In this document: positions 1-64,000 of the stretch, piece by piece
How the letters are laid out: every line of letters starts with the position of its first letter
Position numbering within the stretch: the first letter of the stretch is position 1
Assembly (NCBI GenBank): GCA_032718475.1
Contig: JAUCBJ010007452.1
Coordinates: 32,079 to 96,078, forward strand
Source: Nemertoderma westbladi
Lineage: Eukaryota; Animalia; Xenacoelomorpha
Length of the DNA: 64,000 nt
Direction: 5' to 3'
Program-made: the position numbers and the translations under genes
The notes under the pieces: model-generated
Seen by the model: the letters and a program-made list of their open reading frames with translations, nothing else
What the model was told of the DNA's origin: nothing
Database searches by the model: none

Positions 1-2140
1 GGTGGCCTCTTCTTCACAATAACATAAAGGTAATAGTTACAGAAGGAATACATAAAGTACATGGTGGCCTCTTCTTCACAATAACATAAAGGTAATAGTT
101 ACAGAAGGAATACATAAAGTACATGGTGGCCTCTTCTTTACAATAACATAAAGGTAATAGTTACAGAAGGAATACATAAAGTACATGGTGGCCTCTTCTT
201 CACAATAACATAAAGGTAATAGTTACAGAAGGAATACATAAAGTACATGGTGGCCTCTTCTTCACAATAACATAAAAGTAATAGTTACAGAAGGAATACA
301 TAAAGTACATGGTGGCCTCTTCTTCACAATAATCTAAAAGTAATAGTTACTGAAGGAGTACATAAAGTACATGGTGGCCTCTTCTTCACAATAACATAAA
401 GGTAATAGTTACTGAAGGAGTACATAAAGTACATGGTGGCCTCTTCTTCACAATAACCTAAAAGTAATAGTTACAGAAGGAATACATAAAGTACATGGTG
501 GCCTCTTCTTCACAATAACATAAAGGTAATAGTTACAGAAGGAATACATAAAGTACATGGTGGCCTCTTCTTCACAATAACCTAAAAGTAATAGTTAGAA
601 GGAATACATAAAGTACATGGTGGCCTCTTCTTCACAATAACCTAAAGATAATAGTTACAGAAGGAATACATAAAGTACATGGTGGCCTCTTCTTCACAAT
701 AACATAAAGGTAATAGTTACTGAAGGAATACATAAAGTACATGGTGGCCTCTTCTTCACAATAACCTAAAGGTAATAGTTACAGAAGGAATACATAAAGT
801 ACATGGTGGCCTCTTCTTCACAATAACATAAAGGTAATAGTTACTGAAGGAATACATAAAGTACATGGTGGCCTCTTCTTCACAATAACCTAAAGGTAAT
901 AGTTACTGAAGGAATACATAAAGTACATGGTGGCCTCTTCTTCACAATAACCTAAAGGTAATAGTTACAGAAGGAATACATAAAGTACATGGTGGCCTCT
1001 TCTTCACAATAACATAAAGGTAATAGTTACTGAAGGAATACATAAAGTACATGGTGGCCTCTTCTTCACAATAACCTAAAGGTAATAGTTACAGAAGGAA
1101 TACATAAAGTACATGGTGGCCTCTTCTTCACAATAACATAAAGGTAATAGTTACTGAAGGAATACATAAAGTACATGGTGGCCTCTTCTTCACAATAACC
1201 TAAAGGTAATAGTTACTGAAGGAATACATAAAGTACATGGTGGCCTCTTCTTCACAATAGCCTAAAAGTAATAGTTACAGAAGGAATACATAAAGTACAT
1301 GGTGGCCTCTTCTTCACAATAACATAAAGGTAATAGTTACAAAAGGAATCCATAAAGTACATGGTGGCCTCTTCTTCACAATAACATAAAGGTAATAGTT
1401 ACTGAAGGAATACATAAAGTACATGGTGGCCTCTTCTTCACAATAACCTAAAAGTAATAGTTAGAAGGAATACATAAAGTACATGGTGGCCTCTTCTTCA
1501 CAATAACCTAAAGGTAATAGTTACAGAAGGAATACATAAAGTACATGGTGGCCTCTTCTTCACAATAACCTAAAGGTAATAGTTACAGAAGGAATACATA
1601 AAGTACATGGTGGCCTCTTCTTCACAATAACCTAAAGGTAATAGTTACAGAAGGAATACATAAAGTACATGGTGGCCTCTTCTTCACAATAACCTAAAGG
1701 TAATAGTTACTGAAGGAATACATAAAGTACATGGTGGCCTCTTCTTCACAATAACCTAAAGGTAATAGTTACTGAAGGAATACATAAAGTACATGGTGGC
1801 CTCTTCTTCACAATAACCTAAAGGTAATAGTTACAGAAGGAATACATAAAGTACATGGTGGCCTCTTCTTCACAATAACCTAAAGGTAATAGTTACTGAA
1901 GGAATACATAAAGTACATGGTGGCCTCTTCTTCACAATAACCTAAAGGTAATAGTTACAGAAGGAATACATAAAGTACATGGTGGCCTCTTCTTCACAAT
2001 AACCTAAAGGTAATAGTTACTGAAGGAATACATAAAGTACATTGTGGCCTCTTCATCACAATAACATAAAGGTAATAGTTACAGAAGGAATACATAAAGT
2101 ACATGGTGGCCTCTTTTTCACAATAACATAAAGGTGATAG
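1..2140. repeat. 61-bp tandem minisatellite (~35 copies, runs off the left edge), probably intronic
   Basis: Unit ggtggcctcttcttcacaataacataaaggtaatagttacagaaggaatacataaagtacat repeated head-to-tail with few variants and no unique spacers. Confidence 0.97.
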
Positions 2141-2150
2141 TTTTTCGAAC

Positions 2151-2366
2151 CTTCATTCTTCCAAGCTTTACAAGTCTCCACTTGATCTCTACATTCTCCT
2201 TTTATCAACGGGGCATTACTTCCCTCACAAGTTCTGCAAGTTGCTGGACACTTCTTCCGAGCTTGCATCCTCCGTACTAGACAGGCACCAGCAGCCGACC
2301 ATGTAGGGCAATAGGGACTTTTATCAACACAGCCTTGCGGCACTATATACTTGGTGGTAGTTGGCC
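2151..2366 (-). CDS. Exon 5 of secreted hemopexin-mucin-ShKT gene: one complete ShKT domain and the first half of a second
   Basis: Phase-1 acceptor ttttaag|GG at 2367/2366. CVDKSPYCPTWSAAGACLVRRMQARKKCPATCRTC has the ShKT 6-Cys pattern; CRDQVETCKAWKNEG follows. Probable donor AAG|gt at 2151/2150 (weak). Confidence 0.8.
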
Positions 2367-2607
2367 CTTAAAATACAAATACTTAATTTAATTACATCAT
2401 TGAATAAGATATTTGTTCAGTTTTTAGATGTTATATTGCGTCATTAGTCGCGTATAGCTGTTTTGTCGCACATCATGCCATATTCGGCATGATGAAACAT
2501 ACACTGCCCACTGTCCAGGTTCGGCGGCCATGTTATCCAGTCCATAGAATAAAACTAACCTAAACCATAAAAACTAAATAAAGTGCGATGATAAAAACTA
2601 ACATTAC

Positions 2608-3047
2608 CTTGGGTGGTTGTAGTGGGCACTGGGGTGGTTGTAGTGGGAACTGAGGTGGTTGTTGTGGGCACTGGGATGGTTGTAGTGGGCACTGAGGTGG
2701 TTGTTGTAGTTGGCACTGGCGTTGTTGTAGTTGGCACTGGGGTTGTTGTAGTTGGCACTGGGGTTGTTGTAGTGGGCACTGGGGTGGTTGTAGTGGGCAT
2801 TGGGGTGGTTGTAGTGGGCACTGGGGTGGTTGTTTTTGGTTGTGGAGGACACACTCCCCATCTGGAATCAGCTTTCCGATTTTCGAACGTGTTTCCCATT
2901 CCATCGAACTTAAGAAACTTGTTACCATAGAATATGACGTAGCGATAGACATTGGGTTTAACCTTTTCCGCCGTAACTGCACTAATGACTCCGACATCAG
3001 CAGGGAGAAATCCAAACACGCTTCTGATTCGTCGGCTTGACAGCAAT
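2608..3047 (-). CDS. Exon 4: last hemopexin blade (ends WGVC) plus PVPTTTT mucin-like stalk
   Basis: Acceptor ctcccag|A at 3048/3047 and donor CAAG|gtaat at 2608/2607, phases consistent with neighbouring exons; 21-nt coding repeats encode (PVPTTTT)n. Confidence 0.85.
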
Positions 3048-3399
3048 CTGGGAGTGAGAAACAAACATATTTTCATTTACACAATATAACAGGCCTTCAA
3101 ACAGTAAGCCACCAGAGAACGGCTACAATAATATCAGGGCCGAAGAGTCAAAAGGAAACGACAAGCATAATTTCATCCGTTCGCTGATAGTTCACACTTC
3201 TGACTCGCCCACAATTAATCAAGAATATGTTTGTTAATTGAACATTACCACTGACTAATATGACGCTCACTTGGTAACTCTGGGAGCTGTGTGCTGCATC
3301 GCTTGTGTCAACACAATAACTGAGGAATGCCGTGTATCCTACTTGTAACAATAAAAAAAAAATAAAAATAAAAAATAAAATAAAATATTGGACACTCCA

Positions 3400-4491
3400 C
3401 TAACCTGGTTTCTTGAATAGCGTAGTTGAACCCCACTAACCCCACCTTTGCACCCACCAGTCCCCCGTGTAGCTGTACCCCACTAATCTGGCCTTTCCAC
3501 CCACCAGTCCCCCGTGTAGCTGTACCCCACTAATCTGGCCTTTCCACCCACCAGTCCCCCGTGTAGCTGTACCCCACTAACCTGGCCTTTCCACCCACCA
3601 CTCCCCCGTCGTGTAGCTGTACCCCACTAACCTGGCCTTTCCTCCCACCAGTCCCCCGTCGTGTAGCTGTACCCCACTAACCTGGCATTTCCACCCACCA
3701 GTCCCCCGTGTAGCTGTACACCACTAACCTTGCCGTTCCACCCACCAGTCCCCCGTGTAGCTGTACACCACTAACCTGGCCTTTCCTCCCACCAGTCCCC
3801 CGTCGTGTAGCTGTACCCCACTAACCTGGCCTTTCCTCCCACCAGTCCCCCGTCGTGTAGCTGTACCCCACTAACCTGGCATTTCCACCCACCAGTCCCC
3901 CGTGTAGCTGTACACCACTAACCTTGCCGTTCCACCCACCAGTCCCCCGTGTAGCTGTACACCACTAACCTGGCCTTTCCTCCCACCAGTCCCCCGTCGT
4001 GTAGCTGTACACCACTAACCTGACCTTTCCTCCCACCAGTCCCCCGTCGTGTAGCTGTACCCCACTAACCTTGCCTTTCCACCCACCAGTCCCCGCTATA
4101 GCTGTACCCCACTAACCTTGCCTTTCCACCCACCAGTCCCCGCTATAGCTGTACCCCACTAACCTGGCCTTTCCACCCACCAGTCCCCCGGATAGCTGTA
4201 CCCCACTAACCTGGCCTTTCCACCCACCAGTCCCCCTTGTAGCTGTACCCCACTAACCTGGCCGTTCCACCCACCAGTCCCCCGTGTAGCTGTACACCAC
4301 TACCCTGGCCTTTCCTCCCACCAGTCCCCCGTCGTGTAGCTGTACCCCACTAACCTTGCCTTTCCACCCACCAGTCCCCGCTATAGCTGTACCCCACTAA
4401 CCTGGCCTTTCCACCCACTAGTCCCTTCCACTAACGGACACTCGCCACTAACCTGTATTTTTTGTATAGCCTATCTGTATACACCACTAAC
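3400..4491. repeat. 47/50-bp intronic minisatellite containing copies of the adjacent splice donor
   Basis: Unit gtagctgtaccccactaacctggcctttccacccaccagtcccccgt, ~20 copies; ccactaacctgg is the reverse complement of CCAG|GTTAGTGG. Confidence 0.93.
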
Positions 4492-4644
4492 CTGGCTCTT
4501 CTTCCCGGAATAGGAAGTTGTATTAGTTTCAACATTTCGGATTCGGTTAACAACATTAGAAGGCTCTCAGTGCCATGTGATGTGTAGGCAATGCCTGTAA
4601 CTGGTTCCTCATCGATATGTGGCCCAAGATAATCGTTGCTAAAG
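4492..4644 (-). CDS. Exon 3 of hemopexin-domain gene
   Basis: Acceptor taacag|C and donor CAG|gttagt; 153 nt open in phase 2: FSNDYLGPHIDEEPVTGIAYTSHGTESLLMLLTESEMLKLIQLPIPGRRA. Confidence 0.75.
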
Positions 4645-5193
4645 CTGTTAGAACAATATACGTGTGTTAAGTAGGTCTTTTTCTTACTTTTTTTTTTATA
4701 TAAATGTTATAGAAACGAAACGAATAAAAAAAACGAATTAACGAATTTGCCGTTCAAATTCGTTTTTTCGTTTTTTTTTACAATTCTCTGAATAAAAAAA
4801 CGAATTTGAATTGCAAATTCGTTTTTTTTATTCTTCTTGGAATTATAAAAAAAAACTAAAAAACAAATTTGAGGGGACAATTCGTTTATTCGTTTTTTTT
4901 TTTAATTCTGAGAAATAAAAAAAAAAAACGATTTGGCCCTTCAGTACCACCATATATGTTAGTTATCAATTTTGATATTTATATATTTATTATTATATAT
5001 ATATTATTCATTATAAATATATTATTATATATTTGATATTATGATATTTTTGTTCTAGAACATATTTTATTTTCTAGAATATTTTTTTGAAAATAATAAA
5101 AAAGTACTACTGTAACAACACGTTTCGTAACTGATACTCTTATCATGTAATTGAAGTTATTCCTCGATTATTATTGTAATTCCATAAACCAAC

Positions 5194-5353
5194 CTCTCTA
5201 CCGATATAAATTGGTTGTTGTTATCGAATCTGTATAAGTTATCCCCCTTAATTAAGGCCGTATATTGTTCCCGCTCGTTGTAGAATGCTGCATCAATGTC
5301 CACCAGTGCAGGTCCGTCATACAAATAATCATCAGAAATCCGTTTAGGGTATC
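5194..5353 (-). CDS. Exon 2: canonical hemopexin repeat
   Basis: GYPKRISDDYLYDGPALVDIDAAFYNEREQYTALIKGDNLYRFD carries the GYPK..I and DAA..(F/I)KG..YRF hallmarks; acceptor ttctaag|, donor AG|gttggt. Confidence 0.88.
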
Positions 5354-5546
5354 CTTAGAAAGAAAGAAATTATTTGTGTGCATATCGATATATTTCTGTA
5401 AGCCATATTAGCGGTAAGGGGTAGCAGCACCATCGGCACTATTCTATTGGATATGTGGTGTGGCCTATTTAAAACTACCGGTAGCAGTAAAACTGCAGTT
5501 CGTACAAAACTACAAAACAGGAATATGCAGATAGTGAGGGGTGTAA

Positions 5547-5722
5547 ACGTTGTGCCGACAGTGTCGGCATAACGTTGTGTCGACAGTGTGCAGATAATGG
5601 GCTGACAATGTGCCGACAGTGTCGGCGTTACGTTGTGCCGACAGTGTCGGCGTTACGTTGTGCCGACAGTGTCGGCGTTACGTTGTGCCGACAGTGTCGG
5701 CGTTGCATTGTGCCGACAATGT
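5547..5722. repeat. 25-bp tandem repeat with internal palindrome
   Basis: cgttacgttgtgccgacagtgtcgg repeated; gccgaca-g-tgtcggc is an inverted repeat. Confidence 0.85.
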
Positions 5723-6774
5723 GAACATTTTCAAAATTTTAAATTCTCATTTCATTTTCAACATTTCCAAAATAAAATTGGAAAATTTCAACATGAAAAA
5801 TAAATCTCGGTTTTTAAAACATTAGGCCAACTGTTTCCAAAGATACAGATGAAAAAAATTATAAATGACCCCCCTCCCCATTTTCATTAGAATTTTCATT
5901 ATTGCTGCAGAGCTGATAAGGTGCAACCGGTCAGCAACACTGACCTGACTGAACAGTGCAATCCCACAACTCATTAAGCATTACAGGTAACATTACAGGT
6001 AACCCTCACACTCCCGCTCTTCAACGGAAATAAGTCGAATTATGAAAATGCAATTAATGAAAGTAGACCTATTTTTTATTTTTGTAAATTCAGTGTCAAT
6101 TGAGTTCATAGCACTGCCCCCTGATAAGAAACTCCCTCTGACCAATGACGCAATGAGAGCGCGGGATAAAAAAACAATTGTTTTGAAGATTACCGATTGC
6201 CCTATCTTTGTGTATCGCTTATAAATTTGAAATTATTTTATAAGTCAGATTGGTCATATCGATAGAAAATTCCGTGCATAAAAGTTGCTAATTGCAATAA
6301 ATATAGTTTTTGTATCGGCAAACTTGTTAAACGTTGATAAAGTGGAAAATATGATGCCATGCGATCAGAAAAAGTAATATAGCACATAATTTCATTGATT
6401 TTGGTTCTAAATTGCTTAATGAATGAACTTCCGACACAATGTTATATTGAGTTTAGTTTGTTGTTTTGGTTATAAAAACGCGCCAATCTAACCTGCTCCT
6501 TTCCCTAAATGGATAATTTATCATTGATACTTGATATTAATTCACCGACACCGAGATGGGATTTGCATCCACCTCCCCCCCCCCCCCCCCCCCCCACCCC
6601 CCCCCTGTCTCGGAGTATGACAGCGTTCAGTTATTGCAGTTGCGGACTGGTGTAACGGTGCAGGAATGTCAGTCTTTTTCAATGAAAATTCCACCGTTTT
6701 TAGGAAAATTATTTTCTTAAAATTATTTAAAAACTGGCCTTATGTTTTTCACTAGTATATATATATTGGGTTAC

Positions 6775-6973
6775 CTTGGGAAACATCACCATTATCGCTT
6801 CGCATCTTCCACACCTGATCTCCGACAAACATCATCGTATAATCAACCGATCCGCTGTAAACATTGGTAGGGGCTTGGGATACTGCGTCTGGGGGGAAGG
6901 ACGGTTCGTGACAGACCCAACCCAAAGTCGCAGCTGCGTGGAGAACTATCACAAACAAAATAACTCGCGACAT
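6775..6973 (-). CDS. Exon 1: signal peptide and first hemopexin blade of a secreted hemopexin-mucin-ShKT protein
   Basis: MSRVILFVIVLHAAATLG hydrophobic leader, then WVC...PDAV...MFVGDQVWKM; donor CAAG|gtaac at 6775/6774, phase 1, joins exon 2 as G|GA. Confidence 0.85.
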
Positions 6974-7084
6974 GATATTTAATTGAAAAAGGCTCTTTTT
7001 CTCACTAATATTTTTAAAATTGAGTTAATTAATCTAACTTTTTTTCACTAATTTCCAGAAAAGTAGTTAAAAAAGTCTTTTTTT

Positions 7085-7370
7085 AAATAATTTTTTACTT
7101 TTTTAAACTAATTTTTTACTTTTTTAAACTAATTTTTTACTTTTTTAAACTAATTTTTAGAAAATTACTTTAAAAAAGTATTTTTTAACTAATTTTTTAC
7201 TTTTTTAAACTAATTTTTTACTTTTTTAAACTAATTTTTTACTTTTTTAAACTAATTTTTTACTTTTTTAAACTAATTTTTTACTTTTTTAAACAAATTT
7301 TTTACTTTTTTAAACTAATTTTTTACTAATTTTTAGAAAATTAGTTAAAAAAATTATTTTTTAACTATTT
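7085..7370. repeat. AT-rich ~21-bp tandem repeat
   Basis: ttttttactttttt(t)aaactaa repeated ~10 times. Confidence 0.8.
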
Positions 7371-9004
7371 TTTTTATTTAATGAACTATTTACAACACAA
7401 TATAATCAAATTGATACATACTTTCATATAATTGAGTAAGTTTCTGGTACATAATGATTATATAATGTAGTCCGAGGTTTGTCTTACTGTACAGCTGGCT
7501 AGCTCACACAATCTTCTAAATTAAATTAATTAAATTAATCGTCACAATTAAAATATAGAATTATTATACATATTATACGTCGTAAACATTGATAACGCTG
7601 GTGATATTTTTTTTCAAATAAAACAAAATTTTCGATATAAAAACGTAACGGAAAACACTATTTTCCACTCATTTTCTTTAGCGATATTTAGCGAATTCTT
7701 CCCTCGTGTGTTGAGTTTTCCACTCGTTGGCATTTTAACAGTCGCTTCGCTCGTGCTAAAAACCTGCCAACTCTTGTAAAATTCAACCACTCGGACAGAA
7801 TAGTTGAATTTCGCTAAATTGAAAATTAGTGAAAAAAAGCGGTGTTTGCCGCTTATTTTTTTTTATCGACTAATAGTCCTTACATTTATGTTTTAAAAAC
7901 ATATCACATAATTACATTATTTCAGAATTAATTTTTATAATAAAAGCTCCACGATATGCTTACGATGAGTATAGGCCTACAAAAGTAGTGTAAACAAGGA
8001 AACTGACAATATAATTTTATGTATTTATGTTAAGGGGGGTTACTGGCTTTAAATTTCTTTTTCAAATTTTTTTTATTACATATACAGTAGAGCAGATTTT
8101 TATCAAGATTTTAAATTTGAAATAACTTTTTAGCAAGACCCCCCTTACATCTGGAGATATGGCACTCTGTCCGTTTGACTGTCGGTCTGTCCGTCAGTAT
8201 GTCTCAAAAACAATATCTAAACATATTTTCCTTGGTGACTTCATTTCTGATGTCAGTATTACATTTTTTAATCATCGTTTCTGTCTGTATGCCTGTCAGT
8301 CTGTCTGTAACAATATAACCAACAGCCTGTCAGCCAATTTGGAAGTCATCAAATGTTAAAATTAACACTTCAGACAGGACAGTCTTCCCTCAGACAGGCT
8401 TACATATTAACAGACAGGTTTTGCGCGGGAAGGTTCAAACATTTAACTAGGCAATTACCGGTACTTCGAATGGCATTTTTTCATTAATCACTAAGTCTCC
8501 GCCATTTTTCAACCAATTTGTAGGTTCTTAGCTTCAAATGAAAGCTTGTAGTGTGCGCAATAATAAAATCCCAGCGGTTTTTATAGTTTTGCAATTGTGC
8601 ATCGGTTATAACATTTTTTAAGAAAACCTTTTTCAAAATCGGAAAAATAGCGGTATTTTCCTTGAAAAGTACGAAACAAAACTTCTGCAGAGAGAATATT
8701 GAAAAAAAAAAATGTTTTACGTTTTTTTTCCCATGTAACATGTAATTATATTCTTAAATTGGTACATTTTTGTTGCTTAATTCTTTAATAAAATGTACAT
8801 ACAGCGATATAGTGGTACAAAATAAATTGAACTATTATTTTACTATATTGCTTCCATAGTTACTGCCATTTAAATTACTGTACTCTTCAACTCCTGATGC
8901 TGCCTGCCAATGTTAAATAATTTAGTGTTCTCTGAATATTTATTACGTAACTAGATACCCGTTTTTAACAACATAAACCAATATTGGATATTGAGTTCCG
9001 TTTA

Positions 9005-9227
9005 AAAGTAAAAAGTAAAGTAAATTTTCTTCGGCCACTAGGCCAGGGATTACGCACAAAGTCTGACGACTTATTTCCAGTGCGGACCCCCAGAACTTTA
9101 CTACCCAGAGGAAACTCCAGTACTCATTTAGCTACCACTTAAGAATGCATGGCAGAGATGCGCCCTGGCTGGTCCCTTTAAAGCATTCGTGCCGAAACAA
9201 AAACTGCCCTGGCCCATGTGAGGATTC
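9005..9227 (-). mobile_element. tRNA-derived SINE, body and 3' tail (head displaced to 54107-54165)
   Basis: (TTTAC)n-like tail at 9005-9025 and aaatgagtac core motif; ends in gaggattc, which joins gaacccacgacct at 54109 to rebuild a B-box (GGTTCGAATCC on minus). Confidence 0.75.
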
Positions 9228-9592
9228 TACTAACCTTCCCACTGAGTGGTTGTCGCTACCATTCATTTTAAACAACAATGTCAATGGGCTTCAAGGTAAA
9301 CACGTTATTTTGTGTGAATTAGTTGTACTATACAATGTGACTGTGGTTACAATACAAGAATCCAAACTGCAGAATGATGTATCAGATGGTAGTATTGAAC
9401 TGGATAATTTCTATCTCATTCGGCATGATAGAGACCTATCAAAATTTGAGGAGAATGGTGGTGGTGGTCTGGTTACATATGTGAGCAAACTATGGTGTAA
9501 TACCAGACCCACCATGGTTACCTCCATTTCATCACCTCATATAGAAGCTTTAGGTGTAGTATGTCGTCCAAGATATCTTCCATCACAGTATA
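9228..9592 (+). pseudogene. LINE (Rex-Babar/L2-CR1 group) fragment 1: N-terminal APE endonuclease
   Basis: NVNGL...IQESKL...RHDRD...GGGGLVTYV..WC...CRPRYLPSQY APE motifs; frame continues as SCIIIINIYIRP after element A is removed. Confidence 0.9.
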
Positions 9593-10775
9593 TGTACGCG
9601 CTTTTGAAGACCTTTAGCAGTTTAACCTGCCAAAATTTATATGTCTTTTGGTTTATAAATAGACTTTAGAAATTGACAAATATTTAATACCAATAAACAC
9701 AACATTAGCCGAAGCCAGCCTAGTGCGCGTCCATTCACCCGCTGGATATACCCGGGAGACTGGATTCTGAGGGCTTAGATTATTATTGCAGTGTAAGCTT
9801 ACTGTATTATTCGATTGATCGTTAATAAATAATTTCTGACTAATATTATTCCCTTTCGGGAAATATTAACAGTTCCTTTAGGACGTGGCGCTCTATCTAG
9901 GTAAACAGAGATATGACTTGTACTAAACACAACGGTAAGTCGGTGAGGCTTATGATTCACGTATGAGGCGCATTCTTTAGGAAATGCTTAGTTATCAGTC
10001 ACAATCATGCACACTACCGGTAACACACAAGACTGCTCACTAATTTGCCGACCGTCAATGAATTTTATCATATATAAAGAGAACAGCAACTGACTCATGT
10101 AGTGCTTATCAAATAGCATTAAATTCACTACAAACCACAATAATATAAGTCGCAATCGCTATATGTAACCCGTCTCTCTAACCTGTAGTGTATCAAGAAA
10201 ATTGGGAAATTTGGGTTCTTTATAGATGTTCTCCAGATAATAATATTCAACCATAACATAACAGTAAATAGCAGTATAATAATGTATGTTGCAGTGATAT
10301 AAGACTACTGCTGATTGCACTGATTGTACTGGACCGATAACAGTTATACGCTCTATAATCTAAGCCTACTAATGTTTCTTCTAAAGTCTGAAACGAATTG
10401 ACTCTAGAGCCGGTGTTCCTGGCCTAGATAGAAACAACACAACAGTATCAAGAAAAAACAGTAAGACTGAACACTCCTACCACGATCGGCCAAATATCTC
10501 CACATCGACAGAAAAAATCGCTCTGATTGGCTGTTAAGCTAAACAAAGAACCATGTGTCCAATGGCCGTTTCCATGTCAGCAACCAGCTGTTAGATGTCG
10601 TAATCTGAATCATCAAGGCTAAGCTGTGCCAGGGTATTTGACGCATTGCGGGTTTTTTGCCTTACCATGTCCGCCAAAGCACACATATAGAAGAATGACT
10701 TTTATGTCCGTTAAAACACCTATAACGGTACCTTGCGGGCGAGGGGGACTGATTATATCCGCAAAAGCTTTTACA
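9593..10775 (-). repeat. 3' LTR of element A (1183 bp)
   Basis: tgtacgcg...ttttaca; ~99% identical to 20323-21496 by eye (a few substitutions, one 9-nt indel); PPT-like GGGAGCGG abuts at 10776-10783. Confidence 0.95.
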
Positions 10776-11152
10776 CCGCTCCCAGAAAATGGGATTCAAG
10801 TTTATAAATATACAAAAATCACAGTTTCTAATATATGTAAATACTCTAAACAGTTAGCCTTTCTTGCGCGGACGGCGTTTACGCAGTTTTTTAAAGCTGG
10901 CCAGAGTCCTTTTCTCTTTGGGGCGAGCCACCTTACAAGGAGGGCTATAACTCCTGGGTGAAGGGTGCAATATAATTGCATCAGAGGGTGTAGGATTATG
11001 GTCGGTGTATCCGCCAGTCGAAGTGCCGGGTTGATTGACATCAACGTCGGGGGAGCGGGGTCTAACGGCTTTGAGAGCGCGTTTTAAGACAGCCGCTCTT
11101 ACGGGTCCTTTACGAGTGGTCTGAACGAGAGCCGTGGGTGGACCATAGGCAG

Positions 11153-12301
11153 TTAGAAACCTCCGGGTTTAATGGTTCTTTCCAACTCGCGTTCGCGGGC
11201 TCGGTATTCGTAAGGCCGTCGATATACTTCCTGTAACTCGGGGTGTGAGTTAACAAATAAGTCTCCATAGTCCGGATCCTGACGGATATAATTGATTAAG
11301 TTATAGGAATGAAGGTCGCTAGGATTAACACTCCTGAGAAATTTGCGTACGAACTTGGTTGAAATACATTCTCCGACGCGCTTCAGTAGTTCGTAACTCG
11401 ATATGCGTGATTTCTGTTCGACAGAAGCGAATAGATAAGGATGGAACGCATAAACTCCTTCGTAAGCGCGTCCAGGATAATAGCGATGGCGCGAATCACA
11501 ATGTAAATCAGCGTTCGCTTCCCAAGCTCTGATGTAACGTAGTGTGATCATTTCATCTACGCTTTCCAAATCGTGACTAAAAGGGCAATCGAAACTGGCG
11601 TGTCCCTTTAGTTGACAATGGTGACATTGAGTCATAAATTGAGGGCAAACCGCAAAAATGTGCAAGTTATTGAGTCTGCAATACGCACAATAAATTTCCA
11701 TCACCGGTTGTTCGTGGAAATAGGAACAGCGGACGTTTGTGTCCATGGGCGTAACATGGTCTCTCGATGCGCATAACCGACAACGTTGCCGAGAAACATA
11801 GTTGGCATGGCGATAATTGTACGCAGTGAGACACTGTGGACCTTGATACCATTCTAGGATGTAATCGTTGTCGCTGTTCCGGGCGCGATAGGCTGAATCT
11901 CCTCAGATTCTAGGCATATTGGTTCGTCTTCCCAGTCTGTTACGAATAGAATTTTCGTGATCTATTCTCGGTTTATCGTTACGACTCCGCTGGGTATGAT
12001 ATTTAAATAGAACCATTTCCCTTTCGGTGTCTACATCGTCCGTATCATGTAAATCGATAGGATGGCCGGTAGTTAAGAAGTCCATATACGTACCATTACG
12101 ATGCGTATAGCGAGCGGTGAATTTTCGATAGTCCAATTCACGCGTAAGTTGCTCTTGGGACATCGGCGGTTCGATATAACGACCATCGTCCTCCGTAATG
12201 GTTGGATCGGTTTCACCGCGTATCAAGCTATCCACAAATGCTTGTAAAGGTAGAGTATATCGCTCCCTGATACCAAGATCATCTTCTATCAACTCCGTCA
12301 T
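11153..12301 (-). CDS. Element A accessory ORF (~382 aa, one internal TGA): triple CCHC zinc-knuckle protein
   Basis: ORFs 11903-12301 and 11153-11746 share a frame and are joined by an open 52-codon linker; knuckles CRLCASRDH-x9-C, CAYCRLNNLH-x4-C, CHHCQLKGH-x4-C. Confidence 0.7.
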
Positions 12302-13924
12302 ATCTGCTATCTGAGTTTATTAATATCGAAATGAGTTTATGTTTAGGCGAGCGGACGTCGCTGCCTACCTCTCTTTGCCCCCGGACAGTGGGATTCTCAG
12401 CGCCGATGTACCGTCGTCGCGGTGTTTACGCCAACATGTAGCAACAGCACGACAACGATAACCGGCACAAGTCACTCCACTGTCCGTCCCAAAGGCTTGA
12501 ATCCACTTTAGGTTCTTTCTATAGGAGAGTTGGGCTACTTTCACAATTGCGACTAGCTACTGTAAACATACTTTAGCAGTAACATTCACCTATAAACGCA
12601 CAAATTCCACACAACTGTCACCAATTGTACACATACAGGCCATTTGTCCGTTAGTCAGTGCCTTCCAGAATGTCACGTTATTACTGTGTATCTTTGGATA
12701 CTAACAGTGTGCTATGTATTCTCTATGCTATGCAATGTGACAAGCTTTCTATTGTTCTTTTAACTTGCTTCTAATTCTAGCGTGGGTGTTGCTATGGTGA
12801 CATTATGGAAAGCTAGCGGTAGAATTAGGGTAATTCTCATGCATACAGATCTGGAATGCTATTTAATAGTAATTCTTTAATTGTCAATATCCTCTTTATA
12901 CATGATTTTATTAATTTTATCGGCTATTGACTATATGTTGGAGATTCTCGCACTCTAATACACTCAATAGGATGAATCTCCGCTCCCATGATCTATTAAT
13001 TAATGGAATTTTGGGTATGTTATAAATTGCACAAAATGACAATTTATGAAATTCATTTAAAATATGAATTTAAATTTATTCCCGTGAATTTTATTATTTG
13101 ATGTTAAAATTGACACAATTTTTATTCCAGAGCACGTCTGGGGACTGAGGATACTGAATTCTATAAAATTTGTCTTTTAAGAGTATCGGTAAGTGCTGCG
13201 ATATCTTAATTGACTAGAAATTTTCAAGGATCTGGATTTTACAGATTTTAATAAATATTAAATTAATATTTAAGATGGGCACCGATTTATTCCAGAACTT
13301 GTCTGGGGACATTAACCACTGATTCTAGAATTTGTCTTTCAAGTATATCGGTGGGTGCCGCGATATCTTAATCGACTAGAATTACAGATGGTCAAAAGGT
13401 TTAACAGATTTATTTGCGTTTTACGCTACTGTTAGAGGGACATCACGCTACTATATGTATTATTTAATATAAGGTAGAAGAGCAATATCGCACGAAGCAA
13501 TGTCAGTGTGAAGAGGCAAGTCGTTTCCAAGGTCTACCCAGAGCTTGGTTTAGCCGAGACACGAGGATCTGAACTTTGCATTCCTAATACTCTGCCTACC
13601 AATAATACTTGAATATAGTAGTGGCTTTATTGTACTTTAATAAGTACGGACATTTCATCTTACTGTAGTCACGTATTTATAATATGATACGGACAGTAAG
13701 GAAAGAGAAAGAATTATTTCTCGCCGTCACACTAAATATATATTATGTGTAATTACGTAATAAACACTAATATATTGCACTAACCTACTAAATAATCTAA
13801 AATAACATTCTACTAAATAAAATTAAATAAAACGATTATAATAAAATTACATAATAATACATACATAAATATAAAATAAAAACAAATATAAAATGATATA
13901 GTCACACGCCCACTCCATATGTTA

Positions 13925-16900
13925 TTACGTTATGGAGTCCCTAGATATTTGTCGGATTAGGGAAGTGGTCGTAGGAAGAGTATCTTGCCTTCCATAGTTT
14001 CCGGACAGTTTTCGGTCTCTTTCCAGTAAACATAAACGACTAGCTGGGCGATTGAGTTGTTGCGTTACTTTCTCCGCTCCCTTGGCCTGTCTAATCTCTG
14101 CCGTGGTAAGATGAGGAGGCCATTCTTCTTCTTCTTTACTTAAGAAGTCGGATCCACCTAACCAGCCTGGAGTATCTATCAGTTCTTGAGGAGTTGCTCC
14201 TCTGGAAGCGATGTCGGCTGGATTAATCGTCCCAAGGCAATGTCTCCATTGATCTACATTGGAGTTAATATCGTCATTATCTGAGGAGTATGGTGTTCCC
14301 TCAGTTGGATCGTCCACATCACTGCTCTCCACTTCCCATTCCTTTACTTGGTATACCTGTTGTTGAGGTAATCTCTCTTTGAGAGTTCTACGGGAAGGGC
14401 CAGTGAAGTACCAACCTACTCTAGTTCTTACCGCATAGGTTTGTAGTGGCTGCGGTTGAGCAGGCCGTTTCTCCAATGTCTCGAGCGCCTCATGCGCGTT
14501 TTGGCCGATGAGTATTTGCACTCCAGGATAATCTGTCTGGAATCGAGGTATCTTAAGCTGTTGGATGCTCTCGTCCTCGTCCCAGTTATAAGGTTCTACT
14601 TGGGTAGTAGCGAAGTTCTTTATAGCCACCATTTTTACTGACCTTATACTTTGTGCTCCTAATTTATCCTGGGGGGTGGACAACGCACCTACATAGTAAT
14701 CTGCCGTTATGGTAGATTTCCAAACATGCATAATTCCGGACATATTCAACTTAGTTTGGAATTTGTGTTGTCCAGCAAAGATATCTTCGGCTAGTTCTTG
14801 ATCGATGAATGTTCCTGTGCTGCCGGAGTCAAGGAGGGCGTTCACTATGTAACTTTTGGTAGGACCGTGAACTCTTACCTGCACTACAGGAAATTCTCTG
14901 ATTCCTACGTTGGAAGTTGGAGCTTTCCAAGATGGTTGTCTGTCAAAGGTAGTTGGGGGGAACTCATTGTCAGTGTCCTTTTTGTAAGTAAGTGCTCGAT
15001 ACACCGCGGTATTGATTAGGTAACAGGATTCGTTGGCGTCGGAGAATTCGTCAGTATAGAATCCTTCCATCTCAGACTCTTGATCAGTGTCATTTACATC
15101 ACTGAATTGGACATGTAATTCGGGCTCACTTACCTGACTCGGGTTGTCTCGTTCGAACTCACTGTGTAACAAGATGTGATGTTTCGCGCCACACTTTGCA
15201 CACTTTACGTCGGAGTAACAGGTTCGCCGTTGGTGTCCTGATCTGAGGCAATTATAGCATAACCGCTTATCCCACAGGACTGCACGTCTGTCTACAAGGG
15301 GTTTCTTTAGAAATTCAGCACACGCACTCAAACGGTGGGGCCCGTCGCACAGCGCACATTTTGGTTTGATGTTACTCACTTTACCTTGGGTAACGTTATG
15401 CACTCTCGTTCTTTCTTCGGGCTTTCTTCCGTGAATTCTCTTAGGAGACGTAGGAGGAGTTGTTGTTACCTGTTCTCTCCTATCGTTGGTTCGAGACTTA
15501 TATTTACTTACGTCTTTATAGGTCTTGTTGTCATAGTAAGATTTTGCTGTGTCTTTCCCGCTGTCCTCTTCTTGAGAAGCTTGGCTTTCGCCGTCGTCAG
15601 TATAACACACTGGTATTATCCTTCTCCTAGAAACGGGTTTCTCACTTACCTTATTTTCCGATGTTTTCTCTCTGGACTGCTTGATGAGTTGTAGTTTTAC
15701 TTCACCATCTAAGAAGGACATGAGATCAGCCATGGTAGGACTTCGTCGTTGTTGTTCATTCAGGTACAACACTTTCTTGTCCCAGCGTGTACATACTCCA
15801 CCCTTTGGTAAAGTAGAGACTACGGCTCCAATAACCATGGAACTCTGATATTCATGCGACTTACCTAACCAGTCCAATTGTCTACAGATCTCCTGAATTT
15901 CATTGGAAAACTCTATAATCCCGCTACTAAGGAAGTGTCGGGGGGCTACTAATTTTGCATACAAATACTTAGCTATGTTATCCTTGTTACCATACCTGAT
16001 GTTTAATGTATCCCAAACTTGTCTTAATCCTTCTGGATGTCCAATAAACTTTAACGCCATTAACTTGGGAGGTCCTTCCAAGCACTTGATGAGGAACCTA
16101 AGTTTCTCTCCGTTAGATAGTACAGAGTTCTGTATGCTATCTTTGTAATATTCATTGAAAGGTAACCATTTCATCTCATCTCCATTGAATTTGACGATCT
16201 CTCCCACTTTGACCGCTTGGCGGGCTTCTGTTCTAGCCATCTGACGCATAAAGCTTTCTTGGGCCATTGTGTTATTTAATATCGAATTATCGGTATATAA
16301 ATTTCTCGGATCATTATCGGGTCTATAGGGAATATCATTAACAACAGGTTTATAATCACCCTTAATAGGGTTTGCTATAGGAGTTTCTACTTCACTAGCA
16401 GTATAGATGCGTGTAGGCTCCACACCTTGCGCATGTAATACTTCAGACCTAACAGGTTGACACAATGTTACTGGGGGTATTGGTATACCCTTTTGTATAT
16501 TGACTAATTTGTCGCGTTCCAGCGCGATACTTTGCTGCACTTCTTGCAATTCTGCCCTACCTTCCCTTACTGTTCCCTTAAGTTGGTAGACAGTCTCCTG
16601 CATCTGTCCGAGCAGGAGATTCATCCCCTGCCGTCCCTCCTCTACCCACTCGACCGCCGAAGCGGGAGTCGCCAACATTGTAGCGGGCTGACGTGGGACG
16701 ACGGGAGACAAATCTTTGATGTCTCTCTCAGCTTCCAGGACAGGGATATTCTCATGGACTGTTCTACCGGGTACAGGCAGTGTAGTACTGTGTAAAGGGA
16801 ATTTAGAGTTAAGCTCTGGAAGTACAGGGGTCTCTAGCACAGGAGTGGCTTTGGGAACGACAGGCCCAATTATTTCAGGCTCATCAACTATTGTAGGGAG

Positions 16901-18018
16901 TCCTTTGACCTGAATAATTTGTTCTGTGGGTTCTGTACTACCTAAGTCTGTGCTAGCTAGTTGTCTTCTAACCGCTGGGGGCAAATCAGGCAATTTGTGA
17001 CGGTGAGATGTTTTTCTACGCCTGCTTAGACGAGATCTATTTCCTCCGCCTTCAGGATCGGTGGTTTCGCTTTCCTCCGATGATGTGTATCCCTGGCGTC
17101 TGGGAGTAGATCTTCTCATCATCTGCATGTGACTAGCAGTTAACTGTTTATTTATGTTGTCTTGCGTCTCTTGAAGATTTTCCAACTCCAGTTGTGTGGT
17201 CTCCTCAGACGCTCTCCGTTCTGCTTCTGCTACTGCCTTTGCCGCCTTTCTTTCTGCTTCTGCTTCTGCCATTGCCGCTGCCTCCTTTCTTTCCGCTTCT
17301 GCTTCTGCGATTGCCGCTGCTTTTCGGTCCTCTATCCGCCTTTTCTTTACTTCTTCTTCCTGGACTCTAGCGAGGCGAAGTTTTTCATCAAATTTAGCTT
17401 GGTTTGCAGCTAACATTTCAGCATCGATTGAGTCCAACACAAGCTTGGTTCCTTCACTATTAGGGGAAAGTCCAGACAGCCGTCTCCTCAACTCTTCGTC
17501 TCCTAGGAATCGCTGATAGTCGGACAGATAAATGTCGATGGCGTCTCTAGTTCGCGGCTTCTCTGCTGCTGTTAATTCGCTTTCCACTTCGCTTTCCACC
17601 TCGCTTTCCACTTGAGAAGAAGTGGCGTCGGTTGATTCTTCATAGGTTGGCCGCTCATCATATCCGCCATCTTCGCTCCGCGTTCGGGCGTCCGCTCAAC
17701 AGTATCCGAACTACTGGAGCTATCGGGCCGCTGAGAACTAGGTTCTTGGCTAGGAGGTTGCTGCTGTTTTATAGCTTCTTCTTGATCCCGCTTGACTTGG
17801 GCCCGAGTACCTATGACAGACCAACGGCGCTTCACTAACTTCGCAAATTGCAAAATCTTTTCTACCAACCTAGGTTCTGACACAACCACTGCAGGGGTTG
17901 CCCTTCTTACAGTATGAGGGGTTTCAGACCTCGGTCTGGGATTCTCTACACTTTGATCTGAGAAACGGGCTGTTGTTTCTAGGAGACTATCTGACAGAGT
18001 TTGCCTTGTGTCAGCCAT
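13925..18018 (-). CDS. Element A Gag-protease polyprotein with fused RNase H C-terminal remnant (frameshift near 17610)
   Basis: Capsid-like KFNGDEMKW..EKLRFL; knuckles CALCDGPHRLSAC, CYNCLRSGHQRRTC, CAKCGAKHH; protease ALLDSGSTG; WRHCLGTINPADIASRG; N-terminal part in ORF 17572-18018. Confidence 0.9.
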
Positions 18019-19389
18019 GTTTGATTGTACAGTTGAATGCCTACTGCTATAAATACAGTTAAAGCAAGTCTAGTAATTCAGTATCACTGTTAGCCTAATA
18101 ATTAATTACCGATACTGCTACTCAGTGTAGCGTGATGTATATATAATATATTAGAATACCGGTATGCTTATAGTATATATATAAGTATTATTACAGGCTA
18201 GATTTGTCCAGAGTACCGGTATATAATTTTAGCACAAATATATATAAATATATAATAGGCCTATTGTGAATACCGGTATACAGCTGACACTTATAGTATA
18301 TATAAGTATAATTATTACAGACTAGAATTAATTACAGAATACCGGTATGATTTCAGCCTAAATTTATAGAATAAATATAATAAGCCTATTGTAAATACCG
18401 GTATGTCAATTATTTTAAAATAATTGAATTTCTGAATGTTAGGGGTTACTTGGTTACTTTACTTACTTTATTACCGTTATTTAAGCAGTAGTCCAACTGA
18501 TATGGAGACCTAGTTGTTGTATGGCAGGCCTACTATTTATAAATCGTTTGAGTTGATGTATAATAGTTATATACCCGTTTAAAATGGGTTTTGTCAATAT
18601 TTGAAATAAATGTTATTATTTCTGGGGGAGTCACTACACAGAAGCTGTGCGCTCTCAGTGAAGTGCTACTTATGGGACACTAAAACAGATAATTCTAATT
18701 TACCTAAGTTACTTAATAGTACAAATTACTTACGATACGGGTGAGATTAATTCTCTAATTAAACACAACAAAAATATTACGTACGAAATTTTAGGGTAAT
18801 TTTACAGGAAGTCTACAAACCAGTCTAACAAAGGGTTAGATTTCTGGTTATTACGACGGACAGGGTACTATGGTATTTGAAATAATAAGTAGTAGTAAAT
18901 ATATTGCACTGTCCAGATAGGAAAATACCACCGCCTGACGACCTATAGCCGTATCGCTATAGGTACTACGTTATGTATCACGGAGTGTTCCTACCTAGAA
19001 GTTAATTACCGCGGACTACTAGATCCAACGTGCCTATTAACCACTTTACAACACAAATATACTGCCTACACACTAATTACTTTCGGAAAGCACTGTACAC
19101 TAAACCCTAAATTAGGTACAAGTACTGGTACAACAAATAATCAGAAGTTAAATATACTTGAACAGTTAAAAGAACCACGGCATCTGCTGGAGTGACCGGA
19201 GCACAAAGTCACCAGTCTTTACCTACGCCAAGCAGCCCGTGTAGTACCGGGGTTAATTTAACTATAACGGTATGTGTAACAAGCACAATTACTGTAGGAA
19301 TAAACTTGGGGACATGAATGTTGCGAATAATCGCATAAACTCTGAATAATAAATATTACACTACCCGTACAGAATACTCAAACAAAATA

Positions 19390-19870
19390 CAAACCAAACG
19401 CTGGCAGACTACCACCAAGCCTAAATAAACTACCGTATGTGCAGATTCCAAAATGGTTAGTTAGTATGCGTTCTAACACGGTAGCACGACTTATTCTTTA
19501 AGAGGGGATTGACCTTACAGCTCTGGCTGCCCCAACTTACTAACTGGCACTTTATCAGACAAACTCTACACACGCAGCAATCTCTTCAGACCTAATAATA
19601 GCTAGACAACAATCCAGCCTACAAAATATCTGAGTAATAACTATTACGGTACCTGAACAGACCACACAAACAAACACAGGCCAAAACGCTGGCAGAATAC
19701 TGTCAAGCCTAAATAAACTACAGTATGTGCAGATTCCAAAATGGTTAGTTAGTATGCGTTCTAACACGGTAGTACGACTTATTCTTTAAGAGGGGATTGA
19801 CCTTACAGCTCTGGCTGCCCCAACTTACTAACTGGCACTTTATCAGACAAACTCTACACACGCCGTAATC
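19390..19870. repeat. ~287-bp direct duplication in the 5' leader of element A
   Basis: aacgctggcag...aactctacacacgc occurs at ~19397-19575 and again at ~19685-19863. Confidence 0.8.
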
Positions 19871-20094
19871 TCTCCAAACCCAACAACAATCCGACAACAG
19901 TCCGGCCTACAGTTATCTGAACAATCTGAGCAGACTTACACGTCTTCAGCTCAATATTAACTTACTAGGAAATAAAACTGACAGAAATAGACCTAAGTAA
20001 AATCCCAATAAAAACCAGGCGTCCCCGATTTAATATCGAGACCTACCGGTATACAATAATCAAAATCGAATAATACTAATGTACTTATACTGGA

Positions 20095-20280
20095 AGTACC
20101 GGTTAGGACAGTTGGGCCTACAGACCTACAGCAGTACCGGTTCAGGCAGTTAGGCCTACGGACCTACAGCAGTACCGGTTCTGGCAGTTGGGCCTACGGA
20201 TCTACAGCAGTACCGATTCAAGCAGTTGGGCCTACGGACCTACAGCAGTACCGGTTCCGGTTTACCGGTCGACCGGTACT
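20095..20280. repeat. 38-bp tandem repeat (4-5 copies) just inside the 5' LTR of element A
   Basis: agtaccggttcaggcagttgggcctacggacctacagc repeated. Confidence 0.85.
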
Positions 20281-20311
20281 TTCAACTTTATTGCTTACTG
20301 CAATAAAGACA

Positions 20312-20322
20312 ATAACTGTTAT
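20312..20322 (-). promoter_or_regulatory. Non-tRNA primer-binding site of A (ATAACAGTTAT), complementary to LTR segment 21058-21068
   Basis: No TGG after the LTR; the 11 nt abutting it are the exact complement of minus-strand ATAACTGTTAT inside the LTR. Confidence 0.65.
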
Positions 20323-21496
20323 TGTACGCGCTTTTGAAGACCTTTAGCAGTTTAACCTGCCAAAATTTATATGTCTTTTGGTTTATAAATAGACTTTAGA
20401 AATTGACAAATATTTAATACCAATAAACACAACATTAGCAGAAGCCAGCATCCATTCACCCGCTGGATATACCCGGGAGACTGGATTCTGAGGGCTTAGA
20501 TTATTATTGCAGTGTAAGCTTACTGTATTATTCGATTGATCGTTAATAAATAATTTCTGACTAATATTATTCACTTTCGGGAAATATTAACAGTTCCTTT
20601 AGGACGTGACCCTCTATCTAGGTAAACAGAGATATGACTTGTACTAAACACAACGGTAAGTCGGTGAGGCTTATGATTCACGTATGAGGCGCATTCTTTA
20701 GGAAATGCTTAGTTATCAGTCACAATCATGCACACTACCGGTAACACACAAGACTGCTCACTAATTTGCCGACCATCAATGAATTTTATCATATATAAAG
20801 AGAACAGCAACTGACTCATGTAGTGCTTATCAAATAGCATTAAATTCACTACAAACCACAATAATATAAGTCGCAATCGCTATATGTAACCCGTCTCTCT
20901 AACCTGTAGTGTATCAAGAAAATTGGGAAATTTGGGTTCTTTATAGATGTTCTCCAGATAATAATATTCAACCATAACATAACAGTAAATAGCAGTATAA
21001 TAATGTATGTTGCAGTGATATAAGACTACTGCTGATTGCACTGATTGTACTGGACCGATAACAGTTATACGCTCTATAATCTAAGCCTACTAATGTTTCT
21101 TCTAAAGTCTGAAACGAATTGACTCTAGAGCCGGTGTTCCTGGCCTAGATAGAAACAACACAACAGTATCAAGAAAAAACAGTAAGACTGAACACTCCTA
21201 GCACGATCGGCCAAATATCTCCACATCGACAGAAAAAATCGCTCTGATTGGCTGTTAAGCTAAACAAAGAACCATGTGTCCAATGGCCGTTTCCATGTCA
21301 GCAACCAGCTGTTAGATGTCGTAATCTGAATCATCAAGGCTACGCTGTGCCAGGGTATTTGACGCATTGCGGGTTTTTTGCCTTACCATGTCCGCCAAAG
21401 CACACATATAGAAGAATGACTTTTATGTCCGTTAAAACACCTATAACGGTACCTTGCGGGCGAGGGGGACTGATTATATCTGCAAAAGCTTTTACA
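20323..21496 (-). repeat. 5' LTR of element A (1174 bp)
   Basis: Direct repeat of 9593-10775 with TG..CA ends, followed by TSD GTATA. Confidence 0.95.
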
Positions 21497-21801
21497 GTAT
21501 AGCTGTATCATCATTATCAATATTTACATACGGCCTAAGGCAAATCGAGCAATTTCGAGAAAAGAACTAGATGATGATGATGAGCTCGATCATGGTTTCG
21601 AATCCTAGGGGCTTTTTAATTGTGATTGGAGATGTCAACCAGCCGAAATTGAACTACTTAGACTCCCTTAATTTAGTGAATATGATTGATGAACCCACTT
21701 TCACTTTCACTCGCTCAGAATCTCAGTTGGATGTCGCTTACGTCACTGCAGCATCCCCTTACAAATGTTTAATAATTGCTCCTATTGGTAACTCAGACCA
21801 T
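21497..21801 (+). pseudogene. LINE fragment 2: C-terminal APE endonuclease (frameshift in the GAT microsatellite)
   Basis: IINIYIRP...LIVIGDVN...PTFTFTR..QLDVAY...IGNSDH; GDxN, LD and SDH APE motifs. Confidence 0.9.
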
Positions 21802-22386
21802 TGTGACGGGATCCGAGAATCCCGGTTTATCCGTTAGCTTTCCTACGCGTCTCCACCGTGCGTGTGTGAAAAGAGTTTTAGTTGTTGACTGATCGGTGTG
21901 TATAAATAAGAAGGTATAATATAACTGAATAGGATATAGCACAGTTGACACAGTTGATTGATGATTAAGTGTACTGGTAAATAGAATGACAATACTGCAG
22001 TACACGGAAACGGAGATGGTGGAAAGAGTCCCGGTACCGCCCTAACTAACTGACTTACTAAAGTGAATGAATATACACAAAGACCGGTAATATATTGCAC
22101 GGTTGGCCACGTTGCATTACTCAGTCGATGCTTGCCCCCCATTGGCTGATAACTCATTTCTCACCCTCCCATTTCCCTGGGTGTGTTTCCCCCTGTCGCT
22201 ATTACTCTCTCCCTCCTGGAGGTGTAACCTCTGACCCCCGCTGTGTGTGTTCCCTTGGGGTTTGTTGCCCCGCTTATTGGGGTGATACAAGGTTGATTGG
22301 TAATCAACCTTGTAGTTCCAATATTGCTTAAACCTCCTGCCCTCCCAACTTTGTGTGGGGTGGTTGGCGGAATTGATACGCTAACA
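21802..22386 (-). repeat. 3' LTR of element B (585 bp); poly-G PPT abuts at 22387-22400
   Basis: tgtgacggg...gctaaca; about 8 substitutions and one 6-nt indel versus the 5' LTR, counted by eye. Confidence 0.95.
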
Positions 22387-23041
22387 CCCCCCCCCCCCCC
22401 ATGCTATCTTCCTGGTGAGAAGATAGCATCCACCTATAGTGCGCTACAATTCCGCTGGATCCCGATCTATTATCGAGTGTGGGGTGGAACTATTTTTTCT
22501 CGGAGCCGGCTTTCCAGACCGCCCCCTATGGGTATGATATCGCTACCCTGTTTACCTGGCGTCCCGTGTCGGGCCGATCGTGCGCTCCTCTCACACGACT
22601 TTTGTTTCCCCAACACTTTCACCACTAACTCTACTCTGTTCTCACCCTGACTCTCCTCTACTTCTCCTCACTTCCGCTCTAACTCTCGGACCTTCCCATC
22701 CCTCACTCAGCCTCTTATTCCTCCCCCCCCCACACTTGAATTGCCTATCTCACTCACTCACTCCCGACGAGTCTCACCCCCCTCCCGTGCCGTCGCACTC
22801 AAGAAGTGTGAAGTCGTCCAGCGTCCCGTTTGTCATAGTCAATCGTCCCCCAGTCCCAGTAGCTAATTGGAGAAAGGTTGAATGACTATAGTACTTTCTT
22901 CAATTATATTTTGCTAAACTAATAATGATTACTACGTACGTACCTACTAATTGCACTTTTCAATTATTTAAATTACTTGAATTTGTACTTAGGAGTTCGC
23001 ACGTCTCGGGTGGTGCCTTCCAGGCATGTTACACCGAAGTC

Positions 23042-23461
23042 TTAGTTCGTTCCACCAGCCTTTGGGAACCACCTCAAGTCTTTCCCTCTGTCGTCCTCCT
23101 CCCTAGGTCGTTTCCTGGTCACTGCCGCTCCTTTGATCTTGTCTGCTTTCTGGCTTCGGACCCTCGCCGCCACCTCCTTACTGATCCCGGTCGTCGACTC
23201 CTTGGGTGCTGGTGTTATTAGCTCCCGGTATCGCTTCATGGGTTGCCCCTCCGAGTGGCCCTGTTGTCTCCCCCTGGTGGCGTCCCATAGGATAATTTTC
23301 ATTGCCCGCGGCACATGCTCCGCCAAGAAATCCCTGAACTCTCCTCTGTTCTGTGGCGTCCACCTGTCCAAATACCTCTGCGTATTTATCACTCCGGCAT
23401 ACGACGCCGCCGTCGCCACTTCCTGGTAGGTAAACGGAAGCCTCCGTTTGATAATCTCCAT
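23042..23461 (-). CDS. Element B accessory ORF, probable frameshifted C-terminal continuation of the exonuclease ORF; function unknown
   Basis: 139-aa open frame overlapping the end of the 444-aa ORF on the same strand. Confidence 0.4.
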   Translation of the reverse strand: MEIIKRRLPFTYQEVATAASYAGVINTQRYLDRWTPQNRGEFRDFLAEHVPRAMKIILWDATRGRQQGHSEGQPMKRYRELITPAPKESTTGISKEVAARVRSQKADKIKGAAVTRKRPREEDDRGKDLRWFPKAGGTN

Positions 23462-24723
23462 GTGGGCCTCCTGATTAATGTTAAAGTGGACCCACTATGT
23501 CCCTTCCCGCCTTGGCTCTCGCCCATAACTTTCCATCCTTCTAGCTCCCCTAGCCTCCTTAACGGCTGATCGCCCTCGGCGCCTGCTGGTATGGGCGTCG
23601 TCTGCAATCCCGACGTCGACTGTTTCGGTGATCCCACCGTCCATCCTAATTCTCGCCCTAGAGACTCCCCCGAACTCCCTGATGAGGTCCAACGAAGTTC
23701 GTCTAAGGCCGCCTGTTCCTCGAAGCCGTAGCTCTGTGCCCTAGCTTCCTCCTCCCTTTCCTCTGCTTCTCTCCTCTCCTGTCTAGCGACTTCTTCCAAT
23801 CGCTTCGCCTCTCGTCTATCCATCTCTAGCTGCTCCCACCTCTGATACGGCGTATCTACCTCCCCGTCTACCAGATGCCGGCTGTTATAGTACACCGACT
23901 CGCCCTTCAGCCCCGGGTGGTCTACCAGACCCTCGAAAGCCGTCTTAAAGGCTCTTCTGTAGCTTAGGGGTGATCCCGATAATAGGAATGCCGTTGGTTC
24001 CCTTTCGATAACCACGGTCATGAATAGGTTAAGCAAACCCATCATTATCCAGTCCTCCCGTAGGATATATCGCTTCTGATATACCTTTATCGCTCCTCTC
24101 CGGAATTGATACACCTCTTGTCTCCCTGGCCTCGCTCCCCACTTCAGCGAGTTCGCCAAGTCCACTCCATACTCCCCTCTGAACTTACTCCAGTCCATCG
24201 GTTTGTGACACACAAGCCCCATTAACTGGCCCATTGCCACCGCCCCGCAATGTCCTGTGTTCTCCACTAGTCCCAACCCGTCTGGTGCTGTCATAGCCAT
24301 ATAGACCGTCTGCATATCCAGAAGGTTGGGGGTGTCCAGACCGATGATTCTCTCCGCGTCGTCGCGAATCGTCGATCCCACTTTCGTCGTCGACTTCTCT
24401 CTCACTAGGGTTTGCACCGCCTTCGGCAACCGGTTCAACTTCGGCCCATCCTTCTTTCCATACGTTCCTAGATCGAATAGGAATATATCCCCATTTGGCG
24501 TGGCCAAATGTAGGAGTATGGTTCTGGCCGACCCCGCCGATCCTCTCTTCGAACCCTCCTCTTCTTCCACGGTTCCTTCGTCATCTAGGATCATGTATCC
24601 TCCCCTGCTGACGGACTCTACGAACCTCTTCCAATCTTTCCTCGGTGGCTCTCTCGTGTACTTCGGAATCCCGAACTTCGCCTCGTCTCCTTTCACCACA
24701 TAGTGGAAATGCTCGAAGATCAC
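23389..24723 (-). CDS. Element B accessory ORF: DEDDy 3'-5' exonuclease (WRN-exo/EXD/RNase D-like) plus coiled coil
   Basis: ExoI MILDDEG, then LLHLATPNGDIFLFDL, LPKAVQTLV...KVG; ExoII IRDDAERI; LLDMQ; W..R; ExoIII QKRYILRED. Upstream ORF 24720-25028 is probably its frameshifted N-terminus. Confidence 0.75.
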   Translation of the reverse strand: MIFEHFHYVVKGDEAKFGIPKYTREPPRKDWKRFVESVSRGGYMILDDEGTVEEEEGSKRGSAGSARTILLHLATPNGDIFLFDLGTYGKKDGPKLNRLPKAVQTLVREKSTTKVGSTIRDDAERIIGLDTPNLLDMQTVYMAMTAPDGLGLVENTGHCGAVAMGQLMGLVCHKPMDWSKFRGEYGVDLANSLKWGARPGRQEVYQFRRGAIKVYQKRYILREDWIMMGLLNLFMTVVIEREPTAFLLSGSPLSYRRAFKTAFEGLVDHPGLKGESVYYNSRHLVDGEVDTPYQRWEQLEMDRREAKRLEEVARQERREAEEREEEARAQSYGFEEQAALDELRWTSSGSSGESLGRELGWTVGSPKQSTSGLQTTPIPAGAEGDQPLRRLGELEGWKVMGESQGGKGHSGSTLTLIRRPTWRLSNGGFRLPTRKWRRRRRMPE

Positions 24724-25429
24724 GTTGTCCAGCGACGCGTGCCGTAGGTCCCGACCAGCCGCTGTTCGTGCACCTCCCCGAAATGGTCCTGTAGCGCTCG
24801 CGCTGCGTGACCTCTCTCTAACCGCTCGTAGTATCCCCTCGTCTTCTCTTCCGGATGCCTCTTGGTGAAATCCACTAGTATTTCTTTTCCTCCTGACTCC
24901 GCCTTTCTCTTCCTGATCAGTTTTCCCGCCATCCCGAACTCTCTCACTCGCTCACCTGTAAGGTGGTGCCTTACCAAGGCGCAGTACAGATGAGTGATAA
25001 GGTTAAGATGGTCTGTACAGTTCGACAATGGCCTAATTCCTATTTACTTTTGAGTTATAGCCTAACTTTGTTTCTGAAACTGTCAAGTTACAATAAATAA
25101 ATCTAAATTACAATTTTGTCCGTTACTTTAATTATGTTCCAGAATTTACTTTCTACTGTTACCATAATTTGTTAATTTTCTAATTTCTTATTTATTTTTA
25201 ATATTTTAATTTAATTCAATCCTACTACTGTGTTACTACTTACTATTGCCAATGGATTACTCTATTTCATAATCCACGTTCTGGCCTACTCTGTGGGCTT
25301 GTGCAGTACAACAGTATGCGTCGTGTGGCCTACACGATTTATCCAGCTGTACTCATATGCCCCCCTCTCGCTACTCACTACTAACTGATACCTACATTAT
25401 ACATACCCTTCTACCACTAACTCTTACTA

Positions 25430-25580
25430 TCCGGTACTAAGTACCCTCTTACTAACTCTAACTCCGCTAACTAACTAACCGGTACTATGTACCCTCTTAC
25501 TAACTCTAACTCCACTAACTAACTAACCGGTACTACGTACCCTCTTACTAACTCTAACTCCGCTAACTAACTAACCAGTA
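25430..25580. repeat. 48-bp tandem repeat x3 between integrase and accessory ORF of B
   Basis: ccggtactaNgtaccctcttactaactctaactccgctaactaactaa. Confidence 0.85.
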
Positions 25581-25607
25581 CTACAGCCTACTACAGCCTA
25601 CAGACTA

Positions 25608-28600
25608 CTATTTGCCTACAGCCCTTCTATAGGTCTTTCTATCTTTCGCTCCTATCTTCCCACCTATCCGCACTTCTACCGATCGGACTCTTCCGTCCTC
25701 GTCGGAGTAAGTGCCCACAACTCTCGCCAACCGCCATTGGTTGTTGATGATGGTATCGTCTGTGACGATCACCAGATCACCCTCCTTTAGCTCTCTGTTC
25801 GTGATCCTCCACTTGCTTCTCCTATGGAGCATGGGTAGGTATTCCTCGACCCACCTTCTCCAGTACTCTGCGCTTATCGCTTTAGCGACTTTCCAACTCT
25901 GTCGGGAGTGTATATCGTCTGGGTCTACACCCCGCATGTCGATGGTCGCTGGCCTCTCCATTAGAAAGTGACTAGGCGTCAACACGTCTAATGACTCCGG
26001 GTCATCATTTTCTGGATATAGCGGTCTGCTATTAATGATACCCTCGCACTTTGCTAGTACCGTCCTTAGTACGTCCTCTGCAACCATGTGGGTGTTCATC
26101 AATTTCGTCATCAGACGCTTGGAACTACCCACTAGTCTCTCGATGCCTTCCAAGAGTATGCGGAGCATACGGCGTCCTCCTCTCCCACTTCACCTGTCGT
26201 CTTCTCATGGCTGCCCTGACTTCTTCCCCTTCCAGGATATCCAAGGCATCCGCCATCTCGTTCTCCGCCCCCACAAAGTTGGTTCTGCTGTCAGAATATA
26301 TTACTGCACTCGTCCCACCTTTGCGGTCTCTGAACCTTTCTAGAGCATTAATGAATGCTGATGCGGTTGCATCTTGGGCGAGTTCTATCCCTACCGCCTG
26401 TGTGTTGTTACATACGAAGATGATGCCGTAGCGCTTCTCCGTGTGCCGCATCACCTTAATTTTTATCGGCCCGAACATATCCACACCGCAATGCGTAAAT
26501 GGCGGGTCGTGCTGTCTTACTCTACTGGCCGGTAGTGGCGCCATCTCCTGTATAGCTCGCTCCTTCTTAGCTCGTCGGCAGGTCTGGCACTGCCCCACTA
26601 CCGCCTTTACATTCTTTCTCAACTGTCTGACCCAAAAGGTCCTTCGTATCTCTGTGAGGGTTCGGTTGGTGCCCCCGTGCAATATCGACTTATGGGAGTC
26701 CCAGATGATCTGATAGACTATCGGTGATCCATTGGGGATGATGATGAGCTTCGGTGGGATGACAATGCTGTTGTTTTTCAACACCCTAGAGTTCATTACT
26801 AGGATCCCGTCATCATTGAGTTGTGGTGACAGTGTGATCAGCTCGCTGTCCCGTCGGAGATGCTGTTGTTTACCGACGCGTTCCACCTCGTCGCCGTAAT
26901 TCTTCCTTTGTTCGTAGCGGATGACGGCTTTAGCCGTCCCCTCCAGATCGACGGTTATTCTACCCTTTGTATCTCTACCGATTCCCCTAAGGAAGTCCCC
27001 GAAGGCTCTCCAGTACGCCACTAACGTCTTGGTCTTATACCAACTAGAGCTGTAGCTAAGGAGTTTGTCCGTTGGGATATCGCACAGTTCTTCCGGTTTC
27101 GGTTGCACGTCCCTTATCTCTCTCACCATCTGGCTGTATATCTCCTCACCTTCTGAATCTACTCCCTCCTCCTCTAACGCTACTTGTTCTGCGCCCGGGT
27201 CCACCTTTCTCATCGGCGGCCAGGCTGTCCTATCATTAAGAAATTGCGGCCCATGCTGCCACAATACTTCCTTCTTCAAGAAAGTGTGGCGTGCCACGCC
27301 CCTCAATAACAAGTCCGCTGGGTTCTCGTCCATTGGGCAGTAGTGCCACCTTCCTAACTCTGTAATTGCCCTTATTTCGTCCACCCTATTTGCGACGAAT
27401 ATAGGGTATCTCGTCCTTTCGTTGTGTAGCCAACCGAGCACTACCATGGAATCCGTCCAGTAGTGTGTTTCCACTATGTTGGGAATAGCGTCCACTAAGT
27501 AGGCTGTGGCCCTAACTCCTAATCTCACAGCTGTCAACTCGAGTTTCGGAACTGATGCTGAATCTGGTGGCGTCGACTTCGCTTTACTGGAATGCGAGTC
27601 TGGGCTTGTGAGCCCCCTCTCGCTGTACTAAGTAGAGTGCCGCTCCGTATGCCTCTAATGACGCATCGGAGAACATATGTAAATCCAGATTCGTCATGTT
27701 CCCGTCCGGGAAATATGCACGTGGCATGCTGTATGTTCCCTTCTGCTCTAAACTCTCTGTCCACTTGCTCCATTGCTTGCTAATCTCTTCCGGGACCTCT
27801 GTGTCCCACTCGTCCTTTAAATTGTATACTCTCTTGAGTATCTGTTTCCCCGTGACTAGTAATGGGGATGCTAGGCCTAGGGGATCATATATCCTTGCTA
27901 TGTACGACACATAGCCCCTCTTTGTGTGGATACCTGCGCCCTCCTGACTCAACTGGTATTTTAACTCGTCTGTCTCTCGGTTCCACACGATTCCTAGTGC
28001 CTTCTGCTGGGACTCCACTCTCTTGTTCGCCATGTCCTGTCCCTTGGCTGTCGTGGGATTATCCATGGTCGATTCTGGCCTCCTGTCCTCTATGGCTTTC
28101 ATCAACTCTTGCGAGCTGGATTGGAACTTGGTTAGGTTGAACCCGGATCCTTTTAGGATGTCGCGAACCTCGCGCCCCGTGTCCAGTAGTTCCTTAACCG
28201 TATTTCCAGACTCCATCCCGTCGTCTACATAGAAACCTCATCGAATCATATCAACGGCTTTGGCGCTGAACTTATTCTCCTTCCCTTCTACCGTGTCTCT
28301 TACGGCCATAGTCTTTGTAAATGAAGACGACTTGGCTCCCATGTTCTGTACTATCATCTTATCCATTGGTATGGTCGACGGTTCCTCAATCCGTTCCTGA
28401 ATCTGAGTAGGACCTCGATCCCTGAGTTGTAGATGTTGGGACCCTCCAGCAGATAATGGTTTAGGCATTTTCCATTGGTCTTGGCCGATGCGTCAACTAC
28501 CATCCGCAGTTTACCTTTCTTCGGGTCTAGAGCCACGTGGAGTGGCAGGTAATATGTCCTGTCCGTGTTTGGTTCATCGACCGGTAACTCCACGGCCCAT

Positions 28601-30014
28601 CCTTTCTCGACATACTTTCTAATTGTCTTGTGAATGTACTCATTCTTCTCGGGGCTCCGTTTTAGCGTCTGCTTCAACTTACGAAGCCTCGTGAGTACCA
28701 TTCCTTTGTTGTCGGGTAACGGTAGCTTCGGTAGCTTCCATACCATTCCTATGGTATACCGCCCCTCATCGCATGTCATCGATTCCTTTACACTTTGTAG
28801 AGCCTGCTTGTCTTCTACCGAGGTTCCGACCCCGGTCTCCTTTAATCCCTCAAAATCCTGCCTGAGCAGTCTCCTGAGCTGCTCCTCCGCTCCCTCATCT
28901 CCCATTTCTCGCATAGTTCCCGCAAACATGCATCCTGATGTCTCCGACATCCTAAATGGTATCTTACTCCTGATTGGGCCACTCAGCATCCACCCGAATG
29001 GTGTTAATATCGCCACCGGGTCACACTGCCTGTCTTCGCCGAAGACCGTTCGCATTCTCTCGTGGGCCGTCGGGCAGTCCATTCCTACTATGATGGATAC
29101 CTTCCTGACGTCCACCTCTGGGATTGAGAAGTCGATACTGTCCAGGAATCTATATTGTTCGACCTCGATGTTGGTTGGCCGCCTGGCGTTAATATTTATC
29201 GACTCTATTACCTGGATGGGGTCGATGGTCGCCCCATAGTCGCATCCCGGTGCTATCGCTGCTATCGCGCACCGTCCGGTCCTCATCTCCAGAACCTCAT
29301 CTTTGCTGGAGATGGTTGTTACCGCCATTCTACTTGGCCTCATCCTCAATCCTATCTCTTCGGCCACCCAATCCTCAACTAAGGTGAAGGCTGCACCACT
29401 GTCGACCAGCATCAGTGTGGTTACTGATCGATTGCCTTCCCCGATTACCCTTACTGGTACTACCCCCAATAGTACCGTTCCTCTCTTCCTTGCCGCTACG
29501 GTGCTCGCTGCCATTGTCTGTCCTTTGCTCTGACCAAACTTAATTGGCGTTTCTTTGCATTGGTTGGCTCTATGTCCACTCATCACACATCGCGAGCAGA
29601 TTTAATTTCTTCTCGCGTATTCTACCTGATCTTCCCTAGGTAGTGCTTGCCAATACCTGCAGTTCATGGTCTGATGAAGCGCATTTGTATGTAGTTGGCA
29701 TTTGCTCTTTGGGTTGTAGCCATCCTTATAAAGTGCGTTGCATATCGCACTTATATTTGTACCAAAGTCCCTACTATTCTTATTGTTTGGGTTCGGCCTA
29801 CTGGGCGTGCTGGGGTTATGTTTATTTGTGTTGTTATTTTTCCCCTGTCCGCTCCATGATGTGGTCTTACCCCCGGCTACTTGTGGACTGGTAGTCCCCT
29901 GCGTTGCTGCGTACGGCAGTGACTGTCTGAGCTTTGGCAATGCGTTCGACGCGTTGTGCTCTGGTTTCGGCCTGTGGTAATCGGTCTTTGGTCCCTCTCC
30001 CAGGCTATCCTCGC
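25608..30014 (-). pseudogene. Element B Gag C-terminus and pol (PR-RT-RH-IN), with frameshifts, stops and an RT deletion
   Basis: Knuckles CQLHTNALHQTMNC and CSRCVMSGHRANQC; PR LVDSGA; RT FYVDDG, but the segment after FRNG that carries the first catalytic Asp is missing; RH FSDAS, WTDS, NPAD; IN GVDMFGP, YSDS, ERLVG. Confidence 0.92.
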
Positions 30015-32234
30015 TGTTGTGTCCTCTACGGTAGGGACTACCCTACAGCCTACAAATCTACCAATACGAAGCTATAGAATATCTCTATCCGTAAAGTCCA
30101 GTAGCATACCGCTTACCAGATCCTAGTAACGATGTATCTTACTATGAGACTCTAGTAATGAAACGGGCTCGTACAGTATCTGACAACAAATCCCAGTCCA
30201 GGATATCTAAACAAACAGATACAATACACAAACTACTACTGGCGAGGAGCAGAGCCTGGCGTCTATTCTATGTACGTGGGCGGGTCTAATGCCTACGTAC
30301 TAGACAAAAGGATACCTGTCCTCTAACCGGTATGGCAGATGTACAGTTACAGTAACAGACCAAACTCACGGGAAAACAATCCCCGCGCAGCGAATCCTAA
30401 CTATCGCTGACAGTCCTAAATACAGTAACTTGCCGCGGTGTGATTTATATGGTTTATATACGAGCTAAGTGGGTTACAGACCTAGCGTTACAATACTGAT
30501 CTCAGTCCTTAATCAGTCTAAAGGGGGTCGTGCCTAATGTAACAATACTGTTGAGCAGAAAACAACAGTTTAATAACGAAAATGAAATACTCCTTCTCAT
30601 GCCGTAACTAAATATCTGATCCTAATTTTACAAATACCGAAAGTACGATAAATATACCTTGCCTAAAGTGATCTAAAGTACGCTATAACTAGTAGGAACT
30701 CTAAGGGTAAATATGTTTTAGGGCGTGTGTGTGTGGGTGTGTTACAATAAAACAATTTTGGTGTATATCTTTTCACTAGGTTTTAGTGATTTTCTGACCG
30801 AAATGATACCGTGCGCTAGCTACTAAAATGAACTAGTCGCGTTTTGTAGAACTTTATACTCACAAATGACGTCAAAGCTCTCTCCTTCCTATCCACAACT
30901 CAAGGGGCAACCACGGTGTTAGTAACTACACCCGTGATCGGCACTAATACCAGATTCTGGTTGTAAGATAAGAAATAGGGGTTAGTCGCTACCGTACGTT
31001 AGCTGATCTGGTATACAAATTTGATTCTAGAACTTTGTTGCCGCGGTAGTTAGCAGCAATACCTATCAGTACGTGGCAAGGCGCGGTAGGATATTAATAA
31101 AAACCTCCCTAGGCCAAGCGATGTGCCGGTAGCAGAAATACTCCTTGCCTGATCAAATAACTAACTTCAGGCAGGGGGGGGGGGGGGTACTAATGTATGT
31201 TCTACAGAGCGAACCGGTACCAAACAGTCAGTACTACAAATCACTAAATTATGGAACATATGCTGTCCGTACCTAATATGTACTTGCGTACTGACGAACG
31301 GCAATAGCTCGCAATACCTGTGAGGTATACAGGTAACCCGGGGATTTGCAGGACTGACAAAGGGGTTTCTGCCTAAATATAATTATTTGATCCTAAATTT
31401 TGCGGCGTCCAGGACGGCGTCACGCTTACCCTGATCTATAGGTCTTACGGCGGGCAAGGGCGTCGAACAAAGTCTTACCTTCCTCATAAAGCGGGCGCTG
31501 CATGGCAAGTGGAGTATTTCGAAGGGCGAAGGGGGTGTGCGGTCAAATCCAATGTGGGCGCTAGCGTGTTGTGGACATCTTTCCCCTGCGTTGCTGACGG
31601 CCTAACGGTCTAGGCTGCCATCTTCCCGATGTTTGGCTGTCCCAAAGTTGGACCAAAAGAAAACATGTTCAGGAGTTTGCAGTGTATTTACAGTTTAGCA
31701 AAAGATTTATCAAACAGAATTACAATAGTTTCAACAAGAAACCAACAAAGTATAACGAAATGATTAGTGCAACTAGTGCAGCAAGTAAGCAAGTAGAAGT
31801 ATGTGTGTGTGATAACCGAAAGCAAACCAGCCCTTTATATACTAAATCTGGGACATAGAATTCACTAGAACCTTCGAGAGTATTCGATGGCCTCACATTG
31901 GAGCAATAAGATATTCCATGCCCTATGATTGGCCCAACTCATCGTTCGATACGTTGTACGCACCTCATTGGCTTACCAATCTGTACCAAATGAAAATAAA
32001 TGGCCCCAAAATACAAATTTCCCGACCGGGATTCGAACTCGTAACCTATCTGTAATGTAACCAACGCCTTAACCATCTGACCACTACGCCACGAGAGTAA
32101 CTAGAGGTTTTATGTATACAAATATGAATAGGCATATTACATTACTGTAACTTAATCAAAATGCGTCGGATTTTCGAAAGTTTTTACGTTAAAGTTAAAC
32201 TACAAATGCTATCTTATAGTGAAATAATTCATCA
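30015..32234 (-). repeat. 3' LTR of element C (2220 bp); PPT-like TGGAGCGG abuts at 32235-32242
   Basis: tgttgtgtcc...ttcatca, direct repeat of 45126-47346. Confidence 0.96.
32021..32090 (-). other. tRNA-derived Pol III promoter module (A and B boxes) in U3 of the C 3' LTR
   Basis: TGGTCAGATGG ... GAGTTCGAATCC at tRNA spacing; acceptor stem does not pair; TTTT follows shortly downstream. Confidence 0.7.
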
Positions 32235-32564
32235 CCGCTCCATGAAAACAGTAAGTAAGACTGTTTTCACCAATCGAAATACAAAATATTTACAAACTAC
32301 TTCTAAATCTACTGGTGGGACCTAAAATATAAAATAATCACTATCTAATTATTGCATACTTAATATTGCAGGTACAGCGTAAATACAATCCATCATACAT
32401 ACAAAATACAAATTTACTAATTAACTTTAGTGCATAAAATACAAAAGGGCTTTCGGTTATCAAGATAAACAAATTAAACAAATTAGATCAAAACAAATTA
32501 GAACAAATCAAACAAATAATTTCAATCTTTCAATAAATCTTTATATATTGTAAATATACATAAT

Positions 32565-32735
32565 AAACTTCCACCAAATTAAATCAGTCCAAATATAAAA
32601 TAAACACAAGGCGCTAATAACTTCCACCAAATTAAATCAGTTCAAATATAAAATAAACACAAGGCGCTAATAACTTCCACCAAATTAAATCAGTTCAAAT
32701 ATAAAATAAACATAATACGCTAATAACTTCCAAAT
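32565..32735. repeat. ~53-bp tandem repeat x3 in the 3' UTR of C
   Basis: taataacttccaccaaattaaatcagttcaaatataaaataaacacaaggcgc. Confidence 0.8.
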
Positions 32736-33895
32736 AAGTTGTAAAGTGTCCTTCTGCGCTTGTGTCCTTCTGGGCTCCTCCCCGAGGCGCACCCACGAGG
32801 CGGACACCTTTCCACCACCCCTGGGGCCAGTCTGACTGCCTGTTATTATCAGACCGGGCCGGAGGGTGGCCCGATGCTTCCCGGGTTCAATTTTCAATTC
32901 CCCGATCACACCGGCACAGATCGTCGCACGTGTAGCCAGATGGTCGGCTACTGTCAACTTACTGTGGCCTGACTGTACATTGAGCCAACTCAGAGAATCA
33001 ACCGGCGGGTGGACCAGTCAATAGCGATCGAGCACCAAGGTCGCCCTTGGGCCTAACCGACGGTCTTGTCCCAAGTGGGCTTGCGCTACCCGACATTGGA
33101 ATTTTGACTCGTTTTCACCCGCCTCGCCGGCAGTATTGGAGGATACTGACTAGCACAAAGGCTAGGAACAAGTCACCACTTAACAGTCACTGTACACGTG
33201 TACTCAACAGATGCTCAAAATATCAAGTACACAAATCGGACACATACCATACACACACAGAAGACAAAATCGGGAAAGACAAAATCGGGGTCAAAGTCAG
33301 AGGGGACAAATTGTATCGACTAGCAGGCTAATTGAGAGTACCTTATTTTGCCGTCAGGGCAAAATAACTTTGTGTGCACAAAGTATGCTGGGGCGCAGTA
33401 GAGATATGGTCCTACTAATACCAGCGGCGTCGTCTGGACCAACTGGAAAGGTTTCCCACACTCACTCGCAGTGGCCACACATACAATCACGTGTACTCAC
33501 GTACCCACAGCAACGGAAAGCTCAAAGACCCAAACAAATACCAAAGACCAATCAGCTGAACATGGAGACAATAACATATAGTATCAAAAAAACGGAACAG
33601 CTGATGGCCAAAGGAACCCATCCAAGCCCCAAGCAAACTGCCACTGGTCTCTCACATACAAATCATAGTTCATACCACATGAGCCACAAATCACGCCATG
33701 CCACCACACCCCTACTGTGTACAGGACTGGCAGTACGGCAACAGGCCGACTAGACGGAACCACGGCACCATGGCGATTCATGGTTCATTAGACACGAGGG
33801 CCTTCAGTGACTCCCTTGCACTATATTTAAGATTTAGCGTGCCCCCAGACCCTTCGAGTCCGCCGCCGCCTGTTGCTCGCACCCCTATAGAGACC

Positions 33896-34734
33896 TCACC
33901 TCTTTAGGTATGAGCTTAAAAGTTCGTCCTGCTGGTCTGGATATCTTCTCCTGAGCACAAATATAAATACCAAATATAAATACCAAATATAAATATCCAA
34001 ATATAAATATCTGGTTGGTCTTGCGACTGGTACTATCGCTTTGGTAGGATGGGGCCGAGGTTCTCGCGTCATCTCGACATGAGGTCGCTGTAGTCTCTGC
34101 GACAAACGCTGAGCGAAGGTGATACTATCGAAGAGCTCGGGTGTCATCTCCTTAGATTCGGTTTGATCGTGGGATATCCAGTAAAATGGTAGGCTCGCGA
34201 GCCTTCCGCCGAACTCCTCGATCTCGCCTTTCTCGTACGCCTTGTACGCCCTGTAGAGGCTCAAAGCTTCCCGTTTCTCTTGCGTCGACTTATTAGATTC
34301 GTCCACTACCATGCTGTAGACGTCTGGTTCGACTAATTTGGGTTCGTAAATAACGATTTCACCCGCGTTCGGTCCACTCATCTAGAACGAATGGTACGGA
34401 TTCGTCAAAGGGTATCCGCCTTCTTGGTAACGTAGACTTTGGTGGTATGAGCATCGCGCTAATATCAGCTCGGGGTTCTCGCAAACGTCGCTGGCATCGC
34501 ATAACGCATAGTAGGGGTACAACGCTTTGAACTCCGCGCGTAACTCCTCCGCTCTTTTGTTATAAGCGTCCAATCGCTGTCGCGTGATGTTTGGATCCGC
34601 CTTGGACTTAGCGAGCTTGGCTGTACTCCTAGCCATACTCTCCACTTCAAACACGTTAAAGTTTTGGCTCCATAACGATTAAACGGTGCCTGGTGCTCTT
34701 ATTCCTGCGTGGATCCCTGATAATAGTGTTTCTA
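33896..34734 (-). pseudogene. Element C accessory ORF of unknown function (one frame, two in-frame stops) downstream of a strong splice acceptor
   Basis: ORFs 34382-34654 and 33896-34381 abut in frame across a TAG; the frame extends up to ETLLSGIHAG... right after CTAAC-polypyrimidine-TAG at 34735-34760. Confidence 0.5.
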
Positions 34735-35409
34735 CTAGAGGAAGCACAAACAGAAGTTAGATGTGAGGAGACTTAGAGTTTTGTCGGCTTTTGGCTCAAC
34801 TTTGCTCTAAAACCCCTACCCATTTGCCTAATGACTTCGGGTTCGCGTGATTTCGCAGTGGCTCTTAATCCAAAATTGTGCCGATAAAAAACGAATTCCG
34901 GGTAAACTAGCCGCGAGTCTAAAATACTCACCTTTTAATTTCCCAAACTATGTTCCCAAAGAAATAATAGTGCAGTCGAGAATTAATTTGGTCTAAATAA
35001 TAGTAGACACGACTACGTAGAACAAGGCCGATTTTCTTTTCCAAAAAAATTTATCGGTAGGCTCGCAAGCCTTCCATCCGCTCTTGTCCTCCCCAATTTT
35101 AAATTTATCTAGCTGTATTCTAGAATTCACATTCACTGGAGAATCATTTTTCTTTTAAATCCAACTAAATGGATTTGTCTAATAAATTTTGAAAAATTGT
35201 CTCACTTGTGGGTTCCAAGTGGAATTCCATTCCTACTGTACACACAATCCCGCTCCTATGTGATACATGTTCACATATAAAGACAATGGAATTCCACCGC
35301 TGTCTCTATCTACAGTGAAGAGGATTACAAATGCACATACAGTAATACAAAATACTAAATTACTAAAATACGGTAAAGCTATGTGTGGCGGCCATCAAAG
35401 GTCCCACAT

Positions 35410-37260
35410 CTATTTACTAATATTGGGTGGAGATTTGTAGTCTCCTGTCTCGTTTCTAGTTTCCTCTAGGAGTACGAGACGTTGTACAGGCCTATCTACG
35501 GTACGTCCGTCGATAGTCCTTACAGTAACGGTCCTTACTACACCGGATGTAGGGTGTGTGGTCAAAATGACTCCAGTCAGCCAAAACCGTCTTTTCAGAT
35601 TAGCTTCAGCCAATAAAACGTGGTCACCACGTCTCAAACATCGTGTATTTAGATACCAAGAGGTTCTGGTCGAAATAGAGGGCAAATAATATTTCTGCCA
35701 TATTTCCCAGAATTTATTTGCAAGTAGTTGAGTGATTTTCCAAGCCTTGTTGCCGTATCCGTCACTATCAACGGGTACCGAAATGGGCAACAATGTCGTC
35801 GGCGCCTGCATAAGCAGGTGCGCTGGTGTCAAGGCAAACTGTGCGTCGTTATTGTCTGGGATCAAAGCTATCGGTCTAGTGTTTAAGATTGCTTCGATTT
35901 CTATTAGTAACGTCGTCAGTTGGTCGTCTGTCATAATGTGTTGCGTCGGTATCACTTTAGCCATAGCTGTTTTTATTGAGCCAATCAGCCTTTCCCAAAC
36001 GCCGCCTCTCCACGGACTGTCTGGAGTGTTGAAATTCCAAACAATACGGTGAGGACGTAGTTCCTCGGAAATCTGGTTTTGGTCCAACTTTCTCAAAGCT
36101 CTGGTTATCTCGTTCCGTGCGCCCACAAAGTTTGTCCCTTGGTCGCAGTAAATGGATTTGACCAATCCACGTCTAGCGATAAATCGCCGTAAGGCTAGGA
36201 TAAAGGCATTGGTGGTCAAATCTGTCACTCGCTCTATATGGACAGCTCTGCTGGCCATGCAAGTGAAGATCAATCCCCAACGTTTTACCTGTACCCTTCC
36301 GCGTTTCGCGATTATGGGTCCAAAACAGTCTATCCCTGTCTCAGTGAAAGGGGGTCTAAATGCCTGTAATCTTGCTAGTGGTAGTTCACTCATTTCTTGG
36401 TGTCCTATCCTCGCGTGCACCTTCTTACAAATCATACAGTTCCGTGTTACCGAACTCAGTGCCTTACTAGGTCTAATCAGTACAAACCTCGATCGTAAGT
36501 GTGATAGACAGTGGTGTCTACCCACGTGTTTGAGTTGTACATGTGCGTCCAGTATCATAGCGCGCTGTAATTCATGGTGTTGCGGTATGATGATAGGATA
36601 CCTAAAGTCAAGTGCAAAGTCGATGTTTTGGAGTCTGGACTTGTGACAAAGTAAGCCCCGGTAAATAATCGGACTCCAACTCAAAATCGGTGAAGACTTA
36701 ATCTGTTTACCTTGGTTGATCGCTGTGAACTCTTGTGCGAAATATCGCAATTGATAATGTCGAATGATATCAACTTCACAGTGGCCAACTTCCTTTAAGG
36801 TAAGTCTTCTAGGAAAGTCGCGTTTGCCTCTGGCATATTGTCTCAAACGTTTGAGCCATGCTAACTTGCGGCACGCGTCAGTCCATGATCTAGTTAGGTT
36901 CACTATCCGGTCAACGTAAGTGTTAGTGACGTCATCAGGTAAGGTGTAGTCGTAGTGTGGATACTTGTCTGGACTTGGTAGGCCCACGGGCCTTCCGGTA
37001 GGTTTGTCTGAGTCCCCAAGTTCGTCAATCTTTACGGTCTTACCTTTACCGTCCGCACCTAATGTGTCGACTGGCAGTAACGGTTTCAACTCTACAGTAT
37101 CAGTGTGTTCCTGTGAGCCTGTAAGCTTCCTAACCTTAGTCACACGTTTACCTGTAGGTGGTAAGTCAAGTACTTTCTTTGAGCAGAGTGTGATCGCTGT
37201 GGCCACACCTTTGTCGTCCAAAGAAGTCAAATTCGGTAAGTCTCTAAAAGTCCGCTCCAA
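35410..37260 (-). CDS. Element C integrase (HHCC, DDE, C-terminal domain)
   Basis: H..LKH...CMIC; GIDCFGP; YCDQGTNF; GGVWERLI; LNTRP; RPVQRLVLL. Confidence 0.93.
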   Translation of the reverse strand: MERTFRDLPNLTSLDDKGVATAITLCSKKVLDLPPTGKRVTKVRKLTGSQEHTDTVELKPLLPVDTLGADGKGKTVKIDELGDSDKPTGRPVGLPSPDKYPHYDYTLPDDVTNTYVDRIVNLTRSWTDACRKLAWLKRLRQYARGKRDFPRRLTLKEVGHCEVDIIRHYQLRYFAQEFTAINQGKQIKSSPILSWSPIIYRGLLCHKSRLQNIDFALDFRYPIIIPQHHELQRAMILDAHVQLKHVGRHHCLSHLRSRFVLIRPSKALSSVTRNCMICKKVHARIGHQEMSELPLARLQAFRPPFTETGIDCFGPIIAKRGRVQVKRWGLIFTCMASRAVHIERVTDLTTNAFILALRRFIARRGLVKSIYCDQGTNFVGARNEITRALRKLDQNQISEELRPHRIVWNFNTPDSPWRGGVWERLIGSIKTAMAKVIPTQHIMTDDQLTTLLIEIEAILNTRPIALIPDNNDAQFALTPAHLLMQAPTTLLPISVPVDSDGYGNKAWKITQLLANKFWEIWQKYYLPSISTRTSWYLNTRCLRRGDHVLLAEANLKRRFWLTGVILTTHPTSGVVRTVTVRTIDGRTVDRPVQRLVLLEETRNETGDYKSPPNISK

Positions 37261-37284
37261 TGGGTCCTTTAATGGAGTGTCTAG

Positions 37285-37680
37285 TAGACAGTCTGGTGAA
37301 GCGTCCGGTGAACAGTCTGGTGAGACGTCTGGTGAGACATAGCGCGGAACTTCCAGCGAAATGTCCTGTCATCGGTCCCAAGGTCTGTCTGGCGTAACTT
37401 CTGTCAGAAAGTCTGGTCCAAAGTCTGGTGGACAGTCTGTCGAGATGTCTGGTGGAAAGTCTGGTGAGACGTCCGGTAGACAATCTGTCGAGAGTTCCAT
37501 AAAACAATCTGGCGAACAATCCGGAGAACAATCTGGTGTCGCTTCTGGTGAATAATCTGGCGAATAATCTGGTGAACAATCCGGCGTAACGTCTGGTGAA
37601 ATCTCCCGCGGAACATCCGGCGAAAGATTCGTACAAGCGTCTGGTCGAGTGTCTGGTGAGACGTCTGGCGTAATGTCAGG
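37285..37680 (-). repeat. 12-bp coding repeat (PDxS)n between RNase H and integrase of C
   Basis: tctggtgaNacN units encode SPDCSPDYSPE... Confidence 0.85.
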
Positions 37681-40600
37681 TCTGGCGTCCAGGTCATCAG
37701 ATTTCGTCCGTCCTTGTTTCCTCTTGACCTTGGCGTTGGCTTTCGCTTTGGACTTGACAACCTTGTCGATTTTTATCTCGGCACCTTCTGGTATGGTGTT
37801 GGTTGTCGCGTCGAATAACGGTGGCCATTCGTCTGATGGTCGCTGTAGGAAATCGGGTCCTCTAAACCAAAAGGATTTATTGTCCGGTTTACAAAAGTCA
37901 AGCGGTTGCATCCCCCGTGACGCGATGTCAGCTGGGTTCAGCTTCCCTGGACAGTGACGCCAATCTTGTTTGAGCGACCGGTCTAGTATTTCAGCCCGTC
38001 TGTTGGCTACGAAAGTCTTGAACTCAAACGCTTTGTTGTTTATGTACCAAAGTACCAACGTCGCATCCGTCCAATATGTGACCTTCAAGTTAGCCTCCAG
38101 CTCGCGTTGAACTAGACTGACAATATCGGTGGATATCGTCCCGGCTTGCAGCTCTCCACGAGGTACAGTCATATACTTCAATGGCATTGTTCTAGCCTTT
38201 GAAGTAACGAGAGACACATCGTAGCTGTCCGATGTCACTTGTCGTCTAAGGTATAAAGTAACCCCCAATCCATCCTTGCTAGCGTCACTAAAGCTGTGAA
38301 GCTCTAATTCAGCAGGAAAGGTGGTTTGCAAAGGAAAGTATACCCTCGGTATGGTATAGTCTTGTATGAACGTCAGTTGGGCTTCCCAGTCCCTCCATCG
38401 CTCAGCTAACTTTTCTGGGATGGGATCGTCCCATTCCAGTCCGGCTTGCCAAATGCTGCGGAGTATGATCCTAGCATGTAGGATCACTGGACTAATGAAA
38501 CACAATGGGTCATACAATCGACTCATGGTCGATAAGCAAGTCCTCTTTGTGAGAGGTCTAGTCTGGTCGTTGGACCTTACACGTACCCTAAAATTGTCGG
38601 TGTTAGGGTCCCAACTAAGTCCTAATACTTTGGTCGTCGGTAGAGGTTCTAGGTCTAAGTCTAAGTCACCTCCACTGCGATCCATCGGGTCAAATGAGTT
38701 TACCAGTTCGGGTTCGTTGGAAGCGACCTTCGTCAGGTGAAATCCGCCCTCAGCGAGACAATCCTGGAGTTGGTGTGCTGCGGTTGTAGCGCGCTCCAAG
38801 GTGTCACAACTCTTGAGGCCGTCATCCACGTATAAATCTCGTTCCACTGTCCGAACTACTTCTGGGTCAAACTGGTCTTGTCTGTCCAATGCGGTCTGCT
38901 TTAAGGCGTACATGGTGCAGTTGGGGCTGTCCCTGGCTCCGAATACTCTTACCTGCATTTGGTAAGTTTCTGGCGGAAGTTCTAAGTTTCCGTCCGGATA
39001 CCAAAGAAACCTCAAGCTGTCCCTGTCCCGCTCCAAAGCCTTAACCTGGTGAAACATGGCCTCTACGTCACAGGTGAAAGCCACTTTGCGTTGTCTAAAA
39101 CGCATTAGGACTCCCATGCGGTAATTGTTCATATTCGGCCCGTCCATCAGTTCGCTGTTCATAGACATCCCTTGGTAAAGCGCGGCGCAGTCGTTGACTA
39201 CACGCACCTTGCCAGGTTTGTCCGGGTGTCGAACAAAATGATGTGGCAGGTAATATGTCTGATCTGTGGTTACCTCGGGATTTAACATCCTAATGGCGTA
39301 TCCCTTTTGGAGATACGTCTGAGGTTGTGCATTGTATTGCATATGGGCTGTCTCGTCTCGCAACAATCGCTGCCTTATTGATTTGAGTCGCCTCAAAGCA
39401 AGCGGGTAATTGTTAACGAGCTTAGGTTGTCCATTGCGCCACAACATACCAACCTCATAGTGGCCATTCGCGGTCTGGCGAATGGTATCTCTCATAATAT
39501 TTAATGACCGTTTTTCCTGTTCTGACATAGCGGTCTCGTAACTACCGGGTTCTGCTGAGTCCTGTTCCAACCATTGAATGGTCCGTTCAGTCAGCAGTCG
39601 GTCAAGCGCTGCTTGCACTGCGCCATGGTCCTCGTCCACGTCTTCGTCCGCTGCGGTGGCTAGTGTCAATGCGTCTGGTAGGCTCGCAAGCCTTCCGGTG
39701 TCACTAGTCGGCGTCGAATCGTCGTGCGGCGGTTTGACAACTTCTTGATCTATCGGTAGGCTCGCAAGCCTTCCAAGATCAACGACCGGTGTCGACGCCT
39801 GGTGGGTGGGGTCGATGACCTTTGGATTTTTCGGTAGGCTCGCAAGCCTTCCAAAATCCTCGTTCATCGAGTCATCCACAGCAACAACCCTTTGGTCTTC
39901 GGTAGTCAATACAACCTGGTTTACTGCAAGTAGTTGTAAGTCAGAGGTCCGTGTGGTCATGTCCAGATCAGTTACGTCAGTAGCGGTGGCGTCTGCGTTA
40001 GCGACGCAAGTCTGTCGTAGTGCCGTCCGTACAATTGGACCACGGGAGTGTGAAGGAGAGTTATCTATCATAGTAGTCAATAAACTACACGTACTCAGAA
40101 CATCGTCCTCCTGGTCACTTACCTCTAGTGAACGTATTGGTGCTCTAGTATACCAACCTATGGGAGTTCTACATGCGTAGGGGTTGCCCGCTGTAATAAC
40201 AGATGGGCGTGTCTCCCATACCTGATGTAAGTTAAACTGGTCTGTCCCAATTAACATCGCAATGGAACGATAATTAACAGGACATTCCGGTATTCCAAGG
40301 TGTCGGAAATACTTACGATCTTCCGGTGATTGCTCTGGCACAGGGCCGAGCAAGTTACTAAAGTCCTTCGTAGCTGCAAAGGTCAAATTTCTTACCGGAA
40401 GTAATGAGCGCTCCTCCTTGCTGTGTTCCGCTTTGGAAAGAAGGGTGTCTAAGGTTAGTTTTACTCTTGTCAGAGGGATCGCTCTCTTACCATGCATGCT
40501 GCTTACAGTATACTGAGCAGTCTTACCTTGACTCATGTCCGTAACCACATCGGCTACTTGTTCGTCGACATAACTATGCGATGACGCAGAGTCTAAGATG

Positions 40601-42021
40601 GCGTATATACGCTTGCTCCCTCGGGTTCCGGTAATCTTTATAGGAATCACGCTAAACCCTTTCAATTGGTTCTGTCTGAGGAGCGTTATCGATGGCTGTT
40701 CCTCACCCGCATGCACGTAAAAAGTGTCGTCTTCCTCCTCGTCCTCGTCCGATGATCCTGACTGATCCATACAGTCTGCATAAAAGGTACGGATCTCGCG
40801 CGGCGCACGCTCCTTATAAAGCGAGTCGCATCTAGCCGCTTTATCTGGATGCTCTCGTCGAAAGCGTTTGGTCGGAGTATGACTGGTTGTGTGGAGCAAC
40901 GCGTCATGGTTACGTCCACACTGAGGACATGTATCGTCGCTCGGGCAATCCTTCCGGACGTGTCCTGGCTTCATACATCTCCAGCAGGAATCTAACGATC
41001 GAATTTGGAGTCTCCTTTCTTCAATCCCTAACTCCTTAAAAGCGCGACATCCATGAAGTTTATGTCCGCTATGGTTTCTGCCGTTCCGCTCGCAGTATGA
41101 GCATCCCGCAAAGTCCGCCGGCAACTGTTGTCGTGGCTGCGTGGTGCCGATAGGCGTCAGAACTTTAGAAGTTTCAGTAGGGGTGGCGTAGGTAACGGCT
41201 TTCGCGTTCGTCGGAAACGGTTTAGTCCGATTCGGCGCAGAAATAGCTATCCCTTCCGCCGCGATATGGTGATCGGTATAGTTCGATCGAGTCTCGATCA
41301 CGGCCTCCCGTGAAATCAGTTGATAGACGTCGGTGAGTTTTAAAAGCCCGCCGGCCTCTTCACCCTGGTACTCGATGCGTCGCCATTCTTGTCGTAGTCG
41401 ATGATGAAGTCGACCGATTATCCTGATGAGAACCGTCGGTGCGTTAGCGTACTCGAGTTGTCCAATGGACCGTAAAGTCCCTATAGCGTTCTTGATTTCG
41501 TCCGCGAGTCGTAGAAGATCGATCGGTTTCGAAATGCTGCCTCCTTTACAGAGGTCTTCGATAATGGATTTAGCCATGGCGACGTTACCTCCGTAAATCG
41601 AATATAAACGGTCGTACGCTAACTCAAAGGCATCGGGAACACCAATGAAGGTTTCCGCTAATCGTTTCGGCTCACCAGACAGGACTAGGAGCAAGTAATT
41701 AAACTTCTCCGTCGAGGTGAAAGCACACTTAGCGATCTGGGACTCTACGTAGTCTACCAATGTACGCCAGTGTTTCGCGTTGCCAGAGAACTTCGGCGGT
41801 TGCTGTGCCGGTAATCCGTGTCTAGCCGCGAATTTCGCAATCTCGCTAACCAAATCCAACTGTCCGCGTCCCTGTTCGGTGGCGTCGTCCAGTCGCTCCC
41901 TTCCGCGCGTTGTTCGTCGGTAGGAATTATTTACGGGATCTTCTTCTCGATGTGTCGGAGTCTGTCTAGTCTCCTGTTCTCTCCTTGGTGGTCGATGTTG
42001 TTCAGGTTGTTCTAACTCCAC
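37369..42021 (-). CDS. Element C Gag-PR-RT-RNase H polyprotein (1550 aa)
   Basis: PPKFSGNAKHW; knuckles CSYC..H..C, CWRCMKPGHVRKDC, CPQCGRNHDALLH; AILDSASS; TCDVEAMFHQV; LYVDDG; FSDASK; WTDA; NPADIASRG. Confidence 0.95.
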   Translation of the reverse strand: MELEQPEQHRPPRREQETRQTPTHREEDPVNNSYRRTTRGRERLDDATEQGRGQLDLVSEIAKFAARHGLPAQQPPKFSGNAKHWRTLVDYVESQIAKCAFTSTEKFNYLLLVLSGEPKRLAETFIGVPDAFELAYDRLYSIYGGNVAMAKSIIEDLCKGGSISKPIDLLRLADEIKNAIGTLRSIGQLEYANAPTVLIRIIGRLHHRLRQEWRRIEYQGEEAGGLLKLTDVYQLISREAVIETRSNYTDHHIAAEGIAISAPNRTKPFPTNAKAVTYATPTETSKVLTPIGTTQPRQQLPADFAGCSYCERNGRNHSGHKLHGCRAFKELGIEERRLQIRSLDSCWRCMKPGHVRKDCPSDDTCPQCGRNHDALLHTTSHTPTKRFRREHPDKAARCDSLYKERAPREIRTFYADCMDQSGSSDEDEEEDDTFYVHAGEEQPSITLLRQNQLKGFSVIPIKITGTRGSKRIYAILDSASSHSYVDEQVADVVTDMSQGKTAQYTVSSMHGKRAIPLTRVKLTLDTLLSKAEHSKEERSLLPVRNLTFAATKDFSNLLGPVPEQSPEDRKYFRHLGIPECPVNYRSIAMLIGTDQFNLHQVWETRPSVITAGNPYACRTPIGWYTRAPIRSLEVSDQEDDVLSTCSLLTTMIDNSPSHSRGPIVRTALRQTCVANADATATDVTDLDMTTRTSDLQLLAVNQVVLTTEDQRVVAVDDSMNEDFGRLASLPKNPKVIDPTHQASTPVVDLGRLASLPIDQEVVKPPHDDSTPTSDTGRLASLPDALTLATAADEDVDEDHGAVQAALDRLLTERTIQWLEQDSAEPGSYETAMSEQEKRSLNIMRDTIRQTANGHYEVGMLWRNGQPKLVNNYPLALRRLKSIRQRLLRDETAHMQYNAQPQTYLQKGYAIRMLNPEVTTDQTYYLPHHFVRHPDKPGKVRVVNDCAALYQGMSMNSELMDGPNMNNYRMGVLMRFRQRKVAFTCDVEAMFHQVKALERDRDSLRFLWYPDGNLELPPETYQMQVRVFGARDSPNCTMYALKQTALDRQDQFDPEVVRTVERDLYVDDGLKSCDTLERATTAAHQLQDCLAEGGFHLTKVASNEPELVNSFDPMDRSGGDLDLDLEPLPTTKVLGLSWDPNTDNFRVRVRSNDQTRPLTKRTCLSTMSRLYDPLCFISPVILHARIILRSIWQAGLEWDDPIPEKLAERWRDWEAQLTFIQDYTIPRVYFPLQTTFPAELELHSFSDASKDGLGVTLYLRRQVTSDSYDVSLVTSKARTMPLKYMTVPRGELQAGTISTDIVSLVQRELEANLKVTYWTDATLVLWYINNKAFEFKTFVANRRAEILDRSLKQDWRHCPGKLNPADIASRGMQPLDFCKPDNKSFWFRGPDFLQRPSDEWPPLFDATTNTIPEGAEIKIDKVVKSKAKANAKVKRKQGRTKSDDLDARPDITPDVSPDTRPDACTNLSPDVPREISPDVTPDCSPDYSPDYSPEATPDCSPDCSPDCFMELSTDCLPDVSPDFPPDISTDCPPDFGPDFLTEVTPDRPWDR

Positions 42022-42093
42022 GCTGGTTCGTGATCGATCCGACGGTTGCGCTTCGAGTCGCTCTTCTATCTGAGCTAGTCGGTCCGTTACAGG

Positions 42094-44167
42094 TCAAATT
42101 ATTTCGGCGAGTCTGTTGGTCCTGATCGCTTCCGCTGGTTGCAACGTGGGTTTCTGTTGGGGTGTTTCTCGAGGTGGATTGTCGATGTATGGATTCGTCG
42201 ATCTCTCCTCCCGTTTGTAATCCACTGCCGCTGCCGCTCCAGTACGGAATATTTCCCGTTCCGTCGACTCCGAGTCGCTAGATGAGTCGCTGTCGTCCGG
42301 ATAAGGTGGTTGGCGGGTTCGCATCCGGCGTATTATTCTTGGTCGAGTTCGTTGTGGTCTGGGATCTATGGCTCTCCATTGTTCGGCAGGCTCGCAAGCC
42401 TTCCACGAAGTCGTAGGTCTCGTTGAACTCGGTTCGATCCTGTGGGTACTACCCACATCCATCCTCTTCCGTTGTTCGGTAGGCTCGCAAGCCTTCCACG
42501 AAGTCGTAGGTCTCGATAAACATTGGGTGAGAGGTCTTGTAAAAACATCGGAGTTAAGTGCTACTGTAGGTTTATAAATGACTGGGTTCGGGCAGCACGT
42601 CACAGGTTTAACTTGTAATGGTTTACTCACCTGTTTTACTGTCATAAACGCAGGTTCGTCTCTCTCTACAAGTAAACTACGACTTACTGTAGGTGGACTA
42701 GTTATGTTACCTGCTAAAATTGGCGATGAAGTCGCCCTAGGTTGCGGTATTTCCGTCACAATAAACCTACTACCTTGCGTCGAGCGCACAGGCGTTATTT
42801 CCTTAGGTATCGTAACAAAGACCGGTTTTATCGGAGTCGTGGGTTTGAGCATAGGAATAACTTGGGGAAAACGTTTACAGTAATCCTCGACGAACTCCTC
42901 TCCTCGATCTATCGCTCCCACACTTCCTTCCTCGATTCGCTTCTGAATTCCGCGATATCGAGTTTCCATGCGATCCAGGGCAGACAAGTCGTGTCCAGCT
43001 CGAGACCTTATAGATCTATCTCTCGCATCGAGTTTGAGGTCCTCTTGCGCGTTCGCCGCCTTGCGCGATCTGCGATTTAGTTCGAACTGGAGCTGCATCT
43101 CCCTTTCGCGTTGATCTGCTTCCTTTTAGTGTACCGCTAACTCCGCTTCCTGTATAGCTAAACGAGCGTTTATTTGTCGCGCCTCTAACGTGGCACTAGC
43201 GTCGGATGCTGCTACATCCTTTCGCTACATCCTCTCTGCGCTGTTTTTCTCCTTCGATGGCGATCTGTGCCATCTGTCGTTGCGCTTCTTCCTCGACGAC
43301 TTGTTGTCGGCGTGCGACCTCCTGTTGTTGTCGAATAATTCCAGACGCTGTTCTACTAACGTTGCCAACGTCGCCAACGTCGCTCTGTACGCTAACGAAC
43401 GATCTATCCAGTGGTGGAATTTGGTAGGCTCGCGAGCCTTCCGTAGATAGAACTTCTGTCGTCCCTCTCGGTACAACTTCCGGTTCTTCGATCGGTACTC
43501 CGCATCTACGAAGAAAATTGGTGAGCGTCCCTAACCTCCCGTCCAGACAGTATAGTTCTTCTTCCTCTTCGGGTTGTAACAACGCGTCCGAAATTGACTC
43601 ACCTAACAGTTGGTCGAGTTGTTCTTGCTGAGTCGATCCTACAACCGACTTAAACTGAATGAGGCTTTCCCTCGCAATTACCAACTTATCGATTATCTTT
43701 ACCTGAGTAAAGTTGTCGCCACGCAACTCTGCAAGTTCGTGTAAACCTTTAAGTTTATCTATGGAAGCATGTACCCTACTTTCTATCCTTACCTGTAAGG
43801 CATAGAACTCGTATCTCGACATCGGGGCGGTTAACTCACGTAAAAGGCGAAAACCTTCTCCGAAGTTTTGAGTAATCTGGGCCATGTGTCCTCCTATACT
43901 CCTAATAACATTCTCCTGGCTTCCAGTCGAACTTACCATGTCCGGTTCCCGCGATCTGGTCTGCGGGACGGTAAGGAAATCTTCGATTCTGCCGTCGCCA
44001 CGCGTTGCGGCTTCTGGTATTTCCGTTCGGGGTACCGGCGACGCACGCGGTGTGACATCGGTAGAATCTCGGGTTCTCCTTCTCGGTTCGTCTACTGTCG
44101 ATCTGTCTGGGTCGCACGAGTCATAGTCGGTAGGGGGGTATCGAGTCGAATGGGGTGTGTCACTCAT
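42094..44167 (-). pseudogene. Element C Gag N-terminal region, broken by a small tandem duplication, a stop and a frameshift
   Basis: ORFs 43196-44167 and 42094-43098; duplicated aggatgtagc near 43205-43235 shifts the frame; coiled-coil E/R-rich segments. Confidence 0.75.
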
Positions 44168-45115
44168 GTCTTATTATATACGTCAAGTACGGGTAATAAA
44201 ATGTCAAAGTATCGGAATGTTGAAATGTCAAACTTACCTTGGTATATATAGTATATATATACCCTAACCGGTACAAATAAATCAACAAAGTCAGAATGTC
44301 GAAATGTCAAAATGTCGAAATGTCCAAATGTCAAACTTACCTTGATATATATATATATCATATATATACCCTAACCGGTACAAATAAACTAACAAAGTAT
44401 ATAATAAAATATGTAATAATCTAGCCTACCGGCTAAATTTGTACGAATAAATGAGATAACGGTATACGTTACCAAAATGTAGATCAACAAGTACAAATAA
44501 TAGGCAAAACAGCAACGTCTAACGGGAAAATAAGTACCAACAACACTACTAATAGACAGTGAAACCCACAAATTTTGAGTACTACTGTGCTTTCTTAAGT
44601 TTGAACGACACGAGTCGTAAAACTTACGTTCCTTTGACCTTCCAGTCGTGCAAATTCCCAAATACAAACCGGACGTGGGTCGTTCCGTTTTTCGGCGGCG
44701 CGGACGAATTTATTGTCTCCCAAACTTTGCGAAAAGCGGTCTAATCCTCGAAGCGGTCCAGAAATGAGTCCTTGAGTCCTGAAAAGTCGAAGGTTGGAGT
44801 TTTACTTCTACGCTACGAAAATTCTTCCTAGGTACCGATACAACTTGGTCTTTAAACCCTATGTACCTTTTCAAGTACCGAAAAGTAACACCGCACACAC
44901 ACGGCGTAAAACAAAATGCTACAAACTAACTATTAGCTAGTCAAATATTAAATACAAAACTACTAGCTACCCTAAAGCCTACTGAAGCAGGGGACGTTCT
45001 ACAAATTACTAAATTTACTAACCTTAATTTTTTAAATATCTCCTACTTACAATAGCTAACAGTATGTGAGAGACCTCACGGTTGGGATCAATACTATACA
45101 CTAATTTGTATAATA

Positions 45116-45125
45116 TATACCTCAC
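45116..45125 (-). promoter_or_regulatory. Non-tRNA primer-binding site of C (GTGAGGTATA), complementary to LTR segment 46431-46440
   Basis: No TGG; the 10 nt abutting the LTR exactly complement minus-strand TATACCTCAC in the LTR. Confidence 0.7.
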
Positions 45126-46945
45126 TGTTGTGTCCTCTACGGTAGGGACTACCCTACAGCCTACAAATCTACCAATACGAAGCTATAGAATATCTCTATC
45201 CGTAAAGTCCAGTAGCATACCGCTTACCAGATCCTAGTAACGATGTATCTTACTATGAGACTCTAGTAATGAAACGGGCTCGTACAGTATCTGACAACAA
45301 ATCCCAGTCCAGGATATCTAAACAAACAGATACAATACACAAACTACTACTGGCGAGGAGCAGAGCCTGGCGTCTATTCTATGTACGTGGGCGGGTCTAA
45401 TGCCTACGTACTAGACAAAAGGATACCTGTCCTCTAACCGGTATGGCAGATGTACAGTTACAGTAACAGACCAAACTCACGGGAAAACAATCCCCGCGCA
45501 GCGAATCCTAACTATTGCTGACAGTCCTAAATACAGTAACTTGCCGCGGTGTGATTTATATGGTTTATATACGAGCTAAGTGGGTTACAGACCTAGCGTT
45601 ACAATACTGATCTCAGTCCTTAATCAGTCTAAAGGGGGTCGTGCCTAATGTAACAATACTGTTGAGCAGAAAACAACAGTTTAATAACGAAAATGAAATA
45701 CTCCTTCTCATGCCGTAACTAAATATCTGATCCTAATTTTACAAATACCGAAAGTACGATAAATATACCTTGCCTAAAGTGATCTAAAGTACGCTATAAC
45801 TAGTAGGAACTCTAAGGGTAAATATGTTTTAGGGCGTGTGTGTGTGGGTGTGTTACAATAAAACAATTTTGGTGTATATCTTTTCACTAGGTTTTAGTGA
45901 TTTTCTGACCGAAATGATACCGTGCGCTAGCTACTAAAATGAACTAGTCGCGTTTTGTAGAACTTTATACTCACAAATGACGTCAAAGCTCTCTCCTTCC
46001 TATCCACAACTCAAGGGGCAACCACGGTGTTAGTAACTACACCCGTGATCGGCACTAATACCAGATTCTGGTTGTAAGATAAGAAATAGGGGTTAGTCGC
46101 TACCGTACGTTAGCTGATCTGGTATACAAATTTGATTCTAGAACTTTGTTGCCGCGGTAGTTAGCAGCAATACCTATCAGTACGTGGCAAGGCGCGGTAG
46201 GATATTAATAAAAACCTCCCTAGGCCAAGCGATGTGCCGGTAGCAGAAATACTCCTTGCCTGATCAAATAACTAACTTCAGGCAGGGGGGGGGGGGGGTA
46301 CTAATGTATGTTCTACAGAGCGAACCGGTACCAAACAGTCAGTACTACAAATCACTAAATTATGGAACATATGCTGTCCGTACCTAATATGTACTTGCGT
46401 ACTGACGAACGGCAATAGCTCGCAATACCTGTGAGGTATACAGGTAACCCGGGGATTTGCAGGACTGACAAAGGGGTTTCTGCCTAAATATAATTATTTG
46501 ATCCTAAATTTTGCGGCGTCCCAGGACGGCGTCACGCTTACCCTGATCTATAGGTCTTACGGCGGGCAAGGGCGTCGAACAAAGTCTTACCTTCCTCATA
46601 AAGCGGGCGCTGCATGGCAAGTGGAGTATTTCGAAGGGCGAAGGGGGTGCGCGGTCAAATCCAATGTGGGCGCTAGCGTGTTGTGGACATCTTTCCCCTG
46701 CATTGCTGACGGCCTAACGGTCTAGGCTGCCATCTTCCCGATGTTTGGCTGTCCCAAAGTTGGACCAAAAGAAAACATGTTCAGGAGTTTGCAGTGTATT
46801 TACAGTTTAGCAAAAGATTTATCAAACAGAATTACAATAGTTTCAACAAGAAACCAACAAAGTATAACGAAATGATTAGTGCAACTAGTGCAGCAAGTAA
46901 GCAAGTAGAAGTATGTGTGTGTGATAACCGAAGGCAAACCAGCCC

Positions 46946-47085
46946 TTTATATACTAAATCTGGGACATAGAATTCACTAGAACCTTCGAGAGTATTTGAT
47001 GGCCTCACATTGGAGCAATAAGATATTCCATGCCCTATGATTGGCCCAACTCATCGTTCGATACGTTGTACGCACCTCATTGGCT
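46946..47085 (-). promoter_or_regulatory. Probable Pol II promoter in the C 5' LTR (TATATAAA plus upstream CCAAT boxes)
   Basis: TATATAAA on minus at 46946-46953; attgg (CCAAT on minus) at ~47009, ~47040 and ~47079. Confidence 0.55.
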
Positions 47086-47132
47086 TACCAATCTGTACCA
47101 AATGAAAATAAATGGCCCCAAAATACAAATTT

Positions 47133-47202
47133 CCCGACCGGGATTCGAACTCGTAACCTATCTGTAATGTAACCAACGCCTTAACCATCTGACCACTACG
47201 CC
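47133..47202 (-). other. tRNA-derived Pol III module, copy in the C 5' LTR
   Basis: Same sequence as 32021-32090. Confidence 0.7.
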
Positions 47203-47346
47203 ACGAGAGTAACTAGAGGTTTTATGTATACAAATATGAATAGGCATATTACATTACTGTAACTTAATCAAAATGCGTCGGATTTTCGAGAGTTTTTACG
47301 TTAAAGTTAAACTACAAATGCTATCTTATAGTGAAATAATTCATCA

Positions 47347-50300
47347 CTCGCTATAGACTGGGTCCGTTATAAGTTCAGCTTCATAGTTTAAGAAGCTTGA
47401 CATCTCTTCTAAACCCGGTTCCGCACCCTTCTTATCTCGAGTGGAGAAAGCAATTTTTCTCCACTTATTGCGCAGCCAAATCGGTAGTGCCTGCGCTATC
47501 GTAGTGATGTTGTTGGACGCATTGAGTTCGTATGGCGCTTCCAGCGTCTTTAGCACGATTAGCGCCTTCTCGACTTTGTTAGCGAATGTCTTTATGCTAA
47601 CGGGGCCATCCTGTAGGCCACCCGATGTTATACCTCTCAGGGTCTGCCGGATGATCTTGGCCGGGTGCCCGTATTCCTTGTCTAACGCCCGCCATGCCGT
47701 CGTGAAGCCACCCTCGATGCCCTTGTATTGCCTCACGATGTCGTATGCTGGGCCCCCTGTATATACTTGCAGATACTTTAGGCACTCCGCCTGCATCAAA
47801 TTCTTTGTTAATATTTCGTTACTATACATGCGCCGAAACTGTAGGTATTCTTCCGGCCTACTTCCATCGAATTTGAATGGTTCCACGGGTGGTAACTCGA
47901 TCCTGGTCTTTAATGCATCGATTAACGTGGCCATCATCCCCATCGCTTGCGCTTCCAATGGGTTCGATAGATGCTGCATAGGTTCTCCCGTGGGTGCGGT
48001 CCGTTCGTCCTGTCTGCCGCTTTCCTCTGACTTGGATATATCATAGGGGGTAGCGGCCCCCTCCATATTTCTGTGTCGCACGATCTATTCTCGTCCAAGG
48101 GGTTCGATGTTCTTACTCCTATTGGGGTATATTGTTGATATTGTGATGGGGAAATGTCACCCTGTCCCCCCCCCCCCCCCCACCGGTATGCTTGGTACTG
48201 GGGTTGATGTTAATATATTGGGGCCCATACACCTATCCGCAATAATTCTCCCCTCCCCTGGGTATATGTTATGTCCTTGCATGCTGTAGTCATACTGCTG
48301 TGCTGGTACCGGTATAGGCCTATCTACTTCTGGCCTACCTGCCGGTATATACTCCGTGACTTCCGGGTTTAATCCCGTTGTTTGCGCTATCCTATCGCCT
48401 ATATTATCTCTCTCAGCATGGCCTATGGTATGTGCAGTAAGGCCTACAGTATGTCCTGCAGTCTGTATGTGTCGCTCGGGATCAAAGTTTATCCTTCTCG
48501 AATAATCCTCCCCGCGGCTACCATATTCTCGATCGGTAGGTATATCCCGTCGGGAAGTTTCTCTTCGACCCCCTCTACTGCTCTCGTCCTCGTGCCGGTA
48601 CGTCCTGTACCTCTCTCTCTGTGCGTAATACGCCTCGTCAGGTCACGTTCCTCCGGGGCGATGGCAATCTCCCGAAGTTCGACCCCACTGACTCTCCGTC
48701 TCCACCTCTACTACCGACGGCTCGCTATCCGTCCTCGCTCTCCTGTCGTTCGTGGCGACACTTCTTCTACTCTCTTCCTTTCTTCTCTCTGTAGTGCAGT
48801 ATTCCCGCTCGTGAGATCTCTCGTCGACCTCCCGGTTAAACTCCACTGTTCTTCTTCCCTCTTCTGATTGGGCTCGACGCCTCGTCGCGGGCCCTCTCGC
48901 GACGTCAACCTGTCTCTCTCTGCTCGATCGCACGCCGCTGGGGATACTCGCAATCCCCTTACTACTCTCCATCGCCGGGTGCTGCGGTTCACCTAATTCG
49001 CCCCGCGCATTATCCGCCGACGCTTGTGGGACACTCTTTGCCCGCTCGCCGCTAATCTCTCGTTGTGGGGCTCCTGTAGCCCCCCCCCCCCCCCACTCGC
49101 CACATCTAACTTCACTATCTCTTACTTCGCTACTACACCCCTCTCTAGTCGACACATTAACCCTACTGCGGCTGGGTCTATTCACCCCCGCCTCTCCCTC
49201 TGCTACTGTGTGGCCTACCAGGCCCTCTACTTCCTGCCTACTAACTACGTGGCCTACCAGGCCCTCACTGGGTTGACTCAACCCCGCCACTTCCTGCCTA
49301 CTAACTACGTGGCCTACCAGGCCCTCGTCGGGTTGACTCAACCCGGTCACTTCCTGCCTACTAACTACGTGGCCTACCAGGCCCTCATCCGTCGGGCTGC
49401 CCGCGCCCGCCGCGTTTATATTAATAGCACCATTACTAGTATCGCCCGTTAGATCAATTAAATCCTCCAAATCAATTAAATTGTTTTGCACGCCTAAATT
49501 AGAAACGGAATTACTTTGTTCGTTCGAAATAAGATTATCTGAATTATTCTGCGTATTTATATTATTTGGATTATTTTGTAAATTTACATTATTTGAATTA
49601 TTTTGTAGATTTATATTACTTGAATTATTTGTATTTAAATTTAAATTACTACTACTAGGTAAAATATTTCCTGCAATGAAAGTTTGGTTAGAATTATCCA
49701 ATACGGTACTATTAATATTAACGTTATCTACTGTATTATTATTACCCCCCCCCCCCCCCCGCCCGTACGGTCACACCAGTCTTGGGTCTGTCGTGCGGTC
49801 CCTGTAAGTGAGGTATTAATAAATGTTTCCACAGCCCTTGGCTCCTCATAAATACTCGAGCCAGTCTCGCTCTCTGACAGCCCCATCTGCGCCAGTTCTA
49901 GTCGGCGTTTCTGTTTCGCCTGATACTGCATAAGCCCCTTTAGCCGGGCATGCATACCATCCCGCACACGTTTTCTCTCACTCTCCCTCTCTCTGCCCTC
50001 TCGTGAATTCTGATCGGCTAACTCTGCCTCTCTCGCAACTCTCTCCAGTCGTCTCGCCTCGCGCTCTTTTCGCTCGTTATCCGCACTCACCTCGCGCTCT
50101 TTACGTTCCGCCTCACGCTCTGCCTCGCGCTCTTTACGTTCCGCCTCACGCTCTGCCTCGCGCTCTTTACGTTCCGCCTCACGCTCTGCCTCACGCTCTT
50201 CTTGCTCCTTCCTTTCCATCCTCCCTATTTCCTCGCACTCCCTAAATCTTCTCGCAGCCCTCTCGGCCCTCTCTTTGTTCTCTCTAACCAGCTCTTTCTC

Positions 50301-51216
50301 CTGCTCTATTAATGCACTCTCTTCCTCTAACTGTCTCACTAATTCTCTCTGGTCTAGCGCCGCCAGATCGAGTTGGCATGCCAGATCTATTTCTCGCACC
50401 CGTTTTTCTTTTGCGGAGGATGTAGCGAACTTATTGGTTGCGACGGACTCCCCCCGCCTTCCCGTCCTGCTAACTTTCCCCCGCCTCCCGGAATTTTCCA
50501 CAACCGATGAGACCGAATCCTCGGGGTTAACCTCGGATTCGCCCTCCTGCGGTCTCCCCCAACCCACCAATTTTACTCCCCGGGCATCGACTAAGTATGG
50601 CCCTACGTACACTACGCTAGGTTTCATACCCCTACATTCCCATAGTTCAAACAGTTCGCTGGCCACCCCTCTCACTCTCTCATCGGCCAGTTCTCCCTGT
50701 CCAAAATGCATTAAGTAATCAAAGTGTCTGTTCGACTCACCTAATTGTTTCTTCAGCTTTACCTCGTCTACCTTCGCCCCTCCTTTGGCCTCTTTCAGTT
50801 GCTTTGGATTGCGGCGTAGGCTCGTCGGAGCCGGTCGCTGACCCCGACGTCCTCGTCGCCGACATCTCCTTTATCCCTCCGTGTCCAGCGTCGTACCGGC
50901 GGCCCCACCGTCGCCGTTCCGGTGGGCCGTCCGTCGCCCTCGGCCTGTGGCTGGCCGGCGACTTCGGCACGTCGACCGCCGCTGTGTGTCGACTCGTCTC
51001 TCTCCCCCCTCGACTCGTCTCTCCCTTCTCTCGACTCGTCTCTCCCTTCTCTCGACTCGCTCTCTCGTCTCGACGCTCTCTCTCCTCTTGGATTGCCGAA
51101 TCACCTATTATCGATGGATCCGGCGTCGTGGGTCTATACCGTCGCGTCGCGGCCTCGCGGATCGTTAGATCGCCGTCCGGGGTCCGCGGCGGTGTCGCTT
51201 CTCCTTCTCGACTCAT
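47347..51216 (-). pseudogene. Element B Gag N-terminal and capsid region (several stops and frameshifts)
   Basis: ATG at 51216; (EREAEREAERK)n coiled coil; capsid FKFDGSRPEEY..CLKYL..YGHP..LPIWLRNKW; continues at 30014 once C is removed. Confidence 0.85.
49205..49390. repeat. 60-bp tandem repeat with palindromes inside B gag
   Basis: Units contain gggttga-c-tcaaccc and ggcct-acc-aggcc; encode EGLVGHVVSRQEV. Confidence 0.8.
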
Positions 51217-51274
51217 CTTTACTTTACTTTAGTATAGATTGGTGGCTGGCAGTCACAGTAACAGGCAGCTTGGT

Positions 51275-51283
51275 TCTTTCCAC
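51275..51283 (-). promoter_or_regulatory. Primer-binding site of B (GTGGAAAGA), complementary to LTR segment 51501-51509
   Basis: The 9 nt abutting the LTR complement minus-strand TCTTTCCAC in the LTR; contains TGG, so a tRNA primer is not excluded. Confidence 0.55.
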
Positions 51284-51874
51284 TGTGATGGGATCCGAGA
51301 ATCCCGGTTTATCCGTTAGCTTTCCTACGCGTCTCCGCCATGCGTGTGTGAAAAGAGTTTTAGTTGTTGACTGATCGGTGTGTATAAATAAGAAGGTATA
51401 ATATAACTGAATAGGATATAGCACAGTTGGCACAGTTGATTGATGATTAAGTGTACCGGTAAATAGAATGACAATACTGCAGTACACGGAAACGGAGATG
51501 GTGGAAAGAGTCCCGGTCCCGGTACCGCCCTAACTAACTGACTTACTAAAGTGAATGAATATACACAAAGACCGGTAATATATTGCACGGTTGGCCACGT
51601 TGCCTTACTCAGTCGATGCTTGCCCCCCATTGGCTGATAACTCATTTCTCACCCTCCCATTTCCCTGGGTGTGTTTCCCCCTGTAGCTATTACTCTCTCC
51701 CTCCCGGAGGTGTAACCTCTGACCCCCGCTGTGTGTGTTCCCTTGGGGTTTGTTGCCCCGCTTATTGGGGTGATACAAGGTTGATTGGTAATCAACCTTG
51801 TAGTTCCAATATTGCTTAAACCTCCTGCCCTCCCAACTTTGTGTGGGGTGGTTGGCGGAATTGATACGCTAACA
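51284..51874 (-). repeat. 5' LTR of element B (591 bp)
   Basis: Direct repeat of 21802-22386, followed by TSD ACCAT. Confidence 0.95.
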
Positions 51875-54106
51875 ACCATGGCCATAAGACTTATTCTACT
51901 TAAGCCTAAAATTGACTGTAGGAATATCTATAAACCAAAATCATGTTACAAAAGAATTCAGGTTTTTAGTTCGGACAAAGTTGCTGAAGTGCGACAAGTA
52001 TTTCAAGAGACAGACTGGAATATTTTCTATGATGAAACCCAGAGTCTAGATGAAAATGTAGAAACAACTGAAAGCTACATAAAGTATGTAATTGATCGAC
52101 ACTTACCCTTGACAAAGATTAAAACCAGGAAGTTTAATATGCGGCAGCCGATCAAGGGTATTAGTGAACTAATGGAAGAAAAAAGGCTTGCCATTGTGAA
52201 TAGAGATAATGCCAAGCGAAATGAGTGCCAGAGAAAGATTAATAAATTAATATTTAACAAACGTCAATCCGATTTTAGCAGTATGTCAAAAGATCAACTA
52301 TATAAGCTATCAAGCAACTGCCCCAAGAACAAACATAAAATTCATACATTTGATGCGAAAGAAGTTGAGAGCTTAAATGAGTTCTTTACTAGGTTTAATG
52401 AAGACGTGGACAAAGATGAACCAACGTACAAAGGAGTTAGCTATGAGAATAATGTGAAAGTCATTGAGCCTCTTGAAGTTGAACATCAAATCCGTAAATT
52501 GAAATCAAATACTGCCCAAGGAAGTAGCATTATATCATCAACTTGCTATAAAACATTCGCTAAGGAACTTTCAATACCATATGCCTCCCTTTTTAATGGC
52601 AGCTTTCAACTCCAAAAATATCCTCAAAATTGGAACTCTGCGCTAACATCTTCTTTACCCAAAAGACACAACTCATCTATCTCAGATAAAACGAGTTTCA
52701 GGCCTGTATGTGTTACTCCACTAAGCTCAAGGATCCTCGACAGGATTGCACTAGGAATTTTCCGTTCTGCAACAGTAGATAGCGATGACATCTTCCAATT
52801 TGCGTACAAAAAGGATTATTCAACTGCAGATGCAGTGCTTTATTTATTACACCAAATTACGGGAGCACTAGACAAAAGGCACTCAATCGTAAAATGCCTA
52901 TTCATAGATTACTCCTCTGCTTTTATTACTGTACTGCAGAACAGATTCTTGAACAAACTGCTAGACGATCTGCCTACAGATATGCGCTGGTTGGTGACTT
53001 GGTTACAGTCTTATATGAGTAACTTCTCTCAATGCGTTAAATCTGGTAGAATTATATCTCCTACAATAACTCTAAAAGTTGGATTTCCTCAAGGTGGTCC
53101 TCTAAGCGGTCCATTGTTTACGAAAGATACAGATGAAATTAGAGAAGAAGATGGTTCCCTTGCCAAGTATTCCGACGATTCTCGTTGCTTGTACTCTATT
53201 AGTTGCTCAAAAGATCATGATAAATATGAGCTAAGTATTAAGAAAATTGTAGATTTGTCATTAAAGAAAAACTTGAAGCTGAACACAAAGAAGTCTGAGG
53301 AACTGTGCTTCATTCCAATAAACTTCAAAGACTCTAAAATCGTAGATATTGCAGAGGAAAGAAGGATTACAATTGGGGGTAATGTCGTACCATGACCAGC
53401 TGTGGTGAAACATCTGGGAGTGTGGATATCAGATAATATGTCATGGAAAATCCATGTCTCTAACTTAATAAAAAAAGTTAACTACATAGTCCGCCAGTTC
53501 AGCTTCTTCATTCGGTTTGCGAGTAAAAAGACTATAATTTTTATATTCCAAACGTACATTGCACCACACTATTTGTACTGTTCTGTGGCTTGGGTCCCTC
53601 TTACACCATCCAGTCTAAGAAAGAAGCTGCGTAAACCAATATCACTGTACGCAAGGCACTCTAAGATAGATAAACATGTGTACTTAAAATATATTAATGA
53701 CGCATTCTCCACTCAATTTGTCAACATGGTTAACAAGATTGTGGCCACACCCCGACACCCCTTACATGATTTTATCATGGCCTCCAAGTCAACGTCCACC
53801 TCAACTCGCAGCAAATACACAATGCCAAACGTTCGTACGAAATTATTTCAGAACTCATTTGCACCTATGGCCATACGATACCTTATTAGTAATGATATGC
53901 CGTTATTTTTCGACTGAGTTAATGTCCAATGTTTATTATTTAATTTCTTATATCATCTATACTTAATGTAATATTACTTAATTTGTCAAAGACTTTATAC
54001 TTATTACTTACTTACTTATTTAGCATGTTTTAATGATGCATTTGGTTTTACTATTCCCATTTACATTTTATCTATGTACAGGAATTAAAACAATATAATA
54101 TACATA
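51875..54106 (+). pseudogene. LINE fragment 3: reverse transcriptase, C-terminal domain, 3' UTR and AT-rich tail (Rex-Babar-like)
   Basis: FRPVCVT, FQFAYK..STADA, FIDYSSAF, GFPQGGPLSGPLF, KYSDD, LNTKKSEEL, then VKHLGVWI..W after a stop at 53393-53395; ATTAAA and ATA-rich tail end at 54106. Confidence 0.92.
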
Positions 54107-54165
54107 TCGAACCCACGACCTACGGGAGATGTGAATTCAATACAACCACTATACCAAGGTGGAAC
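54107..54165 (-). mobile_element. tRNA-derived head of the SINE whose body lies at 9005-9227
   Basis: A-box TGGTATAGTGG and half B-box GGTTCGA on minus; TC is present at both LINE junctions (9226-9227 and 54107-54108). Confidence 0.75.
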
Positions 54166-55711
54166 CTTGGAGTTTTGGAGTACGCCACGCAGACACTAAA
54201 TTTGCCATAACTTTTGAGTGCGTGCATGGATTTTGCTCAAATTACGTACAAACCTTTTCTACGTCAATGCTCTTTGAACACATTTAATAAAATTTACGAA
54301 ATTACACCAAGAATATTTTGTTTTACTTTTTTCGCCGGGAAAAAAAAGTAAAATCAATGCAATCCTATGGGTTACTTTTTCTCCCTATTTTGGTCTAATT
54401 TTGAGCGAACAAGTAACAATTTAAGTTGGCTCTACCCGTTAAGGTGCGTCAAAAATGTACTTTTTTAATATTACAATTAATATAGTAAAGTCCACACAAA
54501 ATTCATCTTACACTTTATTTCTACTTATTCGCTTTTTGCAGTATGCATTTCGAAATGTTGACTTCCAAGCCAGTAAACTCCCCATTAATATCGGGTGAAA
54601 AAATGTCCCAATTATTCTCAAATTTATCCGGCTATATATTACGTTAAAATATCTCGACGACCGGTATTAATTAAAAACCTACGTAAAAAATATAGAAAAT
54701 TCCGTTGAAGAAAAACAAAGTATCATATTAAAAGACTTTTTAATCTTGTTAAAATAATACCAGCACGCTTATTAAACGTTATTTAGATTTTAGCGAGAAG
54801 GAACAGATTTCTAGTATTGATTACAGAATCGACAGCCACCGGCTGCATTCAAATTGAACCAATTAATTTATTGGAAATTGACTCATTTTAAGTTATTGAC
54901 TTTCTAGCTCTAAGCTTGAAAGTCTTATTCGATAAAAATCAATATAGTTAGAAGACTTAAGTCACACATCACACAGTTCAGTCATTTAATGGGAATTAGT
55001 ATATCTTCATTCTAAAATGATCTTTATTTTTCGCATAGGCCTACATTAAACTATATGGGGTATAATACAACAAAATACCGCTTAGAACCCGATCTTTACT
55101 TGATTTCCCGGCAACGGGATGGAAATACTAGAAATACAGGAAATACTTTTTATCGTTATAGGTAAAAAGGTACGTTTTTGTCAATACGTCTTAAATGTTA
55201 AATCGTATATTTTTCAACAGCAAAATTTCTGAATAAAACGAAATAGGAAACATTGTCCTTACTGATATAAGAATAAAACTGAAAATTATTTTTTTTATTT
55301 CTATGGAATTAATTTCGCACTACCAAATCGCCATGGCGGCATATTTTCCATTTTACAGTGCGACATTATATCTCAGTATGTCCCTACGCCATACATTTTA
55401 CTATGTATATCCAGTATGTCACCGCGTCATTATTAGGTTGTTCTAGGAAGTTTGAGTGCATAACTACAAATAATTCCCCACAAATAAATAAAATTGGATT
55501 CGCCATTTTGTTCATAATTTTAGCACATTAAAGCTTTTACGGTCCTCGTTCTATTATTTCCCTCGCTGTCGCTCGGGAAACAAAATCACTCGTGCCGTAA
55601 CGCTATAAAGTAGCAATGTGAACAATGAAAAATGACGTATATAGTTATTATTATGGCAAGAAAACAACAGAATGTGCAATTTAGATTGCAGTTTCATGCG
55701 AACCTGGACAG

Positions 55712-58700
55712 CCTAACCTTGCACTGCCTAACTTGTACTGCCTAACTTGTACTGGCCCAACCTTGCACTGCCTAACTTGTACTGTCTAAACCTGAACTGC
55801 TTAACCATGTACTGTCTGAATTTGCATTGCCTGACCATGTAATGCACAACCCTGCACTGCCAAACTTGTACTGCCTAAACCTGAACTGCTTAACCATGTA
55901 CTGTCTGAATTTGCATTGCCTGACCATGTAATGCACAACCCTGCACTGCCAAACTTGTACTGCCTAAACCTGAACTGCTTAACCATGTACTGTCTGAATT
56001 TGCACTGCCTGACCATGTAATGCACAACCCTGCACTGCCAAACTTGTACTGCCTAAACCTGAACTGCTTAACCATGTACTGTCTGAATTTGCATTGCCTG
56101 ACCATGTAATGCACAACCCTGCACTGCCAAACTTGTACTGCCTAAACCTGAACTGCTTAACCATGTACTGTCTGAATTTGCACTGCCTGACCATGTAATG
56201 CACAACCCTGCACTGCCAAACTTGTACTGCCTAAACCTGAACTGCTTAACCATGTACTGTCTGAATTTGCACTGCCTGACCATGTAATGCACAACCTTGC
56301 ACTGCCTAACTTGCACTGCCTAACTTGTACTGGCCCAACCTTGCACTGCCTAACTTGCACTGCCTAACTTGTACTGGCCCAACCTTGCACTGCCTAACTT
56401 GTACTGTCTAAACCTGAACTGCTTAACCATGTACTGTCTGAATTTGCATTGCCTGACCATGTAATGCACAACCCTGCACTGCCAAACTTGTACTGCCTAA
56501 ACCTGAACTGCTTAACCATGTACTGTCTGAATTTGCACTGCCTGACCATGTAATGCACAACCCTGCACTGCCAAACTTGTACTGCCTAAACCTGAACTGC
56601 TTAACCATGTACTGTCTGAATTTGCACTGCCTGACCATGTAATGCACAACCTTGCACTGCCTAACTTGCACTGCCTAACTTGTACTGGCCCAACCTTGCA
56701 CTGCCTAACTTGTACTGTCTAAACCTGAACTGCTTAACCATGTACTGTCTGAATTTGCATTGCCTGACCATGTAATGCACAACCTTGCACTGCCTAACTT
56801 GTACTGTCTAAACCTGAACTGCTTAACCATGTACTGTCTGAATTTGCATTGCCTGACCATGTAATGCACAACCCTGCACTGCCAAACTTGTACTGCCTAA
56901 ACCTGAACTGCTTAACCATGTACTGTCTGAATTTGCACTGCCTGACCATGTAATGCACAACCCTGCACTACCAAACTTGTACTGCCTAAACCTGAACTGC
57001 TTAACCATGTACTGTCTGAATTTGCACTGCCTGACCATGTAATGCACAACCTTGCACTGCCTAACTTACTGGCCCAACCTTGCACTGCCTAAACTTGTAC
57101 TGCCTAAACCTGAACTGCTTAACCATGTACTGTCTGAATTTGCATTGCCTGACCATGTAATGCACAACCTTGCACTGCCTAACTTGTACTGTCTAAACCT
57201 GAACTGCTTAACCATGTACTGTCTGAATTTGCATTGCCTGACCATGTAATGCACAACCTTGCACTGCCTAACTTGTACTGTCTAAACCTGAACTGCTTAT
57301 GTACTGTCTGAATTTGCATTGCCTGACCATGTAATGCACAACCCTGCACTGCCAAACTTGTACTGCCTAAACCTGAACTGCTTAACCATGTACTGTCTGA
57401 ATTTGCATTGCCTGACCATGTAATGCACAACCTTGCACTGCCTAACTTGTACTGTCTAAACCTGAACTGCTTAACCATGTACTGTCTGAATTTGCATTGC
57501 CTGACCATGTAATGCACAACCTTGCACTGCCTAACTTGTACTGTCTAAACCTGAACTGCTTAACCATGTACTGTCTGAATTTGCATTGCCTGACCATGTA
57601 ATGCACAACCCTGCACTGCCAAACTTGTACTGCCTAAACCTGAACTGCTTAACCATGTACTGTCTGAATTTGCACTGCCTGACCATGTAATGCACAACCC
57701 TGCACTGCCAAACTTGTACTGCCTAAACCTGAACTGCTTAACCATGTACTGTCTGAATTTGCACTGCCTGACCATGTAATGCACAACCTTGCACTGCCTA
57801 ACTTACTGGCCCAACCTTGCACTGCCTAAACTTGTACTGCCTAAACCTGAACTGCTTAACCATGTACTGTCTGAATTTGCACTGCCTGAACATGCAATGC
57901 ACAACCTTGCACTGCCTAACTTGTACTGCCTAAACTTGCACTGCTTAACAATGTACTGTCTGACTTTGCACAGCCTGACCATGTAATGCACAACCTTGCA
58001 CTGCCTAACTTGCACTGCCTAACTTGTACTGGCCCAACCTTGCACTGCCTAACTTGTACTGGCCCAACCTTGCACTGCCTAACTTGTACTGGCCTAACCT
58101 TGCACTGCCTAAACCTGAACTGCTGAACCATGTACTGTCTGAATTTGCACTGCCTGACCATGTAATGCACAACCTTGCACTGCCTAACTTGTACTGGCCC
58201 AATCTTGCACTGCCTAACTTGCACTGCCTAAACCTGAACTGCTTAACCATGTACTGTCTGACTTTGTACTGCCTGACTATGTAATGCTCAACCTTGCATT
58301 GCCTAACTTGCACTGCCTATCCATGTATTGGCTAAACTTGCACTGCTAACAATGTACTGTCTGACTTTGCACTGCCTGGCCATGTAATGCACAACCTTGC
58401 ACTGCCTAACTTGCACTGCCTAACTTGTACTGGCCCAACCTTGCACTGCCTAACTTGCACTGCCTAAACATGAACTGCTTAACCATGTACTGCCTGACCA
58501 TGTAATGCCCAACCTTGCATTGCCTAAGATGCACTGCCTAACTTTTACTGCCTAAACCTGAACTACTTAACCATGTACTGCCTGAACATGTAATGCACAA
58601 CCTTGCACTGCCTAACTTGTACTGCCTAAACCTGAGCTGCTTAACCATGTACTGTCTGAATTTGCACTGCCTGACCATGCAATGCACAGCCTTGCACTGC

Positions 58701-59195
58701 CGAAGTTGTACTGGCCCAACCTTGCACTGCCTAACTTGCACTGCCTAAACCTGACCTGCTTAACCATGTACTGCCTGACCATGTAATGCCCAACCTTGCA
58801 TTGCCTAACTTGCACTGCCTAACTTGTACTGCCTAAACTTGCACTGCTTAACCATGTACTGTCTGACTTTGCACTGCCTGACCATGTAATGCACAACCTT
58901 GCACTGCCTAACTTGCACTGCCTAACTTGTACTGGCCCAACCTTGCACTGACTAACTTGCACTGCCTAACTTGTACTGGCCCAACCTTGCACTGCCTAAC
59001 TTGCACTGCCTAAACCTGAACTGCTTAACCATGTACTGTCTGAATTTGCACTGCCTAACAATGTAATGCACAACCTTGAACTGCCTAACTTGTACTGGCC
59101 TAACCTTGCACTGCCTAACTTGCACTGCCTAAACCTGCACTGCTTAACCATGTACTGCCTAATTTTGCACGGTCTGGCAATGTAATGCACAACCT
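55712..59195. repeat. Complex satellite: 89-bp higher-order unit built from ~15-bp (ttgcactgcctaac-like) subunits
   Basis: Near-identical ORF calls recur every 89 bp; units diverge toward the right end. Confidence 0.95.
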
Positions 59196-59634
59196 TTTAA
59201 TTTTATTCGGAAGCCGCCTCCGCTTTGCAGGAGATTGCTTTCCCCTAAGAACCAGCCTAAGCACTATATTCTGCTTTGGCAGTGTTTAAATAACAACTTA
59301 TACATTCAGTAAACAAAAAAACCGGTTGCATTTAATTATAATAATATTATTAGCTAACAATTCCCTAAAAATAAAGTAATACCCACTCAATTTAATTTCT
59401 ACTAATGGACATAATTACCGTAATCGAAAACATAAATATATTTTAACAAATCGCGACTACGATTCAACATTACTCTACACAACAAAAAATTTATTAGTTT
59501 TAACACTTTACGATCCCGATTGGGCTCTATTTTATTATTTTATCTGTTCATTTATCAGTTCTAAATTGTAACATGACATGGAGACAAATCTCGATAAATA
59601 AAGAAAGTTGCGTGCCCAGGTCACCGGGGGAAAC

Positions 59635-59894
59635 ATAATAATAATAAGGTTTGTTAGAGGATCTGTTGCTGGTGATCAAAAAGGTAGAGTTGCCGATAAA
59701 GATCAAGACAAAGATCAGACCTTTGTGCTATTTGTAGTAGTTTTAGTTTTCCAGTAGGTAGCCAGCATTCTGTCTGCCCTGATGAAGGCCTGTTAGTATA
59801 TTATAATTAATTTTAATATACATTGGTTGAAATATCGGCAACTCTACCTTTTTGATCACCAGCAACATATCCTCTAACAAACCTTATTATTATT
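59635..59894 (+). mobile_element. Penelope-like element remnant (pseudo-LTR with inverted partial copy)
   Basis: ~60-bp inverted duplication (59635-59698 versus 59833-59894) around a hammerhead motif; aaatctcgataa repeated at ~59586 and ~59895. Confidence 0.55.
59775..59840 (+). ncRNA. Type I minimal hammerhead ribozyme
   Basis: tgcc-CTGATGA-a-ggcc[...gtatatta/taatatac...]ggtt-GAAA-ta-TC-ggca; stem I tgcc/ggca; predicted cleavage after 59836. Confidence 0.65.
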
Positions 59895-60614
59895 AAATCT
59901 CGATAACGAAAATAAAATATAAATAATGTGGAAAACAATAAATTAATCCCCTCGTTAACAGTGTAATTAGACTCAAAATGTAAACTGCTTGGAGTAGTAA
60001 GTAGTAATAATAGCTTACATTGTTTAATTAAAAAATTATAATCACTCTGCAAAACCATTATTTTATGCAAAATCAGTCTGCTACCTTTATCTTTGTCTGT
60101 TTACTGGCACTTACAATAGTTACTATGACGTCACAAAAATAATAGGATAAAAATAAAATACAATTACAATAACTATTTATTTCATCTAGCACTTTATACG
60201 AACTAAAAAATCTCCCAAAACTATCCCTGTAATTAAATTACCATCTATGTCCGACTGTGCGAAAAAACTGGAAGAAATATAATTAATTAGGTAGTGTTTT
60301 GCATTAATTAATCGTTACAATGCTATTTGGTCATTGTGTCAACTTCTCTGAGTTCTGGTGATGTCCTCGCAAATCTGCAAAGAATCACTTTGCAGCGTTG
60401 CGGCATATATTTCAATAACATTCATGAACATTGCAGTGTTAATTAATTAATTAAGCATTCAGATCGCCGATACGTTTCATAATGTAACAAAATAACGAAC
60501 ACCATCGTGTGAAAAGTGAACTTTTCAGCGATACGACCCTTGTGGCATTAATTTACCAAAGCTGCATTACATAAGGTAGTAGGTAGGTAGGTCTTTATTA
60601 CTTCGGCCCGCAAC

Positions 60615-61016
60615 TCATTGGTAACTCATGAGTCGTATGTCATAAGTCGCTGTCAGATTTTGTCTGAGTCCGTCGATGTCAGAAGAAGGCATATATCTCC
60701 CGTGCTCTACTGGTACGTCATAAGTCATTTCTTAAAAAATATAAGATGCCCCTAACATTGAATGGAACACCATAAATTGCTGTACAATATTTTCTGGCTT
60801 GCTGCTACCCAAAGAACTAATCACAGGCCTCTTGCCGGATATAACTCATGAGTCGTATGTCAAAAGATGGAACATGGGAGATAATTACATTCGACTCATG
60901 AGTCGTATCAAACGACTTATGTCTTACCAGTGGAGACGCTCCCATTGAAACCAATGTGTTCCATCATTTATTTTGACTTATGACATATACGACAATCGAC
61001 ATACGACTTACCAGTA
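60615..61016. mobile_element. Possible MITE / non-autonomous DNA transposon remnant
   Basis: Interleaved direct and inverted copies of tggta..gagtcgtatgtcataagtcg and cgacttatgac..cgacttaccagt. Confidence 0.35.
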
Positions 61017-62823
61017 CAATACCGTATGGTTGAAAAAAGTAGAAAACAAAGCAATACAGTAAGTAATGCATGGCCTACTTTTCACTTTTCTAAATTAATC
61101 TTTCAAATTCGTCATTGGGCAAATTATTTAGGTTTTCTAAACAAATTAGAGATTTTCTAAATTTTTCCTCGCCGTTTAGAAACTATTCCCAGCGGACATT
61201 TTGAAAAAAAAACCCTGGTAAAACCCCTCGCTGCGCTCGCTCGGTACGTAAGAATTCCATCGGGACATAGCCTCTGAAAAGTGGTACTTTTTACAATTTG
61301 ATGTAAAAGGTAATTGGTACAATTAGAATAATACTAAATATATATATATACTGCCTAATTTTTCGGAAGAGTGTACAGATGTACACAGTGGGTTAGCAGT
61401 CTAACCTTAGTTACTTATTGTAGAAAAATAAAAAATTGTGAATTGAATCGACAATTGCTTTAGGTGTTATAAATACCGGCTGTAAATACACTATAACTAT
61501 ATTCCACACAAATTGGGAGATACTCGTATTGTAATATACGTAATAATAATAATAATTGTAATATATGTAATATTGTTGCTTCATAATTCTATTTTACTAA
61601 ATTAATAAGAATATGACAATAAGAGCAACCCCAACACGATCTATAAAAAAAAACACCAAATGTTGAATTCCAATTATTTGTGTATAAAAGTGTGGCATCA
61701 ATATTATTGGAACATTTAAAACAAACAATAATTGGTTTCCCCCAGTTGTTCCCTATTTATGGTTTCGAACAGTGATTGACATTTGCTTTGAATGGCGAAC
61801 ACCTTTAATGAAAGAACCAAACCGAGATAAATAATTACTCCTCCATGAAAACAACCGAATGTAAAGTAATTATTGTGGATCTCAGAATTAATTTTTAATC
61901 CAAATAATTCGGCCAGTTAAAATAAAACGTCGATTATAAAAGAGGTAGGGGAAATGTACCGTAGAATATAGTCTATTCCGATTAAATATCAAATTAATAT
62001 AATAAAATATTAAATATTTAGGCACTGATGATATATATTATGTTCTAAATTAATATTGGCTGAATCAATTTAAACCGTTGGTTTATCAAACATTATAATA
62101 TACATTCCTAGAAATTAAATTTCAAACTTTTTCAATCTTTCAAACAAATTATATTATTTAATATAAGTTAAATAACTCCTAGTAGAAGTTAACCCCATGC
62201 GGCCCACTATGTGAGGGAGGGGGGGAGGGGGGGGGGGGGGGTAAATTTGTCATTCACAACTATATTATGGAAACATATTTGTAGTGAAAAAAATACAAAT
62301 GTCGTGAGTTTTTCTAAAATTTAATGGGCCATCCAACAGCGCAAATAACAACTAAATAGTCATTCTAGTTTTCTGTTTTTTTGGCCCTTTGCTAAACACC
62401 AATATGACCAAAATCGTTTCTTTGATTCTGGAATTATTTGATATCTATGAATTTGGCACGAAAAATACAAGTAGCACATAATGTTAACTAAGTTTGATGG
62501 CTTCTCCACCATAAAACAGAGAATAACCGCCATCAAATCAACTAATGATTTACCGGTACAATAAAATATTACCTCCCAATCATCCAACTTGTATTTTTCG
62601 TCCCACCATATTGGCACCAAAAAATGATGGTTGTGTTACCGGGATATTTTTATATATAAACTTTAAAATTATATTTTTTGAGGCAAACGAAAAAAAATAG
62701 CTCCCCAACCCCCACCATTATTGGTTAATTACATTGTAAAAATTACCCAGTCAAATTATTTCCAGCTGAAGTTAAATCACTTCAAGCTGAAATTAAATTA
62801 AATTATTTTTAACTTAAGTTAAA

Positions 62824-63354
62824 TTAAGTTCGCTTAGATTTGGAGTCGGACCGGTATCTGGGAGGCTGTTGCTCCGGTAACGGTAGAGTAGACCCCCCTA
62901 GGCCGGGCGCCAGACTGGGTCTGGAGTCCCCAGCCCCGGGTAGATTAACCATGGACGCGGTTTTAGAGACAGCTACCGCGCCTTTTGCTTGAACTAATTT
63001 TTTGAGACGATCGACCCAGGTTGACTGTTCGGACGCGGTCGACGCCATCAGCAACAGATCCTTGGCTCCATCCCTCGCTTCCGTGCCGGCTTTACAAGGA
63101 GGCAAAGCGGCTTCGCCTTTATCCAGATGCTCTTTGTGGATTTTCAGTTTGCAGTTTCGGCATTCGTACGAAGGCGGGGGTCGTAGGATGTTTCCCATCG
63201 GTCTGTAACACGAGTCGCATGTCGTCGGCATGTGGTACGTCACAATCATTAATTCGTGTCCTTTGAATTCGTGTACCATTTCTCGGGACATTGTAGCACT
63301 GGACTGCTGGAGGTTTTCCTCTTTCCTTAACTCACCTTCACCCATGTATAATAT
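62824..63354 (-). CDS. ROCK: Terminal coding exon of Rho-associated coiled-coil kinase (PH domain split by C1 zinc finger)
   Basis: Acceptor ttacag|ATA gives ILYMGEGE (ROCK has FQILYANEGE); KGHEL..YHMPTTCDSC.RPM....RPPPSYEC.NC..KIHKEH.DK...PC; AKDLLLMA...EQ..WV.RL.K. Confidence 0.9.
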   Translation of the reverse strand: MLYMGEGELRKEENLQQSSATMSREMVHEFKGHELMIVTYHMPTTCDSCYRPMGNILRPPPSYECRNCKLKIHKEHLDKGEAALPPCKAGTEARDGAKDLLLMASTASEQSTWVDRLKKLVQAKGAVAVSKTASMVNLPGAGDSRPSLAPGLGGSTLPLPEQQPPRYRSDSKSKRT

Positions 63355-63414
63355 CTGTAAATGAATACAGAGAATTACACAATTAATTAACTCTTTGAGA
63401 CAAACATGTGACTA

Positions 63415-63655
63415 CTGACAAACAAAAGTGGCTGTCAAACAAATTGGCTGTCAAATAAAGTGGCTGACAAACAAAGTGGCTGTCAAACAATGTGGCTGTC
63501 AAACAAAGTGGCTGTCAAACAATGTGGCTGTTAAACAAAGTGGCTGTCAAACAATGTGGCTGTCAAACAAAGTGGCTGTCAAACAATGTGGCTGTCAAAC
63601 AAAGTGGCTGTAAAACAAAGTAGCTGTCAAATAAAGTGGCTGTCAAACAAAGTGG
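63415..63655. repeat. 16-bp tandem repeat in the ROCK intron
   Basis: aacaaagtggctgtca, ~14 copies. Confidence 0.9.
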
Positions 63656-64000
63656 GTGAGAAACCAAAAGTGGAATTTCAAAAATGATCCCCTTCTGCGG
63701 TTTTGATACCTATAGGCTAATTTTCGGCGCCGATTCCGAAAATGGTAAAATATTTCGAAATTTCTGGTTGTTTGATGTTCTTTTTGGTGTCAAATGTGGT
63801 GCTGCACCAAAATTAATGATTTTCAAATTTTGGGTAAAATTACAAAAGTTGTCATAACTCGAAAACAAAACAACTTATTTCAGATTCGGAACCACCATAG
63901 AATTTTACATCGGAAAACACATTATTAAAAATTTGATGAGAAAAAGACTGGGTGTGAACATGAAAATGATAATGAAATGATAATGATAATGATTCATAAT

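Follow-up and report, generated by a model that had tools for sequence, protein, structure and literature searches.

In Tf1, the first 11 bases pair and RNase H cuts between bases 11 and 12, as given in the excerpted text of PMC7175516. For the TAR lineage of Ty1/copia (Houba, Osr-1), self-priming was predicted from at least 10 complementary bases starting 0-5 after the LTR, and half-tRNA primers that do not require TGG are described in the same excerpt (PMC6317226). Regarding Belpaoviridae, the ICTV profile gives tRNA priming (by tRNA-Arg or tRNA-Gly, through a site of 18 nt) and LTRs of 0.2-1.2 kb, and presents the replication of this family as poorly understood (PMC8742986). No description of self-priming in BEL/Pao was found in a literature search.

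The window considered here, i.e. the whole stretch of 64,000 nucleotides that was analysed from Nemertoderma westbladi, harbours three elements (A, B and C) for which priming by their own LTR-derived RNA had been proposed, hereafter the original prediction.

Three BEL/Pao elements and the edge of their 5' LTR

The three elements share the minus-strand orientation, LTRs of the TG..CA type and an intact 5-bp target-site duplication each, element C being nested within element B:

9593..10775, minus strand: 3' LTR of element A (segment copy 10337-10347; polypurine tract end 10776)
13925..17695, minus strand: gag-protease ORF of element A (DUF1759; short RNase H piece at the end)
20312..20322, minus strand: candidate primer-binding site of element A (11 nt, spacer 0, without TGG, the nearest TGG being 306 nt downstream)
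20323..21496, minus strand: 5' LTR of element A (1174 bp; LTR pair 98.5% identical)
21058..21068, minus strand: candidate self-primer segment of element A (LTR positions 429-439)
21802..22386, minus strand: 3' LTR of element B (segment copy 22019-22027, with 6 nt missing just upstream of it)
25608..29601, minus strand: pol of element B in four ORF pieces (protease, RT, Peptidase_A17, Integrase_H2C2, DUF5641)
30015..32234, minus strand: 3' LTR of element C (segment copy 31320-31329)
35410..43125, minus strand: gag-pol of element C in one frame, with in-frame stops at 42094 and 37369 (DUF1759, zf-CCHC, Peptidase_A17, Integrase_H2C2, DUF5641)
45116..45125, minus strand: candidate primer-binding site of element C (10 nt, or 12 with a G-U, spacer 0, without TGG, the nearest TGG being 366 nt downstream)
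45126..47346, minus strand: 5' LTR of element C (2221 bp; LTR pair 99.7% identical)
46431..46440, minus strand: candidate self-primer segment of element C (LTR positions 907-916)
47344..48084, minus strand: gag piece of element B (DUF1759), interrupted by the insertion of C
51275..51283, minus strand: candidate primer-binding site of element B (9 nt, spacer 0, TGG at base 2)
51284..51874, minus strand: 5' LTR of element B (591 bp; LTR pair 97.6% identical)
51501..51509, minus strand: candidate self-primer segment of element B (LTR positions 366-374)

Judged by their sequence, A, B and C are BEL/Pao elements (Belpaoviridae) despite having no 18-nt tRNA site, because their protein domains and the tree presented below place them there. 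The markers DUF1759, Peptidase_A17 and DUF5641 and the order PR-RT-RH-IN form a complete set in B and C (Pfam), paired TG..CA LTRs come with a polypurine tract and target-site duplication, and no chromodomain was detected by Pfam in the window elements, the families matched being those of BEL/Pao, not of Ty3/gypsy chromoviruses. The gag-pol of element C has a YVDD and the acidic motifs of RNase H; RT and integrase are missing from element A, with DUF1759, protease and the short RNase H piece as its only domains. Of note, element B carries an additional ORF with 3'-5' exonuclease-like features, which found no match in Pfam, PDB or homologue searches and is lacking from A and C as well as from the 79 related loci introduced below; its single-sequence structure model (pLDDT 36.6) is too poor for use. 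The LTR of element C gave nothing real against Rfam, and ARAGORN at default reported no tRNA in the window, its 221 calls at a 70% threshold being meaningless.

The bases adjoining each 5' LTR are the exact reverse complement of a segment of the same LTR, over 11 bases in A, 10 in C (12 pairs once G-U is allowed) and 9 in B. The match begins at the first base past the LTR CA in all three, and a shift of one base into the LTR leaves 4-5 bases. The original prediction thus stands as to the three pairs, the stop of the pairing at the first LTR base and the BEL/Pao identity; its statement that the motifs share no sequence does not, as the sites of B and C both start with GTG and the second-last base of the paired segment is A in the three elements. 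A match as long as the observed one arose in 5 (A), 18 (C) and 16 (B) of 5000 dinucleotide-shuffled LTRs and, with the anchor placed elsewhere in the initial 3 kb of each element (2870 points), at frequencies of 0.0017, 0.0014 and 0.0014. Each site matches the LTRs of the two other elements over only 3-6 bases. Under a wide search (spacer 0-5, contiguous or spliced), element C alone comes out weak owing to its 2.2 kb LTR, with 36/200 shuffles vs. 2/200 for both A and B, and 38/300 vs. 9/300 and 6/300 in a second run of 300 shuffles. The site of element A is an interrupted palindrome, so that, in A only, complementarity nearly equals a direct repeat with one change. Extension of the duplex upstream of the segment was not above shuffles in the window elements (92-863 of 1000), and no splice-built primer exceeding the contiguous match length was found in A, B or C, all three of which are intron-less. 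In B and C, splice donor and acceptor motifs flank the segment and could make it part of an intron, although motifs of this kind are common in these LTRs.

Recurrence of the pairing among relatives

Relatives were gathered as 79 metagenome loci, most of which, having no readable LTR or LTR end, were left out of scoring, and the core comparison set comprises 12 relatives in which repeats define where the LTR starts and stops, nine without and three with a tRNA-type site. Pairing of 10-13 bases is present in eight of the nine without such a site, each value being reached by 0-3 of 200 shuffles; the ninth (L059) has 7 strict bases (122/200 shuffles) and 12 only with one G-U. In the three relatives with a tRNA-type site, own-LTR pairing amounts to just 4-5 bases. 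Own-LTR matches of at least 10 bases occur in 10 of 12 non-tRNA-type elements vs. 5 of 210 cross pairs. Across 22 elements, the sites vary at all positions except the first two, and the 3' end of the segment is a conserved A-pyrimidine, mostly AC. Two-sided changes separate sister families at pair 5 (L078/L075) and at pair 11 (L035/L024). In five of the eight self-pairing relatives, the match exists only after removal of a GT-AG intron from the LTR (77-186 bases, longer in L045), which argues that the pairing is kept at the RNA level; in L019, one of the LTR copies carries an acceptor there, and the other holds the segment in continuous form.

Outside this core set, 11 additional relatives were chosen on outcome and are not independent. 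A blind scan of 39 loci, which took only sites beginning with GT or AT, returned 7 loci with matches vs. 10 matches in 114 shuffles; a match in L045 was dropped as a palindrome inside the LTR and another in L014 as the LTR end is undefined. Among six circular contigs, credible matches were found in L023, L031, L053 and L060, L042 is of the tRNA type, and L071 has no match of at least 10 bases (9 by eye). A viral contig collection yielded 35 pattern matches, none of them a relative.

In the tree, B, C and 23 self-pairing rows are split from 6 tRNA-type rows with an SH-aLRT of 99, FastTree support for B and C joining the self-pairing group being low (0.585 and 0.299), both on long branches. A, B and C are divergent but members of one BEL/Pao lineage; the description of these elements as unrelated has to be given up, the tree putting B and C with the self-pairing relatives. 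The test that the original prediction had set itself turned out in its favour, since edge-anchored matches recur across families with changed letters and are absent from tRNA-type relatives. Besides the common lineage, it had overlooked the spliced segment in many relatives and the possibility that the segment is not made of the first bases of the RNA. Named best matches are proteins from echinoderms, cnidarians, hemichordates, crustaceans and fish, a range that fits the one given for the Sailor/Sinbad clade (PMC8220671) and is only a lead.

Start of the RNA and origin of the primer

In 11 of 22 elements (3.0 expected), the motif A[AT]TAAA follows the segment by no more than 70 bases, and it lies upstream in none of the 22, which places the segment inside R and led to rejection of the segment as the poly(A) site; none of the three window elements has the motif this close, the distance being 639 and 745 bases in A and C, and B has none. 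An initiator-like motif occurs at -35 to -12 in 6/22 elements (2.4 expected, p 0.024). By motif match, initiator-like motifs are seen at -14 to -33 in 8/27 and TATA-like ones at -29 to -54 in 6/27, and in L004 a TATA at -31 from the segment fits an RNA start at the segment. The candidates in the window, by motif match only, are:

46463..46492, minus strand: TATA-like box (-52) and initiator-like motif (-26) before the segment of element C
46946..46953, minus strand: canonical TATA box of element C, after CCAAT boxes and 513 nt before the segment, a stronger rival promoter
51536..51563, minus strand: TATA-like box (-54) and initiator-like motif (-30) before the segment of element B

The initiator-like motifs together with the TATA-like boxes at -52 and -54 in C and B suggest a leader before the segment, and we infer that the RNA would start roughly 0-30 bases before the segment, not necessarily at it. 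In whole-RNA folds including 25-30 upstream bases, the duplex is nearly gone in A and B (0.001-0.008); it is low in L004 and L019 (0.0-0.13). With an RNA starting at the segment the duplex is high, shuffled interiors still giving 0.75 for B; folding thus favours a start at the segment, not beyond controls, and does not discriminate between start sites. The last 60 bases of U5 have fold z-scores of -2.1 in A, -0.1 in C and 0.2 in B, with no trend over 26 elements, and no conserved U5 hairpin was found in the window elements or in these 26.

Pairing in A, B, C and most readable relatives argues that the lineage likely starts copying with a piece of its own RNA. The self-priming reading of the original prediction is thereby strengthened, the edge pairing being recurrent and lacking in tRNA-type relatives, and this lineage probably primes minus-strand DNA with its own LTR-derived RNA in a Tf1-like manner, including the presumed cut. 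A 9-13-base segment of the LTR would pair with the sequence adjoining the 5' LTR; a cut of the RNA just past the segment, presumably by the RT-RNase H of the element as in Tf1, would provide the primer end. With transcription starting 0-30 bases ahead of the segment, the primer would be the capped 5' end of the genomic RNA and would often include a leader that stays unpaired, and strand transfer would rely on the R sequence beyond the cut. Intron-less forms such as A, B and C may go back to the copying of a spliced RNA into the two LTRs; element A, which has no RT, would have been copied in trans or have lost its RT after insertion. A bolder proposal, to which we give slightly less than even credence, is that a whole marine-animal BEL/Pao lineage swapped tRNA priming for an internal AC-ending RNA primer, which splicing would assemble in intron-bearing families and intron loss would hard-wire in A, B and C, rendering reverse transcription spliceosome-conditional in some families and constitutive in others.

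It is unlikely that self-priming relies instead on a primer from the 3' R copy or from a separate short LTR transcript, with a 3' end generated by host cleavage or by exonuclease trimming to the duplex and not by an RT-RNase H cut of the 5' end. The presence of the segment in both LTRs and the poorly favoured cis duplex in A and B with a leader would suit such a primer, but A[AT]TAAA lies downstream and not upstream of the segment, which therefore is not a normal 3' end. As for trimming, the exonuclease-like ORF of element B would point to it, yet this ORF is unmatched in A, C and the 79 loci, and the conserved A-pyrimidine end would better suit a defined cut.

Slightly less credible again is priming by a host RNA (tRNA 3' end, tRNA half, mitochondrial tRNA or snRNA), the LTR segment only shielding the site or regulating packaging, dimerisation or translation. 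This would agree with the 18-nt tRNA-Arg/tRNA-Gly site of the ICTV profile (PMC8742986), with half-tRNA primers as excerpted from PMC6317226 and with the TGG at base 2 of the site of element B. However, A and C are devoid of TGG within 300 bases of the LTR, and the TGG site of B gives A at tRNA position 61, whereas tRNA-type relatives give C (at the second TGG in L074), so that none of the three shows the 18-nt host-tRNA 3'-end site of the ICTV profile. Moreover, each site tracks its own LTR, the tRNA-type relatives have no LTR pairing, and the sites, variable at all but two positions, are too many for one host primer. Finally, chance matches in AT-rich LTRs, or a duplicated palindrome for A, could draw on the wide-search result for C and the interrupted palindrome of A but are extremely improbable against pairing in 3/3 window elements and 8/9 independent relatives with none in tRNA-type controls, and for the lineage as a whole chance is already refuted by the window nulls, relatives, cross pairs and tree.

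Significance and comparison with known systems

If LTR-derived RNA is indeed the primer, BEL/Pao is the third LTR superfamily in which self-priming arose, and a large branch of it is marked by this trait, which would account for missing primer sites in BEL/Pao annotation and provide a simple rule to find them. These elements would be freed from tRNA supply and possibly from tRNA-fragment silencing, and, in the intron-built form, reverse transcription could begin only once the host has spliced the RNA. RNA data offer a direct test of the primer ends and splice junctions predicted here.

Within the range of known primers, Cer7 of C. elegans reportedly uses an element-encoded tRNA-like one. Like tRNA-primed BEL/Pao (Semotivirus), the window elements have the same domains in the same order, TG..CA LTRs, a 5-bp target-site duplication and a polypurine tract, but they are without the 18-nt tRNA site, the sampled tRNA-type elements lie across the tree split, and the 2.2 kb LTR of element C exceeds the ICTV range of 0.2-1.2 kb (PMC8742986). 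With respect to the TAR lineage, A, C and relatives reach the 10 complementary bases of its rule and B, with 9, is one short; TAR elements are plant Pseudoviridae, in which the excerpted part of PMC6317226 describes no intron-built primer. Most alike are Tf1/Tf2/Tj1, the Tf1/sushi group and plant Tcn1 (Metaviridae chromoviruses), where, in the excerpts of PMC7175516, PMC4600332 and PMC6317226, a short site of about 11 bases adjoining the 5' LTR pairs with an LTR segment, no tRNA is involved and an RNase H cut is proposed. The window elements differ in belonging to another family, Belpaoviridae. Tf1-type elements are also said to form an extra U5-leader stem beside the primer duplex, and no such extension was found in the BEL/Pao elements by shuffle and fold comparison. 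Whereas Tf1 uses the very start of its transcript, the segment of the BEL/Pao elements may lie further in, and, unlike in the Tf1/sushi group, many BEL/Pao relatives build it across a splice junction.

Pairing in the three BEL/Pao elements

The pairing between the bases adjoining the 5' LTR (the primer-binding site, hereafter the site) and a complementary stretch inside the same LTR (the segment) is real and lineage-wide, and is very likely a tRNA-independent priming signal. In the window's three BEL/Pao elements, A, B and C, the site and segment put forward in the original prediction proved to be exact reverse complements, the match starting, as claimed, at the first base past the LTR and falling to 4-5 bases when shifted one base earlier. 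The rarity of such matches was upheld by LTR shuffling, where 11 (A), 10 (C) and 9 (B) bases were reached in 5, 18 and 16 of 5000 shuffles, respectively; at other anchors within the elements the observed lengths occurred at a rate of ~0.0015, and sites tested against each other's LTRs paired over 3-6 bases. In a wide search allowing spacers and splicing, A and B were matched by 2/200 shuffles each, and C was weak (36/200).

The assignment to BEL/Pao likewise stands, on the Pfam domains DUF1759, Peptidase_A17, Integrase_H2C2 and DUF5641. A, B and C are all minus-strand elements, bounded by LTRs of the TG..CA type and flanked by 5-bp target-site duplications, and C is nested in B. In C, gag-pol occupies a single frame that two in-frame stops interrupt, B is broken by the C insertion and into several frames, and A comprises gag-protease and an RNase H scrap, without RT or integrase. 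Protein identity amounts to 23% between A and C (gag-protease) and 30-36% between B and C (pol), the closest database relatives reaching 46% for the C RT-RNase H and 33-34% for the B RNase H-integrase; the named relatives come for the most part from marine invertebrates and fish. Besides, the following features were observed in the window:

10776 (A), 32235 (C) and 22387 (B): polypurine tracts, A and C sharing the last 7 bases and B having a G run
11153-12316 (-): extra ORFs of A ahead of the 3' LTR, one of 249 codons being rich in Cys and His and weakly matching a zinc knuckle (E 0.016)
20080-20270: about four tandem 38-base repeats in the A leader
19341-19920: 290-base duplication in the A leader
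23389-24951 (-): extra 520-codon ORF of B, between integrase and 3' LTR, residues 60-370 resembling 3'-5' exonucleases (PF01612 set, 24/30 Atlas hits, score 0.93)
37369-37700 (-): long Asp/Pro/Ser-rich repeat insert separating RNase H from integrase in C
47130-47209 and 32018-32097 (-): tRNA-like stretch in the U3 of both C LTRs, with A-box/B-box-like motifs by eye
51785-53917 (+): RVT_1 ORF directly right of B, probably a non-LTR element that received the B insertion
1-2142, 3422-4425 and 55701-59196: tandem arrays with units of ~62, 50 and 89 bases
62824-63411 (-): ORF weakly matching a C1 domain (E 1.8e-4, below cut-off)

The extra ORF of B had no match in A, C, the 79 loci of relatives described below, Pfam, PDB or a homologue search. 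The tRNA-like stretch was called neither by ARAGORN at default nor by Rfam, and its 3' end mismatches the site of C.

Conserved letters and the start of the RNA

The second-last base of the segment is A in 22/22 elements, the final base being C in 20 of them and T in the other 2, and the remaining positions vary. Five of the 22 stem from a scan limited to GT or AT; among the 11 independent elements, the counts are 11/11 for A and 10/11 for C. The motif A[AT]TAAA occurs within 70 bases downstream of the segment in 11/22 elements (3.0 expected) and upstream in 0/22, so that the segment lies inside R and its use as a poly(A) site is ruled out; near the segments of A, B and C themselves, the motif is absent. 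A primer derived from the 3' R or from a separate transcript is, all considered, unlikely.

Regarding the RNA start, initiator-like motifs stand at -35 to -12 in 6/22 elements (2.4 expected, p 0.024) and TATA-like boxes at -29 to -54 in 6/27, B and C among them, both motifs being taken as generally defined. Judged from such motifs, the TATA of L004 at -31 puts the putative start at the segment, those of B and C suggest one about 25 bases ahead of it, and C has in addition, 513 bases upstream, a canonical TATA accompanied by CCAAT boxes. A short leader may well be right, a start at the segment is a more tentative option, and one far upstream is doubtful. When the folded RNA begins at the segment, the duplex reaches 0.95 in B, 0.58-0.85 in A and 0.71-0.98 in C; with 25-30 extra upstream bases, it is disfavoured in A and B. 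Shuffled interiors come close, however (B 0.75), so that folding cannot decide the start site. Among relatives, the duplex stands at 0.73-0.94 in 5/7 and below 0.1 in 2/7.

Relatives with self-pairing and tRNA-type sites

A metagenome scan yielded 79 loci of relatives, with 12 families whose LTR end is fixed by a repeat, independently of any pairing. Nine of these lack a tRNA-type site, and in eight of the nine the site is complementary to the family's own LTR for 10-13 bases, after a spacer of 0-4, each being matched by 0-3/200 shuffles; the ninth (L059) pairs over 7 bases strictly, or 12 with one G-U. Self-pairing is excluded from tRNA-type elements, the three remaining families having TGG-led sites and an own-LTR pairing of just 4-5 bases. 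Position 61 of tRNAs is generally described as an invariant C, which is found in these three families as well as in L032, L042 and L068; the TGG reading of B gives A. That a host RNA would be the primer, the LTR pairing being regulatory, is rather improbable. As for mere chance, which is hardly credible, matches of at least 10 bases to the own LTR occur in 10/12 non-tRNA-type elements vs. 5/210 crossed pairs, one of the latter between related families. Eleven further families exhibit 10-14-base pairing, together with L061 (11), L072 (10) and L071 (9) by inspection, LTR ends being chosen here with the match in view. The pairing also covaries, with two-sided changes in the sister families L078/L075 and L035/L024.

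At the sequence level, pairing depends on splicing in 5/8 independent self-pairing families, where the match appears only once a GT-AG intron of the LTR is removed. In A, B and C the segment is continuous, and no spliced match exceeds the contiguous one. In L019, one LTR copy has an acceptor at the segment point and the other an unbroken segment; since the copies, which are 88% alike, may be an assembly mix and the donor lies beyond the contig, exact intron loss can only be inferred there. In 18 related loci, the polypurine tract ends in GGAA in 6/11 with a 2-4-base spacer and 0/7 without, suggesting two kinds of cDNA end.

A quick IQ-TREE phylogeny (LG+G4, 60 rows, 664 columns, midpoint root, without bootstrap) included 38/79 loci and 20/239 proteins, near-duplicates and fragments being left out. 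It separates (SH-aLRT 99) a set of 45 rows, which includes B, C and every one of the 23 self-pairing relatives, from a set of 15 that contains all 6 of the tRNA-type loci along with six arthropod proteins; this is compatible with a single origin of self-pairing. B and C come out as sisters (99), both on long branches, and no position could be assigned to A. The split was reproduced by FastTree runs on single domains, with weak support for the position of B and C.

Proposed priming route and known systems

In the proposed self-priming, a 5' piece of the genomic RNA would fold back onto the site and be cut after the A-pyrimidine of the segment, the cut end priming at the border of the LTR; on the Tf1 model, the cut may be made by the RT-RNase H. 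Strong-stop DNA would terminate at the cut, and therefore all upstream sequence, including the intron, would have to be copied from the 3' LTR RNA; splicing of that copy as well would remove the intron for good and leave elements such as A, B and C.

For Belpaoviridae, the ICTV gives an 18-nt site for tRNA-Arg or tRNA-Gly (PMC8742986). The terms "PBS" and "tRNA" are absent from the main text of the BEL/Pao surveys PMC554778, PMC3118150 and PMC6238403, whose supplements may annotate primer sites, and passages from PMC8220671 and PMC12451622 contain nothing on priming. A literature search whose coverage left out Repbase Reports, GyDB pages and the majority of subscription journals returned no paper on BEL/Pao self-priming. 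Described cases of self-priming are Tf1, Tf2, Tj1 and the Tf1/sushi group (PMC7175516, PMC4600332); it has also been predicted for Tcn1 and for the TAR lineage of copia elements (PMC6317226; also PMC3601003). The BEL/Pao elements considered here would function as Tf1 does but lie outside the Tf1 group.

Follow-up and report, generated by a model that had tools for sequence, protein, structure and literature searches.

A probable DEDDy-like exonuclease gene in the env position of a BEL/Pao retrotransposon whose primer site is complementary to its own LTR

DEDDy-type 3'-5' exonuclease genes are known from several kinds of mobile element. Among LTR retrotransposons, the bdelloid rotifer Ty3/Gypsy elements Juno and Vesta carry a DEDDy third gene that is shared with Athena/Terminon elements, and the accessible text of the report describing it proposes functions only (Rodriguez et al. 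2017, PMC5408684); no function of a nuclease third gene of an LTR retrotransposon has been demonstrated since that 2017 description. The same text describes RNase D-type relatives that process the 3' ends of structured RNA, and inactive DEDD derivatives that retain RNA binding (PMC5408684). DEDDy domains also occur inside the transposases of Dada elements, according to the accessible part of PMC3706591. The original prediction for the locus studied here had named both rotifer and Cer1-like elements as Ty3/Gypsy precedents; the rotifer case stood (PMC5408684), but for Cer1 the accessible text of PMC3315495 contains 0 occurrences of exonuclease or DEDD. An exonuclease is not mentioned in the accessible part of PMC3118150.

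For BEL/Pao elements, the Belpaoviridae profile lists env-like third genes only and an 18-nt primer site for tRNA (Arg or Gly) (PMC8742986). Another way of priming is described for Tf1 and Tj1, where the primer is a 5' segment of the mRNA that has to be cleaved, and the accessible text describes no accessory exonuclease (PMC4600332). In the full-text literature searched, partly accessible and with subscription journals, Repbase and supplements largely outside its scope, we found neither a BEL/Pao element with an exonuclease gene nor an intron-derived retroelement primer. The DEDDy-like accessory gene reported here appears to be of a kind known from other mobile elements, in a BEL/Pao host that is new within that literature; it would represent an independent capture in another family, one with only env-like third genes on record.

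We analyzed a 64-kb stretch of DNA (the window), which is repeat-rich and of animal type and contains three BEL/Pao LTR retrotransposons (A, B and C), all on the minus strand. ARAGORN and Rfam gave no match anywhere in the 64-kb window. The gene of interest belongs to B. The elements are laid out as follows.

9593-10775 and 20323-21496, minus strand: LTRs of element A, 98.5% identical
21802..22386, minus strand: 3' LTR of B, 585 nt, from LTR comparison
22387..22400, minus strand: polypurine tract of B, a run of G
25608..30014, minus strand: remaining gag and pol of B, broken into several frames, with protease, reverse transcriptase (YVDD), RNase H region, integrase and DUF5641
30015..47346, minus strand: element C, nested in the gag of B (LTR identity, target duplication, Pfam)
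45126-47346 and 30015-32234, minus strand: LTRs of C, 99.6% identical, with a 5-bp target duplication
47344..51228, minus strand: gag region of B, likewise broken into several frames (DUF1759, E 1.7e-10, Pfam)
51284..51874, minus strand: 5' LTR of B, 591 nt, TG...CA, with a 5-bp target duplication at both flanks

Element A has lost most of its pol, and element C is younger than its host element B. The two LTRs of B differ at 14 of 591 columns, 6 of which are a single deletion. Following the BEL/Pao order, B shows DUF1759, protease, YVDD, Peptidase_A17, integrase zinc finger and DUF5641, the reverse transcriptase being recognized from its YVDD motif and not by a Pfam match; the TG...CA LTRs and the target-site duplication also fit BEL/Pao (Belpaoviridae). 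In its LTRs, its gag-PR-RT-RH-IN order, its polypurine tract and its optional third gene, B resembles the Belpaoviridae profile, but its third gene is nuclease-like and its primer site pairs with its own LTR (PMC8742986). The nearest database polyproteins (best 120 of 309 long relatives) share 28-35% identity with the RNase H-integrase part of B, and PF05380 is carried by all of these 120. Because even the nearest polyproteins are only this similar, the lineage of B seems to be poorly represented in databases.

Between the end of the integrase (25608) and the polypurine tract (22387-22400) of B lies an open frame of 520 codons from stop to stop (23389-24951, minus strand), 650 bases past the integrase and 1 kb ahead of the polypurine tract. 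It has the same sense as pol, and the sense-strand ORF that had been predicted for the env position of this BEL/Pao element is indeed there. The extent predicted for it, 23389..25028, needs revision. The coding frames of B are G-rich and T-poor at third codon positions, and by this composition the 520-codon frame is out of register over its opening ~70 and its final ~100 codons; an overlapping frame from ATG 24932 and the frame ending at 23042 both fit the coding pattern of B. Because these flanking frames, and not the ends of the 520-codon frame, fit the pattern, the extra gene probably has ~630 codons and runs from 24932 to 23042 on the minus strand. Its segments, with residue numbers counted from 24951, are listed below.

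24720..24932, minus strand: probable N-terminal coding segment from ATG 24932, in a separate frame in the B copy, with codon-position composition like that of pol
23950..24690, minus strand: DEDDy-like (WRN/EXD2-type) exonuclease domain, unbroken, with putative catalytic residues D123 at 24585, E125 at 24579 and D198 at 24360
24069, 24057 and 24054, minus strand: Y295, E299 and D300, the ExoIII residues of the same domain, placed by alignments
23700..23949, minus strand: Glu/Arg-rich charged segment after the exonuclease domain, judged from composition to be probably a coiled coil
23042..23494, minus strand: probable C-terminal coding segment of 150 codons, in a separate frame and without a Pfam match

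In the B copy, the extra gene is probably broken near 24720-24745, near 23700-23745 and at 23497, and its exonuclease core domain is uninterrupted. Comparable damage is seen in the gag and pol of B. Third-position G in the exonuclease core is 0.45 and T is low, matching pol, and this shared codon-position pattern suggests that the gene has resided in the element for a long time. As had been predicted, no transmembrane segment is apparent: no 19-residue stretch of the 520-codon frame exceeds a Kyte-Doolittle value of 1.27, and the peaks in the three frames of the extra gene (1.27, 0.74 and 0.49) do not indicate an env-type membrane anchor. An AG lies 24 bases upstream of ATG 24932, ranking 4 of 90 in the linker with a score below 0, and a spliced message for the extra gene is a guess.

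Direct database searches with the extra-gene protein gave no relatives. Pfam had no match to the whole ORF or to two domain cuts, NCBIfam and the PDB sequences had none to the protein, a word-indexed protein search matched 0 of 1709 candidates, and phmmer against 1.84 billion representatives returned 0 matches at E 0.001. Scans of metagenome, prokaryote and viral contigs for related loci confirmed 0 of 86, 0 of 158 and 0 of 16 pattern matches, respectively, and tblastn on plasmids and phages reached a best E of only 0.6. The ESM Atlas placed three unnamed eukaryotic clusters on top at 0.94-0.95, and the next was a cluster with PF01612 in 34% of its members (0.94, 174 shared features); 24 of the 30 hits lay within the PF01612 family set.

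Profiles of our own gave a clearer picture. The first reference set was compiled from bacterial loci with a WRN/EXD2-type ExoI motif, 75 of 120 of which yielded a usable protein, and a profile from a 24-sequence subset had WRN, Nibbler and EXD2 as its best PDB matches. The 75-sequence profile ranked the extra-gene ORF first, with E 0.019. With a broader DEDDy profile of 64 sequences (25 of the 75 and 39 further domains), hmmsearch gave the extra-gene ORF E 4.3e-4, the sole significant value among 720 window ORFs, the runner-up being at E 1.2. HHalign returned a probability of 91 and a score of 46.85 over 67 columns. None of 139 decoys scored above 19.3: the 69 shuffles peaked at 19.2, the 69 BEL polyprotein windows at 19.3, and the reversed sequence gave 10.3. 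These decoy-controlled hmmsearch and HHalign scores argue against a chance match. Local significance was confined to the middle of the domain, ~65 columns from beta2 to ExoII. By group, the HHalign scores were 37.2 for WRN/EXD2-like proteins, 29.5 for polA exonucleases and 20.5 for RNase D, from 41, 6 and 14 sequences, and they depend on this group size. A form in which an exonuclease is fused to pol was not seen, PF01612 being absent from the best 120 of the 309 long relatives of B, which is weak evidence.

The motifs LDDEG, LHLAT, KVG, RDDAE and YILRED occur in this order in the 520-codon frame, so that the ordered ExoI, ExoII and ExoIII motifs of the original prediction are all present, but ExoIII is non-canonical and ExoI is weak when taken alone. 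In motif scans, beta2, ExoII, the D-box, the Trp motif and ExoIII scored best at correctly ordered positions. ExoI was outside the top 3 of its own scan and was placed by global and multiple alignment at D123 and E125, which gives the D-x-E pattern on the first core strand, modelled at pLDDT 83-90 when the alignment guides the prediction. The ExoII Asp after the KVG strand is D198, where the motif score is 19.7 versus 4.6 for the second-best position. In the predicted LxLAT/KVG/W..R scaffold, LHLAT and KVG were found as expected, whereas W..R fits loosely, with two candidate Trp residues. At ExoIII, Y295 falls on the conserved Tyr, and two alignments put E299 in the Asp column and D300 one place on; the canonical Y-x3-D is absent. 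Because Glu occupies the last catalytic Asp column, the predicted protein is DEDDy-like rather than canonical, with three exact carboxylates and the Tyr. The residues D, E, D, Y, K and G of the extra-gene protein are shared without exception by 48 bacterial proteins of WRN/EXD2-like type, which are 12-22% identical to it; the ExoI columns are invariant among the bacterial proteins by construction, as these were chosen by their ExoI motif. Between ExoII and ExoIII, the extra-gene protein has insertions of 13 and 21 residues.

A single-sequence AlphaFold model had a low pLDDT of 38.6, and fold searches from it were uninformative. When AlphaFold was run on the DEDDy alignment with the 48 bacterial relatives, pLDDT rose to 70.3 with pTM 0.69, and the model matched DEDDy chains with Foldseek E 2.6e-7 and with Z 13.7, rmsd 3.3 and 180 aligned residues. 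This comparison is circular; because the input alignment imposes the DEDDy fold, the guided model shows fold compatibility only. Its fold matches include Nibbler, MUT-7, EXD1, RICE1 and Egalitarian at tied ranks, and a subfamily ranking from the fold search was discarded, being both tied and circular. Taken together, the ESM Atlas, our own profiles, HHalign and the alignment support the predicted DEDDy-type exonuclease fold in the env position, with a DnaQ-type match among the results. It is fairly likely that the protein is catalytically active despite the Glu at its last catalytic position.

One close likeness is to ORF3 of Juno and Vesta, as far as the accessible text of PMC5408684 describes it: a sense ORF of its own that follows pol where env would lie, of DEDDy type, without a transmembrane segment, with one non-canonical acidic residue and with a function that is likewise only proposed. 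In contrast to Juno and Vesta, B is a BEL/Pao element, and the rotifer motif, compared by description, is DEED and not D-E-D-E as here; the gene of B is also longer, having the charged helical segment and the C-terminal part (PMC5408684, accessible text). Dada provides another WRN-like domain in a mobile element, whose ExoII region looks similar by eye (Figure S1 of PMC3706591, accessible part), but the Dada domain lies within a DDE transposase, has four canonical catalytic residues and has a proposed role at DNA ends (PMC3706591). With WRN exonuclease, EXD2 and the MUT-7/Nibbler proteins (PF01612), the B protein shares the order of the motifs and their spacing between beta2 and ExoII, the D-x-E of ExoI and the Tyr followed by Trp of ExoIII. 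It differs from the PF01612 group by its 12-22% identity to the aligned bacterial members, by lying below Pfam detection, by the Glu for Asp in ExoIII and by its two insertions.

Other copies of the gene were sought in contigs from four public runs (at most 3 samples, three studies), which were found with a stretch including the extra gene and cover 30 of 30 bins of 21700-30100. In runs X1-X3, from two studies, 27-43 contigs per run had another base at single positions in the domain (among the variable places listed, 40 of 1618), a range similar to the 37-61 per run in integrase/pol (X1-X3, among the places listed); contig depth is not equal to copy number. The share of contigs continuing into unlike sequence was 0-0.01 in X1-X3 and 0.22 in the sparse run X5. 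One X2 contig jumps over most of the extra gene. Among the contig pieces listed, which are short, none bridges the integrase and the extra gene, and we infer their linkage in other copies. Since each run contains dozens of non-identical contigs with the extra gene, the gene appears to be a regular part of the B family; absence of the ORF from other B copies, raised earlier as the outcome that would speak against it, does not agree with these contigs. We put at roughly 0.9 the probability that the extra gene belongs to the DEDDy-type 3'-5' exonuclease family and is, at the same time, a family part of B held by many differing copies.

The possible use of such a protein is best considered together with the primer site of B, for which three features are needed.

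51275..51283, minus strand: primer-binding site of B, flush with the LTR end
51501..51509, minus strand: LTR 9-mer of B complementary to the primer-binding site, candidate 3' end of a self-primer, with a twin at 22019-22027 in the 3' LTR
51477..51546, minus strand: candidate 70-nt LTR intron of B, with donor at LTR position 329 and acceptor at 398, from approximate splice matrices

In all three elements the bases directly after the 5' LTR pair with a site in the element's own LTR, over 11 nt in A, 9 in B and 10 in C, and only 1, 3 and 9 of 2000 dinucleotide shuffles, respectively, reached those lengths. A, B and C thus show the primer-site feature of Tf1-type self-priming, complementarity to the own LTR. 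The short site of B resembles that of Tf1 and Tj1, although, compared with the 5' mRNA segment used there, the site of B lies within a candidate intron (PMC4600332, accessible text). In B, a TGG stands one base off the LTR; A and C have no TGG. Judged by consensus, the B primer site presumably does not match a tRNA 3' end. Pairing beyond the exact core was rejected, as 103-547 of 1000 shuffles do as well, and the 9-bp helix of B has a pairing probability in cis of 0.02-0.2.

Within the B LTR, the donor of the candidate intron ranks 2 of 32 and its acceptor 1 of 36, the latter being also the first AG past the pairing site. The donor, the acceptor and the 9-mer are identical in both LTRs, whose lone deletion falls inside the candidate intron, and the 9-mer sits 24 nt ahead of the intron end. 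In C, the 10-mer ends 2 nt ahead of an acceptor ranked 2 of 143, a score to which the 10-mer itself contributes, and upstream donors rank 1 and 3 of 160. A does not have this splice layout, its first AG ranking 21 of 72. The layout is satisfied at 29 of 541 LTR positions in B, 58 of 2171 in C and 8 of 1124 in A, under a rule and thresholds that were set after seeing the data and with crude matrices.

A profile search in six frames found no DEDDy match in C, though its 3' region is present, and none in the remains of A, most of whose coding region is lost. The co-occurrence test that had been proposed speaks against a strict tie between exonuclease and self-complementary primer site, as A, B and C all have such a site and C has no DEDDy match. 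Because C has the site without an exonuclease, the enzyme is not required in cis for a self-priming site. The idea is partly rescued by the tails, 24 nt in B versus 2 nt in C, so that B would have more to trim.

We tentatively suggest that the extra-gene protein may trim the 3' tail of an LTR-derived RNA that serves as primer for reverse transcription. In such a mechanism, the LTR-derived RNA would prime in place of a tRNA, and the exonuclease would be translated from a message of its own, which may be spliced. First, a free 3' end would have to arise downstream of the 9-mer, either by splicing out the candidate intron, which leaves the 24-nt tail, or by a cut; the exonuclease would then digest the single-stranded RNA up to the duplex, so that the 3' OH comes to lie exactly at the LTR end. 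A more specific version, in which the primer is the intron excised from the element's own LTR, the B exonuclease shortens the 24-nt tail until it reaches the duplex at the LTR boundary and C with its 2 nt needs no trimming, is very unlikely to be right in every part, but it would explain that only B carries the trimmer, its tail being long and that of C almost absent.

Primer trimming is a plausible role insofar as in each of the three elements the complement of the primer site directly adjoins the LTR end, which would call for a trimmed end, and as the 9-mer of B is found 24 nt upstream of the highest-scoring acceptor in its LTR. Nibbler and MUT-7 trim the ends of small RNAs. What counts against trimming, apart from the contradiction by C of a strict link to the primer site, is the Glu in place of Asp in ExoIII, a post hoc splice rule that uses approximate matrices and fails for A, and a helix that is weak in cis and whose extension is no better than in shuffles. 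Tf1 generates its primer with its own RNase H. Moreover, the DEDDy genes in Ty3/Gypsy elements, Terminons and Dada suggest a more general use, and the repeated capture of such genes by unrelated mobile elements, pointing to a general benefit, fits an active exonuclease directed against host small-RNA silencing, one that degrades or wrongly trims piRNA or siRNA precursors or sliced element RNA. This doubtful but possible role draws on the same DEDDy homology, on Nibbler, MUT-7, EXD1 and RICE1 among the tied fold matches of the model built on the DEDDy alignment, and on C, which self-primes on paper without a DEDDy gene; a role in silencing is also raised in the accessible text of PMC5408684. 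The sequence score speaks against it by preferring WRN/EXD2-like proteins over RNase D, a comparison that leaves MUT-7 and Nibbler outside. The same preference would suit an exonuclease acting on element cDNA, where it would remove non-templated or mispaired 3' nucleotides for flush integration ends or for resumed reverse transcription; exact ends would be needed there, as the primer site abuts the LTR without a spacer, and the accessible text of PMC3706591 proposes a DNA-end role for the Dada DEDDy domains. We nevertheless regard action on cDNA as distinctly unlikely, since C integrates normally without the gene (99.6% identical LTRs, clean target duplication) and the HHalign group scores vary with group size.

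The Glu in the last catalytic column, the divergent ExoI with its poor score alone and the 13- and 21-residue insertions between ExoII and ExoIII could instead reflect a weak or dead domain that binds RNA as an adaptor, in the manner of Egalitarian, EXD1 or Maelstrom, with the charged helix dimerizing or carrying element RNA to particle sites. The fold matches include Egalitarian and EXD1, and inactive RNA-binding DEDD derivatives provide a precedent (PMC5408684, accessible text). We consider an adaptor rather unlikely, because the Tyr and three of the carboxylates match exactly, and the remaining position keeps an acidic residue, at 12-22% identity, which would hardly be expected without selection for metal binding. 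Least probable is that the gene is a captured host fragment or separate insertion without a role, or a chance resemblance to an exonuclease. Pfam, NCBIfam, the PDB sequences and the 1.84 billion representatives are all without a match, the single-sequence fold failed and the B copy is broken, but against this stand the decoy-controlled profile match, a codon-position pattern equal to that of pol, the many differing copies and the similarly broken pol and gag of B.

If the trimming role is correct, it would be the first job assigned to a retrotransposon-borne DEDDy protein, and an intron-derived trimmed primer, if real, would be a new route to a retroelement primer. In B the candidate substrate is defined: a primer duplex of 9 bp carrying a 3' tail. 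Because the domain is unbroken and this substrate is defined, the idea is testable with one purified domain and synthetic RNAs. Similar genes have probably been overlooked elsewhere, because the B protein is invisible to Pfam and to the 1.84-billion-protein search. When the PF01612 clusters were set aside, the sole match in the ESM Atlas was an arenavirus nucleoprotein at 0.77, a lead at most.

Candidate splice sites in the sequence suggest that element C, a BEL/Pao retrotransposon nested in the gag gene of the BEL/Pao element B, is a possible second instance of an intron-derived primer. A strong candidate 3' splice site lies 2 nt past the end of the 10-nt LTR segment that pairs with the primer site of C, and the best donor of this LTR is found 160 nt upstream.

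45116-45125, minus strand: primer site of C, pairing over 10 nt with C's own LTR
46429-46590, minus strand: stretch of C's 5' LTR with the pairing segment and the candidate splice sites

In element A, a third BEL/Pao element, the primer site is 11 nt long and near-palindromic and has its match at LTR position 429; no splice layout of the B or C type was seen around the primer-pairing site in its LTR.

9593-21496, minus strand: element A, with 1256 codons of gag unbroken and most of pol deleted

The LTRs of C (45126-47346 and 30015-32234) are 2.2 kb each, well over the 0.2-1.2 kb range described for Belpaoviridae. By eye, they contain a tRNA- or SINE-like stretch with look-alikes of an A-box and a B-box, present in the 5' LTR and duplicated in the 3' LTR, on which neither ARAGORN nor Rfam made a call. 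The gag-pol of C is a single frame interrupted by in-frame stops. Several repeats of the short peptide motif RLASLP occur in its pol linker, and the motif is also present in a small frame of 161 codons 3' of integrase; an SPD-rich low-complexity insert is placed between RNase H and integrase.

about 47130-47205, minus strand: tRNA- or SINE-like stretch
33896-34381, 39749-40180 and 35410-37368: regions of C with RLASLP repeats or low-complexity insert

For the DEDDy-like exonuclease of B, the top three ESM Atlas feature matches were unnamed eukaryotic clusters whose members are 213-214 aa long; these clusters may represent a set of DEDDy-like proteins that stand alone and lack annotation. The outer edge of B's 5' LTR is immediately adjoined by a LINE-type fragment, which, judged at this flank alone, seems to be the insertion target of B. 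The window also contains tandem arrays.

51875-53917, plus strand: non-LTR (LINE-type) reverse transcriptase fragment (RVT_1, E 1.2e-11)
1-2300, 3400-4500, 55600-59000 and 63377-63712: tandem arrays, units of 62, 47-50, 89 and 16 bases

Follow-up and report, generated by a model that had tools for sequence, protein, structure and literature searches.

Why one retrotransposon should carry the same short hairpin many times over, in coding and non-coding sequence alike, is the question raised by the window, a 64-kb stretch of DNA from Nemertoderma westbladi that was analysed at its full length of 64,000 nucleotides. A first-pass annotation, made from the sequence alone, described nine dispersed copies of a 20-nt hairpin across an element designated C and interpreted them as a distributed cis-acting RNA signal for Gag packaging, export or localisation. 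RNA selection, dimerisation and compaction are little known in LTR retrotransposons beyond Ty1 and Ty3. For BEL/Pao, the group to which element C belongs, a literature search that covered few subscription papers turned up no report of a cis-acting RNA element, nor any publication describing hairpins or palindromes that recur along the RNA of such elements.

Structure and setting of element C

Element C is a young BEL/Pao LTR retrotransposon of 17.3 kb on the minus strand (30015..47346), flanked by a 5-bp target-site duplication (30010-30014 and 47347-47351). Its 5' LTR (45126..47346, minus strand) and 3' LTR (30015..32234, minus strand) are 2.2 kb each, are ~99.6% identical and have TG...CA ends, which with the target-site duplication is the structure by which LTR retrotransposons are recognised. 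The gag-pol region (35410..44170, minus strand) has the order gag-protease-RT-RNase H-integrase and contains DUF1759, a CCHC-type knuckle pattern, a protease-like motif, RT, Peptidase_A17, integrase and DUF5641. The combination of the BEL-type Pfam families DUF1759, Peptidase_A17 and DUF5641 places the element in BEL/Pao, and the same families are present in its best protein relatives, at 41-46% identity (31% in one row). BEL/Pao elements are known from chordates, insects, nematodes, molluscs and annelids, according to a portion of PMC8556966. In the window copy, the gag-pol reading frame is broken once and contains two in-frame stops, and the 3' accessory ORF (33896..34678, minus strand), which has one in-frame stop, matches no Pfam family at the cut-off.

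Element C is nested within the gag region of another BEL element, B (21798-51874 overall), the LTRs of which lie at 21798-22386 and 51280-51874 and are 97.5% identical, and a third BEL element, A, is located at 9589-21496. Both neighbours are 22-44% identical to C in protein segments, and the motif is absent from both. The element C family is abundant, with 13,558 and 6,359 matching contigs in two sequencing runs, figures of depth that do not equal copy number.

Several other features of the locus were recorded. Element A has LTRs that are 98.5% identical, with matches to gag and protease and none to RT or integrase, and its 3' ORF (11153-11902; 249 aa) is Cys/His-rich with a weak zinc-knuckle match (E 0.016, below cut-off). 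The U3 of both element C LTRs contains a tRNA-like stretch on the minus strand (47130-47205 and ~32020-32095), noted by eye from its D-loop- and T-loop-like words; ARAGORN reported 0 genes and Rfam made no call for this stretch, which is possibly a captured tRNA-derived fragment. A TATA-like word ~400 nt into the LTR (45126-46950) would imply an R/U5 of ~1.8 kb, which is very long, and by eye a TGG-type primer-binding site is not evident directly after the 5' LTR. At 33200-33750, the AT skew is opposite to that in the rest of element C and the plus strand has open frames of 115 and 189 codons, for which Pfam returned 0 matches; this region possibly holds an antisense ORF. At 37250-37650, the RNase H-integrase linker of element C contains ~25 degenerate repeats, each four residues long and of the D-x-S-P type, that are absent from 25 relatives. 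Tandem arrays with periods of 62 nt and 89 nt lie towards the window ends (1-2400 and 55600-59000), and the CpG observed/expected ratio stays at 0.9-1.1 throughout the window, whether in elements or in host DNA, and therefore gives little sign of CpG methylation decay.

Motif copies and their anatomy

All nine copies were recovered where the first-pass annotation had placed them, with 0-4 mismatches to the commonest form, and no other site in the window comes closer than 6. The coordinates in that annotation are plus-strand starts, and the motif as written sits on the minus strand, which is the sense strand of element C; the single orientation claimed for the motif applies to 9/9 copies. Copy 1 (43422..43443, minus strand, as are all copies) lies in the gag N-terminal region in the EGSRAY frame, with loop CGCG and outer bases C.A. 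Copies 2 (42477..42498) and 3 (42384..42405), related by a local 93-nt duplication, are in the WKACEP frame and share loop UGCG and outer bases U.G, copy 3 having an A.G mismatch. Copies 4 (39832..39853), 5 (39754..39775) and 6 (39676..39697) each belong to a 78-nt unit of the protease-RT linker, read in the GRLASLP frame, and have loop UGCG, with outer bases U.G in copies 4 and 5 and C.A in copy 6. Copy 7 (36976..36997) lies in the RNase H-integrase linker, where it encodes GRPVGLP, and has loop CGUG, a C-G closing pair and outer bases C.A. Copy 8 (35055..35076; UGCG, U.G) is non-coding, between pol and the 3' ORF, and copy 9 (34187..34208; CGCG, C.A) is in the GRLASLP frame of the 3' accessory ORF. 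The independence from reading frame that had been noted is borne out by five copies of the GRLASL type, two of WKACEP, one of EGSRAY and one non-coding, and the described anatomy by the loops (UGCG in six copies, CGCG in two, CGUG in one) and the purine mismatch (A.A in eight, A.G in one). Local duplication, which had been invoked for some copies, accounts for five of the nine, in two duplications.

A tenth copy is present near 33960 in other family members, in contigs of three sequencing runs, as judged from a loose end at 33962 and from joints at 33955-33962 that fit only across a motif; the window copy has an AT-rich, microsatellite-like run at this site (33958..34010, minus strand).

When up to 3 mismatches were allowed, a degenerate pattern built from the copies, whose own zero mismatches are by construction, matched no sites in the 64-kb window other than these nine (chance mean 0.03; 0/100 shuffles reached the count). 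Each site was also matched on the plus strand at 2-3 mismatches because the motif is near-palindromic. A covariance model of the nine copies, a check that the annotation had proposed, scored them at 36.8-45.1 bits, by construction, and the rest of the window at 13.4 bits or less, their own reverse strands aside; within element C, it found no weaker copies above 10 bits. Equal frequency in unrelated DNA, one of two outcomes that the annotation named as fatal to its proposal, was not observed, the motif being restricted to element C within the window. Rfam 15 gave 0 matches at E up to 1 across 30000-47400, and a resemblance to the histone stem-loop was ruled out on this basis. A resemblance to REP-like palindromes was also rejected, with 2 exact matches in a prokaryote genome collection against 2.2 expected by chance.

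The 20-mer itself was confirmed, but it is not the whole unit. The bases beside it are U.G in 5/9 copies and C.A in 4/9 and are never Watson-Crick (Fisher p 0.008; 0.03 with local duplicates merged), and since this outer pair is always one of these two isosteric wobbles, the motif extends to 22 nt. Within the 20-mer, 15/20 positions are invariant among the nine copies.

Predicted pairing between copies

The motif has a 14-nt core that, counting G.U, is self-complementary in 9/9 copies on the sense strand and in 2/9 on the antisense strand. It is the Y-G-Y-G loop that makes the core self-complementary, all three loop variants preserve this on the sense strand, and in two copies the 14-mer is a perfect DNA palindrome. 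The core was missed in the first-pass annotation and points to pairing of the kind found in dimerisation elements (DIS/PAL); together with the 22-nt unit, it is new in this analysis.

Full self-complementarity of the core on the sense strand leads to the prediction that copies switch from hairpin to copy-to-copy duplex. Alone, each copy is predicted to fold into a small hairpin; paired with any other copy, it could instead form a 14-bp duplex flanked by purine mismatches, with the sense-strand duplex predicted to lie 13-20 kcal/mol below two hairpins and the antisense duplex ~8 for seven copies. Equilibrium folding predicts mutual pairing of neighbouring copies at 0.91-1.0 and local hairpins for isolated copies at 0.56-0.94. 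Pairing of a U.G-type with a C.A-type copy is predicted to place Watson-Crick pairs at both ends of the duplex. In these models, self-complementarity combined with a choice between hairpin and extended duplex, as in DIS/PAL elements, is a property of 9/9 copies on the sense strand.

Covariation within the element C family is thin, with 6/8 pairs that never vary and one pair with a double change, a result that 215/500 shuffles also reach. This is the change from U-A to C-G in the copy at 36977, which had been put forward as compensatory; the change is present, but as a single event it does not exceed the shuffles.

Placement along the element

Along the internal region, the copies are grouped into six clusters at spacings of 0.9-2.7 kb, and none lies in the LTRs or the leader, the first copy being inside gag. 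Nine to ten near-identical copies are thus spread over 9.5 kb of coding and non-coding sequence. In a polyprotein alignment with 25 relatives that covers six of the copies, three fall where the relatives have no residues, one at a site that is 43% occupied, and two in the Gag N-terminus, where identity is 0.07-0.14 at occupied sites. These copies sit in inter-domain linkers or poorly conserved stretches. An explanation at the peptide level is ruled out by the three reading frames and the non-coding copy, and insertion of a larger mobile unit is ruled out by the flanks, which past 22 nt show no relationship except within the two local duplications.

Distribution among relatives

The nearest proteins share 41-46% identity with element C over RT-RNase H and no more than 42% over integrase; protein searches returned no relative of intermediate distance and none above 46% identity, and motif peptides were found in 0/242 protein relatives. 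A metagenome scan covered the best 80 of 550 BEL-like stretches (576,380 nt in 48 clusters, with 59 loci of at least 6 kb), and the motif was found in 0/80 of these distant loci, the best match having 4 mismatches in antisense and the best model score being 13 bits (E 4.9). A de novo search for dispersed 14-mers identified 5 independent clusters in element C, at most 3 in 3/80 loci, and 2 in elements A and B. A related-locus scan of viral contigs confirmed 0/83 candidates, and the motif pattern gave 4 single matches in viral contigs, which were taken as chance. As far as these sequences extend, the motif appears to be restricted to the element C family, and the lack of such a repeat in the 80 distant BEL loci means that BEL elements do not generally require one.

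Sequence variation in the motif

The motif is real and non-random, and sequence comparisons within the family indicate that it is probably selected at the nucleotide level. Among the three 78-nt units, the motif is identical at 20/20 positions, and the flanks are identical at only 17, 24 and 28 of 58 bases. Given the peptide GRLASL, the chance of the exact codons is 7e-5 per copy.

Polymorphism was surveyed in family contigs over 39630-39890, a region covering 3/9 copies, and differences of at least 1% were listed (27 rows at 26 places, in four of which the differences are nearly private to the window copy). At this threshold, 2/60 motif bases and 24/201 flank bases are polymorphic (Fisher p 0.035), a comparison drawn from two informative sequencing runs that bear the same organism label and in which contigs of other copies artificially raise the depth at two of the three sites, hiding variants near 1%. 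The counts are 0/60 versus 15/201 at 2% or more (p 0.018), 0/60 versus 10/201 at 5% or more (p 0.07), and 0/18 versus 10/69 at third codon positions (p 0.085), and omission of thinly read edges gives p 0.004-0.03. Counted over 22 nt, the figures are 4/66 for the motif and 22/195 for the flanks, and two of the three copies surveyed show 1-2% variation in the 5' outer base (39697 and 39775). Gene conversion among copies would mimic lowered motif polymorphism. A separate list of 40 family differences (of 1782) has 0/40 within a motif, where only ~0.7 would be expected.

The variants that do occur mostly keep pairing. The variant at 39755 gives a G.U pair, and that at 39684 breaks the closing pair, at 1.0% in one run and absent in the other. 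The family variant C20U, in 8 contigs in each of two runs, gives a G.U pair on the sense strand only, as do both changes in one contig with A13G plus C20U; a further contig is missing the 3' arm of a copy. This strand asymmetry rests on four changes, with a probability of ~0.07 from a base rate of 52%. A U.G pair is the intermediate of a U-A to C-G change. In the surveyed region, one contig each, from one sequencing run, has lost or gained a 78-nt unit, and motif copy number in the protease-RT linker therefore varies within the family. CpG decay is not favoured as a source of the loop variation, given the CpG ratio of the window, yet 8/29 flank CpG bases varied.

Discussion

The distributed cis-acting RNA signal proposed in the first-pass annotation holds up in part, in that a selected, strand-specific reading is favoured by frame independence, by fewer polymorphisms than in the flanks and by the sense-strand wobbles; the within-family covariation that had been offered for it is thin. 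Our preferred explanation, advanced tentatively, is that the nine copies may serve as family-confined, repeated pairing and packaging handles on the genomic RNA of the element. Hairpins would form first, during transcription, and the element's own Gag, as a zinc-knuckle chaperone, would bind them and convert them to copy-to-copy duplexes. Duplexes in cis, within one RNA, would compact an unusually long genome, and duplexes in trans, between two RNAs, would provide dimerisation and self-recognition for packaging. The module may have multiplied through local duplication and through copying into linkers that tolerate it, and may then have been kept by selection. The role given to Gag is one that we infer from Ty1, MLV and HIV-1, as portrayed in parts of PMC6844567, PMC3247676 and PMC7599994. 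Against pairing, one double change, propagated by copying, could account for the U.G/C.A pattern, and a duplex can be drawn for any hairpin; the folds here are predictions.

Whether pairing is needed at all is where a second RNA reading departs from this explanation. The hairpin may instead be a repeated docking site for a protein (Gag, the accessory protein, or a host export or localisation factor), with no duplex step and with loop self-complementarity that is incidental. Near-invariance that extends to the unpaired purine-purine mismatch and the non-Watson-Crick outer pair suggests recognition beyond pairing alone, isolated copies are predicted as local hairpins at 0.56-0.94, and dispersed stem-loops with a common motif drive capsid assembly in ssRNA viruses, as one part of PMC6281560 describes. 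Bases 7-10 are Y-Y-Y-G in 9/9 copies, a word recognised by MLV NC in the relevant part of PMC3247676, although the word is common and serves as a lead only. Docking does not account for all three loop variants remaining self-complementary on the sense strand, and the viral dispersed signals are described as differing from one another about a short motif, unlike the near-identical 22-mers here; we regard docking without pairing as somewhat unlikely. One or other of these two RNA readings, pairing handles or docking hairpin, is together likely to be correct.

A role for the motif is not required if template switching in reverse transcription, or gene conversion, has seeded and homogenised a sticky palindrome in tolerant linkers without function. 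The origin of five of nine copies in two local duplications, the rare contigs that gain or lose a 78-nt unit, the four haplotypes among the copies, which one copying tree explains, and the absence of the motif from distant relatives are all compatible with such a by-product, and gene conversion among copies would also reduce polymorphism. However, identity ends sharply at 22 nt while the duplicated flanks have decayed, the copies lie kilobases apart in three frames and non-coding sequence in a single orientation, and the observed changes mostly keep pairing, which makes a functionless origin distinctly unlikely. More improbable still is a near-palindromic DNA site bound by a dimeric host or element protein, for transcription, chromatin or integration, on the integrated copy or cDNA. 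The near-perfect DNA palindrome, perfect over the 14-mer in two copies, and the U.G/C.A outer pattern, which is identical read on either strand, would suit such a site, but 9/9 copies share one orientation, the variants form G.U pairs in sense RNA but mismatches in duplex-DNA symmetry, and the LTRs, where promoter sites are expected, have no copies.

The preferred explanation, repeated pairing and packaging handles, has partial precedents. In Ty1, PAL1/PAL2 are folded as a hairpin in monomeric RNA and pair between molecules in the dimer, and in the presence of NC, MLV DIS-1/DIS-2 and HIV-1 DIS rearrange into extended duplexes, according to sections of PMC6844567 for the former and of PMC3247676 and PMC7599994 for the latter. 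The element C motif resembles MLV DIS-1/DIS-2 and HIV-1 DIS, as these are presented in the same sections of PMC3247676 and PMC7599994, in being a short pseudo-palindromic hairpin with purine mismatches and the potential for an extended duplex, and element C, like retroviruses with a DIS, encodes a zinc-knuckle Gag. Retroviral DIS elements, however, number one or two and lie in the 5' leader, the DIS/PAL class as a whole having one to three copies there, whereas element C has nine to ten dispersed copies; the HIV-1 DIS has a 6-nt loop palindrome, whereas the loop here is 4 nt. The Ty1 palindromes are likewise RNA palindromes of an LTR retrotransposon, promoted by Gag and with alternative contact points (in part of PMC6844567), but they are 6-7 nt, AU-rich, located in the 5' UTR and unrepeated along the genome, and Ty1 is a Copia element whereas C is BEL/Pao.

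The analogy to packaging signals that the annotation had drawn fits in dispersal and fails in sequence. Packaging signals of ssRNA viruses and HBV (MS2 and STNV among them) are many dispersed stem-loops on the genomic strand that overlap coding sequence, as set out in one portion of PMC6281560, and the motif likewise occurs as multiple dispersed stem-loops on what would be the packaged strand. Those signals have variable stems around a short loop motif and graded affinity, unlike the near-invariant, self-complementary 22-mers of element C. As the motif lacks a defining feature of DIS/PAL elements (position and number) and of packaging signals (variability), it was classed under neither. A model of germ granules, in the part of an in-silico study that treats it (PMC13079385), also proposes palindromes for RNA self-recognition, but in host mRNAs and with exposed palindromes, whereas the element C palindrome is predicted to lie inside a hairpin and would need a chaperone.

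A stronger form of the pairing explanation, which we consider rather doubtful, is that around ten interchangeable DIS-like palindromes would let the RNA zip to itself and to sister RNAs, as a multivalent, family-specific code for self-recognition and compaction with two complementary copy types, U.G and C.A. Such a multivalent palindrome code is not described for any retroelement in the literature searched. The sharply bounded 22-nt unit, present in three frames, is a direct handle for separating pairing from protein docking. If true, a multivalent pairing code would extend the model of a single 5' DIS, and would point to a way in which an oversized element could keep its RNA separate from the RNA of other families in the same genome.
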